The notes under the pieces: generated by a model | The model's input: only the letters and a program-made list of their open reading frames with translations | What the model was told of the DNA's origin: nothing | The model's database searches: none | Position numbers and translations under genes: made by a program | Part shown: positions 1 to 64,000 of the stretch, piece after piece | How positions within the stretch are numbered: the first letter of the stretch is position 1 | Layout of the letters: every line of letters starts with the position of its first letter | NCBI GenBank assembly: GCA_039621445.1 | Contig: CP154954.1 | Location: 7,876,634-7,940,633, forward strand | DNA from: Euglena gracilis | Lineage: Eukaryota | DNA length: 64,000 nt | Reading direction: 5' to 3'

Positions 1-135
1 CCCTGGTCGGCCATGGTCGGCCCTGGTCGGCCCTGGTCGGAACCCCCACCTACGGGGGTCCTGAAAACCATAGTCGGCCCTGGTCGGCCCTGGTCGGCCC
101 TGGTCGGCCCTGGTCGGCCATAGGTGCCTGGTCGA
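1..135 (+). repeat. (CCCTGGTCGG)n decamer repeat
   Basis: Directly visible; resembles the CCTGGTCGGCC subrepeats in the TIRs of the 46745 element. Confidence 0.8.
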
Positions 136-815
136 CACCCCCCCCCGGAACCCACTCCATGCGCAGCAACGCTGCCTGGCGTCATGGGGGGGTCAATATC
201 CCCTTTCAACAAAACCTGTTCCTCCACTTAATTCCCACCCTGAGGGGAGGGCACAGGAAGGCCTGGTGAGGTGGAGGTCCTGCCTGGGGGGTGCTGACCC
301 CTGAGTTCAAAAATAAAGCCGTTTGGGGTGGTCAGATCCCGCTGTCCAAGAAGACAGGGGTGGGGGGTTGGACCCCCCTCTGGTCCCCACGGGGGGACCC
401 CCCTACCTATATAATGCGCATCTGGGTGACTGCTTTTCGGCCCGGCATTTTCGGCCTGGCGAGAAGAGCCAAACCCAAAAAGAAAAAGCGGGCCAACGGT
501 GCCATTTTGTGCAATTTTGGGCGAAAATTTGTTTAAAATTCAAAAAAAAATTTCGACACACCAGAAGGAAAAAAACTGACCTGTTTGGATGTTCCCAGGT
601 ACCCCGGGATTGGTCCAGACCCCCCTTGCCCAGTTGGGGGGGGGGGGGGAGGTCCAGATCCCCTCCAGCCTTGGAGGGGGGTGGGTTCCTGACATCAAAC
701 CCTGGTCGATCCTCCCCCGCCCTGTCCAGGACACAGCAGCATTTCACAAATGCGTCGTTGACACCCAGGGCAGGAAAAGCCACAAAAAAAAACGACTGGC
801 AGAGCCGCAGCACAC

Positions 816-3025
816 CGTCGCAAGCATCCCCTAAACCGTTGTTGTTTGCGTCGGGGGCGGGCCTCCCGCCCATCGACGTGGTTCAGGGGGGACCCTTATC
901 CGCCCCTCCCCCCCGCCCCCCCCCCCATCAACCGGGTTCCTACAAGCCCTGACTGGGGGGGGGGGGTCTCACGCACCCCCCGACCCGCAACCCCCGACTG
1001 GTTGGTCAGTATTTCGGGTCGTTGGTGGGCAGGTATTTTCAAAATATGCGATGCCAAAAAACCAAAAAAAATCAAACAATGACGATAAAATCCAAAATAA
1101 GGAAAAAAACCAACAAAAAAACCTGCAAAACAGCACAGATTCCACCAAATTGATTGAAAAATGCAAAAAAAGACAGCACAACATTTCCGTTGAGGATAAC
1201 GTGCAGACCCAAACCCATTGGCCATGCTTTGTCTTCAATTACGCATCGGCTTGGCTCGGGGCCCTGGGGTTACTCCCATGCTATGGCCAGCCACGTGACT
1301 GCCCTTCGGCTGCTGATGGCGCTTCAACAATAAGTTCCTGTTCCCGGCATCCTGAACACTTAATACAGCGTTACAGTGTACTGTTACTTAGACAACACCC
1401 GCAATTCTTTGAACAGCAGAGGGGGAGGCCCGGCCAGCCTGGGTTGGGTTGGGCACCGTGGGGCAGTTGTCGCATTCGTCCCCGACGCCATCCTTGTCCA
1501 CGTCGGGCGCGGGGCTGTCCGCTGGGGTTTCCGAGGTGCATCTGCGTACCTGGAATCCTCATTTTTTCCGGGCGGGGAATGCATTGTGTTGAATGGCGGG
1601 GAATGCATTGTGTTGAATCTGCTGTTGCATGTGCATGACTGCGACCGTGTCCAATACGCCGATGTCAGCGTGTGACCATTTGCGCACCCTGCACAACAGC
1701 AGACATTTGCATTTGTCTGCAGTAACTCAGGAGGAAGCAGATTCTCAAAGTATATATACACACACATATATATATATATACATACACATATATACATATA
1801 TATGTATGTTTATATGTATGCATACATATGTATATATATGCATGTATACGTATATATATACATATACATACATATTTGTTGAAATACGTGTTTGTGTTAT
1901 ATCCTCTGATTCGACGAGTAAATTATGTTGCTGAGCTGTCATCAATTATCCGCCACGCCTTTGCTGCTGGCTTTGCTGTGACAAACCGCTGGGAAGTGTC
2001 TACCTTGTGGCCGCTGTTCCGCTTCTCAGACCAAGCATAACACAGCAGCCAGCAACTCAAATTCTGCCTTCGTGATGGCATGTGTGCTGCAGGACGCATA
2101 TGGCTCTGCTTGAGGAAGTGCGGTGATGAACAGAAATCTTTCGCAACCTTGTCCACAAAATTTTGAAAAAAGCGGGGGGTATGAAGACTATTGACACGCC
2201 AGGGGTATGAAGACCTTCATAACTGAGTGTGTGTGTGTGTGTGTATAAACGCATATGCCTCCCCAACAATATGCATCCGACTGCATGCAATTGTTTTGTT
2301 GGAAATTCTTTCGCAGTGTTACCATTTGAACCACCCAGGGACTTAGCATGCAGATGCCTCCACCTTTAACTCATGCTTGCACACTTCGAGCGATCAAACA
2401 CAAAAGGGATCTTCTGTGTCCAAGAAATACGTGACAAGTGGAGAAGGATCCCTGGCATTGACACTCCATTTTTTTTGGCAAGGGCAGATCCTGGTGAGCG
2501 GCGAGGACGCAAACTTGATTTGCATATGCTTTGTTGAAACTTCTCAGACACTCATGAATTGCTGGCACGCTGGCTGGGTCAGAGAGAAGGTTCCCTGGCT
2601 TTCCCTGGCCAGTGGGATGGCAACGGTGCCCACCACATTCTCCCCGCCTCCGGCACTGTGCTCTTGATATTTTCATGTCGTGACCGAGCAAACGTTCTTC
2701 CTGTTTATTGAGTTGGAGATTTGTTTCTGGCTTCACCTCCCTGCGCCTACCGTTGACACCGGTGCAAATCGACGGGTGCATATGCAACCGACGAGACGCA
2801 TTGTTACGCATTGCGCCTGTGCCACGTTTTCATGGGTGTGTGCGTGTGGGGGGCCACCCCGGCCAGCCTGGGACGGGTTCACCGCCAGCGGGCAGTTGTC
2901 GCAGGCGTCTCCGACGCCGTCCGCGTCGGTGTCCTTCTGGGTTGGGTTGGCCACGGCAGGGCAATTGTCGCAGGCATCCCCCACCCCGTCGCCGTCGCTG
3001 TCCGGGCCGCACAGCTTGCCGGGGG
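816..3025 (-). CDS. Thrombospondin type-3 (Ca-binding) repeat exons 2865-3025, 1436-1504, 816-852
   Basis: Spliced: [81 protein letters not shown]. Confidence 0.88.
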
Positions 3026-5920
3026 CTGGGCAGGCCGGCAGAGAACCATCTCCCCATCAAATGCCACCCCCAAGGCGGTGTGTGAAATGAAAAAAAAAAC
3101 CTTTATCGTGCATACGTTTAATAATCAGGCAACTTTTGCCAGATTCAGGGAGGGTATGGCCCAATTTCTGGGAATAGGCCAAAAAAAACGGCCCCATTTA
3201 GGACATAGAGTTGGCCGGAAGTTAGGTCCTGGTTTCGGAAGATTTGTTGGAACACGGTTTGCCTAAACTTTGCCGGAATTCGGGGGTCTACCGCAAAAGT
3301 GGAATCCCAACTTTTTGGTTACCTTCGAGGAGGCTCCGCGGAGCCTCCGCGGAGCCTCCGCGGAGGCTCCTCGGAGCCTCAAGGTAACCAGGCTCCGCGG
3401 AGGCTCCTCGGAGCCTAAGGTAACCAGGCTCCGAGGAGGCTCCGCGGAGGCTCCTCGGAGCCTAAGGTAACCAGGCTCCGCGGAGGCTAAGGTAACCAGG
3501 CTCCGCGGAGGCTCCAAGGTAACCAGGCTCCGCGGAGCCTCCAAGGTAACCAGGCTCCGCGGAGCCTCCACGGAGCCTAAGGTAACCGGGCTCCGCGGAG
3601 GCTCAAGGTAACCAGGCTCCGAGGAGGCTCCGCGGAGGCTCGTCGGAGGCTAAGGTAACCAGTTTTGCCAGGGCATATTGTGAACATGGTAGTAACGGGA
3701 ATTTTGTTTTTTTTTGTGTTATAAAGAGAAACGTTATTCAATGTCAAACATGGCGACTGCACTCAGTGGCAGATCATGCTCTTCCAAACCTATCAGAATC
3801 TGTCCATTTTCTGCCCATTTGCATAGAGGATGCAAAAAAAAATTCACGTTCTGACAGGTTCGGAAGCTGCCACTGGGCGCAGTCGCCGTGTTTGACATTG
3901 AAGAAAGTTTCTTTTTATAACACAGAAAAAAACAAAAAAATAAATTCCCATTCCCAGTTGTATGTTCCCAGCGGGATGACAATTTTACGTACAATTCTGG
4001 CCTCTGGATAATTTTGGTGTAATTCTGGCAGAATAAATCCATTTTCGGTTTCGTTTTAAACTGTATGTTATCACTCAAAGTCCCTGTCCATTTGCTGCCC
4101 ATTTGCACAGAGGGGAAAATAATTCACGGACTAACTCACGGACTAATTCACAGACTCACAGGTGTAACAAAAAATTAACAGACTTCGGGAGGCAACATAG
4201 AGCGTAAACGAAACGGAAAATGAATTTATTCAGCCAGGATTTTACCTGAATTATCCAGACGCCAGAATTGTGCCTGAGATTGTGATCCCATTGGGATTTG
4301 CCGCAACTTTTAATCCTGAATTGGACTAAAGAATCTTCAACCAGGTGAACGAACAGTCACGTGGGGGGGAGGTGGTAGACAAACTGCACGTCAGCATGGA
4401 TGTGATGTTGCAAATAAAGGCCAGGTGAAACCCAAAGTGATCCATTTGGCTGTGCCCGGGGGGAGGGGGGCGGGGGGAGGGGGGGGGGGAGAGGGGAGGG
4501 GGGGGTGGGAGGGGGCCTGCTGCCCCCTCCCCCCGCCCCCCTCCCCCCTCCCCCCCCCCCTCCCCCCGCCCCCCTCCCCCCTCCCCCCGCCCCCCTCCCC
4601 CCCCCCCCCCCCACCCCCCCTTCCCCCCTACCCCCCACCCCCCTCCCCTGCTCCCCAATAACAACATCCCTTTGTGTGGACAAAGATTGGCGGACATGGC
4701 GTAAATAGCAAACGGGTAAACGGTAAAAGCAAATAAGGCAGACATGGCGTTTTTGTTGCAAATGGATTTTTGGTTTCAACAAGTTTGGTGGACATGGCGA
4801 AAACAGCAAATGGGTAAACGGTAAAAGCAAAATCAGGCGGACATGGCGTTTTTGTGGCAAATGGATGAATGGTTTTCAACAAGATTGGCAGACATGGCAT
4901 TATATAGCGAACGGGTAAACGCTAAATGCAAAATAAGGAGGCAAATGGATAAATAGTTTTCAACAAGTTTGGCGCAGGGCGGTCCTTAAGGAAATAAAAA
5001 AACAAAATTCTGCCGTCCCACACTCAATAAAAAATACAGGAAAATGGGCAAAGAAATTTGGCATTCTTCGGCGACAACAGGTCGATATCAGGGGGAAAAA
5101 CTGATTATTGGCATCCTGTGACCATCGACCAATCCACCCAAATCATCAAAAAGTGTGTTTTTTTTTGGACTTTTTAATTTTGGACCCCGTTCAAGTCCCA
5201 GTCCTGCCCTTGGTCGGTCCTTTGGCCGAAAGAGGGGCGGTGCTTAAGAAAATTAAAAAAAAACTTTCCTGTCCCTTAAAGACTGCCCTGGTTTGGCGGA
5301 CATGGCGTAAATGGCAAACGGTTAAATGGTAAAAATAAAAATTAGGAGGACATGGCATTTTTGTTGCAAATAGATTTTTGGTTTTCAACAAGTTTGACAT
5401 GGCGTATACAGTAAACGGGTAAACGGTAAAGCGGTGCGATACCAGACATGGCCTGTGTACAACAGTGGTTACCTCCGAGGAGCCTCCGCGGAGGCTCCGC
5501 GGAGGCTCCAAGGTAACCAGGCTCCGCGGAGCCTCCAAGGTAACCAGGCTCCGCGGAGCCTCCTCGGAGCCTAAGGTAACCAGGCTCCGCGGAGGCTCAA
5601 GGTAACCAGGCTCCGAGGAGGCTCCGCGGAGGCTCCTCGGAGCCTAAGGTAACCAGGCTCCGCGGAGCCTAAGGTAACCAGGCTCCGCGGAGGCTCCAAG
5701 GTAATCAGGCTCCGCGGAGGCTCCAAGGTAACCAGGCTCCGCGGAGCCTCCTCGGAGCCTAAGGTAACCAGGCTCCGCGGAGGCTCCTCGGAGGCTAGGT
5801 AACCAAAACTTAGGATTCCACATTTGCTGGGACCCGGAATTCGGCCTAAAATCTTCCTAACTTGGTCAGGAACGGGTGTAACTTATTCCGGAATACCTAT
5901 ATTTAGAGCGCCAGCGAGTA

Positions 5921-5951
<31 letters not shown>

Positions 5952-8719
5952 GTGTGCGCGCGCGTCTTTATATATACGTATGTGTGTATGCATACATACA
6001 TACATACATACATACACACATACATCCATTCACACACACATACATACATACATGCATACATACATACATACATACATACATTACATACACACATTACATA
6101 CATACATTACATACATACATTACATACATACATTACATACATACATTACATACATACATTACATACATACATTACATACATACATTACATGCATACATTA
6201 CATACATACATTACATACATACATTACATACATGCATACATACATACATTACATACATACATACATACACACATACATACATACATACATACATACATAC
6301 ATACATACATCCGTCCGTCCGTACATACAAACATACATACATACATACGTACGTACGTACGTATGCATGCATGCATGTATGTTTGTTGTGTGCATCTGTG
6401 TGTGTATATTTGCGTGTGTTATTCACAGCACACGCATTGATATTTAAATGACACATTTCATATTCATATTTGCATTTTATGACATTATATGTGTGTATGT
6501 GTGTGGGTACATATGCATATGTGTATTCGTGTATATTTGTAATCAAATTGAGAATCAGTCAATGATGGGAGGGAGCCATATACCTTGCTCTTGGGCGGAC
6601 GCCTGCACTGGGGCAATGGGCTGGGCGGCAAGGGCGACCTTCGGGCTGGCGGCAGAGGTTTGGGCGGGGGCAGCGGCCGGGACAGCCTCTGCAGGGGGGG
6701 GGGGAGGGGTTTACGGGACAGGCCAATGTCCAAGAACACCGATATTTCAAGAATGTGGCGGCGAAACTGGGGGGGTCAAAGACACGGTGCGCCAACCCAT
6801 ATTGTTAACACACAGCAACAAAAAAATGAATCCCCCCCTTTTTATGCATTTGGTGCTGTTTGGGCCAAATATTGGTTTGAACAGCTGAGTCAGCATTCAG
6901 CACCCCAACCGGATCACCAAACCGATACACCGGGAGGGGCATTAATTGCCCTCCGCCTTCCATTGGACAAGGACGGGCCACACACACCCTGCTGGGTCGG
7001 GGTGACGGGCTGGGTGGCGGGGGCTGCAGCTGGAGCGCCCTCTGCAGAGGGGGGGAGAGGGTTGGCACATTGTTTCCTCTGTGTGCCTGCGGGGGTGAAG
7101 TGTTGTGACGCTCAAACCTGGTCTTGGGGCAGGGGGGCATCAAGCTGTTGTTTACCAACCCTGGGGGGGGGAGGGGGGTCCGGAGTGCCTGCCCAGGCAG
7201 GCACTACTCCCCCCCCCCGGGAGGGGGTCGGATTTCGGCCTGTGCCCAGGCACATTCCTTTGAAAATAGGCCATTTTCGGCTCCCCGGCGCCTTTGGCGC
7301 CAGGTCTGTGCTAGGGCACTTTTGGCCGTGTCCCCCCCCCCCGGGTCGAATCGAGAGTGCCTTGGAGTGCCTACCCAGGCAGGCACTCCCCCCCGGGGTG
7401 GGGTCGGCACCCGACTAAAATACGGCCTGGGGGGCATCTTGAGGTGCGAGAGTCATGGTTGTTGATATCACCAAAACGATTTATGTCGCTGTTCCAAAAA
7501 TCCTGTTCTGCTATTTTTCAAAGAACCTTCCAGGAATCTCATTTTGTTTTCTATTTTCAGCAAATCTTTTCCTTGTTGTTAACTTCCTGAACTTTTCAAT
7601 TTTTGGTTTGTAAATCAAAATTGCACAACCAATGCCAAATAACAATCAAGAAATATCCAGTTCGCCCCAGCAGAGGGGCTCACAAATCCAGGAAAAGCAG
7701 GTGGGCCAGAGATGAATTTTAGCCCTGCCCTGCACTGCATCCAACACACCAAAAAGGACCCAAAATAAACACCTCAAAAAAAAAACAGCAGGAAACCAAA
7801 TCTGTCCTTTGGCATTCTTTCTTGGATTGTAAAATTATCACCTTGAGCCAATACAATGAGCGTGGCACAGGTTCCATTTTGATGTGCCAGGCGCCAGACT
7901 GCTTTTTCCCAACCCAGGGGGTGCACTGCATCATTGGGGGCCTGCCCATAGCAAGCACACCCCGACCCCGGGAGGGGAGCAGTTTTTTTGAGTCCCAGTG
8001 CCAACCAACCAAGCCACTTTTTCCCTTGCAAATGGCCCCCAGCACCGGGGGCATAGCACTGCTCACCAAAAATCCGACCCCCTCCCCACAACAAATACCT
8101 TCCTGCCCATACCACCATACTACCCTCCCGGCGGGAGGGGGGGGGTGCGAACTTTTCTGAAAACAAGCCGGCCATAGCCTGCCACACACACCCTGGTGGG
8201 CCGGGGTGACGGGCTGGGTGGCAGGGGCGGCCTTCGGGCTGGCGGTTTGGGCGGGGGCAGCGGCGGGGGCGGCCTCTGTGTGGGGGGGAGGGGGTGGCGT
8301 TGCTTCCTCTGTGTGAATGCAGGATGATGTGTTGTAACGCTCAAGCCTGGTCCCAGGGCACCGTGTTTGCTAATATCATCAAAACCGTTGACATCACTGT
8401 TCAAAAATTCTGATCATTATTATCATTATCATTATTCTTCTTCTTCCTATTATTAAAAAAAATTCAACAATATCATTCTGTTAATCTGTACCATTCATTT
8501 CCCATTATAACATTTCACACCTTTTCAGCAGTTCCAGCGTTGCACTTTTCGTTGCAAATCTCTGAGTTTCGTCCCCTCAATTTTTGGGTTGGAAAATCAA
8601 AACTGCACTTTTAATGCCCGAATAACATCCAAGATATATCCAGTTTGCAGCCCTGCAGAGGGCTCACGTTGGTTCCACTCCGCCTTCCATTTCGATATTC
8701 GGTCCATAGGTGGACAGGG

Positions 8720-8774
<55 letters not shown>

Positions 8775-8818
8775 CACACATACACACACAAACACAAACA
8801 CACACAGACACACACACA

Positions 8819-8856
<38 letters not shown>

Positions 8857-9669
8857 GCTGGGCCAGGGCAATGGGCTGGGCAGGGGCGGCGTTCTGGCTG
8901 GCGGGTTGGGCGGTAGGTTGGGTGGGGACAGCTTCTGTATGGTGGGGGAGTGGTCGTACGGAACAAACAGCTGAGAACCCGGGCTCAATTCATTTGGAAT
9001 TGGACTGCATGTGGCTGGCCTCTGGCTAGGGCTGTATGGAAAGGCCTGGTGGGGGGCAGGCTTCAATTTAAGGGCAGGTGGGGGGGTCCAGACCCTGGTC
9101 CAGGAGGGGGGGGGGACTCCTGGATCGGGGGACCCCGACCTAAACCCTGTATGCCTCCTTGTATCGAACCCTGGGGGGTCGACCCATCGGGATTAATGCT
9201 GGGATTAGTGCTGGGATTGTGCCCCAACGATGCATTGTTCAGGGGGGGGGATGGTTTGCATTCCACGTGGGGTGATGAGGTGAATAACTTTGATTCTTGA
9301 AGCCCTGGAAGATCAAAACCAGATTTGATTCCTGGGCGTTTTCTTCCCCTACAACAGCCATGTGGGTATTGTGTGTTTTTTTGGAGATCTGGCTTTCTTG
9401 CACTTTTGATTTGTAAATCTAAATGCGCAAGGCAGAAACATCCACTTGCAGCCTGAAGAAATGAAGAAAAACACAAACCAGGAAAACCATGCCGCCTGTT
9501 AGTGCTTTGAAAAATCCAAATTCAAAGCTGTAGACTGAAAAATTGTCCCATATAATGCAACAAATCCAGCACATATATATGAATATGACCAAAACACTTG
9601 CATACACAACGCAGACACACAGGCAGGTCTTCATCGGACACATGGGGGGGCACACACAACGCGCGCGCG

Positions 9670-9734
<65 letters not shown>

Positions 9735-9749
9735 CACGCACAGGCACAC

Positions 9750-9792
<43 letters not shown>

Positions 9793-10565
9793 CCTGTTGG
9801 GCTGGGGCGATGGGCTGGGCGGCCTTCGGGCTGGCGGGGGTAGCGGCCGGGGCGGCCTCTGCAGAGGGGGGGGGGGTTGCATTCCTGGTTTTCCTGGACA
9901 TGTGTCACCCTCTGAAAGCGGCGAACGGCACATTTCTGTCTGAATGTATTAATGTTGGAAATCAGATTCTGGCAAAACCAAGGCGGGGGGGGGGGGGTAC
10001 AAAAAAAAGGAACAAAAACAGCAAAAAAAATGCGATTGAAACAGAAGAATGGCACGTTTAAGTGACAACAAAAAATGCACTCCTTCCACTGAGCTCCAAA
10101 GGTCGACGAACTGGAGGCGACGTTCGACGTTTGTGACACTCAACTTGGTCCCAGAGTGGGGGGATCATTATTGAAAACGGGGCAGTAGCTGCCAATGAAA
10201 CGGTTCCCTGTGCTCCAACTTCAGTGATTTCCAAGGGAGGGGAAGACATCGACCGAATTATTAGAATCAGGGATGAAAAAAAAACACAAATAATACACCC
10301 CCCCCAGCTCCCTCTTGTCCGTCCAGTAAGACTCTGTTTCCCACCTCAATCCAAATCCAGGTGTTGATAAACAACCAACGCCCCCTGGAGGAGGCTGGAA
10401 AACTTGGCCTGACCCCCCTCAGTTCCCCTGGAACTGGGCCTGCCATTCCCACCATTCAATACCGGGCCATGCGCGCGCGCACACACACACACACACACGC
10501 GCGCGCGCGCACGCACACACACACACACACGCACGCACGCACGCACGCACGCACGCACACACACA

Positions 10566-10597
<32 letters not shown>

Positions 10598-11989
10598 CAC
10601 ACACAGACACACACACACACACACACACACACCCTGCTGGGCCGGGGCGACGGGCTGGGCGGCAGGGGCGGCCTTTGGGCTGGCGGTGGCGGTTTGGGCG
10701 GGGGCAGCAGTTGGTGCGGCCTCTGCAGAAGGGGGGGGGGGTGGGGAGACGGGGTTTATAAAACAGGCAGTGGTGGCCGTCCCATTTGTTTTGGAAGGGG
10801 ACCCATGGCTGGCCTGCAGCTCACCTCCACGAGGGCATAATCACCCTTGACGCCCTCCTTTTGTTAAACCCTGTCACTGGCGCTTAAAACCTCACAGTTG
10901 GATTCCATTTGAAAAGAGGCCAGCCGTGTATTAAAAAAAAACAATTTCGTTTCTGGATTCACAGAAATGTGAAGAGCAGTACGGTGTGGGCGTCTCCGGC
11001 TTTGTGCGTCATTGCCGTTTCATGAACAAAACGATTCATCAATTCAAAGTTTTTTGAAATAATCCAATGATTTTGACAAAATTTTCAGGCTTCTTTGAGT
11101 CAACTCATCATCCCCTCCCATTCCAATAAACACCCAGAGCAAATGCAAGGGGCCAAGAAAAATTTCGGCTCTGTGGATGGTCAAAATGCCCCCAATGCCA
11201 AAACGTTGGGGGGGGAAATCCCAAATTTTTCTTCGGAAAAATTTCACAAAATGACTTGTGTGGAAAACTCCTAAACATTCCAAAAGCGTGCAAAATCCAA
11301 AAAAAATGAGGAAAAAAAGGAATTGGTTTTGCACTTTCCAGCGCGCAGCATCGAAAATTCTTTTGGAACCTGCCAAGTGGAGTGACATAAAGTGGAGTGG
11401 AGTGGAGTGGAGGAGTGGGTCCAACACCCACTCTCAACATCCAGGGGAAGGGGTGGTCCGGACCCCCCCTCCTACCACGGGGAGTTCAGGATCATGCTTG
11501 TGCTTACCGACCGGGGGGAGTGCTCTTGGGTGCCTGCCCCTAGCAGGCACACCCCCCCCGGGGGGGGATAGGGGTCCGGGCCGGACCCAGAAAATTTTTG
11601 TCGAAAATGGCCTTTTCCGAAGGCGCCGGGGTCGGAGGGGGGTGCCTGCTAGGGGCAGGCACCCCCCAAAACCCTACCCGGGTGCTATGGGGTGCCAGCC
11701 CCCAGCCCCCCCCCCCCCCGTGGGGTAGGCACCCGACTAAGCACAAGCCTGTTCAGGATCCCCCCAACCACCTATCTCAATACCGACGGACTTCCCATCC
11801 ATCCCCCCCCTCCCTGTGGAGCTCAGAGACTTTAAATTAACGTTGGCCAGAAAAAGGGCTGCTGGCCCCACCCCCAGGAGGAGAACTGTGCTGGACTTGA
11901 CCCACCAGAAAGGGAATGATTGTTAATACTCCTCTTCCATTTGCAGGCCGGGGCCACACACACACACACACGCACACACACACACACAC

Positions 11990-12066
<77 letters not shown>

Positions 12067-15000
12067 GCACGCACGCACACACACCCTGCTGGGCCGGGGC
12101 GACGGGCTGGGCGGCAGGGGCGGCCTTTGGGTTGGCGGTGGCGGTTTGGGCGGGGGCAGCAGTTGGTGCGGCCTCTGCAGAAGGGGGGGGGTGGGGAGAG
12201 GGGGTTTATAAAACAGGCAGTGGTGGTGGCCGTCCCATTTGTTTTGGAAGGGGACCCATGGCTGGCCTGCAGCTCACCTCCACGAGGGCATAATCACCCT
12301 TGACGCCCTCCTTGTGTCAAACCCTGTCACTGGCGCTTAAAACCTCACAGTTGGATTCCGTTTGAAAAGAGGCCAGCCGTGTATTAAAAAAAAACAATTT
12401 CGTTTCTGGATTCACAGAAATGTGAAGAGCAGTACGGTGTGGGCGTCTCCGGCTTTGTGCGTCATTGCCGTTTCATGAACAAAAAAAAAGACTCAAGTTA
12501 TTCAAAGTTTTTGAAAATAATGCAATTTTAATAAAAAATATTTCAATTATTTTGACAAAGTTTTCAGGCTTCTTTGAGTCAACTCATCATCCCCTCCCAT
12601 TCCAATAAACACCCAGAGCAAATGCAAGGGGCCAAGAAAAATTTCGGCTCTGTGGATGGTCAAAATGCCCCCAATGCCAAAACGTTGGGGGGGAAATCCC
12701 AAATTTTTCTTCGGAAAAATTTCACAAAATGACTTGTGTGGAAAACTCCTAAACATTCCAAAAGCGTGCAAGGTCCAAAAAAATGAGGAAAAAAAGAATT
12801 GTTTTTGCACTTTCCAGCGCGCAGCATCGAAAATTCTTTTGGAACCTGCCAAGTGGAGTGACATAAAGTGGAGTGGAGTGGAGTGGAGGAGTGGGTCCAA
12901 CACCCACTCTCAACATCCAGGGGAAGGGGTGGTCCGGACCCCCCCCCCCTACCACGGGGAGTTCAGGATCCCCCCAACCACCTATCTCAATACCGACGGA
13001 CTTCACATACATCCGCCCCTCCTTGTGGAGCTCAGAGACTTTAAATTAACGTTGGCCAGAAAACACACAACCACACACAGCCACACACACTCACATAGCC
13101 ACACACACACACACACACACACAACACACACACACACACACACACAGCCACACGCAACACACCCTGCTGGGCCGGGGCGATGGGCTGGGCGTCGGCCTTC
13201 GGGCTGGCGGTTTGGGCGGGGGCAGCTTCTGCAGCGGGGGTGGAGCACTACTTACCCCCACCCACCCACCCACCCACCCACCCACACGCACGCACGCACC
13301 CACTCACACAACACACACACGCACACACACACACACACACACAACACACACAACACCACACACACACACACACACACCCACACCCACACACCCACACAAC
13401 ACACACACACACACACACACACAACACACACACAACACACACACACACAACACACACACACACACACCCTGCTGGGCAGGGGCGATGGACTGGGCAGCAG
13501 GGACAGCCTTCGGGCTGGTGGTGGCGGTTTGGGCGGGGGCAGCGGCCGGGGCGGCCTCTGCAGAGGGGGGGGGGGAGTTGACATCTCCCGGTGATCCCGG
13601 ACGTGTGTCACCCTCTGCAAGCGGTGAACGGCACATTTCTGCCTGAATGTATTGATGTTGGGAATCAGATTTAACAAAAGCAAGGCGGGGCGGGGGATAC
13701 AAAAAAAAATGGAACAAACACAGCAAAAAAAAAATGCAATTGAAACAGAAGAATGGCACATTTAAGCGACAACACAAAAAGCACTCTTTCTGCCGAGTTC
13801 CGAAGTTGGTTGAAATGGAGGCGGCGTTCGATGTCTGTGATGGTGGTCCCAGAGTGGGGGATCAGGAGCAGTTATTATTGAAAACGGGGCGGTAGCTGCC
13901 AATAAAATGGTTTTCTGTGCTCAAGTGCAGCGATTTCCGAGGGACATCAACCGAATTATTAGAATCAGGTATGAGAAAATCACAATTAAATGATACCACC
14001 CCCCCCCCCCCCCCGGCTCCCCCTTGGTCATCCAGTAAATAACATTCTGTTTCCCACCTCAATCCAAATCAAGGCGTTGCTTAACAGCCACCCCCCCCCC
14101 CGGGAGGAGGCTGGAAAAACTTGTCCGGAAGGAAAAAAGTTGCTACCTGGCCCCCCTCAAAGGGGTTCCCCCCCAGAACTGGGCCTGACCTGCCATTCGA
14201 TGCCCCATGGCCATGAACACACACCCTGCTGCGCCGGGGCGATGGGCTGGGCGGCGGGGGCAGCCTTCGGACTGGCAGCGGCAGTTTGGGCGGGGGCAGC
14301 AGCCGGGGCGGCCGCTGCAGCAGGGGGGGACACGTCATTGACTCTGCATGGCACTGCATTTGCTGCTGTTTAATCATTGCTGGATTGCGTCCCTCATTCT
14401 TTTTACTCCTTCTTTGTTTTGTTTGGTTGATAGCAAATCGAAATTCCAACTCACACCCCAAAACAGAAATATATACCGGCCACCACCTGCAGAGAGAGCC
14501 AGAACTTCTGTTCCAGAAATCTTCTGCTATCTTTTGAGTCATACAATTCAAAAAAAAAACACTTGAGAATACTGAAATTTGTGCCCTGTGATGCAAATAA
14601 TCAAGAATAGCCAGAAAAGCTGTCGCAGGGGAGGAAACGACAAAGAACTAGATCTGTTTTTGATCTTCTGGGGCTTCAACAATTAAACGTATTCACCACA
14701 TCACCACAAATAGAATGTCCAGCCAATTACACCAAAAAATACACTGTTTGGGGCACTGTTTTGCACTCCACCTTCCATTTGACGAGCCAGGGCCACGCAC
14801 ACCCTGCTGGGCTCGGGCAACAGGCTCGGGGGCGGGGGCGGCCTTCGGGCTGGCGGTGGCGGTTTGGGCAGGGGCAGCGGCTGGGGCGGCCTCTGCAGAA
14901 TCAAGGGGACTGGCAGGGTCAGCCCATTATTGACTCCATGTACATGCGGGATGTAGCTGTAAAATTAAATCCCCCCCAAAAAACAGCACTCCTGCTACTA

Positions 15001-16498
15001 TCATCAAAACCGTTTCTGCACCTGTCTCAAAAATGTTTTTCTTCATGGAATTGTTCAAATACTTAACCAATTTTCACCAATTGTTTATTTTTTCAGGAAT
15101 TTGTTTAGCATTTTCATAAGCTCCTGAAACACTGTTTTATGAATTAACGCCTGAATTCCTGGATGTCTTGTGCCATTTTTGGTTTGCAAGAACAAAATGC
15201 ACAAGGCAGGAAGATCCAGTACGCCGCCTGCACAAAAGCACATCCAGGAAAACCTTGCACAGGCCAGAGCTGCTTGTTCCATAAACTGTAAATTGTAAAG
15301 AGAGACCGTAAAGAGAAATTCAGGGTGGTCCTCAAGGAAATAAAAAAAATATCTGCTGTCCCAGCACACTCAATGAAAATATACAGGAAAATGGGCAAAG
15401 AAATTTGGCATTCTTCGGCGACAACAGGTCCACATCAGGAAAAAAAAAACTGATTCTTGGCATCCTTGGACCATCGCCCATCCGCCCAAATCATCAAAAA
15501 ATGTGTTTTTTGGACTTTTTAATTTTGGACCCCGTTCAAGTCCCAGTCCGGCCCTTGGTCGGCCCTTTGGTCGAAAGGGGGGGCGGTCCTTAAGAAAACA
15601 AAAAAAACAACTTTCCTGTCCCTTAAGGACCGCCCTGGAGAAATTGTGAAGCTGGACACTGAAAAAAAAATGGCAGCCCGAAACTACTGGGCCCCCCCGG
15701 GGGGGGGCAGTAGTTAATCCGGGGGGTCAAAATAGTTTTTTCGTGTTAATGATGGAATAGGGTTAGGTGCGCGACTTAGGCTTAGGGTTAGGCCTAATTT
15801 ATAGACGGGTGTTCGGTGTACAAGTTAGGCCTAACCCTAAGCCTAAGTCGCGCACCTAACCCTATTCCATCATTAACGCAAAAAAATTACCTTGACCCCC
15901 CGGATTAACTACTGGGCCCCCCCGGGGGGGGGGGCAGTAGTTTCGGGCTGCCAAAAAAATTACCTTGAAATCAGGCGTTTAAAGACCCCAGGGAAAAGGG
16001 ACTGCTGGCTGACCATTTTGCAAGACACTGGAAAAATAAGCCACAAGCCAAGCCATTAGCTAGACCGCTAGAGGGGGTCCGAGTGTGCTGCGCGCCGAGG
16101 TGGAAATGAGGCTTTTAATGTGTTTTGGGGGGGGGGGTAACTTTGTTTCAAAAAAAAATCCCAAAAATGGCCAAAATGGGCATTTTTGGCAAATGTTTGG
16201 GGGTCAAAAAATTTTCGGCGCTTCGGGCCAGCCACTGGAAAAAAAATACCACCATTTAGCCCTGTTACTGCCCCCCCCCCCCCAGGAGGGTTTCCGCTGA
16301 GATTCCCACTTGCCAAATTTGGACCAGCTGCACTCCAGCCCCCTGGGGCAGGGGGGGGGGTAACTACGAACCCCTCAAGCAGAAACCTGTCAGCAATGCA
16401 CATAAAAATGTCCAGCACATAAAAATATGTCCACAGCACAAAAAACACATCACTTGCACTGCGCCATTCCACGGGAAGGGGCCGCACACACACACACA

Positions 16499-16545
<47 letters not shown>

Positions 16546-16740
16546 CACACACATCACACACACACACACACAAACACACACAACACACACACACACACAC
16601 ACAACACACAACACACACACACACACACAACACACAACACACACACACACACACACACAACACACACACACACACACACAACACACACAACACACACACA
16701 CAAACACACACAACACACACACACACACACACAACACACA

Positions 16741-16771
<31 letters not shown>

Positions 16772-17391
16772 ACACACACAAACACAACACACCCTGCTGG
16801 GCTGGGACGATGGGTTGGGCAGCGGGGGCTTCCTTCGGGCTGGCGGTGGCGGTTTGGGCGGGGGCAGCGGCCTCTGCAGAATTGAGGGGGGAGGGTTGGT
16901 GCATTGCTTACTCGGGGTGTAGTATTTTGACGCTCGAATTCGGTCCTGGGGGATAAGGTGAGGGACGAGAGGCAGCTTGCTAACGTTGTGAAATCCATTT
17001 CCGCCTCTGTTTCAAAGAGTCTTTCGTTACACTGCTTTGAATTTCCCAACTCTTTCAGCAATTTCCGTTTCTTCATTTGCAACGTTTCATGATTAGCTGG
17101 TGCACTTTTCAACTGCTGACCTGCTGAATCATGACATCCAAAAAATATTCGCAATACTGAAATTTCTCCCTGCAAGGAATTCAGATCACCAGAAAAATAT
17201 GACATGCAATACCCACACGGATGTTGTCAGGGGGGAAAAATGTGGAGGAGCCAAATCTGGTTTTGATCAAAGTCACCTCATCACCTCAGGTATATCCAAT
17301 CAACCCAACCCCACCTCAAAAAATACATCATTGGGGACTTTTTCGGGGACTGTTCCCCGCCATTTGATGGTCGATGCCACGCACATGCACA

Positions 17392-17424
<33 letters not shown>

Positions 17425-17425
17425 A

Positions 17426-17456
<31 letters not shown>

Positions 17457-17467
17457 GCGCGCGCACA

Positions 17468-17550
<83 letters not shown>

Positions 17551-17563
17551 GCACACACACACA

Positions 17564-17622
<59 letters not shown>

Positions 17623-17635
17623 GCACACACACACA

Positions 17636-17702
<67 letters not shown>

Positions 17703-17715
17703 GCACACACACACA

Positions 17716-17779
<64 letters not shown>

Positions 17780-17801
17780 CACACACACGCACACACACAC
17801 A

Positions 17802-17864
<63 letters not shown>

Positions 17865-17877
17865 GCACACACACACA

Positions 17878-17952
<75 letters not shown>

Positions 17953-19370
17953 GCACACACACACACGCACGCACGCACGCACGCACGTGCACACACCCTG
18001 CTGGGCCGGTGCAACGGGCTGGGCAGCAGGGGCGGCCTTCGGGTTGGCGGTGGCGGCCTCTGCAGCAGGGGGGGGACACATTATTGACTCTGCATGGCAC
18101 TGCATTTGCTGCTGTTTGGTCATTGCTGGATGCTTCCCTCATTCTTTATTCATGCCTTGCTTTGTTTGGTTGATAGCAAATCAAAATTCCAACTCACACC
18201 CCAAAACAGAAATATACACCGGCCACCACCTGCAGAGAGAGCCAGAACTTCTGTTCCATACAGCTTCAAATATCTTTTGAACAATGAAATTCAAGCAACG
18301 CTTGGGAATCTGAAAGATGTGCCCTGTGAAATTTGCTTCTAGCTCGTGATCATTCATGATTATTTGTGCAACCAAAAAAGCGCCTGGTAATTTCCCGCAC
18401 AATGCAGAATGGACATTTATGATGATTTCATTTCATTTATTATATTTTTTTTTGCGGAAAAAAACTGCAGAATATGCAGAACTTTGCCAAACATTATTTT
18501 CTGGAGGATGGTGGGGGTACTTTGGTCAAGCTCCAAAAGTACTGCAGAAACAAACAAAATTGACCCCAAAAAGGACAATGATTGCCCAATGATGATAGAA
18601 AATGATTAACAACTGGCCCAAATGAGCAAAAATTGGGTGCTGATGGCCCAAAGTTGCTGACAAATCAGTCAAAAAAAAACTGGCCAATGACGTCAAAAAA
18701 ATATTGATTTATGATACACCCCATTTATTTAAACATGTCGTGGTCCGCCTTGTTACGGACACTTTCGGAGGCCAGATTTCACCAGCTTGCACTTCGTACG
18801 AAGCACCTTGGCTTTCCCCAGCACTTGCCATCCTCCTCTGACCTCCATCCTGCCCAACGCCAACCACCGGTCCTCCAATCCCACACACTTTTCATCAGGA
18901 AGAAACCATCCGTGACGCGATGACTGAACTATAGGTGATGGCGAAGTCATGATGGACAGAGGGGAGGGCATGGAGGAGAGCACAAGAGAGAGGAAAAGAG
19001 AGCACAGAGCAAGGACGAGAGGAATTGTCACCCTTTGTCCATGGTTGATTTTCCTTTGAGGGGAATACACCCTTGATGGAAAGGCCATTATCAGAGGGAC
19101 ATCATAAGCGAGAGAAATTCTCATTCATGGTTATTTGTGGTTGTTCGTGGTCGTTCGTCATCCGTGATCATTCGTGACTTTGGAAAATCCCCGAACTTGT
19201 GCTTGTTTGCGATTATTCGTGATTATTTGTGGCACAAACTTTTGGGAACCCCTGACGACTCAGCATCCCCTTCTGTTCCAATCAACACCCAGTCGAGAGC
19301 AGATGCAGTCTGAGGAAGGGTGTTCATAGGCCGAGGAAGGGTCTCCATCGGACACAGGGGAGAACACACA

Positions 19371-19433
<63 letters not shown>

Positions 19434-22400
19434 CACAGCACACCACCCTGCTTTGTCGACTGTGCAGGTCCGGCAGAGGCAGCTGATAGAGGCGCCGGAG
19501 TTGCGGAGGGCAGACTGGCTGCAGTTTGGGGGCCAGCAGCGGTCGCTGTTTGGGCGGAGCCAGTGCTTTGGGGGTTGGCAGCAACTGTGTGGGGGGAAGG
19601 GGGCAGGACGACAACCAGGGTTTCACCAAAATTGTTTACAACATGGATTCAAAAAAACCAATCAACCAAAAAAAATGCAAAAAAAATACCACCTCCAAAA
19701 TGCATTAAATTTAATAAATTAAAATTTTTATTTGACGTTTGGTTCGGAAAAATTTAATTAAATCATTAAATAATTAGTTAATAGGAAAAATTTATTTAAT
19801 TCCCACCCGAAAGCAGTCTGAACGTGGCCTAGCAATGTGTGGTACGTTGGCACACCAATACCAATGAAACTGAAAAAAAAAACTGCGACAAACCTCCCCA
19901 AACATGCAGACACAAAAAAAATACAAAAGATGTCGCGCATATTTTTTAAAAAGCATACTGAAAACCACTGTTTTTTTTTGCACCACTGTTTACATATTTT
20001 GTGCAAATAGTTTTTGTGTCTTTATTTGCACCTGAATTAATAAATTCTAATTCTGAATTAACAAATTGTAACTCAACTTTCCGTGGTTTGGGGGTCGGGT
20101 GTTTAAATGTTTTATTTTTCTTCAACCCAAACAATAAAAACAAGCGAAGCAATACAACCATTTCACATGATGTAAATGATATAACACAATACATCATTTC
20201 CAAAAAATCAAAAAAATATTGAGAAAAAATTTGTGTTTTCCCTCCCATGCCCGTCGGAACGCAACCCACCTTCCTGCGATGCAGAAGCAGCCTGGGACGC
20301 GGTGGCGGTGGACTGGATGGCGAGTGGGGCCGCCGTCAGGCTGGGCCCAGCAGTCTGCACGGCAGTGGCCGGGGCCGCCCCTGCAACACACAAGCAAACC
20401 GCTAGAACGGCGGTGGGCTGGCAGCGTCGGAGGGACAGTGGTGTGCATTGGAGGAGGGTCCTTTTCCAAGGCCAGGGGGCCACTGGGGTCCTTCATCCAT
20501 ATGGGTGAACAATTCTTCATCCGGATGGGGGCTCCACTTTTGGGGAGGTTGAATGGTGACAGAAAACTATTTTGCCAAGTCCCTCTGGAGGTGCCCACTC
20601 GAGCTGACTCGGTTAATGGGGATCTTTGTATACATAACCATGATAATACACACGCATATGCATACATAAAATATATAGATGGACATATAGGCACATACAT
20701 ACATACGTACATACATACATACATACATACATACATACATACATGCATACATACATACATACATACATACATACATACATACATACATACATACATACAT
20801 ACATGCATGCATACATGCATGCATGCATGCATACATACATACATACACACATACATACATACACGTGCACATACATATATACATACATACATGCACACGT
20901 ACATGCCACGGTTGGCGTTTATTTTTGTTTTTTTAAAAAGTGTAATTTTTTAAAAATAAACCAGTATAAAAACATTGTTTTTTGAAAATACAAATTTTCT
21001 TATATTTTCCTTAAAAAATGGGCCTTTTGGGGAAAGGCCCAAAACCATACCGTGGGAGACATGAACGAAAAAAATGATAATTTTGTTTTTGTGGATGTAG
21101 GACGCAGGGGTTTTTTTTAAGACCGGGGGGAGGGGGGGTCCCCCCACCCACCCACCCCCTGGGCCCCCCCCCCCCGGGGAGGGGGGTCCCAGGGGACCCA
21201 CAAAAAATGGCCGAAAAATCGCGAAAAGTGCTAAAAATAGCACTTTTTTGGCGCCTTCGGCGCCGAAAAGTATATCCCACCCCCCTCTGGGGGGACCCCC
21301 GGGGGGGGCTCGGCCGGACCCACCCGCCCTGCCCCCCCCCCGCCGGGGGTCCACGACTAAAAAAAACCCCTGGTAGGATGGCCTATATCCAAAAAGAACC
21401 TTCCAACTGTCGCTGAATCAAGGCATGGCACATTTGAAAAGCCGCAGTGTTTCAGAGGGTTTACTCCTCACTGTCTGATTGCCCTGGGTCCACTTTTTTG
21501 GATTTTTTTTTTTGCTGAAAACGTCACCCAAAGAAGCCTTCCTGCAGGAGGGCTTATTTTTCATTCAAGACCCATTTTATTCAGCACCTATTTTTGGATC
21601 CTAAAGGACAGCCTTTGGAAAGGAACCAAAATTTGCTTCAAGGAATGATTATTTTGCAACATGCACAAAATGGCATAAAAATCAAAATCACCCATTTTTG
21701 GGGGCAGTTTCACAGTGTGGGTCGGGTTTTTTTTTTGACCGGGGGAGGGGGGTCTCCCCACCCCCCACCCACCCCCTGGGGGATCCCGGGGGACCCACTC
21801 AAAATGGCCAAAAAATTTGCGGAAAACGCCAAAAATAGCACCTTTTCAAAAATTTTCGGCGCCTTTTGCGCCGAAAAGTATATCCCACCCCCCTCCGGGG
21901 GGATCCCCCGGCGGGGGGGCTCGCCAGACCTACCCCCCCTACCCCCCCCCCGGGTGCAAAATAAAAAAACCCCTGGTGTGGGTGCTTTCTGGGGGGCATC
22001 CCCCCCAAAAAATCCCAACGGGGCTCAAGTTTTGCAGTTAGATAAAAATCAGCCGGGGGATCTTTTGGGGGGGGTCTGATTTGGGGGGTACTTCGATGGA
22101 TAATGTCAGGCAATGTCCTGGAGGTGTGGCGTGGACACGGGGGTTTGCCGGCGACACATCACCCACATGGGGCGGGGGGAGGCCAGCTGGCAATCACAGG
22201 CACAAACGTGTTGCACTGGGATTGGGGGCAAGTCCTTCGCACCGAGCCTAGCACCGATGGGCAAAACGAAAGTGTCAGCCCTCAGACCCGCCACAGCACA
22301 GCCGGGGGCGTGGCACGCACCGCAATCGCCCCCATCAAAGCCGCACGCTTGCACGTTGCAGGCGGGGTCGCACTGCGAGTTGCCAATCCATGAGAACGGG

Positions 22401-25400
22401 CAGCCCGCCACGCACAGCGGCAGCGCTGGGAGGCGACGCAATTGGGTCGTGGCGCAGCTTCAACAATAACTGGGGCGGTTGCGCAGGAAGCCATTTGTTG
22501 TCGGCGGTTGTCATACGACTGCCGCCAACAACAAATGGTCAAATGCGGGGGGGGGGGGGCTGTATGGGAAAGATTGTTTCAATCCAGATGCAGGCGGGCA
22601 GGGGTCGACACACAGGGCGGCGATTCAGCACATTCTATGAAAAATCCACAAAAAAAGGCCGAAAGAAATGACCATAATTTGGCAAAAATGGGTCGAATGT
22701 GGGTGAAATTTTTTGGGGGGAACGGGTGTTTCGACTTTTCAATTTTTTCGACCCCAGTTGAGCCCCAGTTTGGCCCTTGCCCAGCCCTCAGGCTTACAAG
22801 TGGTCCTTGAGGGGTGGTCCTTGGGGAGAGGGGGGGAAAAAACCCAAAAATCCCGTCCCTTATGGACGCCTTGTCGACGACAGAGCACTGCACAAGGATA
22901 AAACGAAGGCGGAGGAAGGAAAGCCGGGGGAAAAAAAACACCACCCCCTTCCCAACTACCCAAAAAATTTTTCCGGGATTCCTGTCTTCCTGGAGGTGGG
23001 GTTGATCTTGGGGGACCCCTGGCCCAGCACCCGGGGAAGCTCGGCCTCAACTTGCACAGGCGAGAAGAGCGCGATATCAAATGCCCACACGTCGCACTGG
23101 CCACGCCAGGGATTCAGCCATGCAAGACGCGTGCTCCAATTGCACGCTGGCAGAGGTGGACTCAGCACACCGTTCGAAGAGGCTGGCAGGACGGTGGCTG
23201 CGGACCCCGACTGGGCGGTGGTGACTTGTTGGCAGCCCATTGCTCAAGGACCCCCGGTGGACCACTGGCTAGCCATTTTGCTGGACACTGGAAAAAATGG
23301 ACTGGCTAGACCCCCCTCTCCCCGGATCTCCCCTGGGGGGGATCGGGGGAGCCCCCCCCCCCCCCCGACTGGACTGGAAATAATTTTTTTCCGGCGGTGA
23401 TTCCGAGGTGGAAATGAGATTCTTAATGCATTTTTTGGCTGATTTTTTCAAAAATAAAATCCAAAAAAAGGCCAAAGATGGGCATCTTTGGCCATTTTGG
23501 GGGGTCCCAGAAATTTTTTCCAGTGATTTGTACGAAATTCTGATCACTGGAAAAACTCCACCAACCCTGCCAGCAGACCCCCCGGGGGGAGGTTCCACCA
23601 TAATTCCCAGAAGCCAAATCTGTAGAAGCTGCAGTCCAGCCCCCCCCCCCCCAGGGTGCTGTGAAACCTTAAGCAAAGGCCTGCTTGTTGGGCGGCTGCA
23701 GAAGTGGAGGTCGTGCCTGCGGAGGGGGAGGGGGAAGTGGTGCACACTGACAGGGAAAATTCTGAGAGGAAAGATCTGGCAAATTGTATGGGTTGGTGCC
23801 AAGCCTCCTTTTCAGAATCGGATTGGTGCCAGTGTGGTCTTCAGCTCAACCCCACACAGGCTATTGCGTTAGCACTCCAGGAGAGGGGGGCTGGCCATTT
23901 TGCTGGACACTGGAAAAAAGGAACAAACTAGACCCCCTGGGGAGGGGGTCCGGGGGTCCCCAAGACTGGAAAGAAATCTTCCTCCAGCGCTGTGCGCCAA
24001 TGTGGAAACGAGGCTTTTAATGTGTTTTTTTGGGATGATTTTTTTTGCTCCAAAAAGCCCAAAAATGGTCAAAAATGGGCATTTTTGGCACTTTTGGGGG
24101 ACCCAAAAATTTTTCGATGCTTCACGTTTTTCACTGGAAAAAAAATCACCAAGCCCTGCTGGATCCCCCCCCCCCGGAGTCCACTCATCAAATTTGGACC
24201 AGCTGCAGTCCAGCCCCCCCCCCCCCCCACAAGGGGGTTACCGCAACCCTTAAGCAATGGCCTGACCCCCCAGGTTTTGAAGAAAAAGTCAAAAATGGTG
24301 AAAATGAGGTCACCTCCCCAACCTGCAGGGTCCCATGCCAATCGGGAGGGTCTTTTAAAAAAGCCTGGTCTCGCAATGTGTGCCTCAAACGACCCTATTG
24401 TTATTCCAGCAGGCTGTTCCTTGGACAGACGAAGGGGGGGATGGCCCAAGAGGAAAGCAGTATCTCTCTCGGTGTCTACCCACACCTGCACTTTTAACAT
24501 CTGCACCGGTGCAAAACCCAAGTTAACAAAAGCAGGGGACCCGGATGGCTTTCTTTTTGGCCTTTCGGTCAATTCGATTTGTGAAGTTCGGAACTTTTTC
24601 CGAAGTTTTACACTGCCCCGTTTCACAACGAATACACAACAGCTGGGTAAGCACAAACTGGATGGTGCGCCCACACATCCAACTTTCGAAACCCCCTTTT
24701 GGGGAGCAACTATCCTGCCATCCGAGAATATTTGGTTTCAATGATGACACCGGACAGGGAATGCACGCACAACTCTGTCGGACTGACCACAGCGAGGCAA
24801 GATCGACCACACCGCAGTCGCCCCCGTCGAAGCTGCACGCCTGCACGTTGCACGCCGGGTCGCACTGCGAGTTGCCGATCTTGTCCAGGGATCCTTTGAC
24901 TCACCTCACCGCAACGTGCAAAAAAAAATTGCAAGCCTGGAGCTGGGGGGGGGAGGGGAGCCTTCAACAAATCCCTGACTCAAGAGAAAGGGCAGCCAGG
25001 CACACACAGTGGCAGTGCTGAGGAAAAGAAAACCCAACACGAATGCTGAGATGGGGCAGGTTGCCAGGGCTACAACAATGCTCGTTGGCAACTGTGGCAC
25101 ACTGCTTCAACGGTCCAGTGGGAAAAAATCACCAAAAATTTGGAACGCAAAAAGAAATCAATCAAAACAGCAGAAAATTTATGTTCCAGGTCACACCATT
25201 CACAAAATCAAATACAAATTTCTGTTGCCGATGGGGGGATCACACTGGAGAAAAGCGGGTGAATAAAATTTTAAAGTGGCAGTCTTGGCTGATAATAGAA
25301 AAATATGGGGGCCTCAGCCTGGAAAAATATTTGGAGGACCCAGAAAAAAATGGAGATTGAAGAAAGATTTAGGGTTTTAGAAACAAATTAATAAAATAGG

Positions 25401-26081
25401 TTACCAACATAGGAATCTGACTTTGGTCAAAACAAAGTCGGAATTTTCTCGCTCAAATAAAGAAATGCCAATATCCTCCAAATTGGCACCAGTTTTGTGC
25501 ACCTCATCGTGAAAATGATGGTTTTTTTTCGAATTATCGTGGGAAATTTTGGAGGAATTTTTTCCCTCCGGTTTTTCCCCATCCAATCTTCTCCATCCCC
25601 ACTGCTCCTCCCATGGTGGGAAATTAGACCGTTGTATTTTTTAATACATCAGACAACATCATATCTCTCCTGTTCTGAGACTCACCCCAACTATGTGCGC
25701 AGGTGTGGGTCATACTTCAATCACACCGTTTGTTGAAACTGTTGGGAGAATGATGGGCTGTGTGGCTGCAGGTTTGGTGCTGGAGCTCGAAGTCGAGCTT
25801 GCAGTGGCTGCGGGGGAATTAAACATGAGAATGCAACACAGAAAAATGAGTAAGTGCGACGTCACTGTTGATGGGCATGAACACATATTTACACGTGCGT
25901 GGAAAAACTCATCAACTCATCCAACCGTATCTGCTCAGTGGAACACCATGTCATGTCGCTCACCAAGCCCCAGGGAAAAAACCAAGAAACCAGTATGTCA
26001 CGATAAAAAAAAAAACTGGTCAACCCACATCCCCTAAATGGTGTCGGGCGACCCAGGAACAACAATACCAAGCGATGGCAC

Positions 26082-26137
<56 letters not shown>

Positions 26138-26143
26138 CGCACG

Positions 26144-26218
<75 letters not shown>

Positions 26219-29200
26219 ACACACATGCACGCAGGCACACACAGACACACACGCACACAAATGCACATGCATGAAAGCCAACGCAGCTGGCGGGAGGGGG
26301 TGGGGGGCACACTACCCTGGGCGGCCAGTGCCGGGGCAGCGGTGGCAGTGGCGGGTTGGGTGGCCAGGGCAGCCGCACCGGTGGCGGCTGACTGGGCGGT
26401 GGCTGTGGCTGCAACACACGGGGGTTTTGCCGGAGAAAGCATGCCACCCAGGCGTGTGGGGGGGCTGGTCTGAACCCCGGGGGGGGGGGGGTCAAAACCC
26501 CTCCTCTGTGCAAAAAAAAAAATCCGGCACAAAGCGCCAGAAATTGTTTCGACCGTGCAAAAAGCCCCAAAATAGCGTATTTGCACACTTTCTTGAAAAA
26601 AAATCAGACAAAACAAACACAAAAACAAACACCAAAATTTCTTCCCCGGCGCGAAGCACCAGGAAAAAAATGGATTCTTTTTTGGTCCCGGCCTCCCCTT
26701 GGTCCAAAGGGGGAGGTGGTCTGGACCCCCTCCCCCCACCCCGCAAAGCCACCGCTCGCGTAACCCCCTGCCCCCAGGATTATAACACTGATGAGGCGGA
26801 CCAACAATGAAATTTTGTGGAAGGGAAAAAGAAGTGTTCAATACGCAATCCAAGCACAGGAACTGAGGGAATTTTGTGCCTTTAGGAACCCCGAAAAATA
26901 CACAATTGCACATGAGCACCTGCAAATTAAAATTTGAAAAAATACACCCAACACACATTTCTGACGCATGCATAAATACATACATATGTGCAGGCGGACA
27001 AACATTCATACATACGTGCCTGTGGAAATACATCCATGTGTGCATACATACTGACATACAAACAAAGAAACGTTGGTGCATACATTGTGCATACATGGAT
27101 GCATACGACACACTGATATTTTGCATATATCTTAGGCGGCGCATCTCGCACTTAAATTTTTTTCTTTACAACGTGCGCAATTGTTCAAAATGACATTTTT
27201 TTACGAAAACCCTGAACCGCCAACCGCACCTGGTGAAACAGAAATATGTAGATGCACACCTCACGATACATGTTAGGAAACAGGAAGGTTTCAAAAAAGT
27301 TTCTTAACTAGCTGCCTGATATGTCTGGAGGGACAGCTTCATGTTCTTGTCTGTGAAACAGGTGGGTTGTGCACTCTGGCTGTTATACCCATGGGGTTTG
27401 GTGTGTCTGTGCAGCCTGTGATTGCTGGGTGTTGCACACCTGTTTGAGGGGGACCGACTTTTCACCATTAGGACAATGCGATGTGCAGTTAAAATTAGAT
27501 GATAATTGCGAGACAAAAACCTTTTCAGCATTATGTCCCTATCGATGGACTGAAATATGTGTCAACGCCGGCGCCAAAATCAAATTTTTTTCGGGGTGCG
27601 AAAATACGCACACCGACCAAAAGAAAGCTTGAGCGCGAGATGCGCCGCCTAAATATATATGACACCTGCACCAGAATGCTCTGGGCCAGTTGGTGCACAC
27701 CCTGTTGCGCAGCGGCCGGCGCCGGGGCAGGGGTGGCTGGGGCTTCCGCCTTGGGGACCACACTGGCCTGGGCGGGGGTCCCGGCTGTGGTGGTCCCTGC
27801 GAAGGCAAACGCCAGGGTCTTTGCTGAGTCTGAACATGGCGAAAGAGCAACCACGCACTGGTTTCCCGGGTGGCGATGCGGGAAAATCGAGTTGTCACAA
27901 ACCGACTGCGAATCTATCGAAACAAATCAGCCATCTATCAGGCAACTGCCAGCCGAAAAGCGGGGAAGGTGCACACACCGCAGTCGCCCCCGTCGAAGCT
28001 GCACGCCGGCACATTGCACGCCGGGTCGCACTGCGAATTGCCGATCCAATCCAGGGCTCTTTGACGGATACCATTGCCCACCAGGCTTGTGCTTACCGAC
28101 CGGGGGGGGGGGAGGGGGGTCGGTGGGTGCTATAGGGTGCCTGCCCCTAGCAGGCACACCTCCGGGGGGGGGGGGGGTCCGGGGGACCCAGAAAATTTCC
28201 ATTGAAAACGGAGTCGAGGGTCGAGGGGGGTGCCTGCTTTGGGCAGGCACCCCCAAAAAACCCTACCCCCCCCCCCCGGGTGGATGGGGTGCTATAGGGT
28301 GCCTGCCCCTAGCACCCCCCCCCGTGGGGTAGGCACTCGACTGAGCACAAGCCTGTTGCCCACCCACAGATCTTGGAATTCCCATTCAGCCCTGCTCTGG
28401 GGGGGGGATGGGGAGGTTGGTGGGTGAGCCCCCCCCCCCCGGAGGTGGGGTCGAGCCAAAGAAAATAAACCCCCAGAGGAGCTAACCCCTCTTTTCAGTG
28501 AAAAGAGATGGGGGAAATAAACCCAAAGTTAGCCATAACTGTCCAACGCCAACTGCAATTCACTGCAATTCTAAAAAGTTATGTGAATCTGGACAGTGCC
28601 CTTGCAATCGATATCCTGGCACTTGGCATTTTGATTTTGTGTGGCAATGAATACCAATGTCAGCTTGGGAGACAAGAACATCAGGTCAAAACCCAGAAAA
28701 ATGCGGCAAATAACACAAACTTGCATTCCCAGGCACACAACGACAACAACTTCCATGGATGGTTGAGGGCACTCCCAACAAATCCCTGATCCACGAGAAA
28801 GGGCAGCCAGCAACGCACAGCGGCAGGTCTGGGGAAACACATGCCGATGCAAAATGAAACGGAAAAAAACTGGCAAATGAGGCTACGGCTGTACCAATGC
28901 ACTTAATCTTGTATATTAAGAAAACTCCCCCCCCCCCAAATAACCTGGCGGGGCCCTTGCTTCTGGCAGTGGCCGAACAACTTGGCGGGGGAGGGGCAAA
29001 AAAGATGGTTCCAATAATTTGGCACCCCCCCCCCGGCAAAATTGGCAAGATTCCTTTACGGCGCTGAAAAGAGGTCTCAAATTACCTGGCAGGGGGCAGG
29101 GCCAAAAGTTGGTTCCAACAACCTGGCACCCCGCCACATCATTTGGGGGGTTACAAATAAAAATGTGTGTACCAATATATTTATAAAATGGGGGGGGCTG

Positions 29201-32200
29201 GTACATGGACCAGAGACAGCAACAGGTTGCCCGGTCCAGCCATGTGGTTGACGCGGCAGGGAGAAGGGCAGGCTGAGTGGCAGTGGCTTTGGGACCGGAG
29301 CCCGCGGCTTGAGGTGTTGCGGTGGCTGCAACGCGCTTCCCAAATGGTACCACTTGACAGAAATGCGCACGGGACTCACTGATGTGAATGTAAATGAGGC
29401 GGTGAGCGAGCCACATTTTCAGGCCCAGCAATGGAGACTCCAGCAGGTCCACACCCTCCTGTGCGGCAGCTTGAGCCGGGGTAGTGGCAGCAGCGGGTGG
29501 TACTGGGGTCGTGGCAGCCGCGGCGACGGGTTGTGCCGGGGTCGTGGCAGTGGCGGCTGCAGGTTGTGCCGGTGTCGTCGCAGCAGCAGTTGCGTCTTGA
29601 GCGGGGGTTGTGGCAGCGGCGGGGTGTACCGGGGTCGTGGCAGCGGGCGTGGCAGCGGGCTGAATGGCCGGGGCTGCAACACTCGGGCCGCTGCCAGCGG
29701 CGGCCGGGGTCGCTGCTGGAGCTGAAAGACGCCGGGCGAGGCAGGGAAACCGCATCGCGAAACGCAGGTCTCGGACGAGGCGTTCATGGGCTTGGATGTG
29801 GAACATGCAATCCAGAGAGTGAGTGCAGTGAAAATCTGCAATGAGTTCACCATCTTCACCCAGGCTAAACAAAATTAACAAATGCTGTCGAAAATCGGTT
29901 GAAACATACACCAAATTTTTTCGGTTTCCGGCGGGAAATGCCGGAAATTTGGGGGGGTTGCCCAGGAGGGGGGGGGGGGGACCCAGACCCCCCTCGGTGT
30001 GAAGGGGGGTCCCTCCCCCCTGGGAACACCCCCTGAAAAACCACCGCTCATGTGATACCCTGGGGCCAGGGGGCAAGGCTTCTTATATACCCAAACCCCG
30101 GGAGGTTGGGGGTACTTGCTATGAGGTGCCTGCCCATAGCAGGCACCCCCACCCCCCGGGCCAGGACCTTAGATTCACTTGCCATCTGTGTGAGCATACC
30201 TCCCCCCCCCCCGGGGGGGGTTCGAGAGTGGGTGGGCCCACCCTGGGGGGGGGGCGCAATATTTTGGAACAGCTGAAGGCCAGGCCGGAGATAATCTGAT
30301 CAGCGGTTTTGACGAATATTGGCTGTATTTTTGGGTGGGTGGGTGGTGGATCCCCGACCCCACGGGGGGGGGGGCAGCCCGGCGCCCCTTCGGGGGGGGG
30401 GGGGGAAACCGGGCCGTCTGAGGGCATTTCCCCCAAAAAATTGGCAGTCCGTGCAAAAACCCATTCCGGGGCCGGACCCATTCCGGGGGGGCCGGACCAA
30501 TTCCGGGATTCCGGGGGGGGGGGGAGACCTGTCCATTCCGGGGGGGACGGCCCCAGGGGGGAGGGCTGACAGAAGCCTGAGCACCACCCCACCCCAAAAC
30601 CCGACCCCCAGGGACACTGCCCTGCCTCCTGCCTGCCCATGTACCCCCACAGGGGTTTTTTTAAGACCGGGGGGTCCCCCCACCCACCCACCCCCTGGGG
30701 GCCCCCGGGGGGGGGGGGGTGGTCCCGGGGAACCCACAAAAAATGGCCGAAAAATGGCGAAAAGTGCTAAAAATAGCACTTTTTCGGCACCTTCGGTGGC
30801 GAAAAGTATATCCCACCCCCCCTCCGGGGGGACCCCCCCGGGGGGGGGGGGCTCAGCCGAACCCACCCACCCTACCCCCCTCCCCCCCCGGGGGTCCACG
30901 ACTAAAAAAACCCCTGTACCTCCATTCTGTGGGGTGTGAACGTCCGGGGGGCACACCCTGCTGCACAGCGGGCGGCGCCAGGGCGGGGGTGGCAGCCGGC
31001 TGGGCGGCCGGGGTGGCCGTCGAGGGGCTGGTGCTGGCAGCTGCAGTGGGGGCGCCAGCGGTGGCGGTCCCTGCGGGGGAAAAGCTCTCGGACACAACGC
31101 GGTGGGGTCAGGCTCCGATGCAAAGCCAGGTGGGGGGGTCGGACCCCTAACTTGAACAGTGGCACAATCTTTCAACCTGGCGCGAAGCGCCGGGCCAGAA
31201 AACTTGGACCCCCAAAACATTATGGGCACTTTTGGCAAAAAAAAATGTCAAAATGCAAAAATTTTCGGTGCAAAGCGCCAAAAGGAAAACTTTGACCTTT
31301 TTTGGGAAGGTCTGGCCCATCCTTGGCAGGTGGGGGGTGGTCTGTGGACCCCCCTCCAGGGGGACACCCCCCCCACGCCAAAACCCCGCACGCCCTCCCC
31401 GAACCCTGGGCTGTGGTCCGGAAAATGAAGGGCAGTAGGGAAGACCATCCCACCGCTCACCAAAAACTGATAGGCGGTCTCACCACAGGACGTATTCTGC
31501 TTCGCCTCAAAAACTTTCATTCACTCAATGGTTCACGATTGGCCCCAAACTCAATAATATGCCCCGAGAATATTATTTGGGGGGGTTATTTGCTTTTTTA
31601 GAATTGCATTCTGCCAGCATTCACCACTCACTCAATCAGGGCTCAGTGCCCAGACTCAGCACCATTCTCAGCATTGCAACTCAGCACTTCCAAGCACAAA
31701 TCCGATCACAAAAGAGACACTTGTTTCAAAAAAGGATTATCCAATTTACCGCGCTAAAGCTGTTCCCCTCTCACTTACTCTTTATACGGAAATATATTTC
31801 ACCTTCATGCCAGAAACGTGTTTGTTTTTCAGGCACAAAGGCATTATTATGATCTGAGGAAACCCGACAAAGTGAAGTTAATCAGAGCCACAATTCAAAA
31901 AAAAAGCTGGGTTCTTTGGGAAATCTGTCCTCTGACCCATTAAAATTTTTAAAACCCAACCCCAGAAACCCAAAAGAAATTGCTTCTCAGATCCCCCCCC
32001 AAAAAGCAGAGGGAACGCATGCATGAATGAATGCAAATCGAGAGCCACACGCACACACCACAAACACACACCACAATCACCACCATCAAAGCTGCACGCT
32101 TGCACGTTGCACGCTGGGTCGCACTGCGAGTTGCCAATCCACGAGTATGGACACCCGGCCACGCACAGCGGCTGATCTGGGAGGGTAAGAATAAGAATGA

Positions 32201-35077
32201 GAATAACAGGGAAGAAAGAAGAAGAATTAAAATATAAAGTTATCATTAATTATTAATAATTAAAAAAAACAATCAATAATTTAATTGCTAGCTGTTATGG
32301 CGATTAGCTGTTATTGGCTGTGGTGGTTATCCAGCGGTATACAAATGAGTAAACCCCCCCCAATAATAAACCCCCCCGGTTTATTATTTGGACACCCGAA
32401 GTCGGGGTCCAGGGGGGGGGGTTATTATTTGGGCAAAAATTTCGAAGTCAAAATTAGACCCGAAAACCCCTCCACAGGCTCCAATGGTCACTTTTTTGGC
32501 ATTTTTTTTGGGCTTTTTTGAAAACTGGGTGCTTTTTTGGCATATTTTCTGCACCAATTTGATCCATTTTTGTGATTTTTTGAAACATTTCTGCTAATTT
32601 TTGGCTCTTTTTTTCTTTGCCCTCACACCTGCCAGAGGGGGGGGTTTATTATTTGGGCGGCCGAAGTCGGTCCTCAGGGGGGGGGGGGGATATTATTTGG
32701 GGGGGTTTTTTTTTTGGGGGGCGTTTTTTTTTGGGGGGGGGGGGTTATGGACCCATGTTGGAATAACACTCAGACAATGATTCCTGAAAAATGAATCATA
32801 TTTCTCTCTGGATTTTGATTCAGGAGACCGAAAGATGGATAAAGATGAATATGCATTTCCTTTTCATGTGTAAACTCTAATCAGCATATAAAGCACGATA
32901 TTTTTCACGCTGTCATAGCGTACTTTCTTTCTCAATGTCTATAAGCATGCAATCCCTGTGGGTATTGAGGTCCCCTGGTAACAGGTGGACCAATCAATCC
33001 CTTTCTGCTTTATTATCAGATGAGAAATGTTGAGCAAGCAAGCCTTTGAGTGAACCTACACTAAAGCAACCGAGCACGTGAAACAATTTTTGCTCAATTT
33101 TGGTCAGAGTTTAATTGCGCACTTCCAATCATCAACCAAAAAAAATTCCCAAATAAAAAAGAGGAATTCATTGTCCAGGCAAACATGTACCAAGCCAGGT
33201 GGGGGAAGAAAACCCCCCGTCAAAACCCCCTCAACCCACCATAGCACTTGAGAAAGGGGGAATTCCTTCATTGCCGAAGGAAATATTAACGCATCGGCAC
33301 ACCAGGAAAGAAGCGATGGGGTGGGGGGACTCCCCACTACCCCGGGTGGTCCGGACCCCCCCCCCTGCGGGCCAGGAGGGGGGGGGAGTGGGGGGGGGAC
33401 ACCCCCCCCCACCTAAACAGTGGCGCGGTCTGGGTGACCGATTTTCGGCCCGGCGCGAAGCGCCGGGCCGAAAATTTTTGACCCCCCAAAACGACCAAAA
33501 ATGCCATTTTGGGCACTTTTTGGGCAAAAATGTGCCAAAAATGCAAAAAAAATTCGGCGCAAAGCGCCGGAGGAAAAAATTGACCCTTTTGGGGGGGGGG
33601 TCCCGGGAACCCCCCCCCCCCGAGGGTCGGTCCGGACCCCCCTGGCAGGTGGGGGGGGGGGTGGTCCGGGTCCCCCCATGCGGGCCAGGAGGGGGGGGTG
33701 GGGGACACCCCCCACCTAAACCATGTCCGCCCTCCTTATATCAAACCCTGCTACCCCCCCCCCCGGATGAAGGTGGCCAAGACCTATAGGGTCTCCAGGG
33801 TTCCCAGTTGGCCCTGAGCAGGGGGTCCAGCCCAGCACCCAGTCAAACCGCTGACCAAAAGGATTGCACCCGCAAAAATGACAAAAAAAACTGCCAATGA
33901 TTGACTTTTGCTCCAAAACTTGACCCTTTCTGCCCTTTTGATTTAACCCGTGGCTGGAAAAAGCTGCTGGCCGGGGGGGATGGGGTCCCTTCAGCTTAAT
34001 GACCCTGAGTTTGGGAAGGGTGATCACCAGCCCCGAGATGTAGGCACCGATGAACTTCCACAAACAACTTTTGGGTCAGTGAAATTTCTGACCGAATCCA
34101 GACCATACAATTTTTTACCGACCCCCGGGGGGGAGGGGGGGGTCACTCCACTTTTTGAAAAACCAGTCAGTGACTTTTTTTTGGGAAGCCAATCAGTCAC
34201 TACCCCGGGGGGGGGGGTCGGCCACTCAGAAAAACGGCCACTTTCCAGTCACTTTAGACCAAAAAAATTTTCCCGGCGCCTTTGGCGCCGGGGTCACTCA
34301 AGCCACTTTTGCCCACCCCTGGCCGACCCCCCCCCCCGGGGGGGGGGGGGGGAGGGGGTCCGGGCCCAAAAACAGTCAGTCACTCTGAAAAAACCAGTCA
34401 GTCACCCCCGGGGGGGGGGGTGGGACAGTGCTTAAAAAATTGTCTGATCCAGACCCCCACCCCACCCAGGGGTTTTTTTAAGACCGGGGGGGGGTCCCCC
34501 CCCCCCCCCCCCCCCCGGGGGGGGCGCCCCCTGGGGGGGGTCCCAGGGGGGGGGGGAAAAATGGCCGAAAAATCGCGAAAAGTGCTAAAAATAGCACTTT
34601 TTCGGCACCTTCGGTGCCGAAAAGTATATCCCGCCCCCCTCCGGGGAAACCACCCACCCCACCCCCCCCCCCCCCCCCCCCGGGGGCCAAGGCCAAAAAA
34701 AACCCTGCACCCCCCCCAAACCCCCTCCCACCACACAGGTGAAGGTGTGTCCGGCAACGTACCCTGCGCTGAGGCCACAGGTTGAACCGCGGGCTGGCCA
34801 GTGGCTGCTTCGGGGCCGGCGCTCGGGGCTTGGGCGGTGGCAGTAGCTGTGGTGTGCGGGGCGCTTGGGTGGGCAGGGAAGCAGAAGGGCTGTTTCAGGG
34901 GACTCTGTTTGTCGCTGATCCCCCTCTGCATGTGGCGTCCCCGCCAAAAACAAAAAGAAATAGAACACGGTCTTTCCAAAGGCTGCAGCTTCATCTGTCA
35001 ACAAAAAAACCAAGAGAGAAAAATTCTCGTCGCAGTCAGACACACTGATATGCAGGACCCTCTGGCGAAGAGCTTAC

Positions 35078-35114
<37 letters not shown>

Positions 35115-38100
35115 CACACACCCACACACACCAGGGGTTTTCTTAAGGACCCGGGGGGGGGGGGGCCAGCCTTCGGCTGGAAAAAAGGCTGCTGGCTGGA
35201 CCCCCCGGGGGGATGGGGGGGGAGGTGGGGTCCAGGGCTGGAGGGGGCTGGGCTGGGCTGGGTCAGTGAAAAAACAAAAATTTCCAAAACATTTTTGCCT
35301 TCTTGACATTTTGCTGGATGGAGCTAGATCAAGGCTGGGGGGCTGTGATCAAGCACCCATAGTCAAGCCCAAAAATTTCCCCATTTTAGGCCATTTTAGG
35401 TATAGGTGGGGGTTCTGAAAATCATAATTTTGCGTCATATTTGTCCCGAAAACTGCATCATAACGTGTGCAAACCTCATCTTATTCAGTAATACAGTGAG
35501 TGGACAGGGTTATTGACACCATTTGGACAAAATTGCTGAAACTGAATAATTATTGAAAATTTTTGAAAAAGCTATTGAAACTCAGAACAAAATAAGTACA
35601 TGGAAACTGAGGAAATCCTCAAACCTTGTATTGTGCTCAAAGTGTAATCCCACGCTTCACTAATCTGGACACTTCACTTTGTTTGCAAAAGCAAATTAAC
35701 ATGGAAAAAACCTTGTTCAGTTTGGTTCAGCAGAAGAAACAACTCATACCGCCCAATTTTAACGTGATGACAATTACACCATTTCTTCTTCAATGATATT
35801 TGATTTGTTTAAAATCACAAAATGATTCAATTTTGAGTTTGCACCCCGAAAAGCGGCGAGACGATAGCACTTTTTTTTTATTAACAACCAACAAAATGAG
35901 TCGAATTTCGAGATTGCCACCTGAAGGGCGGCGAGACGATAACACTTTTTTGTTCATTAAAATTTGGAAATACAAGGCTGTTGTTTAAAAGGTTTAATTG
36001 CCCTCAAAACATGCTTAAACCCTCAAAAAAACCTACAAAAAGCACTTTAGCTTTGTTTTTTTTTTGTTGCAAACCTTGTCTTTTTGCACAAAATGCAAGT
36101 CTGAAAAAACACTTGACAACCTTGCGGAAATCCGCCTGGTGGACAAACAAAACCTGCATGTCCCTCCCAGCCTGCTCCAAGCCGTTCCAGCCTCATGCGT
36201 CCTCCGCCCCCTGGGGATATCCAGGGAGCCCCCCCCCCCAACTGCCAAAAAATATTGGTAGTTTCCATAACATTGCCCAAAGTTTCAATAACTTTGTCCA
36301 AATATTTCAAAACCATGGGAAGCTCAACAAATCTTAATTCATACACAATTTACGGAAGTGAAAATTTTTCAGGAAAAAAAACGGACAAATACTAAAAGTT
36401 TTGATTTGCGCAACCAAAAAGCCCAAAATTATGAAAAATTATAAAAAATAAAATTATACTGGATCGTGATTTGAAGGAATCCCGGTACCTAAAGAATAAG
36501 CATACACATCTTTCAATTAAAATTTTCTCAAACATCTCTCACCTTTTTTTTCATCTTTTCTTTCCAGATTTTTCCCCACACTTCTAATTTGCACTGTTTC
36601 ATTGTTTGCGAAACAGAAATCGGTGCACGCCAAAAAAAGAGCAAGAAAAAGTAAAAAAAAAAGCTCTCCAAGCCTTAAAAATTCAGCTACCAAAAGAAGG
36701 TTGGCGGCCGTGGATTTGGGGACTTACACCATTATTAGCTGGGATAAAAAGTGGGCCTCGTGGGGCTGCGCTCCTCCACCAAATCCACTGTTTACCGTCC
36801 ACATTGACAAAAGACACCGAAAGTCATTACCTGAGTGGCTTCAGTTGTTCACAAAAAAATGCAACAAAATTATGCAACATATTTTTTTTTCCATTTTAGG
36901 ACATTTTAGGCCATTTTAGAAACCCCCACCTATAGGGGGGCAAGAAGTCATTTCAGACCATTTTAGGCCATTTTAGCTATAGGTGCTTGGCTGTGATGGA
37001 GGAAGCTGTGAGGAAGGAAAAAAATGCAGGGCTGGTGAGCTGGGCAGCCAAGTTGGCTGGCCAGCCTGCGGCTGGCTGGCCCGGCCTCTGGCCGGGCTGG
37101 ACCCAACTTTACTCGACCCCCCCCCGGGGGGGGGGGGCTCTCAGCCCGAATTTGGGCTGCTGGCTGGATTTGAGCTGCTGGCTGGCTGGACCCCCCCCCC
37201 GAAGGGGAGTAGGGTGCCCTCCGGCTTAAGGAAACCCCTGCACACAACACCCACCCACACACACCACAGTCGCCCCCGTCGAAGCCGCACGCTGCCACGT
37301 TGCACGCCGAGTCACACTGCGAGTTGCCAATCCAAGAATAAGGGCAGCCAGGTGCGCACAGCGGCTGATCTGCGGAGATGGACAGCCACCGTGGCTTGAA
37401 CGAAAGAAAAGGATTTTTTCATTTTTTTTTACAATCGATTTCTTTGTGAAACTTGGAATTCAACTATGGCAGGTGACGATGGCCATAGTTTCTGATTATA
37501 AGTTTATGTGGCGAACCGCATCCGTGAGTGCTGCATAATACAACACAGCGAAAGAAAAAAAAAACACAACCAAATTTCAAATTCTCCTGAATTTTGCCAA
37601 CTAAACATGGCATCTTAAAAAAAAACAATCTTCAGGAGGTTGTCTTCCACACAAAAAATCGTCCATTATCCCAGGCAACCTGCCCCACCCTGGAGAGGAG
37701 GTTCGGGATCAAAACCAGTCAGCCCCCCCCTGGGAAGCCCCCCCCCCCCTGGGAGAGATCAGACCACACCACCACGAAGCAACAGCACGAATGAGGCGGA
37801 CCTTGTGTGCCAGCCTGCTGGAGGGGGAGAGCGGGGGTCGTGGCAGGGGTGGCCGGCAGGGCAACCGGCACAATCGGGGGTTGGGTGGTCGCAGCTTTGG
37901 GGCCAGCTTTGGCTGTGGGCACGGGTGGGAGATGTCTGGGGACAGGGGGAGTGAAGCCGCTCACTGAGCGTTGGGAAACATTTGGGGACAAACATGGGGT
38001 TGACAACCATGCAAACATGCAAACCTTATCAGAAGAGGAGGTTCACAGCTGCATGGGAGGTCGCCTGCTTGGCAAGGTCATTGATTATAATCGTCTAGCC

Positions 38101-39680
38101 CCAGCCCCCCCAAAAAAACCACTCAAATGGACCTGCTCGGGTTTCTGTCATGCATCTGAATGAAAGACCCCTCTGGCTTCTTATCAAGGCTTCCAGGACC
38201 CCACCCAGAACTCACCCCCCCACCTGCCCACCTACCTCAAAACTGAAAGACTTTCCATCCACCCCCTGGGTGGGTCCTGCTGGCTGCTGGGCAGGCCCCA
38301 GGTGGTTCCGGAAAACAAGCAAAAGCCCGTGTGTCTGTGGGTGGGTGGTGTGGTGGGGGGGTGGGGGGATGTGGGTGTGGGTGTGGGTGTGGTGTGGGTG
38401 TGGGTGTGGGTGTGGGTGTGGGTGTGGGTGTGGGTGTGGGTGTGGGTGTGGGTGTGGGTGTGGGTGTGGGTGTGGGTGTGGGTGTGGGTGTGGGTGTGGT
38501 AGATGTGGGTGTGGGTTGATTCATGGGAGTGTCTGTGCATACCTTGATTTTTCCAAATGCGCTGAATTGGGCTTTTTTTTTAAAAGTGACACGATGTATG
38601 GTTCAAAAATGCAGCGCAATGGTTCCAAAAAAACATAATGTAACAGAGATGCCTCATAGCAACTGGGGATACAACCTTGGGTAGGGGTGGGGAAAATGCA
38701 ATTTTGAAGAATTTTAAATTGTTGTATTGAAATATCTTATAAATCTCCTTTTTTGACATAAATGTATCAAATGGCAATTCCAAGAACAGCCTTCTGAAGT
38801 CCCACCCTGCCCCAGTGGTGGGGGGGGGGGGTTCGGCAAGCCAGCAGTTTTTTCTGGCCAGCTACTCCCAGCTGGGCTGCGAACCCCCAGGGTGGGTGGG
38901 TTCCCCCACCCACTCAGCAGGCTTCTTGTCTGTTTATGGCCGGCGCTAACTTCACTTCTGGCCGAGTTTGTGTGGTGAGTGGCCAGGGACCCCTTACACC
39001 AGTGCTCTTGTGTTGCTCCCCCTGGCCGGGTGAGCAACTCTGGTGTAATTCCAGTGCTGTGGGGACATGCACTCACCTTGTGTGGCGGAACCACCCCGTG
39101 GGTGGGTCCGTGGGTTTGCGCGAAACCCGGGGGTTTCTGACTTTGGCGCGACCAGATCCGGGGATCCAGCCCCGGACCCCCTCCCTTAGGCTTGTGCTTA
39201 CCGACCGGGGGGAGGGGGTGGGTGGGTGCTTTCGGGTGCCTGCCCCTAGCAGGCATACCCCCCCGGGGGGGGGGTCCGGGGGCCAGAATTTTTTCATGGA
39301 AAATGGCCTTTTCCGGGGGGGGGTCGGATGGGTGCTATAGGGTGCCTGCACCCCCCCCTGTGGGGTAGGCACCCGACTGAGCACAAGATGCCTGACTGAG
39401 CACAGGTGCCTGACCCCCCCTTAGTTGCACTAAGGCTTCTTGTCTGTTTATTGCCGGCTCATACCTGCCCCCCCCCGGGGGGTCTTCCGGGGCGAGTTAG
39501 TTAAAGAAGACCCCCGGGGTCGAGTTGAAATAAACTTTTCGCTGCCCGGCAAAACCAGGCTGGACCAAAAGATTCCAAAGCACTGAAAGTTTTGGAAAAA
39601 ATCAATAATGATAGGGCCATTTTTGTGTGGTTTTTGCTTTTTCACCTCAAAATTTTGGCAGAAATGGCAACCCACCTGGA

Positions 39681-39747
<67 letters not shown>

Positions 39748-42700
39748 ACAGTCGCCCCCGTCGAAGCCGCATGCTGGCACATTGCACGCCGCGTCACACT
39801 GCGAGTTGCCAATCCAAGAATAAGGGCAGCCAGGTGCGCACAGCGGCTGATCTGCGGAGAAAAAAAACCGCCATTTTACCTTGAAAAAAAAAGCTCAATA
39901 AAATTTTGAGGTTTGAGGGGAAATGGGTGCCAAAATATGGAATTGGATTTCTGAGGTCATTCAAGAGGAAACGTACAAATTCTGGGTCCCCTCAGGGGGG
40001 GGGCAGTAGTTAAACAAGGGGGTTAGACTCCCCACTCGCATTTAAGAAGTGGGCCCAGACCCCAATTTGCATGTGTTTTCGCACTTCCCACGAGAGATGT
40101 CACGGACAAATGTATAATATGGAAGGCTAACTCCCGGCAGAGGGTTTGGGTTTCTTAAAAGGGATAGGGTCAGGACAAAGATTTAGATTTGTTTGGCCCA
40201 AAAGAGACATAAATTCGGCCTGAATTTTGGCCTAAGTTGTGGTCTAAATATGCCTGACCTCCTAAAACTCTAACCCAACACCTAAAACAACAAAAAAAAA
40301 AAAAAAAAAACTTTTCAGAAAATGGACCTTTCCATCTAGCTGTTGGCTCCCCATGGGGTCAGAAGTGAGATGCTGCCTTTCAAGCTAATTCTTGCCTTTC
40401 AAGCTAATTCTTAAGTTAAAAATGGCAAATCACACACAGAACTTCCGTGGGAGATGCAAAAATATCAGCAAAAGAACGGGTAGCCTAAAACACTCAGATG
40501 TGCAGCACAGCGCAAACCCCCCAGCATCCCAAATGTGGTGAGAATCCAAACCCCACCACCCCATCCCGTGGCGGGGAGCCCCCGTGACAAAAACTCAACT
40601 TTTGTTTCAGATGGAGAAAAGTTTTATTCAAGACCCAAACAGCACAAAGAGGACAAACAGCACAATTTGGAGCACAATTTGGGGAGGGGCAAACTGGGTG
40701 TATGCTCGCAGGAAACACTGAATAATTATCCAGTGAGACAAGGAACTGAAAATTGTGACATCTATGCGTATTCAAATAAAGAGAGTCTGACCAGCAAACC
40801 CAAGTTATCCTTCACAACTTCACAACTTTTTCCAACAACCCCACGACTTGGGCCGCGGCAGCCACACACCCTGTGGTGTTGTGGCAACCTGTACCGGGGC
40901 AGTGCTGGGGGTGGTGGCAGGCAGAGTGACGGGGGGCACTGCCTTTGGCCCGGTGGCTGGAGCGGGGGCTGAGGTGAGGACGGGCGAATGCAAGAAAGCG
41001 GCCGGTGGGCACAAATGGCAGGAACATCAAAAAAGCAATTGCATAACTTCTTTACCCTTGGAGACAGGGCGTCGCTCAGCAGCCTGGGGGGGGGGTCCAG
41101 CTCAACCATCTTTGCAATCATCTTTGTATAATGCATATGTGGAGACATAAGACATCTAACCCCCCCCAATTAGAAGCCCCCCGGGGCTACTATTCGGTCA
41201 CTCTGCGGAAAACCCGAGGGGGGGGGCTTCTAATTGGGTACCCTTTGTCTAAAGGAAAAATTTCGGCCGGCGGTCGATCCCGGGATCGAACGGGGTCCAA
41301 GTTTAAAAAATTGCAAGACGCATTTATTCTAGTTTTTGGGTGGATAGGCCATGTTTCAAGCATACTAGATATCACTTTTGTTCCCAATGTCGACCTTTTT
41401 CGTGGAGAATTTTCGAGTTTTTCACCATTTTTCAGAAATTTCTTTCGTCAAATTTCCCCACGGCTTCGCCCCGGGGGGGGGGGGGCTGTTATTTGGATTT
41501 TTGGCGGGAAACCTGAGGGGGGGGCTTCTATTTGGGGGGGGTTGTTATTTGGGGGGGGGGGGGGCTTCTAATTGGGGGGGGTTTATGTGTATATCAAGGA
41601 TTTCCCAGGGAGGTCCAGCTAGCCAGCCAGGTTCAAAAAAAAGTTGCTGGCTGGAACCCAAAAAACAGGCAAAAAAAACAAAATCCTGCCGGGTGGTAAA
41701 TCATCAGCCAACACTCCGAGGGACTTTAAAGAACCCTCAAAAACACTGCGGTTGGCCATCTTTGACCCTCTTTTGAAAAATTTATGGAACTTGCCCAAAA
41801 ATTGTTTGGCTCAGCCTGGCTGGGCTGAGCCGGCCCAATTGTCATACCATGAACCCATGGGGGGGGTCAACAGCCCGGCTGGGAGCTGCTGGGTGCAAAA
41901 AGTGATGGCTGGCTGGATCCCTGGTCCACTCTGGCTTAAGAAATCCCCTGGGTGTGTATGCCATGTATGTGTTCATCTGCATGTGTATGTGTGCGCGTGT
42001 ATCTATGTGTGTGTCTGTCGGCGCCGAAAAATATACCCCACTCCCCCTTGGGGGAACCCCCCCCCCCCGGGGGGGGGCTCGGCCGGACCCAGCCACCCTA
42101 CCCCCCCCCCCCCGGGGTCCACGACTGAAAAACCCCCTGCCTACAACCCCCGACCGGGGGGACCCAAAACCACCAAGAAAAACCCCCGAAGCGGCCTGCA
42201 AACCCCCCAGACCCAGAATCACCCACCCTGGCCTGCGGGTGTAACTTGTCTGGGCGGGGTAAAAAGGGGGCAATCGGGCGTATGGTGAAGCACATAACGG
42301 CAAAAACCCCCCAGGGGCGGCACAACATATGCACCGGTGCAACCACATGCAAACACGGGGGACGGGCAGCAATCCGTTCATGCACACAAACAGAGGCCCA
42401 AAAGTTGGAAACAGCCAACAAACGGATGCAATCGAGTCAGCAGTTTGTGTCAAACAGCAAGCATGCGGAGCAAGACAAAACAACCCCCTCGCCCAGGAAC
42501 CAACCAACTGACAGAAGTCCCCCCGGGATTCGGGGACACTGTTGCCCCCGGCGAGGGGGCCAGGGCCCGGCACTGCCCCCGAAAAACAGCACGGCAGTGG
42601 ATCGGGAACGGGGGAAGGTCGGCAGCGAGACCGGGGGAAAACCAGCAGCGACTAACCCGGAGGGCCGTGGGGAAAAAAACCTGATGCCTGATCCCTACAC

Positions 42701-45700
42701 AGCTCGATGCGCTTCGCAGCCGCAATCCCGGATCCGGGTGAGGACCAGGAGGGGGGGGGGGCAGAGGCTGGGGGCGGTTGAGCTGGAAAAAAGCTGCTGA
42801 CCGCACGGGCGACAGTGGGCAGAGCTTCGCCCCATAAACGAGAGCTGGCGGAAATGAGGCCCACTGACAGGGGCACATGGCCCAGAAACCCCAAAAACCC
42901 AAAAAAAAACCAAAAGGGCAAACAAAGGGACAAGCCAACCGCTAGAACGGAAAATAGATCCAGATGGGGGGGATTTTGAAAGAAATCTGCCACGGCTCAC
43001 GAGGAAAAAAATTGGGCAGCATTTTTCCATTGGTGTAAAATTTGGCAGTCCCCCAGCCAAGCAAAACAGTCAAGTGGGCCAGCTGCATAGTCAGACATTG
43101 GGGGAAGTTGAGCGCCTTCAGCTTAAGGAAAAAAACCTGCAACAAAACAAAAACCAAGGATTTGGAATGAAAAGAACGCGAAAAAAAGAACCAACGGGGC
43201 ACACAAAAAACAACCACACCCCCCACCAACCCCAGGGACAACCCCCAAAACGATCCCCCAGTCATACCCCACCCCCCCCCCTTTGGGGGTCCACGACTGA
43301 AACAACCCCTCCCACCCCCCCCACCTGCACAACTGGCCAGAAGCAAATTTTCGAAGCCACCTGCAACCCCCGACCAGAATGATGGTCGTACGCACCCCCT
43401 CACCTGCAACCCCTGACCGGGGGTGGCCATTGTTCAGGGTTGGTCGGTGGGCAAGGGGGGGGGGGGTAAATTGGGCCGATTCCGGCATCAATCCTGGGCC
43501 TAACCCTAACCCCGTTCCTTCAATAAACCAAAGATCTCCTCTTGGGGGATCAAAAAGTGCACCTGCCATCGACATTTTATTGCATGTGTATGTGCACATA
43601 TGCACATATGCGCATATGCACACACTCATATGCACACACATATGCACACACGTTGCAAAAATCACATGCTTGAACAGAATTCAAGGGGAGTTCAAGCAGC
43701 AATTATTAGTTGTCAAGCACAAAAGCAGAGGTTCCCGAGATGGACAGTTTCAAATCGAAACATATGCACTGTGCTTTCTGGTGGTTCTCCCAGCAATGTC
43801 TGCCCTGCAACCCCCCTCCCGCATCCCGGGAGGGGACACACCCGCCGGGCTGGGGCCACTGTTCCCGCACGCGGCGCAGTGCCCGATTGCCAGGGCCCGG
43901 ACCTGGCCACTGCCGAACAGCTCGCCGGCAACCAGCTGGCCTGTCAGCAGGCCGTAGGGGAAGGTGACTACGGCCTTCGGGGCGAGAGGGGGGGGGGGGG
44001 GGGTGGAAGGGGGGGGTTTTTCAAAACAAAACTTGAAATAACAACTTATAGGAAATTGTATAAACAAAAAAAAAAAAAAAAAAACACAGAAAAAAAAAAA
44101 CTAGAAAAAAAAAAAAAAAGTGGGCGGGTCAGAAGCAGGACATCGCTTGAGGACCCCCCCCTGGTGGGGGGGGGGTCCAGCTCAGAGGCTGGAAGATTTG
44201 GCTGAGCTGGAAAAAAGCTGCTGACTGAGGTCACCCAGCTGGAAGTGGGCCAGAGTGAAACCGCCAGTTGGGCAAAAAATCGATTTTTTGACCTGAAATT
44301 TGCCTGGCCAGCCCTTTTCCAACACATTTTCGCCCATTTTTGGGGCCATTTTTGCACCCAGAAAGCCAAAATCCATATTGACATGGGGGGGGGGGGGTGG
44401 GGGGGGGGGGGGGGAAAACAAACCTGAAATTTGCATGGCCAGCCCTTTCCAAACACATTTTCGCCCATTTTGGGGGGCCATTTTGGCACCCAAGAAAGCC
44501 CAAAAATCCATATTCCAGGTTGGGAAATCTGCCGCTGGCTGGAAAAAAGGCTGGCTGCTGGGCTCAGAATTTTTCCCACTGTGGCGGGCGTCACTTGGTG
44601 GTCTCCCCCAGAGAGAATCAGAGTGGTGGCCTCAGGCATGTTGATCAGGACATTGGCTGGGTTGACGCCTCCGCTGTAGGCCCACACTTTGCCGGTCAAC
44701 GTCACCTGCAATGACAGAACACAAGGAGGCCAGCGAACAAGGATTCGTATGAGGAAAAAAGGGGACACGCAGATGGAATCATCCGATTTCATATGGACAG
44801 GGATTTTTGAAGAAGAAAAAAAAGGCAACGGGGGCACAGGCCGCCACCCACCCACCAACCCACCCACCCACCGCTGAAAGTGCTCCCCTGCAGCAGGATT
44901 CAATTAATGGGCAGGGGGGGGGTCGGACCACCCCCCTCTGGTCAAGGAGACAACGCTCACTTAAACCCTGCACTTGCCTTGCATTTCCAACCTTTAGAAT
45001 CCGAGGGGAAGGGTCCGGACCCCCCCCCCAGCACAAACCTGGCCAGAAGCAAATTTTTGTGATGCCGCAGAATGACAAAATCCCCCTAGGTCATCCCCCA
45101 GGTCGACCGGAGACAGGTTGACAGGAGAATGACAAAATCCCCCAGGTTGTGAAAAATGGGGGTGGGGTTTGTTGTGCGGTTTGTTGTGTCGCATTTCTTG
45201 AGGGCCTGTGAAAAGCTAACACTTTCCGAAATGCCGCCAAAAGCTGACAAGGTGTCAAAATCGGGAATGATTCACCCTTCCCCGCACCACACCTTCGATT
45301 CAACCATCCTTAGTGGTGATTTTTTTGGGCAAGAAATCACTGTTTTCAAAACACCTTGAAATAACACCTTAATAATGCCTCAAAATACCTGATTGTTTTC
45401 GAAATTGTTGGTCAAACCAAATTTGTTTATCATTTGGGGGGATTATTTGGGCAAAACTTCGAAATCAAAAATTGACCCAAAAACCCCTCCACAGGTTCTG
45501 GTGGTCCCTTTTTTGGCGTTTTTGGGCATTTTTGAAAAATTGGAGCATTTGGCATATTTTCTGCACCAATTTCATTCAGTTTGGTGAGTTTTTTTTTTGC
45601 AACAGTTCTGGTGCTGTTCCTTTTTTTCCCTGTGCGTTCACAGCTGCCAGAGGGGGGGGGTTATTATTTGGTCGGCCGAAGTCGGTCCTCGGGGGGGGGG

Positions 45701-48700
45701 GAGGTCATTGTTTGGGGGCAGGATTACAATGGATGGAGGGAGAAAGATCCCCCGGAAACCCAATTAATTTTTGCACTGAGATTTTTTGAAAGTGTGTCAA
45801 ATGTTGTTGTGGGGAGCTTTTTGCAGCCGAAATTTTCCGGCATTTTACCCCGGATTGGATAGTAGTTGGCGCTGTGGTATGGCGTTATTATGACCTGAAG
45901 GCATGAAGAAGGAAATGAGAATTCATGGACGTGAGAAAAACACTGCTTAAAATCATTGTCTCACGATATCACTGTTCCAGACTGGAGCTCTGGTCCAACA
46001 ATTTGCACACATGCAAACCTGCGTCCCCATCATGTTGATCACCACACTGGCGGAGGCCGGCCCCTCAATGTCCACACCCCAGATGGTGTCCCACTCTCCT
46101 GGGAGGACACTCAGGACGTTGACGCCCGGCTTGGCGGTGACGATCAGCTCGCCGTAGGACTCCGAGAGGGCGGCGGTGTCCTCCATGGCCCCGAGCGCCC
46201 CGCTGTGCCACAGGAAATACTGAGACAGGGTCTGGAAGTCGGGGGCAGACGGGGGCTTCGGGGGGAAGCCTGGGCAGTCTGGGTCGGTTCCATGACCCAA
46301 AGGAGGAATCAAAAAAAAAAAGAAATGAAGCTGAAAGGACAAAACCTGAAAGGAAAATAATATTTTAAATTTGTAATATTTCCATGCTATTCCAGGGCAT
46401 CACTTGAGCACTAGAGCGGGTCCAGTTCACAGACTGGAAATTTTGGGTGTCCGTTTTTCACAGGCAGGGCGGAGTCAGGTTTGAAATCACTTGATGATCC
46501 CCAGAGGGAAAATTTGGGCACCCCTCCTCCCAGATGATGGGTAGTCTGCCCACCGGAACTGGTCGAAATGGGATTGAACCAGGAAGAAAAACCAAAAGTT
46601 TACCCCAATTTTCACCAATTGCTTTCACCAATTGCTTATCGTGCCCTCAACAAAAAAATTTCAGTCCAGCCGCCGGAATGGGGAAACAAAAAGGCAGCCT
46701 CAAACTACTGGCCCACACAGTCGAATGACAGGGGGCATTTATGGGGCCCCGGGCGGATTCCTGTGGGTGCTCATCCTGGGGGTGATGCCGACCTGGTCGG
46801 CCCGACCACCTGGTCGGCCCGACCATGGTCGGGCCGACCAGGTCGATAACTACCCCTGGGGGTGATACCGACCAGGTCGGTATCACCCCCAGGAATCTGC
46901 ATTACCCCCCCCCCTTTTGGAAATTTAAGCCCCCCCCCCGGGTTTCCAAAAGACGAGATCAACATGCACCCGAAAAGGGGTTGTCAGATAAAAGGGGGTT
47001 ATTTTGTTAATGAAAGGGATAGGGTTAGGTCGACTTGAGAAGGGGTTGGCAGATAAAAGGGGTTTATTTTGTTAATGAAAGGGATAGGGTTAGGTCGACT
47101 TGCACCCGAAAAGGGGTTGGCAGATAAAAGGGGTTGCCAGATAAAAGGGGTTTTTTTGTTAATGAAAGGGATAGGGTTAGGTCTACTTGCACCCGAGAAG
47201 GGGTTGGCAGGTAAAAGGGGTTGATTTTGTTAATGAAAGGGATAGGGTTAGGTCGACTTGCACCCAAAAAGGGGTTGGCGGATAAAAGGGGTTGATTTTG
47301 TTAATGAAAGGGATAGGGTTAGGTCGACTTGCACCCAAGAATTATGGGTTGGCGGATAAAGGGGGTTTATTTTGTTAATGAAAGGGATAGGGTTAGGTCG
47401 ATTTGCACCCGAGAAGGGGTTGGCAGATAAAAGGGGTTGCCAGATAAAAGGGTTTTTTTTGTTAATGAAAGGGATAGGGTTAGGTCTATTTGCACCCGAA
47501 AAGGGGTTGGCGGATAAAGGGGGTTTATTTTGTTAATGAAAGGGATAAGGTTAGGTCGACTTGCACCCGAAAAGGGGTTGGTAGATAAAAGGGGGTTATT
47601 TTGTTAATGAAAGGGATAGGGTTAGGTCGACTTGAGAAGGGGTTGGCAGATAAAAGGGGTTTATTTTGTTAATGAAAGGGATAGGGTTAGGTCGACTTGC
47701 ACCCGAAAAGGGGTTGGCAGATAAAAGGTGTTGGCAGATAAAAGGGGTTTTTTTGTTAATGAAAGGGATAGGGTTAGGTCTACTTGCACCCGAGAAGGGG
47801 TTGGCAGGTAAAAGGGGTTGATTTTGTTAATGAAAGGGATAGGGTTAGGTCGACTTGCACCCGAAAAGGGGTTGGCAGATAAAAGGGGTTGCCAGATAAA
47901 AGGGGTTTTTTTGTTAATGAAAGGGATAGGGTTAGGTCTATTTGCACCCGAAAAGGGGTTGGCAGGTAAAAGGGGTTGATTTTGTTAATGAAAGGGATAG
48001 GGTTAGGTCGACTTGCACCCGAAAAGGGGTTGGCGGATAAAAGGGGTTGATTTTGTTAATGAAAGGGATAGGGTTAGGTCGACTTGCACCCAAGAATTAT
48101 GGGTTGGCGGATAAAGGGGGTTTATTTTGTTAATGAAAGGGATAGGGTTAGGTCGATTTGCACCCGAGAAGGGGTTGGCAGATAAAAGGGGTTGCCAGAT
48201 AAAAGGGTTTTTTTTGTTAATGAAAGGGATAGGGTTAGGTCTATTTGCACCCGAAAAGGGGTTGGCGGATAAAGGGGGTTTATTTTGTTAATGAAAGGGA
48301 TAAGGTTAGGTCGACTTGCACCCGAAAAGGGGTTGGTAGATAAAAGGGGTTTATTTTGTTAATGAAAGGGATAGGGTTAGGTCGACTTGCACCCGAAAAG
48401 GGGTTGGCAGATAAAGGGGGTTGGCAGAAAAATGGGGTTTATTTTGTTAATGAAAGGGATAGGGTTAGGTCGACTTGCACCCGAGAAGGGGTTGGCGGAT
48501 AAAGAGGGTTTATTTTGTTAATGAAAGGGATAGGGTTAGGTCGATTTGCACCCGAGAAGGGGTTGGCAGATAAAAGGTGTTGCCAGATAAAAGGGGTTTT
48601 TTTGTTAATGAAAGGGATAGGGTTAGGTCTACTTGCACCCGAGAAGGGGTTGGCAGGTAAAAGGGGTTGATTTTGTTAATGAAAGGGATAGGGTTAGGTC

Positions 48701-51700
48701 GACTTGCACCCGAAAAGGGGTTGGCGGATAAAAGGGGTTGATTTTGTTAATGAAAGGGATAGGGTTAGGTCGACTTGCACCCAAGAATTATGGGTTGGCG
48801 GATAAAGAGGGTTTATTTTGTTAATGAAAGGGATAGGGTTAGGTCGATTTGCACCCGAGAAGGGGTTGGCAGATAAAAGGGGTTGCCAGATAAAAGGGTT
48901 TTTTTTGTTAATGAAAGGGATAGGGTTAGGTCTATTTGCACCCGAAAAGGGGTTGGCGGATAAAGGGGGTTTATTTTGTTAATGAAAGGGATAAGGTTAG
49001 GTCGACTTGCACCCGAAAAGGGGTTGGTAGATAAAAGGGGTTTTTTTTGTTAATGAAAGGGATAGGGTTAGGTCGACTTGCACCCGAAAAGGGGTTGGCA
49101 GTTAAAACGGGTTGATTTTGTTAATGAAAGGGATAGGGTTAGGTCGACTTGCACCCGAAAAGGGGTTGGCGGATAAAGGGGGTTTATTTTGTTAATGAAA
49201 GGGATAGGGTTAGGTCGATTTGCACCCGAGAAGGGGTTGGCAGATAAAAGGGGTTGCCAGATAAAAGGGATTTTTTTGTTAATGAAAGGGATAGGGTTAG
49301 GTCTACTTGCACCCGAAAAGGGGTTGGCGGATAAAGGGGGTTTATTTTGTTAATGAAAGGGATAAGGTTAGGTCGACTTGCACCCGAAAAGGGGTTGGTA
49401 GATAAAAGGGGTTTATTTTGTTAATGAAAGGGATAGGGTTAGGTCGACTTGCACCCGAAAAGGGGTTGGCAGATAAAGGGGGTTGGCAGAAAAATGGGGT
49501 TGATTTTGTTAATGAAAGGGATAGGGTTAGGTCGACTTGCACCCGAAAAGGGGTTGGCAGTTAAAACGGGTTGATTTTGTTAATGAAAGGGATAGGGTTA
49601 GGTCGACTTGCACCCGAAAAGGGGTTGGCAGATAAAAGGGGTTGCCAGATAAAAGTGTTTTTTTTTTTGTTAATGAAAGGGATAGGGTTAGGTCGACTTG
49701 CACCCGAGATGGGGTTGGCAGGTAAAAGGGGTTGATTTTGTTAATGAAAGGGATAGGGTTAGGTCGATTTGCACCCGAAAAGGGGTTGGCAGATAAAGGG
49801 GGTTGGCAGAAAAATGGGGTTTATTTTGTTAATGAAAGGGATAGGGTTAGGTCGATTTGCACCCGAGAAGGGGTTGGCGGATAAAAGGGGTTTTTTTGTT
49901 AATGAAAGGGATAGGGTTAGGTCGACTTGCACCCGAGAAGGGGTTGGCGGATAAAAGGTGTTGATTTTGTTAATGAAAGGGATAGGGTTAGGTCGACTTG
50001 CACCTGAAAAGGGGTTGGCGGATAAAAGGTGTTGATTTTGTTAATGAAAGGGATAGGGTTAGGTCGACTTGCACCCGAAAAGGGGTTGGCGGATAAAAGG
50101 TGTTGATTTTGTTAATGAAAGGGATAGGGTTAGGTCGACTTGCACCCGAAAAGGGGTTGGCGGATAAAAGGTGTTGATTTTGTTAATGAAAGGGATAGTG
50201 TTAGGTCGACTTGCACCCAAGAATTAGGGGGGGTTTCCCATGGACCCATGGACATGTAGGGTAAATTGAGTAACCCCCCCCCCCCCTAATTGTCACCCCC
50301 CCCCCTAATACTCGCCAGGGGGGTCAAAACGCTCCCGAGGGGGTGCCATACATATGTGGGGGGTCACGTTATTAAAATTTTTTAATTAAATTTTTACTTT
50401 ACTTAACAATTGACCTATTCAAACGAAGGGGGGGGGGCTTAAATTTCCAAAAGGTGGGGGGGGTAATGCGGATTTCTGGGGGTCGGGCCGACCAGGTCGG
50501 CATCACCCCCAGAGGTCGGTATCCCACCAACAGGGGTCGGGCCGACCACAGGTCGGGCCGACCAGGTCGGCATCACCCCCAGGATGAGCACCCACAGGAA
50601 TCCGCACGGAGCCCATTTATGGGATTGGTCTGGATGAGGTTTGGACAAATTGCAGGCAAAATAAATCTGAAACAGATTTTGGAGAAAGGAAAGGTGGGTT
50701 GCAAATGGGCTGCCCAGCCGGGGTTTGGTTCAAAAATTTGCTTTGATTTTCTATTCCAGTAAAACTGTTTTCCCCCGCTCCTTTGGCATTGTGAAGGTCG
50801 AAAGGTACTTGGAGCCTGTTTTTGCCGAGCCCAAACTTCTTTGTTGCAGGGTTCAGCTGCACTCCGCCGTCCACCGTGATGGCGTCTGGCTGAACCGAGC
50901 TTGCCACAGCGGTCCCCTGCACCACACCATAGCAGGTCGCTGGGATGCTGTTTCGCAGGTGTCCGGCCACTTGGACATTCCCATCCACACTGGGGACAGG
51001 GCTGCTCTCCAACCGGGGGAGGGGGTGGTTCGGGACGCGGGGGGGGACGCGGGGGGGGGGGGCACGGGGGGGGTACGGGGGGGGGAACTCGTCCAACTGC
51101 CCCAGCACATTTTCTTTGGCGTCACCCAAATTTGTGTGTCATTCTCCTTTGGTCGACCAAAAAATGTGCCCGGCCAGAATCCGGGACGCCGGGGGGGGAC
51201 GTGGGGGGGGGACGCGGGGGGGACGCGGGGGGGAACACCCCCACAACATGGACCCTAAAAATAAAAAAAAGCGACGCAAAAAAAAACACAAACAAATGCA
51301 AAAAAAACCACAAATTGCATGCGAAAACCTTTAGGAGCTCCCCCAGGATGTACACTTTTCCAGTGGGGGGGGTCGGATCGGGAGTGCCTTGGAGTGCCTG
51401 CCCAGGCAGGCACCCCCCCCCCCCCCCCCGGGGGGGGGTGGCACCCGACTGAAATACAGCCTGCTGCCGACGCAGCGCAGGATAGCCCTGTTCTGCACAC
51501 GACAGGTCCAGGTCTCCTCCTGTCTGCACACCGCCGCCAACGTACCCGCCATTGATGTGCAGGTCACCGCCAGTCACATGAGCAACCGGAGAGGCAGCTG
51601 GAGCAAGGATGGACACAGCACGGTACCAAGCGGCCCCGGCGGCGGCACAGGGCCCAGAGAGTGCACCACTGTACGGTGCCTGCTGGCTGCCAATGTTGGC

Positions 51701-53686
51701 CAGGGAAAAGACGGTGTATTGCCATGCACCAGGGGGGGCGTCCGCGCACAATTCACACTCTGCAGAAGGAGAGAGACGCAACAACCTTTGAAGTAATTCA
51801 GGATTGTTTGGGTCGTTTGAAACACTGTCCTCGGCCTTGCCCCCACTGCCTGCTTTTCCAGGGGGAGTTTATGGTGAGGGACTGTAAATGGCCTCAGCAA
51901 TTCTGAGGGGCTGAGAAATCAATTGGGGGGGGGGGTGTTTTGATGTTTTGGGGGATCACGCCGTCGGCCAGCCGTCGGCCAGCCGTCGGCCAGCCGTGTG
52001 ACTCACAGGAAAATGACCCGAGCCACAGCCTTGCAATGCAGAAACATTTTAGCCACCAATCTCCGTTCAAGGTCATTTTCATTGTTGGTGGAGGCTGCAT
52101 TTTTGCCCATTTGAAGTCATTTTTCGTCAATTTTTGTCAATTTTGCCAATTTTGGACTTTTTTGACCAATTTTGACCATTTCACACCAAATTTAGGCATT
52201 AGGTGCTGAAATTCAGCAATTTTCACCCCGAAATATACCTTTGCCACTCATGCCAGCCAAAATTGTGCATTTTCCACATGAAAATGGGATTTTACACCCA
52301 AAATTAGGCATTTGCCACTCAAAATTAGGAATTTACACATGAAACTAGGAATTTCCTCCTCAAAATTAAGAATTTGCCTCTCAAAATTCGGAACTAGCAC
52401 GCCAAATTAGGCATTTGCTACCCTGACCCGGCTTCCGTCACGCCGTCGGCCAGCCGTCGGCCAGCCGTCGGCCAGCAGTGTGCTCCCCCTTTGTTTTGGT
52501 TGTTGCGGGGACGTCCCTTGGGGGCTAGGTTGTCCAGTTCAGTTCATTTTGGACCCCTCATTCCCCTTGTCCAGTTCAGTTCCTGACTCCACTGGGGGGT
52601 CCAAGTGACCCCCCCCCCCTCCTAGAACCTGACTGGACTGGTAGACTCGACAAAAATTGGCCCCCAAAATTGCCAAAATGGCCATTCTCAAAAATTATTT
52701 AAAAATTCATCAAAATTTTTAAAAATATTCAAAATTTTATTTTTGAAAAATACTTATTTTTCAAAAAATTTCGGCACTTTGCGCTCCCCCCCCCCGTCCA
52801 GTTGAGTTCGCCCGAATCTACGGTCCCTGGTCGTATTTCCCAAAAATTCTGGAAGGGGGAAACGTTTCGGTGCACTTCCCTTGTCTCCACACAGAATACT
52901 CTTACTCTTCAGTGGAATGAAGTGTACCGGCATCCGGAATTCGCTTGGAGTATGTTTCCATGGAAGTCCATGGTCTCCAATCAAGGTTGCGCAATTAACC
53001 GTCATTTTCAAGGTCAAGCGATTAACCATGGCTAATCAGGGGCCAGGCGTCATTTCGTGTCACGTAATGGCTCGTGTGGGAGGTTGGTGTGGGTGTGGTG
53101 TTTCCCCTGCATCCTCCACCCAAAAATGAAGCTAACCACCACTGCTACCTGCCCTCCACTGTCCCGGAGGGGGGGTCCAGCGACCCAACTGCGCTGTCAA
53201 ATCCAGACACACTTCAGACTCAGAAAAGGCCCTGTTAGTTGTCATTGAGAAAAAGGTGTGAAAACTTGGTCAACCTCCCAAAAAAGTGCTTTTTGGGAAC
53301 AGTTTTTCGACCCTTGCTGAGGATTTTGTCTCGGACCTCCCAAGGTCAGGATTTGGGCTTAAATTTATGCCTAAATTTGAGTCTGAAGGTAAACCTGAAT
53401 TGCTGACCCTGACCCTACTCGTTCATAACCCAAACTTTCGACAGAGAAAATTTCACCGGCAGTCGGATGTAGCCAATGAAGAATCTCAAACCAAGGTTCA
53501 ATTTGCAAGGACAGCATTGTCAAAAGACATCAACTTGCAAAGTTTGGTTGAGGGAATGGAAAATCCAAGTGCCAAGTTGTGCAAGCCATTTCTTCAGTTG
53601 CAGGTGGCCAAAGGCAAACCTGTTATCGAATTGGAATGTGCTCCAACAGAGATTAAAAGTAGATAAGAGATGATTCTTGTACGCAT
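816..53686 (-). CDS. Large multi-exon gene for a secreted/cell-surface protein: signal peptide, choice-of-anchor-A-like domain, 6x LNR interleaved with Ala/Pro/Thr mucin-like stalk, TSP3 repeats; probably continues toward or past the window start
   Basis: Manual exon joining gives consistent phases. Exon 1 ([22 protein letters not shown]) ends phase 1 and joins [20 protein letters not shown]. Nearly all LNR and Ala/Pro exons are phase 1-1 with AG/GT ends and lengths divisible by 3. Two junctions in the N-terminal domain are unresolved. Confidence 0.85.
853..1435 (-). other. Nonconventional intron, CGG/CCG variant, in TSP3 repeats
   Basis: GCT|GGC-CGGGCCTCCC...GGGAGGCCCG-CCCCC|GAC; perfect 10-bp terminal stem. 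Confidence 0.85.
1505..2864 (-). other. Nonconventional intron, CGG/CCG variant, in TSP3 repeats
   Basis: GCT|GGC-CGG-GGTG...CAGCC-CCG-CGCCC|GAC; restores the QA|D TSP3 spacing. Confidence 0.8.
3270..5850. mobile_element. Probable composite element with two GGTAACCAGGCTCCGCGGAG repeat arrays (3318-3662, 5468-5804) and imperfect inverted ends
   Basis: GTGGAATCCCAACTTTTTGGTTACC at left versus GGTAACCAAAACTTAGGATTCCAC at right; internal GACATGGCG-containing repeat at ~4690-5430. Confidence 0.5.
4975..5290. mobile_element. hAT-like MITE, family A
   Basis: Termini CAGGGCGGTCCTTAA / TTAAAGACTGCCCTG; perfect 8-bp TSD GTTTGGCG; second copy at 15321-15637. Confidence 0.85.
5920..6380 (+). repeat. 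(TG)n + (TACA)n / TACATACATACAT micro/minisatellite
   Basis: Directly visible; a similar (TACA)n tract lies at 20690-20900. Confidence 0.95.
6584..18059 (-). CDS. 13 paralogous exons of type [31 protein letters not shown]: 17997-18059, 16793-16873, 14803-14892, 14225-14314, 13468-13557, 13163-13228, 12085-12174, 10633-10722, 9793-9858, 8854-8934, 8192-8275, 6988-7041, 6584-6688
   Basis: All have a cag acceptor and G|gt donor; lengths 54-105 nt, all multiples of 3 despite indels. Confidence 0.85.
7141..7429. mobile_element. hAT-like MITE related to family B
   Basis: CAAGCTG...CGGCCTG; TSD GGGGGCAT on both sides; related fragment at ~51365-51463. Confidence 0.7.
10630..13060. repeat. Tandem segmental duplication (10630-11850 vs 12082-13060), each copy with one stalk exon
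   Basis: Near-identical intronic sequence over ~1 kb, differing by the 11493 MITE. Confidence 0.92.
11493..11751. mobile_element. hAT-like MITE, family B
   Basis: CATGCTTGTGCTTA...TAAGCACAAGCCTG; TSD TTCAGGAT; the duplicated segment has an empty site with a single TTCAGGAT at 12962-12969. Confidence 0.92.
15321..15637. mobile_element. hAT-like MITE, family A
   Basis: CAGGGTGGTCCT...AGGACCGCCCTG; perfect TSD GAGAAATT. Confidence 0.85.
15672..15952. mobile_element. Foldback (almost fully palindromic) element
   Basis: ~130-bp inverted arms GGCAGCCCGAAACTACTG... around a short spacer; AAAAAAAT on both sides. Confidence 0.75.
17380..17995 (+). repeat. (GCAC)n/(CA)n compound microsatellite
   Basis: Directly visible; abuts the donor of exon 17997-18059. 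Confidence 0.95.
19447..40968 (-). CDS. Diverged Ala/Pro/Thr linker exons between and after the LNRs: 40870-40968, 37802-37912, 34763-34846, 30957-31070, 29455-29721, 27701-27796, 26316-26408, 25727-25807, 23687-23716 + 23171-23227, 20270-20380, 19447-19584
   Basis: Each has a cag acceptor and G|gt donor, phase 1-1, length divisible by 3, and low-complexity A/P/T/Q content. Confidence 0.8.
21105..21372. mobile_element. hAT-like MITE, family C
   Basis: CAGGGGTTTTTTT/AAAAAAACCCCTG; TSD GTAGGACG/GTAGGATG. Confidence 0.85.
21723..21975. mobile_element. hAT-like MITE, family C
   Basis: Perfect TSD GTGTGGGT; right end AAAAAACCCCTG. Confidence 0.8.
22321..22425 (-). CDS. LNR repeat exon 6, [34 protein letters not shown]
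   Basis: 105 nt, AG/GT ends, uninterrupted. Confidence 0.9.
23228..23686 (-). other. Nonconventional intron coinciding with a MITE plus one TSD
   Basis: CAAC|AAG-CAG-GCCTTTGCTTAAGG...CCTTGAGCAATGGG-CTG-CCAAC|AAGTC; spliced exon [30 protein letters not shown], 87 nt, phase 1-1. Confidence 0.8.
23233..23683. mobile_element. hAT-like MITE, family D, inserted in a coding exon
   Basis: 17-bp TIR (14/17 match) CAGCCCATTGCTCAAGG / CCTTAAGCAAAGGCCTG; perfect TSD CTTGTTGG at 23225-23232 and 23684-23691. Confidence 0.9.
23857..24264. mobile_element. hAT-like MITE, family D, inside a conventional intron
   Basis: CAGGCTATTGC...GCAATGGCCTG; TSD ACCCCACA/ACCCCCCA; shares internal sequence with 23233-23683 (CCATTTTGCTGGACACTGGAAAAAA, AGCTGCAGTCCAGCCCC). 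A decayed copy lies at ~15972-16389. Confidence 0.85.
24813..25017 (-). CDS. LNR repeat 5, split into 24981-25017 (37 nt) + 24813-24880 (68 nt) by a 100-nt nonconventional intron
   Basis: 37+68 = 105 nt; unspliced sequence reads an in-frame TGA at the junction. Confidence 0.88.
24881..24980 (-). other. Nonconventional intron in LNR5 (100 nt)
   Basis: TG|AGT-CAG-GGATTTG...CAAAGGATCC-CTG-GACAA|G. Confidence 0.88.
27979..28828 (-). CDS. LNR repeat 4, split into 28792-28828 (37 nt) + 27979-28046 (68 nt) by a nonconventional intron
   Basis: 37+68 = 105 nt; the join restores the Trp codon (TG|G) in FSWIGNSQC. Confidence 0.88.
28047..28791 (-). other. Nonconventional intron in LNR4
   Basis: TG|GAT-CAG-GGATTTG...CAAAGAGCC-CTG-GATTG|G. 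Confidence 0.85.
28082..28355. mobile_element. hAT-like MITE, family B, nested in the LNR4 nonconventional intron
   Basis: CAGGCTTGTGCT/AGCACAAGCCTG; perfect TSD TTGCCCAC. A further decayed copy lies at ~39187-39390. Confidence 0.9.
30650..30916. mobile_element. hAT-like MITE, family C
   Basis: CAGGGGTTTTTTT/AAAAAAACCCCTG; TSD TACCCCCA/TACCTCCA; another copy at ~34467-34707. Confidence 0.85.
32072..32176 (-). CDS. LNR repeat exon 3, [35 protein letters not shown]
   Basis: 105 nt, AG/GT ends. Confidence 0.9.
37265..37369 (-). CDS. LNR repeat exon 2
   Basis: 105 nt, near-identical to 39747-39851. Confidence 0.9.
38370..38515 (+). repeat. (GGGTGT)n hexamer repeat
   Basis: Directly visible. 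Confidence 0.95.
39747..39851 (-). CDS. LNR (Lin-12/Notch) repeat exon 1, [35 protein letters not shown]
   Basis: 105 nt, phase 1-1, AG/GT ends, canonical 6-Cys LNR pattern ending C.FDGGDC. Confidence 0.9.
43842..43986 (-). CDS. Exon 6 ([30 protein letters not shown]...GPSPAG); 5' end approximate
   Basis: LAP.A...G...GQLVA C-terminal motif of the domain; G|gtgtgt donor. Confidence 0.65.
44595..44705 (-). CDS. Exon 5 ([37 protein letters not shown]); 3' end approximate
   Basis: ttgcag acceptor, phase 0; NVLxNxPEATTL motif of choice-of-anchor A. Confidence 0.7.
46019..46291 (-). CDS. Exon 4 (..[20 protein letters not shown]...[11 protein letters not shown]); 5' end approximate
   Basis: DF..L...S..L and VVIN..G motifs resemble choice-of-anchor A domains; CAG|gtttgc donor. 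Confidence 0.7.
46745..50613. mobile_element. Mutator-like non-autonomous element carrying a minisatellite
   Basis: ~190-bp TIRs (GGCCCCGGGCGGATTCCTGTGGGTGCTCATCCT / AGGATGAGCACCCACAGGAATCCGCACGGAGCC); perfect 9-bp TSD CATTTATGG. Confidence 0.85.
46965..50220 (+). repeat. Tandem repeat with 71-bp unit (88-bp variant has an extra 17-mer), ~3.25 kb
   Basis: Unit TGCACCCGAAAAGGGGTTGGCGGATAAAAGGGGTTGATTTTGTTAATGAAAGGGATAGGGTTAGGTCGACT. Confidence 0.97.
50848..50991 (-). CDS. Exon 3 ([12 protein letters not shown]...VDGGVQLNP); 3' end approximate
   Basis: In frame with exon 2 after removing 50992-51493; the donor could not be fixed. Confidence 0.65.
50992..51493 (-). other. Nonconventional (non-GT-AG) intron
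   Basis: GCA|GAA-CAG-GGCT...AGCC-CTG-TCCCC|AGT; 8-bp terminal pairing ACAGGGCT/AGCCCTGT; frame restored. Confidence 0.8.
51494..51759 (-). CDS. Exon 2, choice-of-anchor-A-like domain ([24 protein letters not shown]...[26 protein letters not shown])
   Basis: ctgcag acceptor; Gly-rich beta-helix-like GGDL/GGxV motifs; ends at a nonconventional donor. Confidence 0.75.
53620..53686 (-). CDS. Exon 1, predicted signal peptide [22 protein letters not shown]
   Basis: ATG preceded by pyrimidine tract + AG (ttttttctttag-ac-ATG); basic N-region and hydrophobic core; ends ACA G|gtttgc (phase 1), matching the next exon. Confidence 0.75.
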
Positions 53687-53859
53687 GTCTAAAGAAAAAA
53701 CCAAATGATGATGACCACGATCAAAAGACCAGAGACAATTCGACCAAGAAATTTCCGCGGAAAGAATGCCCAGTTCGCGAAATTGTATGGCAATTATTAT
53801 CCTTTCCTCGCCCAGCCATTTTTTTTGTTTGTTGTGAGTGAAGACACTATTGAGTGTCG

Positions 53860-56800
53860 ATGAATGAAGAGCCCATTGTTCGGGGGGATCCAAAATCGCA
53901 TGAAGAGAAGGATGAAGAAAAAGGCGGGAAGCCAATAATCCTTTTCAATGCTTGCAAGAAGGAGGTGTGGAGCGTTGGAGGTTGGCGTAAGAACTATTTC
54001 GAAGATGTGTCCCCAGCATGAAGCGCGTCCTCATTTTTATCTGCCCTTTTCTCAGATGTACACTGCAGCCCAAGGTTACAGGCAGCTTAATCGGAAGCTC
54101 AAATCAACGTACAAAGTTGACTTGTATGCCCCACTGCTTTGTTCACTCCATTTAAAGCGCTTAGCAGGAACCAATTCTGGGGTGGGGTCCGTCCCGCCTC
54201 CTATGTTGGGGTGTTGCATGTCTCGGCATCTGACTTGAAAATGGATTGAATTATCCCTGCTTGAAGATCATCTGTCTCCCTGTACTGCGGGGTGGGGGAC
54301 GGGTCCGGCACTTATCTGTCATCCCACAACGGACCCCCCTTTCGGTTTTCCTACGACGCCCCGTTAGCTGTCAGATTACCTTTGACATTGGCCCGTACCT
54401 TGCCCACAAAGGCGGCAGACAGGCAGGGGGAAAGAAGACAACAGGTCTTCCTGAACACAGAGAGGGAGGGTGATTTGCCCAAACTTCGATAATTCGGAAA
54501 AAATCGCCTTGTTTGAAGTCATTTCGGATAATTTTTTGACCCCATGTCTATCTGACTTAGTTTTCCCTTGCGGGCGTCCAACTGCAGCCTGGTCTTGGGA
54601 GATCAGGCAATGGACTTTGGTCATTTTTGCGAGGGGGCTTCTTCTGAGTATGGGGGTGTTTGATGGTTGGGTTGGGAGGCTAGGCACAGCGTGGGGGGGG
54701 GGGGCTGGCTGCGGCGCGGGGGGGGGGGGGGAGGGGGGGAGGGGGGGTCCGAGGGGGGGAGGGGGGTCCGAGGTCCCAAAATCGGTGTTTTTCGGGTCCA
54801 AAAAGTGGTCATTTTTGGCCATTTTTTTTACCATTTTTTTTTCAAAAAAAATGCTTTTTGGCCACGCACGGAGCACGCAACCCCAAATTTGTCCAGAAAT
54901 GTCATTTTGGGCCATTTTTGGGCCTCAAAAAGTCGGATTTTTCCCGAATTTTTTTTCTTGGGGAAGCTGGGCACAGTGGGGGGAGGGGGGTGTCGAGGGG
55001 GGGGGGCGAGCGGCTGTGCAGGGGCCGCGGGGGGGGGAGGGTCCCAGACCCCCCCCCGAGCAGCGCGCCTAGCCCCTGCTTATCTGTTATTCTATGACCC
55101 CCCTTTCAGTTACCCTATGACTCCTTCTCTTCCTCTTCCGGGGTAGTGTTGTAAACTGGGTTAGGGTCAGGAGTTGTCATTGTGAACCCCATTCAAGTTC
55201 AGTGTTTGAACCTTCAGGGGCGTCCCGAGCCCCCCCCCCCCCCTCTACCTCCCCCAAATGGTGAACTTCAGTGGTGGAGTTCAACGAAATGGTCATTTTT
55301 GCAAAAAAAAAAATAGGCACAACATTTCACACATCAAAACTTCACCCTGCCTGGACCGGCGGCCTGGCCGACAGCTGTGGGCCGGCAAATGGGGTGTTTT
55401 TTTGTCCTGGCATTCAGTTGTGGGGGGAATCAAAATAACATTTGACAGGGCTTTTAAGGGATTGGACACCATTTTGGAGATATTTTGATAATTTCGATTT
55501 TTGGGACCAGTCCCAAAAAACCTAAAACGGGCTGTATTTGGGGTCAGGCGCGCAGCTGGCCCTTGGCCTGAACAGGTTGATTCAAGATCTAGGGCTTGAT
55601 TTTTAGTTCCCCTGTGAATTCCCCAAACATTCTTTTGTTAGGAGCAGTCGGCTGGCTCAACAGTCTAATATCCAATTTTCTGCTGTACATACAGTCTACA
55701 ATGCCCCCCCCTTACTGTTCCCCTCCTTGGTGTTCCCATTGGGGAGATAGGAACAGCACTGTCAGGGCACTTTTTGTTTAGGGTTAAAAACGGAAAATTT
55801 TGGTTGGTTCCACGTGCTCTGCTTCCCATCAAACACCAAACCAACACCGGGGTGGGCATTGGAGGTGCATTTTTCAAGCATGTGAAGGCTTCATTTTGCC
55901 ATTTTAAGTGACCTTTTAGGTCTAGCTTGGCTGGTCAGTTCCATGGGAACAGTAAGGGGGGCAGTGTCCTCCCTTGCTGTTCAGTAAGTGTTCGCTGCAC
56001 GACCGCCACCTAACTCCAACCCTAACCCAAACCCAAACCCTGATCCGACCCTGACCCCGACCCTGACCCTAACCCGACCCAAACCCTAACCCGACCCGAA
56101 CCCGACCCTGACCCTAACCCCGTTCCAAGAACCAAAATTCGACTCTGCCGTTGGGGGTGGCGGTCGTGCAGCGAACAAGAATCTGCTGTCCCCCCCCCTT
56201 TGCTGTTTCCATGGTCCCAAGAGGGGGCCATAGGACGGGAACAGTGAGGGGGGGCATGGTAATGTACATACGGCGGGGACGCCAATTTGTGGTCCAATTT
56301 AGACACATGCAACTTGGGCAAAAATCGAAAACCGTGCAGGAAAGAAACTGGTGGCCCATTAGTCTGGAGGCTGCCATCTGTTCACAACTATTCTTTTTGG
56401 GCATGAACAATTAATCCTGTTCAGGGGTCCCGAACGAATCATCGACATTGTCCCAACAGTCCCAACCTTATTAGGAGGTCCCCCCAAAACCCCCCAAACC
56501 CCCATTTTTTCACGCCTTCCAAAGTTTCAACATTTTCTCAAAATTTTGATTTTGAGAGGGTTTTGAAGCAAAAAATGCCATTGAAAATGCAAAAAAAAAT
56601 TCCAAGAGAAAAAATGCCAGTAAAATTTAACTGTGCCAAAATTTGGTCCAAGTTTTTTGACCTTTTTTCACCCTCCTCCTAAAAACTACCATTTTTCAAC
56701 CTGGTTTTCTAATATTTTTTTTCACATACGGTTTTCATTCTCCCCTCCTCTCCACAAACCACCGCTCACCCTGGGGACCCCCCCAGGGGGTCCAGCGCTG

Positions 56801-59800
56801 GACCCACACACCCGCCTTCCCCTCCTGGGGGGGGTCGAAATTGCCCCAACCCCCCCAACCCAACCCCCCCCCCAAAGTAAGACCCCCCAAAACAAGACAC
56901 CCCCTGAGAATCCAAAAAGTACCCCCCCCACATGAGACCCCCTCGGGATTTTTTGTGGGAATCAAAAGTTCATGCTGAAAAATGCGGAAAGAAGGAAAAC
57001 TGCTGATACGAGAACTGTGTCCATAACACCGGTTCGGGAGTGAAGCCGTGGGACAGAATACCGGTTTGGGCTGCCGCCCAAACCGGTATTCTGTCCCACG
57101 GCTTCACACGCCCGAACCGGTGTTATGGACACAGTTGTTGAAACCGTGTTTTAGGGGCTCTAACTTCCCGCCCGAACCGGTGTTCATGAACGCACGGTCA
57201 TTTGTGACTCCTCCATGCAGATTTCTTCTAAATGTACGCCGGCCAGGTTGTTGTTGTTGTTGCCGTCTCACTAATGCGCTGCCCCAACCCCCCACACCAG
57301 CTGAATTTTTTGGTTTAGAGGCTGCCGCCGCACCTCAGACAATAGCAGAAGGCCACAAACTTTTGTTTGGGGACACGTTTGTCGACAGTTGCCCCAGTGG
57401 TGGACTTGCAAAAAAACAAAATAGTTGCTCCTGTCACTTGCCCTGGCACTTTGCGTGTGCTAGGTTAGTCCTGCCTCCCCGTTATGGCTCCTGGGTGTGT
57501 CCCGACTGTAAATAAGTGGCCTTTGGCTGCCTCGGAGCAATACGTTTGCCATCGTGTAATTGCCACGGTTGTGGCACTAACCTGTTTGCCTAGCACACAT
57601 ACCCCTCCGCTGTGTGTTCCAAAAACGTTCGTCCAAGGATGCACCGTATCAGGCCTGTGATTGGTGACTCATGTTGCTCTATGTTATGTTGTCCCAAGTT
57701 TCCTCAAAATCTCGTCTTCCCGCCCGAACCGGTGTTCTATAACACAATTTCAGGCGGGAAATTTCCCGCCAGAACTGGTGAACGCCGGTTCGGGCGGGAA
57801 GCCAGAGCCCCAAAACACGGTTTCAAAACACGTGGATGTTTCGAAAAGAAACTTACGGAAAATTGCAGAAACTGCGAAAAGTAATGGACAGCAATCCCCT
57901 TGAATACATGAAAAAGCGTTGGGGCATCCCAAATGCGATTACTGCTGATGGACGCAGATCATTGCGAAAACATTTTGGAAATAAGGAATAAGGAGTGTCT
58001 CCACATACAGAGTTTCAGGCGTAAAATCAGATCCCCCACTCCACGGTTTCAACACCTTGTCTCATGTCCCCCCCCCCCCGAACGGTGCAGATGACCCATG
58101 GGGACCCACATGGACCATGCTGCTTGCTCTCCTGCCCTGAGGCTTTGTCACCCCCCAATTTGGAAAAAAATGCTCTTTTGACATTGCGACCTTTTGGGTG
58201 ATTAGTTTCTGAACCTTTCTCAAAGTTTCCAGAATTCAATTTCCCAAAAAATTTTGGCCCTTCGAGTCGAAACCCATACCTGGGCATCTGGCCTGGGTTA
58301 AGGGTATCACACCTGGCGTCTGAAATGTTTGTCCATGGCTGGCAAAAACATTTGCCCCAACCTGTCAAAAAGTTTGCCCTGCGCCCTCAAATAAAAATGC
58401 CCAAATTTTTTGCACTGTGCCCCAAAAATATTTGCACATGTTGCGAAAAATTTTGCACTCTGCCATTTTATTTTCGTTCAATGAAAAAAGCCTTACACTG
58501 GACAATGGAAAAAGGTCCACGCCAATTGAAGTCAAAGGGCAACTGTGAAAAACACCCGATCCAAGTGCAAAAATTTTGGGAACGGAGGCAAATATTCTGG
58601 GGATAAGGTTCAAACATTTTTGAGATAAGACGCAAACAAATTGACAGGAAGTGCAAAAAATATGGTGTGAAGTGTGAAAAAAAATTCGAAATGGGAATTT
58701 GGCAAGATATTCTATCAAATTAGGCATGCGCGGCCTTCACTGGTTAACCATCCATCCATCGAGCGGTTAATTAACTGGCCCAAGAAATGGTCAACCGGTT
58801 AAATGGTTAACCATCAAACCCTGTCTTCAATTGAAGGTTTTGTCCCCCTATTTGCATATTTTTCCCCACCACCCCAGGAACAAGGATGAGGTGTCGATTG
58901 ACTCCCTGAAAAAAGCCAGCTTGGTGGTGTTCGCCGGGCCACGGGAGAAGTTCTCCGAGCAAGAGCTGGCCGCCATCAAGGAGTACCTGGCCGGCGGCGG
59001 CAGCGTCCTGCTCATGCTGGCGTCGGGAGGCGACCCCCGGTTCAACACCAACCTGAACGCCCTGCTGGAGGAGTGGGGGATCACGTTCAACGGCGACTCC
59101 GTCGTGCGAACTGTGTATTACAAATATTTTCACCCCAAGGTGTGCCAAGTGACACTGTCTTCAGGGGAGGGATTTCTTTGTCTTTTTTGTGCGTTTTTCA
59201 ATTTTGGCAAAGTTTGTGGGGTTCTTTTGCATTTTGTTTGTATTTTTTTGCCTTTTCTCCTGGCGATTTTTCAATTTCTGTTGGGAAAATTTTTGGTTCT
59301 CGAAAAATTCGATGTTTGGACCTCTTTTCCGGTTGAACAGTGCCAGCACAAAGGGTGATCACGTGGATCTTTGAGCCATCATGCCCAAATCACTGTGCTG
59401 TCTCCAGTCATTTTGAACTCTGCCTCCGCTACTACCTTGCAAGGCACCTTGCCCACGTAACTGCAATATCAGGGCGATGTACCACGGTTGCCACCGCGGT
59501 GTGGGAACTTCCAAAATATTCAAGCAGATCACAAGCTGTGCTGTCTGTTCTGACAATGAACGGGTTGGCTTGTCAACTGATGCCCGCTGTCTTTCCACAG
59601 GAAGTGTGCATCACTAATGGGATTGTGAACCGTGAATTGAACAGAGCTGCAGGTGTGTATTCCTCCAGGCAACTGCCGACTGCTGGTGGTTGGGTGATAC
59701 CTCTGGAGTGGATGATGCCAGCCCCCCCCCCCCCCCCCGGCACCAAAGTTGCAGGGGAACTCCTCAAGGGTCGCCTGGGTTGACCCTCTTGGGGGGGGGG

Positions 59801-60907
59801 GGGTATTATGGACTCACCCAAATGGCGGAAGGACTCCCAGGGGCAGAGCGCAGCTGATTAAACACCCCAAGTATTGATTTGATTGGTTTGATTTTCCCCT
59901 CGCCCTCTCTCAGGGAAGAATATTCCAGGCTCTTACATACTCAATGCATCGCAAGGCTTGTCAGCCTCGCAGCAGACTGCCCTCTTGGCACAACAAAGCT
60001 CCCAAAGTTCCAGGTGTTTGGATCAACGTCTGGTGTTCACATCAAAATGAAAGATCAATCAATTATTTTTTATGGGGGATTCCAACACGGGGTGTGGCAC
60101 CCCATGTACTTTCCAGGGGAGGGGGGGGGGCGTCTTTTTTTGCTCCTTTTGTGTTTTTCGAGTGTGGCAAAATTTGCATTTTGCGTTTTTTTTGCATTTT
60201 TTTTTTGGAGCAATTTTCCGATTTTTTCTGGAAAATTTTCTCAACTCTGAAAAATTTTGACCCCAATCTATTTTGCCTTTTTGCAATTTTTTTTTGGTCA
60301 ACATGATGCACATTTAAAAATTCCCCGGTAGAGGTGAAAAATTTAAATTAATAAGAAATGATATTGATATTATTTTTACTATTTATGTTATTATATAATA
60401 TTAATAAAATATTAATATTAATATATTAATCATTAATAATATTTAATGTCCTCTCCAGCAAAAGTGCACACCTTGGGGGATCTCCTGAAGGATTTTATAT
60501 GCACGTTGCATTTTTTGCGGTTTTTTGTGTCAGTTGTTGTTGCGGGTAGTCGAAAATTATTCTGCCACTCCACAGAAGTTTTTCATTGCAAAATGCTTTG
60601 ACAGTCCCCCCCCCCCAACTTCTTTTTGTGGCCAGACGTTGGTTGCCCATCCTGGCTCCCAGGGGCAAGAAGGGAACAGGTTTTCACGTGCATGAAGTGA
60701 TCGATTTGAAATCTTATTGTTCCTCCGCCCCCCCCCCCCTCTCACCCTCCCTCCTTAGTCTCTCCCTCCCTCTGCCTCTGCAGCCTGACATTCGTCTATC
60801 CCTATGGTTGCTCCCTCAATGTGCAAAAACCAAGTATCCCCATCCTGTCTTCGGGGTACATTGCATATCCACTGAACCGACCTGTTGGAGCGGTGCATGA
60901 ATACAAG
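53860..60907 (+). CDS. IFT52: Intraflagellar transport protein 52, 3'-partial; exons 53860-53964, 54056-54123, 58878-59139, 59601-59652, 59914-60013, 60784-60907
   Basis: All introns GT-AG and phases consistent. Protein ILFNACKKE-MYTAAQGYRQLNRKLKS...LVVFAGPREKFS...GGGSVLLML...NTNLNALLEEWGITFNGDSVVRTVYYKYFHPKEVCITNGIVNRELNRAAGK...LTFVYPYGCSLNVQKPSIPILSSG..YPLNRP matches the IFT52/OSM-6 N-terminal GIFT region as I recall it. Confidence 0.93.
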
Positions 60908-61727
60908 GTACGATTCTTTGTGTGTGTGTTTTTGATTTATAGTTTCGTCACGTATACCAACCCGCAGCACATACCAAAAAAGACAACAACTCTGGAAGCA
61001 ATATTCAAGAAGAAGTGTCCGAAGTGTGGATGAGGGTTGTCTTCCCATCATATAAATATCATGTGTTCAGTTCTTGGTTTCACACAGTCCCAAAAATTAG
61101 TTAATTAATTAGTTAATTGAAAAAAAAATGTTAAAATACTGCCACAGAGCAATGGAAACCCGCGAAGTCACAAACTCTGAAACGGGAATGAACCTGAAAT
61201 GGAAGACGAAATGAGTTCCAGCCATTCCTTGAACGTTTCTATGGAAACCAGGCTTTTGCTTCTTTTTTTTTTTGCTATTTGGTTGCAATTTTGTCAATAT
61301 TTGCCAAACTTAACAAATTTTGGGGTTCCATTATTTCCCAATCTCTGAAAGGAAATTTTTTCAAATGAGAAATTTTTGAACCTTGGGCTTACTTGAGATC
61401 AACTTTTTTGTCAGTTTCTTGCCATATTCAAATTTTTTTTTCACCACATCCGAGTTCAACTGCAAAATGACAAAGATTGCCAGAAGGGAAATGAACACAT
61501 CAGTACAAATTTCAACCATGTCCCTCGCATATTGCCAATGCACTTCAATCTGCAGCTCATTCTCGACGACGATGCCATGGCAATTCTGCCAACACCAGTG
61601 TTTGTTATTAATAGTTTGGCCACTGGTAGGGACAGAGGGGAAGATGGCGGGCCCACTGGGGGAGATTTTGGGTCGCAGAAGCCCAGATTCAGGGAAAGCC
61701 AGCCCCGAGGGTTGTCAGCGGGAGTGG

Positions 61728-63200
61728 CAGGCATTATTTTTTTTTAAGGCGAGATTTCTCAAAAAATTTTAAGGCATTTTTTAAGGTTTTTTAAGGTTTT
61801 TTAAGGTTTTTTGAGGAATTTTAAATTTTTTTAAGGTTTTTTAAGGCATTTTTTTCCTCAGGTAAAATCTCAGACCCCGAAGATGGCCCGATGGCTTCAG
61901 ACTCCTGTGGCTTTGGAACGCCCAAGGAAGAAGCGTCGGGCGAAGCATGGGATCAGGGCGGTCCATGAGGGACTGTTATTGCCATTTTAGGCATTTTAGG
62001 AATTTTAGGCCATTTTAGCTATGGGTTCCTGCATATGGGTCCCAAAATGGGTCAAAAAAAAACACCCGGCGCCAAAGGCGCCGGAAAAATTATTTCGGGT
62101 CCAAAACTGCCCTGGAGGGGCAGTCCTTAAGGGGCAGTTAACTAAAAAAAAAAACCCGTCCCTGATGGACCGCCCTGACCCGTGCACCCACACCGGATAG
62201 CCTCATGAACACTGACAAAATCATCCAACTTTTTCATGTGAGCAATACCAAACGCGTGCCCATGCAGTGTGCCGCCATACACATTGCTCAAAACCTTGTT
62301 GCATGGATACAGAGTGGGTCACCTCGAAACGCGAAACTCGAAACCATCCATTTTTTTCATTGCAATTACTTTAAATTTCTGACCCTATTCAGGACATTTG
62401 CGTGCCTGTTGGCCTTAAATGGCCTAAAATGGCCTCAAATGGGGAAATTTTGGGGCTTGACCATAGGTGCTTGCCAAGGTTGACTGCTTGTTTTTTTTTT
62501 GAAACAAAAAAATGTTTTTTTTTAAATATGTGTTTAAAAAAAAGGCAACAAACAAAAGTCTGGAAAAATTTGAAAACGTCACTTTTTGATGACAAAAAAT
62601 TACTTTAGACCTTTTTCCTCAAAAAATGGCCATTAAACTCCCTCAAACCCCCATTTTTCACACCTTCCAAAAAACCTTTGAGATTTTTTAGTCAAAATCA
62701 ACATTTCTCAAAATTTTAATTTTGAGAGATTTTGGAAGCAAAAAAATGCCACTGAAAATCCAAAGAATTTCCAAGGGAAAAAATGTCAGTAAAATTTGAC
62801 TGTTCCAAAATTGGTCCCATTTTTTTGACCTCATTTTTTGACCCCCCTCCTAAAAACTAACAGTTTTCATCCCTAAAATTTTGGTGATTTTTTTGGAGGA
62901 AAATGTAATTTTCCATCAAAAAACCAACCATGCATTTTGGGTTCATTTTTCAACGTAATTTTCAAAAAAATTTCCCCTGCCAAAATCCCCTTTTCCTTAA
63001 TTTTTGGTTGAAGTGTATGAGGACAGGATTTTTAAGGTTTTTTAAGGTCATCACGGGGAAGAAAAAACTTCCCCGGGGTGATTTTTTAAGGTTTTTTAAG
63101 GTTTTTTAAAGTTTTTTAAGGCATTTTGGCAAAAAAAAATTTAAGGTTTTTTAAGGTTTTTTAAGGTTTTTTAAGGCGCCTTAAAAAATAATAATGCCTG
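61728..63200. mobile_element. TIR element with (TTTTTAAGG)n subterminal repeats interrupting a tandem repeat
   Basis: CAGGCATTATT...AATAATGCCTG; the flanks join to match the uninterrupted copy near 63880-63910; no TSD visible. Confidence 0.65.
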
Positions 63201-64000
63201 CTTGCGAGGACAAGCAGCAATTCAATTCTACTTTGAGGTGCAGTTGGAGGGGGTTGGGGTGAGGATTCTCTGGGGCAGCATACTCTCTCCAGAATGCGGT
63301 GTCCCGGCGGATGTGGTTGCAGCGAGCCGTTTGGACCCAAAAGCAGTGGCTGGGCGTCGTGCCTGGTGCCCATCCATTCGTTGCAGGGGCCGAGATAGCA
63401 GCGTGCACACCGCGGAACCCTCCACTTCTCGGAAACCCCACAGAATGCGGTGTCCCGGCGGATGTGGTTGCAGCGAGCCGTTTGGACCCAAAAGCAGTGG
63501 CTGGGCGTCGTATCTGGTGCCCATCCATTCGTTGCAGGGGCCGAGATAGCAGCGTGCACAGCGCGGAACCCTCCACTTCTCCACATTTATCCTGCCTGGT
63601 TTTTCCCCCCGCTTTGCGGTTTGTGTGACAAGAGTTACGCCGGTTATGGGGTGGGAAAATGCACGCACCAAACCGATTTTTGAGCATGCCCCACGCAGCT
63701 TGCCAATGCACTTCAATCTGCAGCTCATTCTCGACGATGATGCCATGGCAATTCTGCCAACACCAGTGTTTGTTATTAATAGTTTGGCCACCGGTAGGGA
63801 CAGAGGGAAAGGTGGCGGGCCCGCTGGGGGAGATTTTGGGTCGCCCAGATTCAGGGAAAGCCAGCCCCGAGGGTTGTCAGCGGGAGTGGCTGCGAGGACA
63901 AGCAGCAAGTCAATTCTATTATGGGGTGCAGTAGAAGGGGGTTGGGGTGAGGATTCTCTGGGACAGCATACTCTTCAGAATGCGGTGTCCCGGCGGATGT
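63200..64000 (+). repeat. Tandem/dispersed repeats (63290-63440 vs 63442-63580 vs 63977-end; 61532-61727 vs 63700-63890)
   Basis: Direct sequence identity. Confidence 0.85.

Follow-up and report, generated by a model that had tools for sequence, protein, structure and literature searches.

Mobile elements with CAG...CTG-type ends and 8-bp duplications in Euglena gracilis, and their possible relation to the geometry of nonconventional introns

A window of 64,000 nucleotides of Euglena gracilis nuclear DNA was analysed, and all positions below count from its first base. Close to its start lies a thrombospondin-repeat gene on the minus strand, in which thrombospondin type-3 repeat exons were recognised at 2865..3038 (Pfam TSP_3, E 2.4e-11 on P0011; 5' limit undefined) and at 1436..1504 (Pfam TSP_3, E 1.1e-7 on P0012). 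The latter is placed between two candidate nonconventional introns on the same strand, both of which read N3 + CGG ... CCG + N5 and are followed by G. The first of them, NC-1 (1505..2864), is a probable intron with N3 GGC, CGG at 2861-2859, CCG at 1512-1510 and N5 CGCCC, the next exon beginning with G at 1504; its splicing would restore NPSQ-A-DVDKDG, and four in-frame GT..AG alternatives exist. The second, NC-2 (853..1435), is predicted with N3 GGC, CGG at 1432-1430, CCG at 860-858, N5 CCCCC and a G at 852 as the first base of the next exon. The 10 bases from its CGG are, by eye, fully complementary to the 10 ending at its CCG, and its splicing would restore a 17-residue protein stretch in repeat register. 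NC-1 and NC-2 are supported by the restored type-3 repeat register and are on this basis probable.

A preliminary description of the same DNA had counted six nonconventional introns, all cut 3 nt before and 5 nt after the terminal motifs, and gave no coordinates; two were located here with these offsets, and the others were not found. Six other verified introns are of the GT-AG type, namely five complete introns of the IFT52 gene and one seen in an RNA contig, and the sixth IFT52 intron begins with GT. Neither of the two nonconventional introns shows a target-site duplication (TSD), as the 8-mers on their two sides agree at 4/8 and 3/8 positions in the TSD register. No other copies of NC-1 or NC-2 were found in the window; therefore, they are not members of the element families described below.

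Ten short elements with CAG/CTG-type inverted termini and an 8-bp TSD each were confirmed as the real MITEs that they had been claimed to be. At each start, the 8 bases preceding it recur directly after a CTG located 253-451 bp downstream, perfectly in seven cases (4975, 7141, 11493, 15321, 21723, 23233 and 28082) and with one mismatch in three (21105, 23857 and 30650). The termini are CAG...CTG in 7/10 and carry one changed base in the other three (CAA at 7141, CAT at 11493 and CGG at 21723). Family A, listed like all the others without a strand, consists of A1 (4975..5290, 316 bp; CAG...CTG, TSD GTTTGGCG/GTTTGGCG) and A2 (15321..15637, 317 bp; CAG...CTG, TSD GAGAAATT, perfect), which are 87.7% identical. 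Family B, with an identity of 75.9%, includes B1 (11493..11751, 259 bp; CAT...CTG, perfect TSD TTCAGGAT) and B2 (28082..28355, 274 bp; CAG...CTG, perfect TSD TTGCCCAC, terminal inverted repeat (TIR) 12/12). In family C, the identities are 82-87% among C1 (21105..21372, 268 bp; CAG...CTG, TSD GTAGGACG/GTAGGATG with one mismatch), C2 (21723..21975, 253 bp; CGG...CTG, perfect TSD GTGTGGGT) and C3 (30650..30916, 267 bp; CAG...CTG, TSD TACCCCCA/TACCTCCA with one mismatch, TIR 12/12). Only the termini and short stretches are common to the members of family D, D1 (23233..23683, 451 bp; CAG...CTG, perfect TSD CTTGTTGG) and D2 (23857..24264, 408 bp; CAG...CTG, TSD ACCCCACA/ACCCCCCA with one mismatch). 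The element at 7141 (E1, 7141..7429, 289 bp; CAA...CTG, perfect TSD GGGGGCAT, weak TIR) has no partner and stands alone.

Two elements were added to this set, F1 (34104..34446, 343 bp; CAT...CTG, perfect TSD ATCCAGAC), which was absent from the earlier list, and the longer G1 (35350..36989, 1640 bp; CAA...TTG, perfect TSD GCTGTGAT, TIR 11/12). With them, 9 of the 8-bp TSDs are perfect and 3 have one mismatch. Other copies are C4 (34467..34707), of family C, with C-rich flanks and no clear TSD (5/8); B3 (39187..39403), a degenerate copy of family B with a TAG start and a damaged right end, for which no TSD was scored; and the family-A-like A3 (61954..62177, 224 bp; CAG...CTG, TIR 13/14), which lies inside IFT52 intron 6 and whose flanking 8-mers match at 1/8. 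In all, at least five families of 241-451 bp can be told apart by their terminal sequences, alongside one element of 1.64 kb. A further element, at 15672-15952, carries GG outside its CAG and an 8-bp repeat outside the GG.

The length of the duplication was assayed in 15 two-ended elements from the entire window, at flank lengths of 4 to 12 and with at most one mismatch counted as a match. Length 8 matched in 12/15 elements, compared to two at length 4, one at length 9 and none at lengths 5-7 or 10-12; 8 is thus the only length that works in this range. Per-column identity of the flanks was 12-14/15 within the 8 positions versus 1-6/15 outside them, and the three elements in which the TSD is absent are A3, C4 and B3. 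A scan of the window gave 14 matches, compared to an average of 0.34 (maximum 2) for 100 first-order Markov sequences, and these 14 were the ten claimed MITEs plus four artefacts from repeated exons or poly-C. The duplications differ between copies of one family, as in A1 (GTTTGGCG) versus A2 (GAGAAATT). Therefore, they arose upon insertion and do not belong to the element itself.

Since the 1990s, it has been an open question how euglenid nonconventional introns originate and by what mechanism they work, and earlier work on them is said to include that of Milanowski et al. in 2014 and 2016. Their published code is N3-CDG...CH'G-N5-6|R (Nomura et al. 2025, PMC12501133). According to the knock-in experiments of that study, the spacers are 3 nt (strict, with function lost if the 5' spacer changes by +/-1) and 5 nt (+1 tolerated), the CDG/CH'G motifs and a paired stem are required, as is a purine with which the downstream exon starts, and synthetic 50-bp introns made to the code are spliced (PMC12501133). 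As the 3' spacer tolerates 6 nt, the machinery is no pure 3+5 ruler (PMC12501133). In E. agilis, nonconventional introns make up 71.8% of all introns (PMC12501133).

The MITEs described here resemble these introns in that their ends are CAG...CTG closing a paired stem and that their TSDs would provide spacers of 3 nt and 5 nt; the two introns of the thrombospondin-repeat gene also fit the code, with CGG...CCG. The preliminary description had proposed that 3+5 = 8 equals the TSD length, and this is arithmetically sound: cuts 3 nt before and 5 nt after the element remove it together with exactly 8 nt and, where the TSD is 8 bp, restore the pre-insertion sequence in either orientation. Its statement that any such insertion is scarless shares this arithmetic but is too strong, as TSD position 6 must be a purine, some motifs are damaged and one element is flanked by GG (15672-15952), where the 3/5 ruler would leave a 4-nt scar. 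The accepted CDG/CH'G pair is kept in 10/15 two-ended elements (nine CAG/CTG and one CGG/CTG) and damaged in 5/15. Position 6 is a purine in 8/12 TSDs on the plus strand and in 7/12 on the minus strand. Minimum-free-energy folding pairs the terminal CAG with the CTG in 15/26 element-strand folds, and 2 of the 3 terminal pairs are formed in 4 further folds (n=26).

We propose that these elements are MITEs of E. gracilis, non-autonomous DNA transposons of the cut-and-paste kind that are present in high copy, each bounded by CAG...CTG-type TIRs and producing an 8-bp target-site duplication upon insertion. Their ends hold the entire element-borne part of the published cis code, that is, CDG ... 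CH'G closing a base-paired stem, and the nonconventional splicing machinery cuts 3 nt 5' of the CAG and 5 nt 3' of the CTG. An exonic MITE would then leave with positions 6-8 of the left TSD copy and positions 1-5 of the right one, and the excised piece would equal the element and exactly one TSD, whatever the orientation, as long as TSD position 6 is a purine. Because the ends carry the code and the cuts would remove the element plus one TSD, MITEs of this kind are the likely source of nonconventional introns, and the 8-bp TSD would account for the 3/5 asymmetry. To this reading as a whole we give a probability of about 0.65. Within it, the window itself shows the MITEs, the TSD of 8 and the match of the termini to the code, the 3/5 ruler and the 8-nt repeats of a new intron come from the literature, and we infer that these families would be spliced when exonic, that they may be hAT-like and that the splicing machinery may be kept up through its tolerance of MITEs. 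Short mobile elements with CAG...CTG ends and an 8-base duplication could in this way be cut cleanly from messages. The reading is a well-motivated synthesis of known pieces and newly described elements, not a demonstration.

Several of these pieces are already in print. CAG/CTG have been termed TIRs and TSD-like repeats have been noted at the junctions (PMC11282704), a MITE origin has been proposed, and a role in transposon tolerance, which the preliminary description also suggested for the splicing code, was put forward in PMC12501133. The explicit equality of 3+5 with the TSD length and these genomic families were not found in the literature searched; neither 'TSD' nor 'target site duplication' appears in PMC12501133, and, unlike the present analysis, the published work describes no genomic MITE families or 8-bp TSD. 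A recently gained, strain-specific gapC intron of E. agilis has eight-nucleotide direct repeats at its junctions (PMC4770533), and Y/R has been reported at both intron junctions (PMC6221363), as expected if the two cuts share their place in two copies of one TSD. Both reports fit the 3+5 = 8 reading.

hAT elements such as Ac/Ds have 8-bp TSDs and CAG-type termini, with the terminal consensus 5'-YARNG and the target preference nTnnnnAn, and Ds was reportedly described as a de novo intron by Giroux et al. in 1994. The elements of the window are similar in their 8-bp TSD, their short CAG-starting TIRs and their small non-coding copies, and the CAG start is present or one base off in 14/15 two-ended elements. 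In contrast, YARNG is not matched at position 5 in several families, as families A and C alone have G there (CAGGG); families B and D read CAGGC, families E and G CAAGC, and the left end of F reads CATAC. T occupies TSD position 2 in 7/12 and A position 7 in 5/12, that is, 12/24 compared to 24.5% expected (P = 0.006; 12 TSDs, a small sample), a bias that would agree with the hAT preference.

The hAT label of the preliminary description is unproven: 8-bp TSDs are not specific to hAT elements, and E. gracilis has two described Merlin families with TSDs of this length (PMC8101967). MITEs and introns could then be truly linked, with elements that are Merlin, P-like or from an unknown superfamily with 8-bp TSDs, which we consider unlikely, although it is the best placed of the alternatives. 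Consistent with it, neither a transposase nor an autonomous partner with a hAT transposase was found within the window, G1, the longest element, has no transposase-like ORF by eye, position 5 fits in families A and C only, and GG termini are present, at the element 15672-15952 alone. Merlin (IS1595-like) elements share the species and the 8-bp TSD, but their TIRs end in a conserved 5'-GG-3' next to a TSD of 8-9 bp (PMC8101967), versus the C of CAG, CAA, CAT or CGG here. The TSD length fits this group, but the base adjoining the TSD is C in 12/12 TSD-bearing elements, which speaks against membership; the bias at TSD positions 2 and 7 also speaks against a non-hAT origin.

Introner elements, known from Micromonas, Aureococcus, dinoflagellates and others, are spliceosomal introns that derive from transposons (PMC11282704). 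They are comparable in being short TIR/TSD transposons that become introns upon insertion, the TSD aiding exact excision, and differ in that they depend on the spliceosome and on GT/GC-AG sites, of which one is recruited from a 3-nt TSD (PMC11282704), whereas MITE excision would use the non-spliceosomal system based on a CAG/CTG stem, each cut falling within one of the two TSD copies. That the MITEs act as spliceosomal introners was rejected: they have CAG-type starts, CTG-type ends and variable TSDs, and therefore their ends supply no GT...AG pair.

Unlike the nonconventional introns, the MITEs of the window sit in GT-AG introns or non-coding DNA, and those that could be placed lie in GT-AG introns. 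None was found in a recognisable exon within the window, and their precise removal gave no convincing coding continuity. No splice joint over a MITE was seen, and in two runs the unique parts of 11001-31000 had no or almost no RNA depth, hence this was no real test. It might be argued from this, and from the two located introns being neither TSD-flanked nor copies of a MITE, that these are ordinary transposons unrelated to nonconventional introns, that 3/5 is the geometry of an unknown RNA enzyme and that the sum of 8 and the CAG/CTG ends are due to chance, CAG-type termini being common among DNA transposons. We judge such a coincidence improbable, as three independent features agree (the terminal trinucleotides, the paired stem starting there and the equality of 3+5 with the TSD length), and as the 8-nt direct repeats of the newly gained intron (PMC4770533) and Y/R at both junctions (PMC6221363) point the same way. 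Least probable is that introns and junction repeats arose by double-strand-break repair or another non-transposon route, the MITEs merely resembling them: the gapC repeats were so read by their authors (PMC4770533), most introns show short repeats only and the two window introns none, but this route predicts no fixed length of 8, no CAG...CTG inverted termini and no high-copy families with copy-specific 8-bp duplications.

The preliminary interpretation is partly supported, in its arithmetic and its fit to the published code, and not in the local introns, which have no TSD, or in its extension to any insertion. If the code is carried at the tips of MITE families that have 8-bp TSDs, the hypothesis of a MITE origin gains a quantitative form: it would predict that 8-mer identity is in excess in a single fixed register, that sliding is limited to 8, that circles have a defined junction and how 7-, 8- and 9-bp knock-ins turn out, and would explain spacers that are unequal yet sum to 8 and a Y|R preference common to both junctions. 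More tentatively, and with rather more doubt than confidence, nonconventional splicing may be a system dedicated to excision at the RNA level and co-evolved with a single class of CAG...CTG transposons with 8-bp TSDs, its offsets having been selected, or taken over from the transposition machinery, such that each insertion self-erases from mRNA, and the MITEs may thereby have colonised exons and become most introns of the genome. Circles excised from young copies should in that case join as CTG + 8-nt TSD + CAG.

Summed DNA word depth, which is not a copy number, amounted to 1.6e5-4.6e5 in five bins with MITEs, compared to about 80-135 in three bins free of them (13002-13668, 17004-17670 and 24341-25007). 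At the end of B1, 52 DNA contigs of run X2 match as far as 11751 and then diverge.

The ten MITEs with 8-bp target-site duplications (TSDs) claimed in the preliminary description were all recovered: at each of the ten starts, the preceding eight bases are repeated right after a CTG located 253-451 bp downstream. The repeat is perfect in seven of them (4975, 7141, 11493, 15321, 21723, 23233 and 28082) and contains one mismatch in the other three (21105, 23857 and 30650). As described, three termini carry one mutated base, namely CAA at 7141, CAT at 11493 and CGG at 21723, and the other seven elements are of the form CAG...CTG. When the elements were compared by BLAST, 4975 paired with 15321 (87.7%), 11493 paired with 28082 (75.9%; family B) and a group was formed by 21105, 21723 and 30650 (82-87%; family C). 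The elements at 23233 and 23857 were alike only at their termini and in short stretches, and that at 7141 remained alone. Therefore, the count of at least four families is a fair one, and the observation of the MITEs is solid.

The length of the duplication was analysed on every two-ended element of the window, failures included (n = 15), by setting the L bases that precede each element against the L bases that follow it and accepting at most one mismatch as agreement. The flanks agreed in 12 of the 15 elements at L = 8, compared to two at L = 4, none at L = 5-7, one at L = 9 and none at L = 10-12. Column by column, identity was found in 12-14 of the 15 elements within the eight positions versus 1-6 just outside. 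Beyond the claimed ten, an element at 34104-34446 is flanked by the TSD ATCCAGAC and a 1,640-bp element at 35350-36989 by GCTGTGAT. At 61954-62177, the terminal inverted repeat (TIR) matches at 13/14 positions, yet the flanks agree at just 1/8; the flanks of 34467-34707 are C-rich with 5/8 agreement, and 39187-39403, the third element lacking agreement at L = 8, has a degenerate end.

A blind scan was also carried out, in which a CA or CGG start, a CTG end, a TIR of at least 9/12, an 8-mer repeated with no more than one mismatch, and a spacing of 100-2000 bp were required. It returned 14 matches in the window, compared to 0.34 on average and never more than 2 in 100 first-order Markov sequences; ten of the 14 were MITEs and four were artefacts of repeated exons or poly-C. 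Many false TIR/TSD matches are produced by a palindromic satellite that surrounds the MITE at 4975 in two blocks, 3330-3650 and 5460-5800 (GGAGCCTCCGCGGAGGCTCC... / AAGGTAACC), about 2.1 kb apart. The idea that the MITEs arose from intron circles, through reverse splicing or retro-insertion, was rejected, because the 8-nt flanks vary among copies of the same family and every site has its own duplication. A metagenome scan with two family-C termini revealed only two unrelated hairpins, with flanks lacking a repeat.

Elements of the hAT superfamily have 8-bp TSDs and CAG-type termini, with YARNG as the terminal consensus. In the window, T at position 2 or A at position 7 of the TSD was found in 12 of 24 cases versus 24.5% expected (P = 0.006), and position 5 of the consensus was matched by only two families. 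Merlin elements with 8-bp TSDs have been reported in E. gracilis, and their published signature is a GG terminus plus the 8-bp TSD (PMC8101967). A similar arrangement was detected in a separate 281-bp element at 15672-15952 with a perfect 14-bp TIR (CAGCCCGAAACTAC), where each CAG is bordered externally by GG and the GG in turn by one copy of an 8-bp direct repeat, AAAAAAAT; this A-rich repeat could also be due to chance. For the MITEs, "hAT-like" is a reasonable label and not a result.

It had been proposed that the splice-site offsets of nonconventional introns, 3 nt before CAG and 5 nt after CTG, add up to the length of the TSD. The code of these introns, 5'-N3CDG-/-CH'GN5-6|R, was set by knock-in (Nomura et al. 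2025, PMC12501133): function was lost when the 5' spacer was changed by ±1, the 3' spacer was 5 nt with +1 tolerated, a stem was required, and synthetic 50-bp introns built on the code were spliced. All parts of this code would be supplied by a MITE that has an 8-bp TSD, CAG...CTG termini and a paired TIR. The N3 spacer would come from positions 6-8 in the left TSD copy, the N5 spacer from positions 1-5 in the right copy and the purine from position 6 in the right copy, so that the 3/5 cuts would take out the element and one TSD on either strand. This arithmetic of scarless removal follows from the code and is correct. Its extension to "any" insertion was too strong, as TSD position 6 has to be a purine and five of the 15 copies have damaged motifs. 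In the GG-CAG element at 15672-15952, the same cuts would leave 4 nt behind, and the N5-6 tolerance means that the 3' cut is no pure ruler.

Three published observations count in favour of the reading of 3+5 as the TSD length. In E. agilis, the junctions of a gapC intron known from a single strain carry eight-nucleotide direct repeats, which were read by the authors as break repair (PMC4770533). Y/R has been reported for both intron junctions (PMC6221363), as expected if the two TSD copies are cut at one identical position. Finally, 69.1% of the nonconventional introns are "slidable" (PMC12501133), compared to about 44% expected for unrelated junction bases in our own rough estimate.

Several components of this reading are already in print. 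A MITE origin of the introns had been proposed, as the preliminary description acknowledged, by authors who stated in 2013 that no transposable elements had yet been identified in euglenid genomes (PMC3935182). The CAG/CTG ends have been called "TIR" and the junction repeats "TSD-like" (PMC11282704), 8-nt junction repeats have been described (PMC4770533), and PMC12501133 gives the 3/5 spacers and suggests in its Discussion that transposon insertions are mitigated by the machinery. In a full-text literature search and in the papers cited here, neither CAG...CTG MITE families with 8-bp TSDs in the Euglena genome nor the explicit equation of 3+5 with the TSD length were found. The interpretation is a sound and testable synthesis, one step past the literature; a test may already be contained in Table S3 of PMC4770533 and in the sliding-distance data of PMC12501133.

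Six nonconventional introns with these offsets had been claimed for the window, without coordinates, and this observation was verifiable in part only: two candidates were located and the rest were not. When CDG...CH'G pairs were sought that would bring open frames together on excision, 1,007 candidates were obtained, which is far too unspecific, and only a pair in the gene with thrombospondin type-3 repeat (TSP3) exons was interpretable. These two candidates, NC-1 (2864->1505) and NC-2 (1435->853), lie on the minus strand, have CGG...CCG ends and fit the TSP3 repeat register. Both read exon...CAGGCT / GGC CGG ... CCG N5 / GAC..., with 3 nt before CGG, 5 nt after CCG and a purine opening the next exon, as claimed. 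The predicted splicing of both would yield peptides in the register of the uninterrupted repeat inside the upstream exon. In NC-2, the ten bases from CGG are, by eye, fully complementary to the ten ending at CCG, and no in-frame GT-AG alternative was found by hand. Judged from the genomic sequence, the pair makes convincing candidates, NC-1 being only probable because it has four in-frame GT-AG alternatives. In the TSD register, identity was 4/8 and 3/8 for the two introns, and no further copies of either were detected within the window. Their positions within a duplicated repeat unit coincide, and the two would therefore represent one old intron copied along with its exon; they are neutral on the TSD model, neither for nor against it.

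The surroundings of the MITEs were also analysed. The minus strand from about 800 to 46400 looks like one very large gene for an extracellular protein. It includes an adhesin-like exon at 45956-46399 (pAdhesive_15, weak, E 6.7e-5, just under the cut-off, and the one weak Pfam match among twenty single ORFs from 40-51 kb), four Notch-type (LNR) exons at about 39.8, 37.3, 32.1 and 24.8 kb (Pfam Notch, E about 1e-9), many short Pro/Ala-rich exons, and the TSP3 exons at 3.0-0.8 kb (Pfam TSP_3, E 2.4e-11 and 1.1e-7), all on the minus strand. Its readable introns are GT...AG, and one is backed by an RNA contig joining 27701 to 26408. No transcript-derived protein was found for this gene: a homology search for a spliced protein with an LNR exon gave no match, and the TSP3 exon had 51,860 matches among protein representatives, with no same-species transcript among the best 150, which were at most 74% identical. 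When 12 MITEs were precisely removed in silico one by one, no convincing reading frame over the site was obtained. The MITEs are located in GT...AG introns or other non-coding DNA.

The conventional 5' splice sites of the repeated minus-strand exons abut (GT)n microsatellites (39690-39750, 37260, 32080 and others), so that the repeat forms the beginning of the intron itself; one such case follows ...GGCGACTGTG at 39.75 kb on the minus strand. A (CACG)n microsatellite with 151 copies spans 600 bp at 17390-17987. A 3.2-kb tandem satellite at 46973-50218, which is responsible for a strong GC skew, repeats with a period of 71 bp at the basic level and with periods of 158, 229 and 371 at higher order.

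Positions 11001-31000, with eight of the ten claimed MITEs, were compared with two RNA raw-read runs of the same species label (only 5-6% of each was read), a contig set that is probably RNA, and one DNA run. In the DNA run, the summed word depth, which is not a copy number, was 1.6e5-4.6e5 in five MITE-bearing bins, and the three bins free of MITEs (13002-13668, 17004-17670 and 24341-25007) gave about 80-135. At base 11751, the last G of a family-B element, 52 contigs of this run match up to that base and then diverge. Four contigs of the same run join this base straight to the first base of a family-C element (30650), as if B and C insertions were abutting or nested at other sites of the genome; an artefact of the assembly graph is the alternative. 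In the 5-6% of each RNA raw-read run, depth was at or near zero over the unique parts of 11001-31000. Reads over the MITE bins continue into dissimilar sequence (share 0.99 and 0.93) and are therefore derived from other copies or C/G runs. Neither an empty site nor a MITE-sized splice was present among the 15 of 825 joints listed for this region, where RNA depth was near zero. Nothing in the window demonstrates the interpretation of 3+5 as the TSD length.

Near the end of the window, a plus-strand exon ORF matched the GIFT domain of IFT52 (Pfam, E 3.3e-37). A search with this ORF identified the protein eukprot:EG_transcript_9433, residues 1-237 of which correspond, with zero differences, to six exon segments at 53860-60907 on the plus strand, the first six of the gene; therefore, the window is Euglena gracilis nuclear DNA. 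No nonconventional intron was found in this part of IFT52: with sliding taken into account, each of the five complete introns is GT-AG, one of 4,754 bp among them, and the sixth begins with GT and extends to or beyond the 64-kb end. Within this last intron there is a dispersed repeat (61360-61770 and 63160-63980) with similar ORFs on both strands that encode near-identical peptides, such as ...INNKHWCWQNCHGI..., and a 151-bp tandem duplication is contained in it at 63290-63581.

Follow-up and report, generated by a model that had tools for sequence, protein, structure and literature searches.

A MITE-type transposable element appears to have inserted into a coding exon of an LNR-domain gene of Euglena gracilis, and we believe that it would be removed from the transcript by the nonconventional splicing pathway, together with one copy of the duplication that its insertion created. 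We give this reading a probability of roughly six in ten (0.62). In the mechanism that we propose, a non-autonomous DNA transposon with CAG...CTG ends would have entered an 87-nt coding exon of a gene predicted to encode a repetitive protein of LNR domains and Ala/Pro/Thr-rich linkers, and its entry would have created an 8-bp duplication. In the pre-mRNA, the element and its duplication would then read NNN-CAG-stem...stem-CTG-NNNNN, followed by a purine; the inverted ends would pair, and the nonconventional pathway would cut 3 nt before CAG and 5 nt after CTG. The 459 nt released (23228-23686) would consist of the element and exactly one copy of the duplication, and the original reading frame would be back. 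Since 3 + 5 = 8, elements of this kind should be removable from transcripts in either orientation.

The element and the exon that it splits

On the plus strand of the 64,000-nt stretch analysed here (the window), the 451-bp element is flanked by two copies of CTTGTTGG (Table 1). On the minus strand, which is the coding strand, the duplication reads CCAACAAG and is perfect at 8 of 8 positions; it is exactly 8 nt long, because the adjacent bases on both sides differ. The ends form inverted arms of 17 nt with CAG...CTG termini (CAGCCCATTGCTCAAGG, the other end being CAGGCCTTTGCTTAAGG when reverse-complemented). As RNA, the arms give 14 Watson–Crick pairs and one G-U pair over the 17 positions, and they are paired in the MFE and centroid folds alike. 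Folding of the whole element gave a z-score of -2.24, with equally good folding in three of 100 shuffles.

Read along the minus strand, the locus presents a conventional acceptor (ttccccctccccctccgcag|GCACG), a 33-nt coding piece whose last bases are CCAACAAG, the element, a second CCAACAAG with a further 54 nt, and a conventional donor (CGAACG|gtgtgc). The introns on either side are ordinary GT-AG introns (23717-24812 upstream and 22426-23170 downstream). Excision of the element with one duplication copy joins the 33 nt to the 54 nt in a single frame and yields an exon of 87 nt, phase 1-1, which resembles an 81-nt paralogous exon at 25807-25727. Translation through the element runs into a stop at 23546, and GT-AG or GC-AG ends are found at none of the nine slide positions within the duplication. 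A preliminary description of this stretch had claimed a CAG...CTG element with a perfect 8-bp duplication inside an exon, a normal cag acceptor on the upstream half and a G|gtgtgc donor on the downstream half, a stop on read-through, no GT-AG or GC-AG position within the duplication, and an in-frame 87-nt phase 1-1 exon like its neighbours after removal of 459 nt. Our analysis recovered both flanks and both arms as well as the two splice signals, located the stop, and reproduced the reconstructed exon, whose neighbours are also phase 1-1.

Table 1. Features of the locus and of its surroundings, in window coordinates.
Feature	Position	Strand	Basis
MITE-type element, exonic copy of its family ('family D'), CAG...CTG terminal inverted repeats	23233-23683	-	sequence, fold
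Duplication copy upstream in the transcript, CCAACAAG; first 5 nt predicted exon, last 3 (AAG) the 5' spacer	23684-23691	-	
Duplication copy downstream in the transcript, CCAACAAG; first 5 nt (CCAAC) the 3' spacer, last 3 predicted exon	23225-23232	-	
Predicted nonconventional intron, 459 nt, AAGCAG...CTGCCAAC	23228-23686	-	rule of 3 nt + CAG / CTG + 5 nt (PMC12501133); removal predicted
Split exon, upstream part; preceded by conventional acceptor cag at 23717-23719	23687-23716	-	
Split exon, downstream part; followed by conventional donor gtgtgc at 23165-23170	23171-23227	-	
Next exon downstream, U22, an uninterrupted 105-nt LNR exon	22321-22425	-	PF00066, 35.2 bits (cut-off 21.2)
Nonconventional intron, 100 nt, AG..AA, splitting LNR exon U24	24881-24980	-	comparison of paralogous exons
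Homologous nonconventional intron splitting LNR exon U28, with a nested MITE at 28082-28355 (duplication TTGCCCAC)	28047-28791	-	
Sister copy of the element family, duplication 7/8 (ACCCCACA/ACCCCCCA), inside the conventional GT-AG intron 23717-24812	23857-24264	-	
Third, more decayed copy of the element family, duplication 4/8 by eye	15972-16389	.	alignment
Seven CAG...CTG elements with duplications of 7-8/8	4975-5290, 15321-15637, 21105-21372, 23233-23683, 23857-24264, 28082-28355, 30650-30916		

Repeat family and transposon class

The element has inverted repeats and a duplication, occurs in several dispersed copies, is 451 bp long and shows no transposase, as is usual for a MITE. Its family is represented by three copies in the window, which align over their whole length with a mean column identity of 73% and with long conserved internal blocks. 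One of these is the sister copy in the ordinary intron upstream of the split exon; the preliminary description had pointed it out, and the whole-length alignment and its own 7/8 duplication bear this out. The inverted ends, the 8-bp duplication and the family copies together make the identification as a MITE-type element a supported one, judged from sequence.

As a chance control, we collected from the whole window every pair of CAG and CTG lying 40-3000 bp apart with at least 9 of 12 further inverted-repeat matches (n = 64). The 8-mers flanking the pair were at least 7/8 identical in seven cases and perfect in four, and when the compared 8-mers were displaced outward by 10 or 20 nt, 0/64 and 0/64 reached 7/8. 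A control over all 64 terminal trinucleotides had been swamped by microsatellites and was dropped for the displaced 8-mers. We did not accept the perfect 8-mers at 6653-8896 and 28824-30963 as duplications, since both derive from paralogous exons and the inverted ends there are poor (11/25).

By their ends, the seven duplicated elements form four families, all starting with CAGG or CAGC. The five that do not belong to the family of the exonic element represent the three other families, with ends CAGGGYGGTCCTYAAGG, CAGGGGTTTTTTT and CAGGCTTGTGCT, and none of them lies in an exon. An exonic position is thus found for one of the seven elements in the window, which counts against our main reading.

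A DNA run from a related organism (X18) covered the element parts about a thousand times more deeply than the unique flanks; this is a rough measure and not a count, and therefore a rough sign of high copy number. Contigs from the same run left 23171-23232 and 23684-23716 uncovered. Elsewhere these contigs, which are labelled as another organism, are 100% identical to the window at 22605-22783 and 22843-23072, and about 95-96% identical at 22157-22546 and 25420-25976. This could mean a close relative or mapping to paralogues. An Rfam scan of the window returned no matches, and neither did a metagenome search with a conserved 24-nt block from the element family.

An 8-nt repeat with intervening sequence might also arise by repair of a double-strand break and not by transposition, and break repair is the origin ascribed to a newly gained nonconventional intron with 8-nt direct repeats in E. 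agilis gapC (PMC4770533). At the present locus we regard this as very improbable. The sequence belongs to a repeat family whose whole-length copies elsewhere include one with inverted ends and a 7/8 duplication of its own, the depth of the element parts in X18, rough as it is, far exceeds that of the unique flanks, and seven elements of four families within 64 kb all have matching flanking 8-mers.

Transposition is therefore the origin that we favour. The hAT elements and hAT-type MITEs create 8-bp duplications and have short inverted ends that start with CA or TA. Like hAT-type MITEs, the element is small and non-coding, with an 8-bp duplication and CAG termini; it may be placed in hAT putatively, on the basis of the duplication length and the CA/CAG termini. 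Among the listed ORFs of at least 110 aa, none in the window looked like a transposase by eye. Merlin elements make duplications of 8-9 bp and have inverted ends starting 5'-GG, and members with 8-bp duplications are reported from E. gracilis (PMC8101967). Their duplication length fits, but seven of seven elements here start with CAG and not GG, and we rejected this superfamily.

The host gene and nonconventional introns in its LNR exons

The window is from E. gracilis, because the exons of an IFT52 gene within it (plus strand, 53860-60907) are 100% identical to EG_transcript_9433 of eukprot. Residues 1-237 were mapped; we did not find the remainder within the window. Each of the five introns mapped is of the GT-AG type; the donors read G|GTGTG, and the CAG acceptor follows a C-rich tract. 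These introns provide a transcript-supported standard for conventional splice signals.

The split exon belongs to a long minus-strand gene that extends from about 7 kb to 41 kb of the window. Two types of exon make up this gene: LNR exons of 105 nt, which score 35-43 bits against Pfam PF00066 (cut-off 21.2), and Ala/Pro/Thr/Gln-rich exons of 81-99 nt. All are phase 1-1 with a uniform kind of acceptor and donor, and frames and splice signals are intact over more than 30 kb. The split exon has as phase 1-1 neighbours the 105-nt LNR exons, an 87-nt exon at 40956-40870, the 81-nt paralogue and several exons of 90 nt. On sequence grounds the exon split by the element is supported as real, because its acceptor and donor resemble those of the five IFT52 introns and because, once reconstructed, it fits the exon series of the gene and the 81-nt paralogue.

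Several features of the surrounding sequence were also recorded. Between 7000 and 17000, the minus strand carries a series of 90-nt exons that are almost identical; their acceptors read ctgcag and their donors CAGG|gtgtg, and they apparently belong to the same long gene or to a tandem relative. Many conventional G|GTGTG donors lead directly, on the coding strand, into (GT)n or related microsatellites (e.g. from 39747 downwards, and at 19364-19443, 26085-26259 and 17100-18100), and several introns are filled with long arrays of the AC/ACGC type.

In pairwise comparisons of the six LNR exons, pN/pS lay between 0.05 and 0.29 in 15 of 15 pairs (pS 0.09-0.72), with differences that are mostly synonymous. 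We conclude that the host gene has been under protein-level constraint. This bears on the possibility that the gene or allele is silent or decaying and carries a neutral insertion that escapes processing altogether. RNA reads from three runs (X21, X22 and X24, from two studies, about 5-6% of each being read) gave a depth of zero in every bin that holds exons of the host gene; the reads placed on the window numbered 165, 105 and 187 respectively, nearly all of them partial, in repeat parts and of 90-99% identity. Protein searches are in line with silence as well, and both results also count against nonconventional removal. A word search with the LNR ORF produced five candidates among longer proteins, none significant, and none of near length, while the 150 best of 1580 matches in an LNR profile search of 1.84 billion representatives lacked the exon peptides, none exceeding 77% identity to the window. 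The low pN/pS in every LNR pair and the intact frames and splice signals nevertheless argue against decay, and the RNA sample covers a small fraction of each run and few conditions. We therefore think it unlikely that the gene or allele is silent or decaying.

Evidence that the host gene makes use of the nonconventional pathway comes from its LNR exons. Four of the six are uninterrupted; U24 and U28 are split at the same codon, behind ..FSW, by introns that are homologous to each other and start with CAGGGATTTG. The four uninterrupted exons serve as 'empty' paralogues of these two. In U24 the direct repeat has decayed, and of 676 boundary pairs a single one brings ..SWIGNSQCD.. back into register, namely the pair that leaves 3 nt ahead of CAG and 5 nt behind CTG. 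In U28, eight boundary pairs work, the 3/5 pair among them, and none is GT-AG. Read with the 3/5 rule, both exons become 105 nt long like their paralogues, with pN/pS of 0.05-0.25 against the other LNR exons. This evolutionary evidence, drawn from U24 and U28, suggests that the nonconventional pathway acts on the host gene.

Spacers, duplication and the published splicing code

The nonconventional introns of Euglena require a CAG after a 3-nt spacer, a CTG followed by a 5-nt spacer, where some tolerance exists, a purine at the start of the next exon, and pairing beside the CAG and CTG; fully synthetic 50-bp introns with just those features were spliced in E. gracilis (PMC12501133). In the transcribed sense, our locus reads AAG-CAG...CTG-CCAAC|A. 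Its spacers of 3 and 5 nt are those of the code, and the first base of the predicted downstream exon is a purine (A at 23227, minus strand). With the pairing of the arms, every cis requirement of the published code can be recognised at the element, a conclusion that we consider supported at the level of sequence.

The two spacers sum to 8 nt, which is the length of the duplication. It follows that a CAG/CTG element with an 8-bp duplication brings the complete code along in either orientation, and the purine is the sole feature of the code that is set by the target sequence. Of the proposal in the preliminary description that the MITE is itself a nonconventional intron, the MITE, the exon, the agreement with the code and the restored frame all stand up, and removal at the RNA level is best described as a strong prediction.

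The insertion might instead be tolerated through conventional alternative splicing, with the whole split exon skipped or with the 54-nt piece used by way of the AAG at 23225-23227. Skipping of one piece or of both would keep the frame, since the pieces of 33 and 54 nt are each a multiple of 3 and the exons are all phase 1-1, and so repetitive a protein may be able to spare a linker unit. Exons have, moreover, been seen to be skipped incidentally where nonconventional introns were defective (PMC12501133). The element, however, has all the cis features that suffice for the splicing of synthetic introns, no pyrimidine tract precedes the AAG, and the neighbouring exons U24 and U28, which are still constrained, evidently depend on nonconventional removal. 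We accordingly assign conventional rescue a low probability; together with a silent gene, it is the main rival to nonconventional removal.

The locus shares several features with the nonconventional introns described from E. agilis and E. gracilis (PMC12501133, PMC3935182, PMC4770533): it lacks GT/GC-AG ends, CAG stands at +4..+6 and CTG at -8..-6, the ends pair, the predicted next exon opens with a purine, and there are direct repeats at the junctions, which make such introns 'slidable'. What sets the candidate apart is that it can be recognised as one of the many copies of an inverted-repeat element and that its 8-bp duplication is intact.

Introner elements and other transposon-derived noncanonical introns of Micromonas, Amoebophrya, Polarella and Fritillaria likewise have inverted ends and duplications and become introns upon insertion, and the geometry of the cut is set in part by the duplication there, as is predicted here (PMC11282704). 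Removal of most introners is attributed to the spliceosome, whereas the nonconventional introns of Euglena are removed after the conventional ones and appear as circular RNA (PMC11282704). We rejected a spliceosomal introner at the present locus, where the GT/GC-AG sites that the element or its duplication would have to supply are absent at all slide positions. Giroux et al. in 1994 reportedly found maize Ds insertions to be spliced out of exons. Removal of Ds uses cryptic spliceosomal sites and is imprecise. Ds resembles our element as a transposon with an 8-bp duplication that sits in an exon and is removed at the RNA level, a step that is predicted here; it differs in that the predicted removal of our element is exact.

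The preliminary description overstated the novelty of the idea, for the proposal that the nonconventional introns of euglenids stem from MITEs dates from 2014 (PMC3935182). It has been repeated since (PMC4770533, PMC11282704, PMC12501133), and it recurs in a survey of the introns of E. gracilis from 2024 (PMC11170887) and in a diplonemid paper from 2025 (PMC12621601). A review from 2024 depicts CAG/CTG as the inverted ends and calls the repeats 'TSD-like' (PMC11282704), and the 2025 paper on the code states that the origin of these introns 'remains unclear' (PMC12501133). Supplements aside, our literature search found no Euglena MITE family named as acting as a nonconventional intron. In the same search, which took in the accessible main text of PMC3935182, PMC4770533, PMC11282704 and PMC12501133, the 3- and 5-nt spacers were nowhere linked to an 8-bp duplication. 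The locus thus gives concrete form to a hypothesis already in print, with 3 + 5 = 8 as the added insight, and is not a new concept.

The MITE idea has so far rested on the inverted ends and short repeats of individual introns. The present locus offers a repeat family that can be named, with copies inside and outside an exon, an intact 8-bp duplication and an arithmetic link between spacers and duplication, and this link turns the question of origin into one for a genome-wide census and a knock-in experiment. A wider interpretation, which we hold tentatively and at a little under even odds, is that the nonconventional code of Euglena is the footprint of one class of transposon with CAG...CTG ends and 8-bp duplications. 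It predicts that, genome-wide, young nonconventional introns will be found in MITE families with 8-bp repeats. If it is true, any element newly inserted into a transcribed exon would be a precise intron from the outset, whichever way round it lay, and this would explain why most introns of Euglena are nonconventional and 'slidable'.

What the first reader, a model, noticed from the sequence alone, without database searches (positions are those of the whole stretch)
24813..28828. Intron gain dated among LNR paralogues, with a decaying TSD
Four LNR exons are intact 105-nt units. LNR4 and LNR5 share a homologous nonconventional intron (CAGGGATTTGTTG...CAAAG..CCCTG) inside the Trp codon. In LNR4 the octamers flanking CAG/CTG are TCGTGGAT and GATTGGAT, against TCTTGGAT/TCGTGGAT/TCATGGAT in the intronless paralogues, consistent with a TSD remnant. 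In LNR5 the spliced-out parts have drifted (AGT, GACAA), which fixes the junction unambiguously. With the 23228 intron (perfect TSD) and the 50992 intron (no TSD left), one gene shows an apparent age series.
Basis: partly seen in the sequence, partly recalled or inferred. Interest (0 to 1): 0.8.

Follow-up and report, generated by a model that had tools for sequence, protein, structure and literature searches.

The report
Shared nonconventional intron in LNR exons
Two of six repeated exons of a Euglena-type gene are split at the same spot by the odd, transposon-like introns already known from these algae, but the sequence cannot show when the intron arrived.

Summary
On the minus strand six Notch/LNR modules (PF00066) are encoded. 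Four are intact 105-nt exons with AG|..|GT borders. LNR4 and LNR5 are each split after nt 37, inside the Trp codon, by introns of 745 and 100 nt. Both fit every sequence feature of the published Euglena nonconventional splicing code (N3-CAG...CTG-N5|purine). Removing them restores exactly 105 nt.

The two introns share a 13-nt 5' end and about 16 nt at the 3' end, so a common origin is likely. The kind is already known, and so is the MITE-origin idea.

The dating claims do not hold:
- The exon tree is unresolved (AU p 0.41-0.55).
- LNR exons are far more alike than their unalignable flanks, which suggests concerted evolution.
- The "TSD remnant" is 5/8 in LNR4 (p=0.027) and 1/8 in LNR5; pooled 6/16, p=0.19.

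The window adds one thing. It holds nine CAG...CTG elements of four families with 7-8/8 matching 8-bp target-site duplications. One is nested inside the LNR4 intron and one is the 23228 intron. This is direct support for 8-bp-TSD (hAT-like) MITEs as the source.

The parts
28792..28828 (-). LNR4 exon, 5' part (37 nt), preceded by a conventional ..ttccccag| acceptor
28047..28791 (-). LNR4 nonconventional intron, 745 nt: N3 (GAT) + CAG..CTG core 28788-28052 (737 nt) + N5 (GATTG); the next exon base is G
   Evidence: the published code is in PMC12501133
28082..28355 (.). Nested 274-nt MITE (family B) inside the LNR4 intron. Its termini are CAGGCTTGTGCT.. (13/14 inverted repeat), and it has perfect 8-bp duplications TTGCCCAC at 28074-28081 and 28356-28363
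27979..28046 (-). LNR4 exon, 3' part (68 nt), ending ..GACTGCG|gtgtgtg (conventional donor)
24981..25017 (-). LNR5 exon, 5' part (37 nt), preceded by ..ttttcctcag|
24881..24980 (-). LNR5 nonconventional intron, 100 nt: N3 (AGT) + core 24977-24886 (92 nt) + N5 (GACAA). A 10-bp terminal stem appears in both the MFE and the centroid fold
24813..24880 (-). LNR5 exon, 3' part (68 nt)
39747..39851 (-). LNR1, intact 105-nt exon
37265..37369 (-). LNR2, intact 105-nt exon
32072..32176 (-). LNR3, intact 105-nt exon
22321..22425 (-). LNR6, intact 105-nt exon
23228..23686 (-). '23228 intron': family-C MITE core 23233-23683 (451 nt) with perfect 8-bp duplication (CCAACAAG on the minus strand). It splits a probable Ser/Thr/Ala-rich exon and fits the N3/N5|R code
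   Evidence: exon status inferred from the open frame only
23857..24264 (.). Second family-C copy (408 nt, 66% identical over 432 aligned nt to the 23228 element). It lies in non-coding DNA about 170 nt from the 23228 element; duplication 7/8
50992..51493 (-). '50992 intron': CAGGGCT..AGCCCTG core 50997-51490 (494 nt). Flanking octamers match 1/8. It fits the N3/N5|R code and joins two open frames in phase

Best explanation
The window is nuclear DNA of a euglenid-type flagellate. A minus-strand gene encodes tandem Notch/LNR modules, one per 105-nt exon with ordinary AG/GT borders.

In LNR4 and LNR5 the exon is interrupted at the same nucleotide, TG|G of the conserved Trp. The interrupting sequences are nonconventional (NC) introns of the class that makes up most Euglena introns: three spacer bases, CAG, an interior whose ends pair with each other, CTG, five spacer bases, then a purine. 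The unknown, apparently non-spliceosomal machinery measures from the paired CAG/CTG. It removes the core plus 3+5 = 8 bases, which restores the 105-nt exon and the S-W-I-G-N reading.

The two introns descend from one insertion. It was copied to the second repeat either by duplication of the exon or by gene conversion between repeats. Since then the interiors have been remodelled: 92 nt against 737 nt of core, the latter including a later nested MITE.

The inserted element was most likely a MITE of the kind still visible around it: CAG...CTG inverted termini and an 8-bp target-site duplication, which is hAT-like. NC excision takes out exactly 'element + one duplication'.

Shown: the sequence anatomy, the fit to the code, the homology of the ends, purifying selection on both exon halves, and MITE families with 8-bp duplications. 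Inferred: actual splicing, single origin, MITE origin of this particular intron, and gain rather than loss.
For: Anatomy and code:
- 37+68 = 105 nt in both split units, with coordinates.
- N3-CAG / CTG-N5 / G is met by both. The 23228 and 50992 introns meet it too, with A as the purine. I read this off against the code in PMC12501133 (abstract, sections 8, 10, 11).
- The 3' halves match Pfam LNR profile positions 15-35 of 36 only, so the missing N-terminal part must come from the upstream piece.

Selection: LNR4 against LNR5 gives dN 0.026 and dS 0.32, with 6 synonymous and 2 non-synonymous codon changes. The 5' half has 4 syn/1 non-syn and the 3' half 2 syn/1 non-syn. Both halves are therefore read in the joint frame.

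Homology of the ends:
- 13/13 identical at the 5' end.
- BLAST alignments run 16 nt and 20 nt into the intron from the exon halves.

Terminal pairing: the LNR5 duplex is -30.1 kcal/mol against -17.3 +/- 4.0, and 2 of 300 shuffles are as good. The 10-bp stem is present in both MFE and centroid.

MITE source:
- Perfect 8-mers flanking CAG..CTG occur 9 times, against a mean of 1.07 (maximum 5) in 30 shuffles.
- Of 10 elements tabulated, six have 8/8, three have 7/8 and one has 5/8. Two of the 8/8 copies (11493, 7141) begin CAT and CAA rather than CAG.
- They fall in four families with 2-3 copies each. One is nested in the LNR4 intron.

Literature (passages): an 8-nt direct repeat was reported at a recently gained E. 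agilis gapC NC intron (PMC4770533).
Against: - No RNA evidence. Read laying returned nothing, and no same-species protein was found.
- The LNR4 terminal pairing is weak: -19.2 against -17.6 +/- 3.4, with 90 of 300 shuffles as good. The 765-nt MFE does not pair CAG with CTG.
- The whole-molecule energy of the LNR5 intron is not exceptional: z = -0.74, with 43 of 200 shuffles as good.
- The LNR4/5 terminus has no other copy in the window, so membership of a multi-copy MITE family is not shown for this intron.
- Its flanking octamers are 5/8 and 1/8; pooled p=0.19.
- The ML tree weakly prefers LNR5+LNR6 over LNR4+LNR5.
- No transposase ORF was seen in the 60 of 108 long ORFs scanned.
Confidence: 0.7

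Rival explanations
1. Ancestral intron, later lost. The founding LNR exon already carried the NC intron. One copy lost it precisely, and the intronless state spread to LNR1, 2, 3 and 6 by gene conversion between repeats.
For: Exon-limited similarity implies conversion among repeats: LNR1/2 differ at 4/105, yet the flanks of all 15 pairs give background scores of 10-19. Conversion from an intronless donor deletes an intron precisely. The tree cannot be rooted or resolved. A single change on the (4,5) branch can be read in either direction.
Against: The literature reports frequent NC intron gain and position turnover (PMC3935182, PMC4770533, passages). Elements of this type are demonstrably insertional in the same window. 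The 14 full-length LNR matches in unrelated metagenome contigs are uninterrupted at this site, but they are distant and some may come from organisms that lack such introns.
Confidence: 0.12
2. Two independent insertions of the same MITE family into the same target (TCNTGGAT) in LNR4 and LNR5, that is, a target hot spot.
For: Identical termini would follow from family membership. The interiors differ greatly, 92 against 737 nt, and are largely unalignable. The only interior match, a local score of 16 (0 of 200 shuffles as good), is probably the C-rich low-complexity stretch seen in the alignment; the aligned stretch itself was not printed.
Against: The insertions are identical to the nucleotide. 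Both share GA at the start of the 3' spacer, and both share the ATC (not ATT) codon right after the intron. No further copy of this terminus lies in 64 kb. The nine TSDs show no common target motif.
Confidence: 0.08
3. LNR4 and/or LNR5 are dead pseudo-exons. The inserts are unspliced transposon insertions, and the halves are skipped or absent from mRNA.
For: There are no RNA data. The terminal helix of LNR4 is weak.
Against: dN/dS is about 0.08, with synonymous changes dominating in both halves. All Cys and the DGGDC motif are intact, and the length is exactly 105 nt. All elements of the code are present.
Confidence: 0.07
4. The intron arose by double-strand-break repair with filler DNA, as proposed for the E. 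agilis gapC intron, and not by transposition.
For: PMC4770533 (passages) interprets 8-nt junction repeats in this way. The LNR4/5 element has no other copy in the window.
Against: Four multi-copy families with inverted termini and 8-bp duplications, at both non-coding and probable coding sites, are the signature of transposition. Filler DNA would not give recurring CAGG-N6-YTTAAG ends.
Confidence: 0.08

Closest known systems
Euglena nonconventional (NC) introns with the code 5'-N3CDG-/-CH'GN5-6|R-3' (Nomura et al., PNAS 2025, PMC12501133; earlier Milanowski et al. 2014, PMC3935182)
   Same: 3-nt spacer, CAG, terminal pairing, CTG, 5-nt spacer and a purine at the start of the exon are all present in the LNR4, LNR5, 23228 and 50992 introns. 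Conventional and NC introns are mixed in one gene. Junction direct repeats ('slidable' introns) occur, as in LNR4.
   Different: Nothing in kind. Excision is not shown here. The helix after CAG is short in LNR4 (5 bp + 4 bp).
Recently gained NC intron 4 of gapC in E. agilis ACOI 323, with 8-nt direct repeats at the junctions (Milanowski et al. 2016, PMC4770533, passages)
   Same: An 8-nt junction repeat at a young NC intron, as in the 23228 intron here (8/8).
   Different: There it is dated by strain polymorphism and attributed to break repair. Here the element belongs to a family with a second copy about 170 nt away, which points to transposition.
MITE-origin hypothesis and transposon-derived introns (introners) reviewed in Mob DNA 2024 (PMC11282704); also cited in PMC12501133 and PMC12621601
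   Same: Inverted termini, TSD-like junction repeats and insertion at new positions.
   Different: In the passages I read, the origin is still called unclear or plausible. The window shows actual multi-copy families with 8-bp duplications at non-exonic sites.
hAT-superfamily non-autonomous elements (8-bp target-site duplication; recalled knowledge, no call)
   Same: 8-bp duplication and short inverted termini beginning CAG.
   Different: No transposase was found in the window (60 of 108 ORFs). Superfamily assignment rests on TSD length alone.

Membership tests
Euglenid nonconventional intron (N3-CDG...CH'G-N5-6|R code) | No GT/GC-AG borders at the junction that preserves the reading frame | tested here: met
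   LNR4 borders are GA..TG and LNR5 borders are AG..AA. In LNR5 a GT..AG pair shifted by +1 exists, but it would create an in-frame TGA (read).
Euglenid nonconventional intron (N3-CDG...CH'G-N5-6|R code) | CAG at intron positions +4 to +6 and CTG at -8 to -6 (3-nt and 5-nt spacers) | tested here: met
   Met by both introns and also by the 23228 and 50992 introns. Only these spacer lengths give 105 nt.
Euglenid nonconventional intron (N3-CDG...CH'G-N5-6|R code) | Purine as the first base of the downstream exon | tested here: met
   G in LNR4 and LNR5; A in the 23228 and 50992 introns.
Euglenid nonconventional intron (N3-CDG...CH'G-N5-6|R code) | [quoted passage not shown] | tested here: inconclusive
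   LNR5: 10-bp stem, duplex -30.1 kcal/mol, 2 of 300 shuffles as good. LNR4: only 5+4 bp, -19.2 kcal/mol, 90 of 300 shuffles as good.
Euglenid nonconventional intron (N3-CDG...CH'G-N5-6|R code) | Excision from pre-mRNA (circular intron RNA, removal after conventional introns) | not testable with these tools
MITE with 8-bp target-site duplication (hAT-like) | 8-bp direct duplication flanking the element | tested here: inconclusive
   LNR4 5/8 and LNR5 1/8; pooled p=0.19. Met (7-8/8) by nine other elements in the window.
MITE with 8-bp target-site duplication (hAT-like) | Terminal inverted repeats | tested here: met
   CAGGGAT / ATCCCTG in LNR5 and CAGGG / CCCTG plus TTTG / CAAA in LNR4. These are shorter than the 12-14/14 of families A-D.
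MITE with 8-bp target-site duplication (hAT-like) | Multiple dispersed copies of the same element | tested here: not met
   Only the two LNR copies carry this terminus in 64 kb. The genome was not available.
Notch/LNR domain (Pfam PF00066) | Profile match above the gathering score | tested here: met
   6 of 6 pieces scored 38.3-43.9 bits against a cut-off of 21.2.

The most novel reading that the evidence does not exclude
The fixed 3-nt and 5-nt spacers of the Euglena nonconventional splicing code are the footprint of the 8-bp target-site duplication of a still-recognisable superfamily of hAT-like MITEs. Families A, C and D share termini of the form CAGG-N6-YTTAAG. NC excision removes exactly 'element + one duplication', so any exonic insertion is neutralised on arrival. 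On this reading the LNR4/5 intron is an old member of that superfamily, copied between repeats by conversion, and nested MITEs make NC 'twintrons'.
Probability: 0.45. Interest if true: 0.6.

Novelty: new member of a known kind. Interest (0 to 1): 0.3.

Why it matters
NC introns are the majority intron class in Euglena (71.8% in E. agilis, PMC12501133). In the papers I could read, their origin is still described as unclear.

This locus adds no new kind of intron. It is a compact natural exhibit of four things:
- An NC intron that is a family-C MITE with an intact 8-bp duplication.
- Sibling and unrelated CAG..CTG MITEs with 8-bp duplications in non-coding DNA.
- One MITE nested inside an older NC intron.
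- An old NC intron shared by two repeats.

Taken genome-wide, the equality '3+5 spacer = 8-bp duplication' would turn the MITE hypothesis into a countable prediction. The case also warns that paralogue trees of short, concertedly evolving repeat exons cannot date intron gain.

Tried and rejected
Nothing was laid, so nothing about expression follows.
- Whole genome: none is held.
- Same-species transcript proteins. The exon 51494-51868 query, searched against longer proteins, gave none. An LNR3 query gave 2 eukprot trypsin+LNR proteins of 55% and 73% identity in the best segment. These match only the LNR modules of the window in tblastn. They are no use for junctions.
- Metagenome scan. It returned 64 loci, the best at 70% identity. 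I examined 37 of the 64: none is a close relative, and the 14 full-length matches are uninterrupted. It gives no orthologue, so no polarity.
- Exon tree and AU test: uninformative.
- Flank homology to order the duplications: none for any of the 15 pairs.
- ORF-spanning test for exonic location of MITEs A, B and D: not discriminating in this GC-rich DNA.
- Rfam: 0 matches.
- Earlier findings of the scan: nothing relevant.
- A control using other trinucleotide termini was spoiled by the 46-50 kb satellite.


Full report
**What is there**

The window is eukaryotic, about 50% GC, and rich in microsatellites and poly-G/C tracts. A six-frame motif search found six D-x-G-D-C sites, all on the minus strand, each at the end of a Lin-12/Notch repeat. 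All 6 of 6 pieces tested hit Pfam PF00066 (LNR domain) at 38.3-43.9 bits, against a cut-off of 21.2.

Four units are single 105-nt exons with ordinary ..cag| acceptors and |gtg.. donors:
- LNR1 39851-39747
- LNR2 37369-37265
- LNR3 32176-32072
- LNR6 22425-22321

LNR4 and LNR5 are each in two pieces of 37 and 68 nt:
- LNR4: 28828-28792 and 28046-27979
- LNR5: 25017-24981 and 24880-24813

The pieces sum to 105 nt and re-create S-W-I-G-N. The break falls at TG|G of the Trp codon. The 3' pieces alone match only profile positions 15-35 of 36 of the LNR model.

**The inserts are nonconventional introns by every sequence criterion**

The published Euglena code is 5'-N3CDG-/-CH'GN5-6|R-3'. It requires pairing after CAG and before CTG, a strict 3-nt donor spacer and a 5-nt acceptor spacer. 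I took this from PMC12501133 (abstract and sections 5, 8, 10, 11).

- LNR4 reads GAT-CAG...CTG-GATTG|G.
- LNR5 reads AGT-CAG...CTG-GACAA|G.

In LNR5 the junction cannot slide. A GT..AG pair shifted by one base exists, but it would give an in-frame TGA (read).

Terminal pairing:

| Intron | Duplex energy (kcal/mol) | Shuffle control | Shuffles as good |
|---|---|---|---|
| LNR5 | -30.1 | -17.3 +/- 4.0 | 2 of 300 |
| 23228 | -29.0 | -16.7 +/- 3.3 | 0 of 300 |
| LNR4 | -19.2 | -17.6 +/- 3.4 | 90 of 300 |
| 50992 | -22.7 | -22.9 +/- 3.8 | 158 of 300 |

The LNR5 10-bp stem is present in both the MFE and the centroid fold. The total folding energy of the LNR5 intron is nevertheless unremarkable (z = -0.74). 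The 765-nt LNR4 fold is dominated by an internal palindromic repeat.

**Are the halves used?**

No RNA could be examined. Indirect evidence comes from selection. LNR4 against LNR5 differ at 10/105 nt, with 6 synonymous and 2 non-synonymous codon changes (dN 0.026, dS 0.32). Synonymous changes dominate in both the 5' half (4:1) and the 3' half (2:1). That is what is expected if both halves are translated in the joint frame, that is, if the intron is removed as predicted. This is inference, not observation.

**Homology of the two introns**

They share CAGGGATTTGTTG (13/13) at the 5' end. The pattern is found nowhere else exactly in the window: the other 3 matches have 2 mismatches, against 4.57 expected by chance. 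At the 3' end they share GTCAAAG..CCCTGGA.

BLAST alignments run 16 and 20 nt from the exon halves into the intron. Interiors are otherwise not alignable. The only interior signal is a local score of 16 (0 of 200 shuffles as good; the shuffles break homopolymer runs). It is probably the C-rich low-complexity stretch visible in the global alignment; one search did not print the aligned stretch. The cores are 92 and 737 nt long. A common origin of the intron in LNR4 and LNR5 is the simplest reading.

**What the window adds: real MITEs with 8-bp duplications**

The LNR4 intron contains a nested 274-nt element (28082-28355). It has 13/14 inverted termini and a perfect 8-bp duplication, TTGCCCAC. 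Relatives lie at 11493-11751 and 7141-7429, each with its own perfect 8-bp duplication, and a partial copy lies at 39188-39387.

A scan for CAG...CTG flanked by identical 8-mers gave 9 hits, against a mean of 1.07 (maximum 5) in 30 Markov shuffles. Among 23 CAG..CTG pairs with at least 12/14 inverted termini (2-9 in 20 shuffles), the flank match is bimodal: 8, 8, 8, 7, 7, 5, and 3 or fewer for the rest.

In all, I tabulated ten elements of four families:
- Six have 8/8: A1 4975-5290, A2 15321-15637, B x3 and C 23233-23683.
- Three have 7/8: C2 23857-24264, D1 21105-21372 and D2 30650-30916.
- One has 5/8: D3.
- Two of the 8/8 family-B copies (11493, 7141) begin CAT and CAA rather than CAG.

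Family C includes the 23228 intron itself. Families A, C and D share a CAGG-N6-YTTAAG terminus. The 3+5 spacers of the splicing code equal the 8-bp duplication, so NC excision removes exactly the element plus one duplication.

An 8-nt junction repeat was noted once before, at a recently gained E. agilis gapC intron, and was ascribed to break repair (PMC4770533, passages). The MITE idea dates from 2013 (PMC3935182, passages). It is still called a possibility in 2024-2025 papers (PMC11282704, PMC12501133, PMC12621601, passages). My searches found no paper in the held library combining euglenid, hAT, MITE and intron. Searches found none that reports such families. Subscription journals and preprint supplements were not visible. 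That hAT elements make 8-bp duplications is recalled knowledge, not taken from any call.

**Why the dating claims fail**

(a) The tree. The alignment has 33 variable sites. The ML tree is (1,2),(3,(4,(5,6))), with UFBoot 81 for LNR1+2 against the rest, but only 49 and 39 for the inner nodes. Constrained trees with (4,5), (5,6) or (3,6) differ by at most 0.42 lnL, with AU p 0.41-0.55. Only 2 parsimony-informative sites support (4,5), against 1 for (5,6) and 3 for (3,6). LNR4/5 are nearest neighbours by raw distance and by dS, but this is not significant.

(b) Concerted evolution. For all 15 pairs the 300-nt flanks give local scores of only 10-19. This includes LNR1/LNR2, whose exons differ at 4/105. 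BLAST similarity ends 5-25 nt outside the exons. The exons are therefore homogenised independently of their surroundings. The intron could have been copied between repeats, or erased from them, by conversion.

(c) The TSD remnant. LNR4 has 5/8 (binomial p=0.027) and LNR5 has 1/8; pooled this is 6/16, p=0.19. The signal is the 3-nt donor spacer GAT equalling the exon's GAT. The 5-nt side is 2/5. Both introns begin that side with GA, where a duplication copy would read TC.

(d) The age series. Introns taken to be of the same age (LNR4, LNR5) differ as much (5/8 against 1/8) as the proposed series does. Eight unconstrained sites staying intact only bounds divergence below about 0.3.

**Context**

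- No transposase was found in the 60 of 108 long ORFs scanned.
- An ORF at 45956-46399(-) approaches the pAdhesive_15 model (23.3 bits against a cut-off of 23.8). It hints that the LNR gene encodes an extracellular adhesin-like protein.
- Whether the 50992 intron belongs to the same gene is untested. A 3.2-kb satellite lies between it and the LNR exons.

**Verdict**

The inserts are ordinary members of the known NC-intron class and are probably of single origin. The gain-dating, decaying-TSD and age-series readings are not supported. The best by-product is clear in-window evidence for 8-bp-TSD CAG..CTG MITE families as the source of such introns.

Noticed in passing
4975-5290 and 15321-15637: Family A MITEs (316 and 317 nt). 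Termini are CAGGGCGGTCCTTAAG-like. They have perfect 8-bp duplications, GTTTGGCG and GAGAAATT, and there is no sign of coding context.
   Followed up: partly
21105-21372, 30650-30916, 34467-34707 (also 21724-21977, 42018-42139): Family D MITEs of about 267 nt with CAGGGGTTTTTTTAAG termini. Duplications are 7/8, 7/8 and 5/8. They sit in the presumed introns of the LNR gene.
   Followed up: partly
families A, C and D termini: Three families share a CAGG-N6-YTTAAG terminal architecture. The LNR5 intron 5' end (CAGGGATTTGTTGAAG) matches 5 of the last 6 positions.
   Followed up: no
46973-50218: A 3.2-kb satellite of 71/87-nt units (76-94% matches between units), strongly G-skewed. It lies between the 50992-intron exons and LNR1.
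   Followed up: partly
58771-59355 (+): This ORF matches the IFT52 GIFT domain (PF23355, E 3.3e-37). It is an intraflagellar-transport gene on the other strand, which fits a flagellate.
   Followed up: no
45956-46399 (-): This ORF scores just under the cut-off for pAdhesive_15 (ice-binding-like adhesive domain): 23.3 against 23.8 bits. It may be an upstream exon of the LNR gene.
   Followed up: no
39747-39851 vs 37265-37369: The LNR1 and LNR2 exons differ at 4/105 nt, but their flanking introns are unalignable beyond about 9-25 nt. This points to exon-limited gene conversion.
   Followed up: partly
24880-24981 (-): In LNR5 a GT..AG pair one base downstream of the nonconventional junction would give an in-frame TGA. 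It is a possible decoy or 'intermediate' configuration.
   Followed up: no
39690-39746, 26070-26240, 17300-18100: Long (GT)n/(CA)n and related microsatellites. One starts directly at the donor site of LNR1.
   Followed up: no
24871-24990 (-): In the LNR5 fold the last 5 nt of the upstream exon (UCUUG) pair with the 3' spacer and exon start (CAAGA). The 'drifted' spacer may therefore have been recruited to extend the helix across the junction.
   Followed up: no
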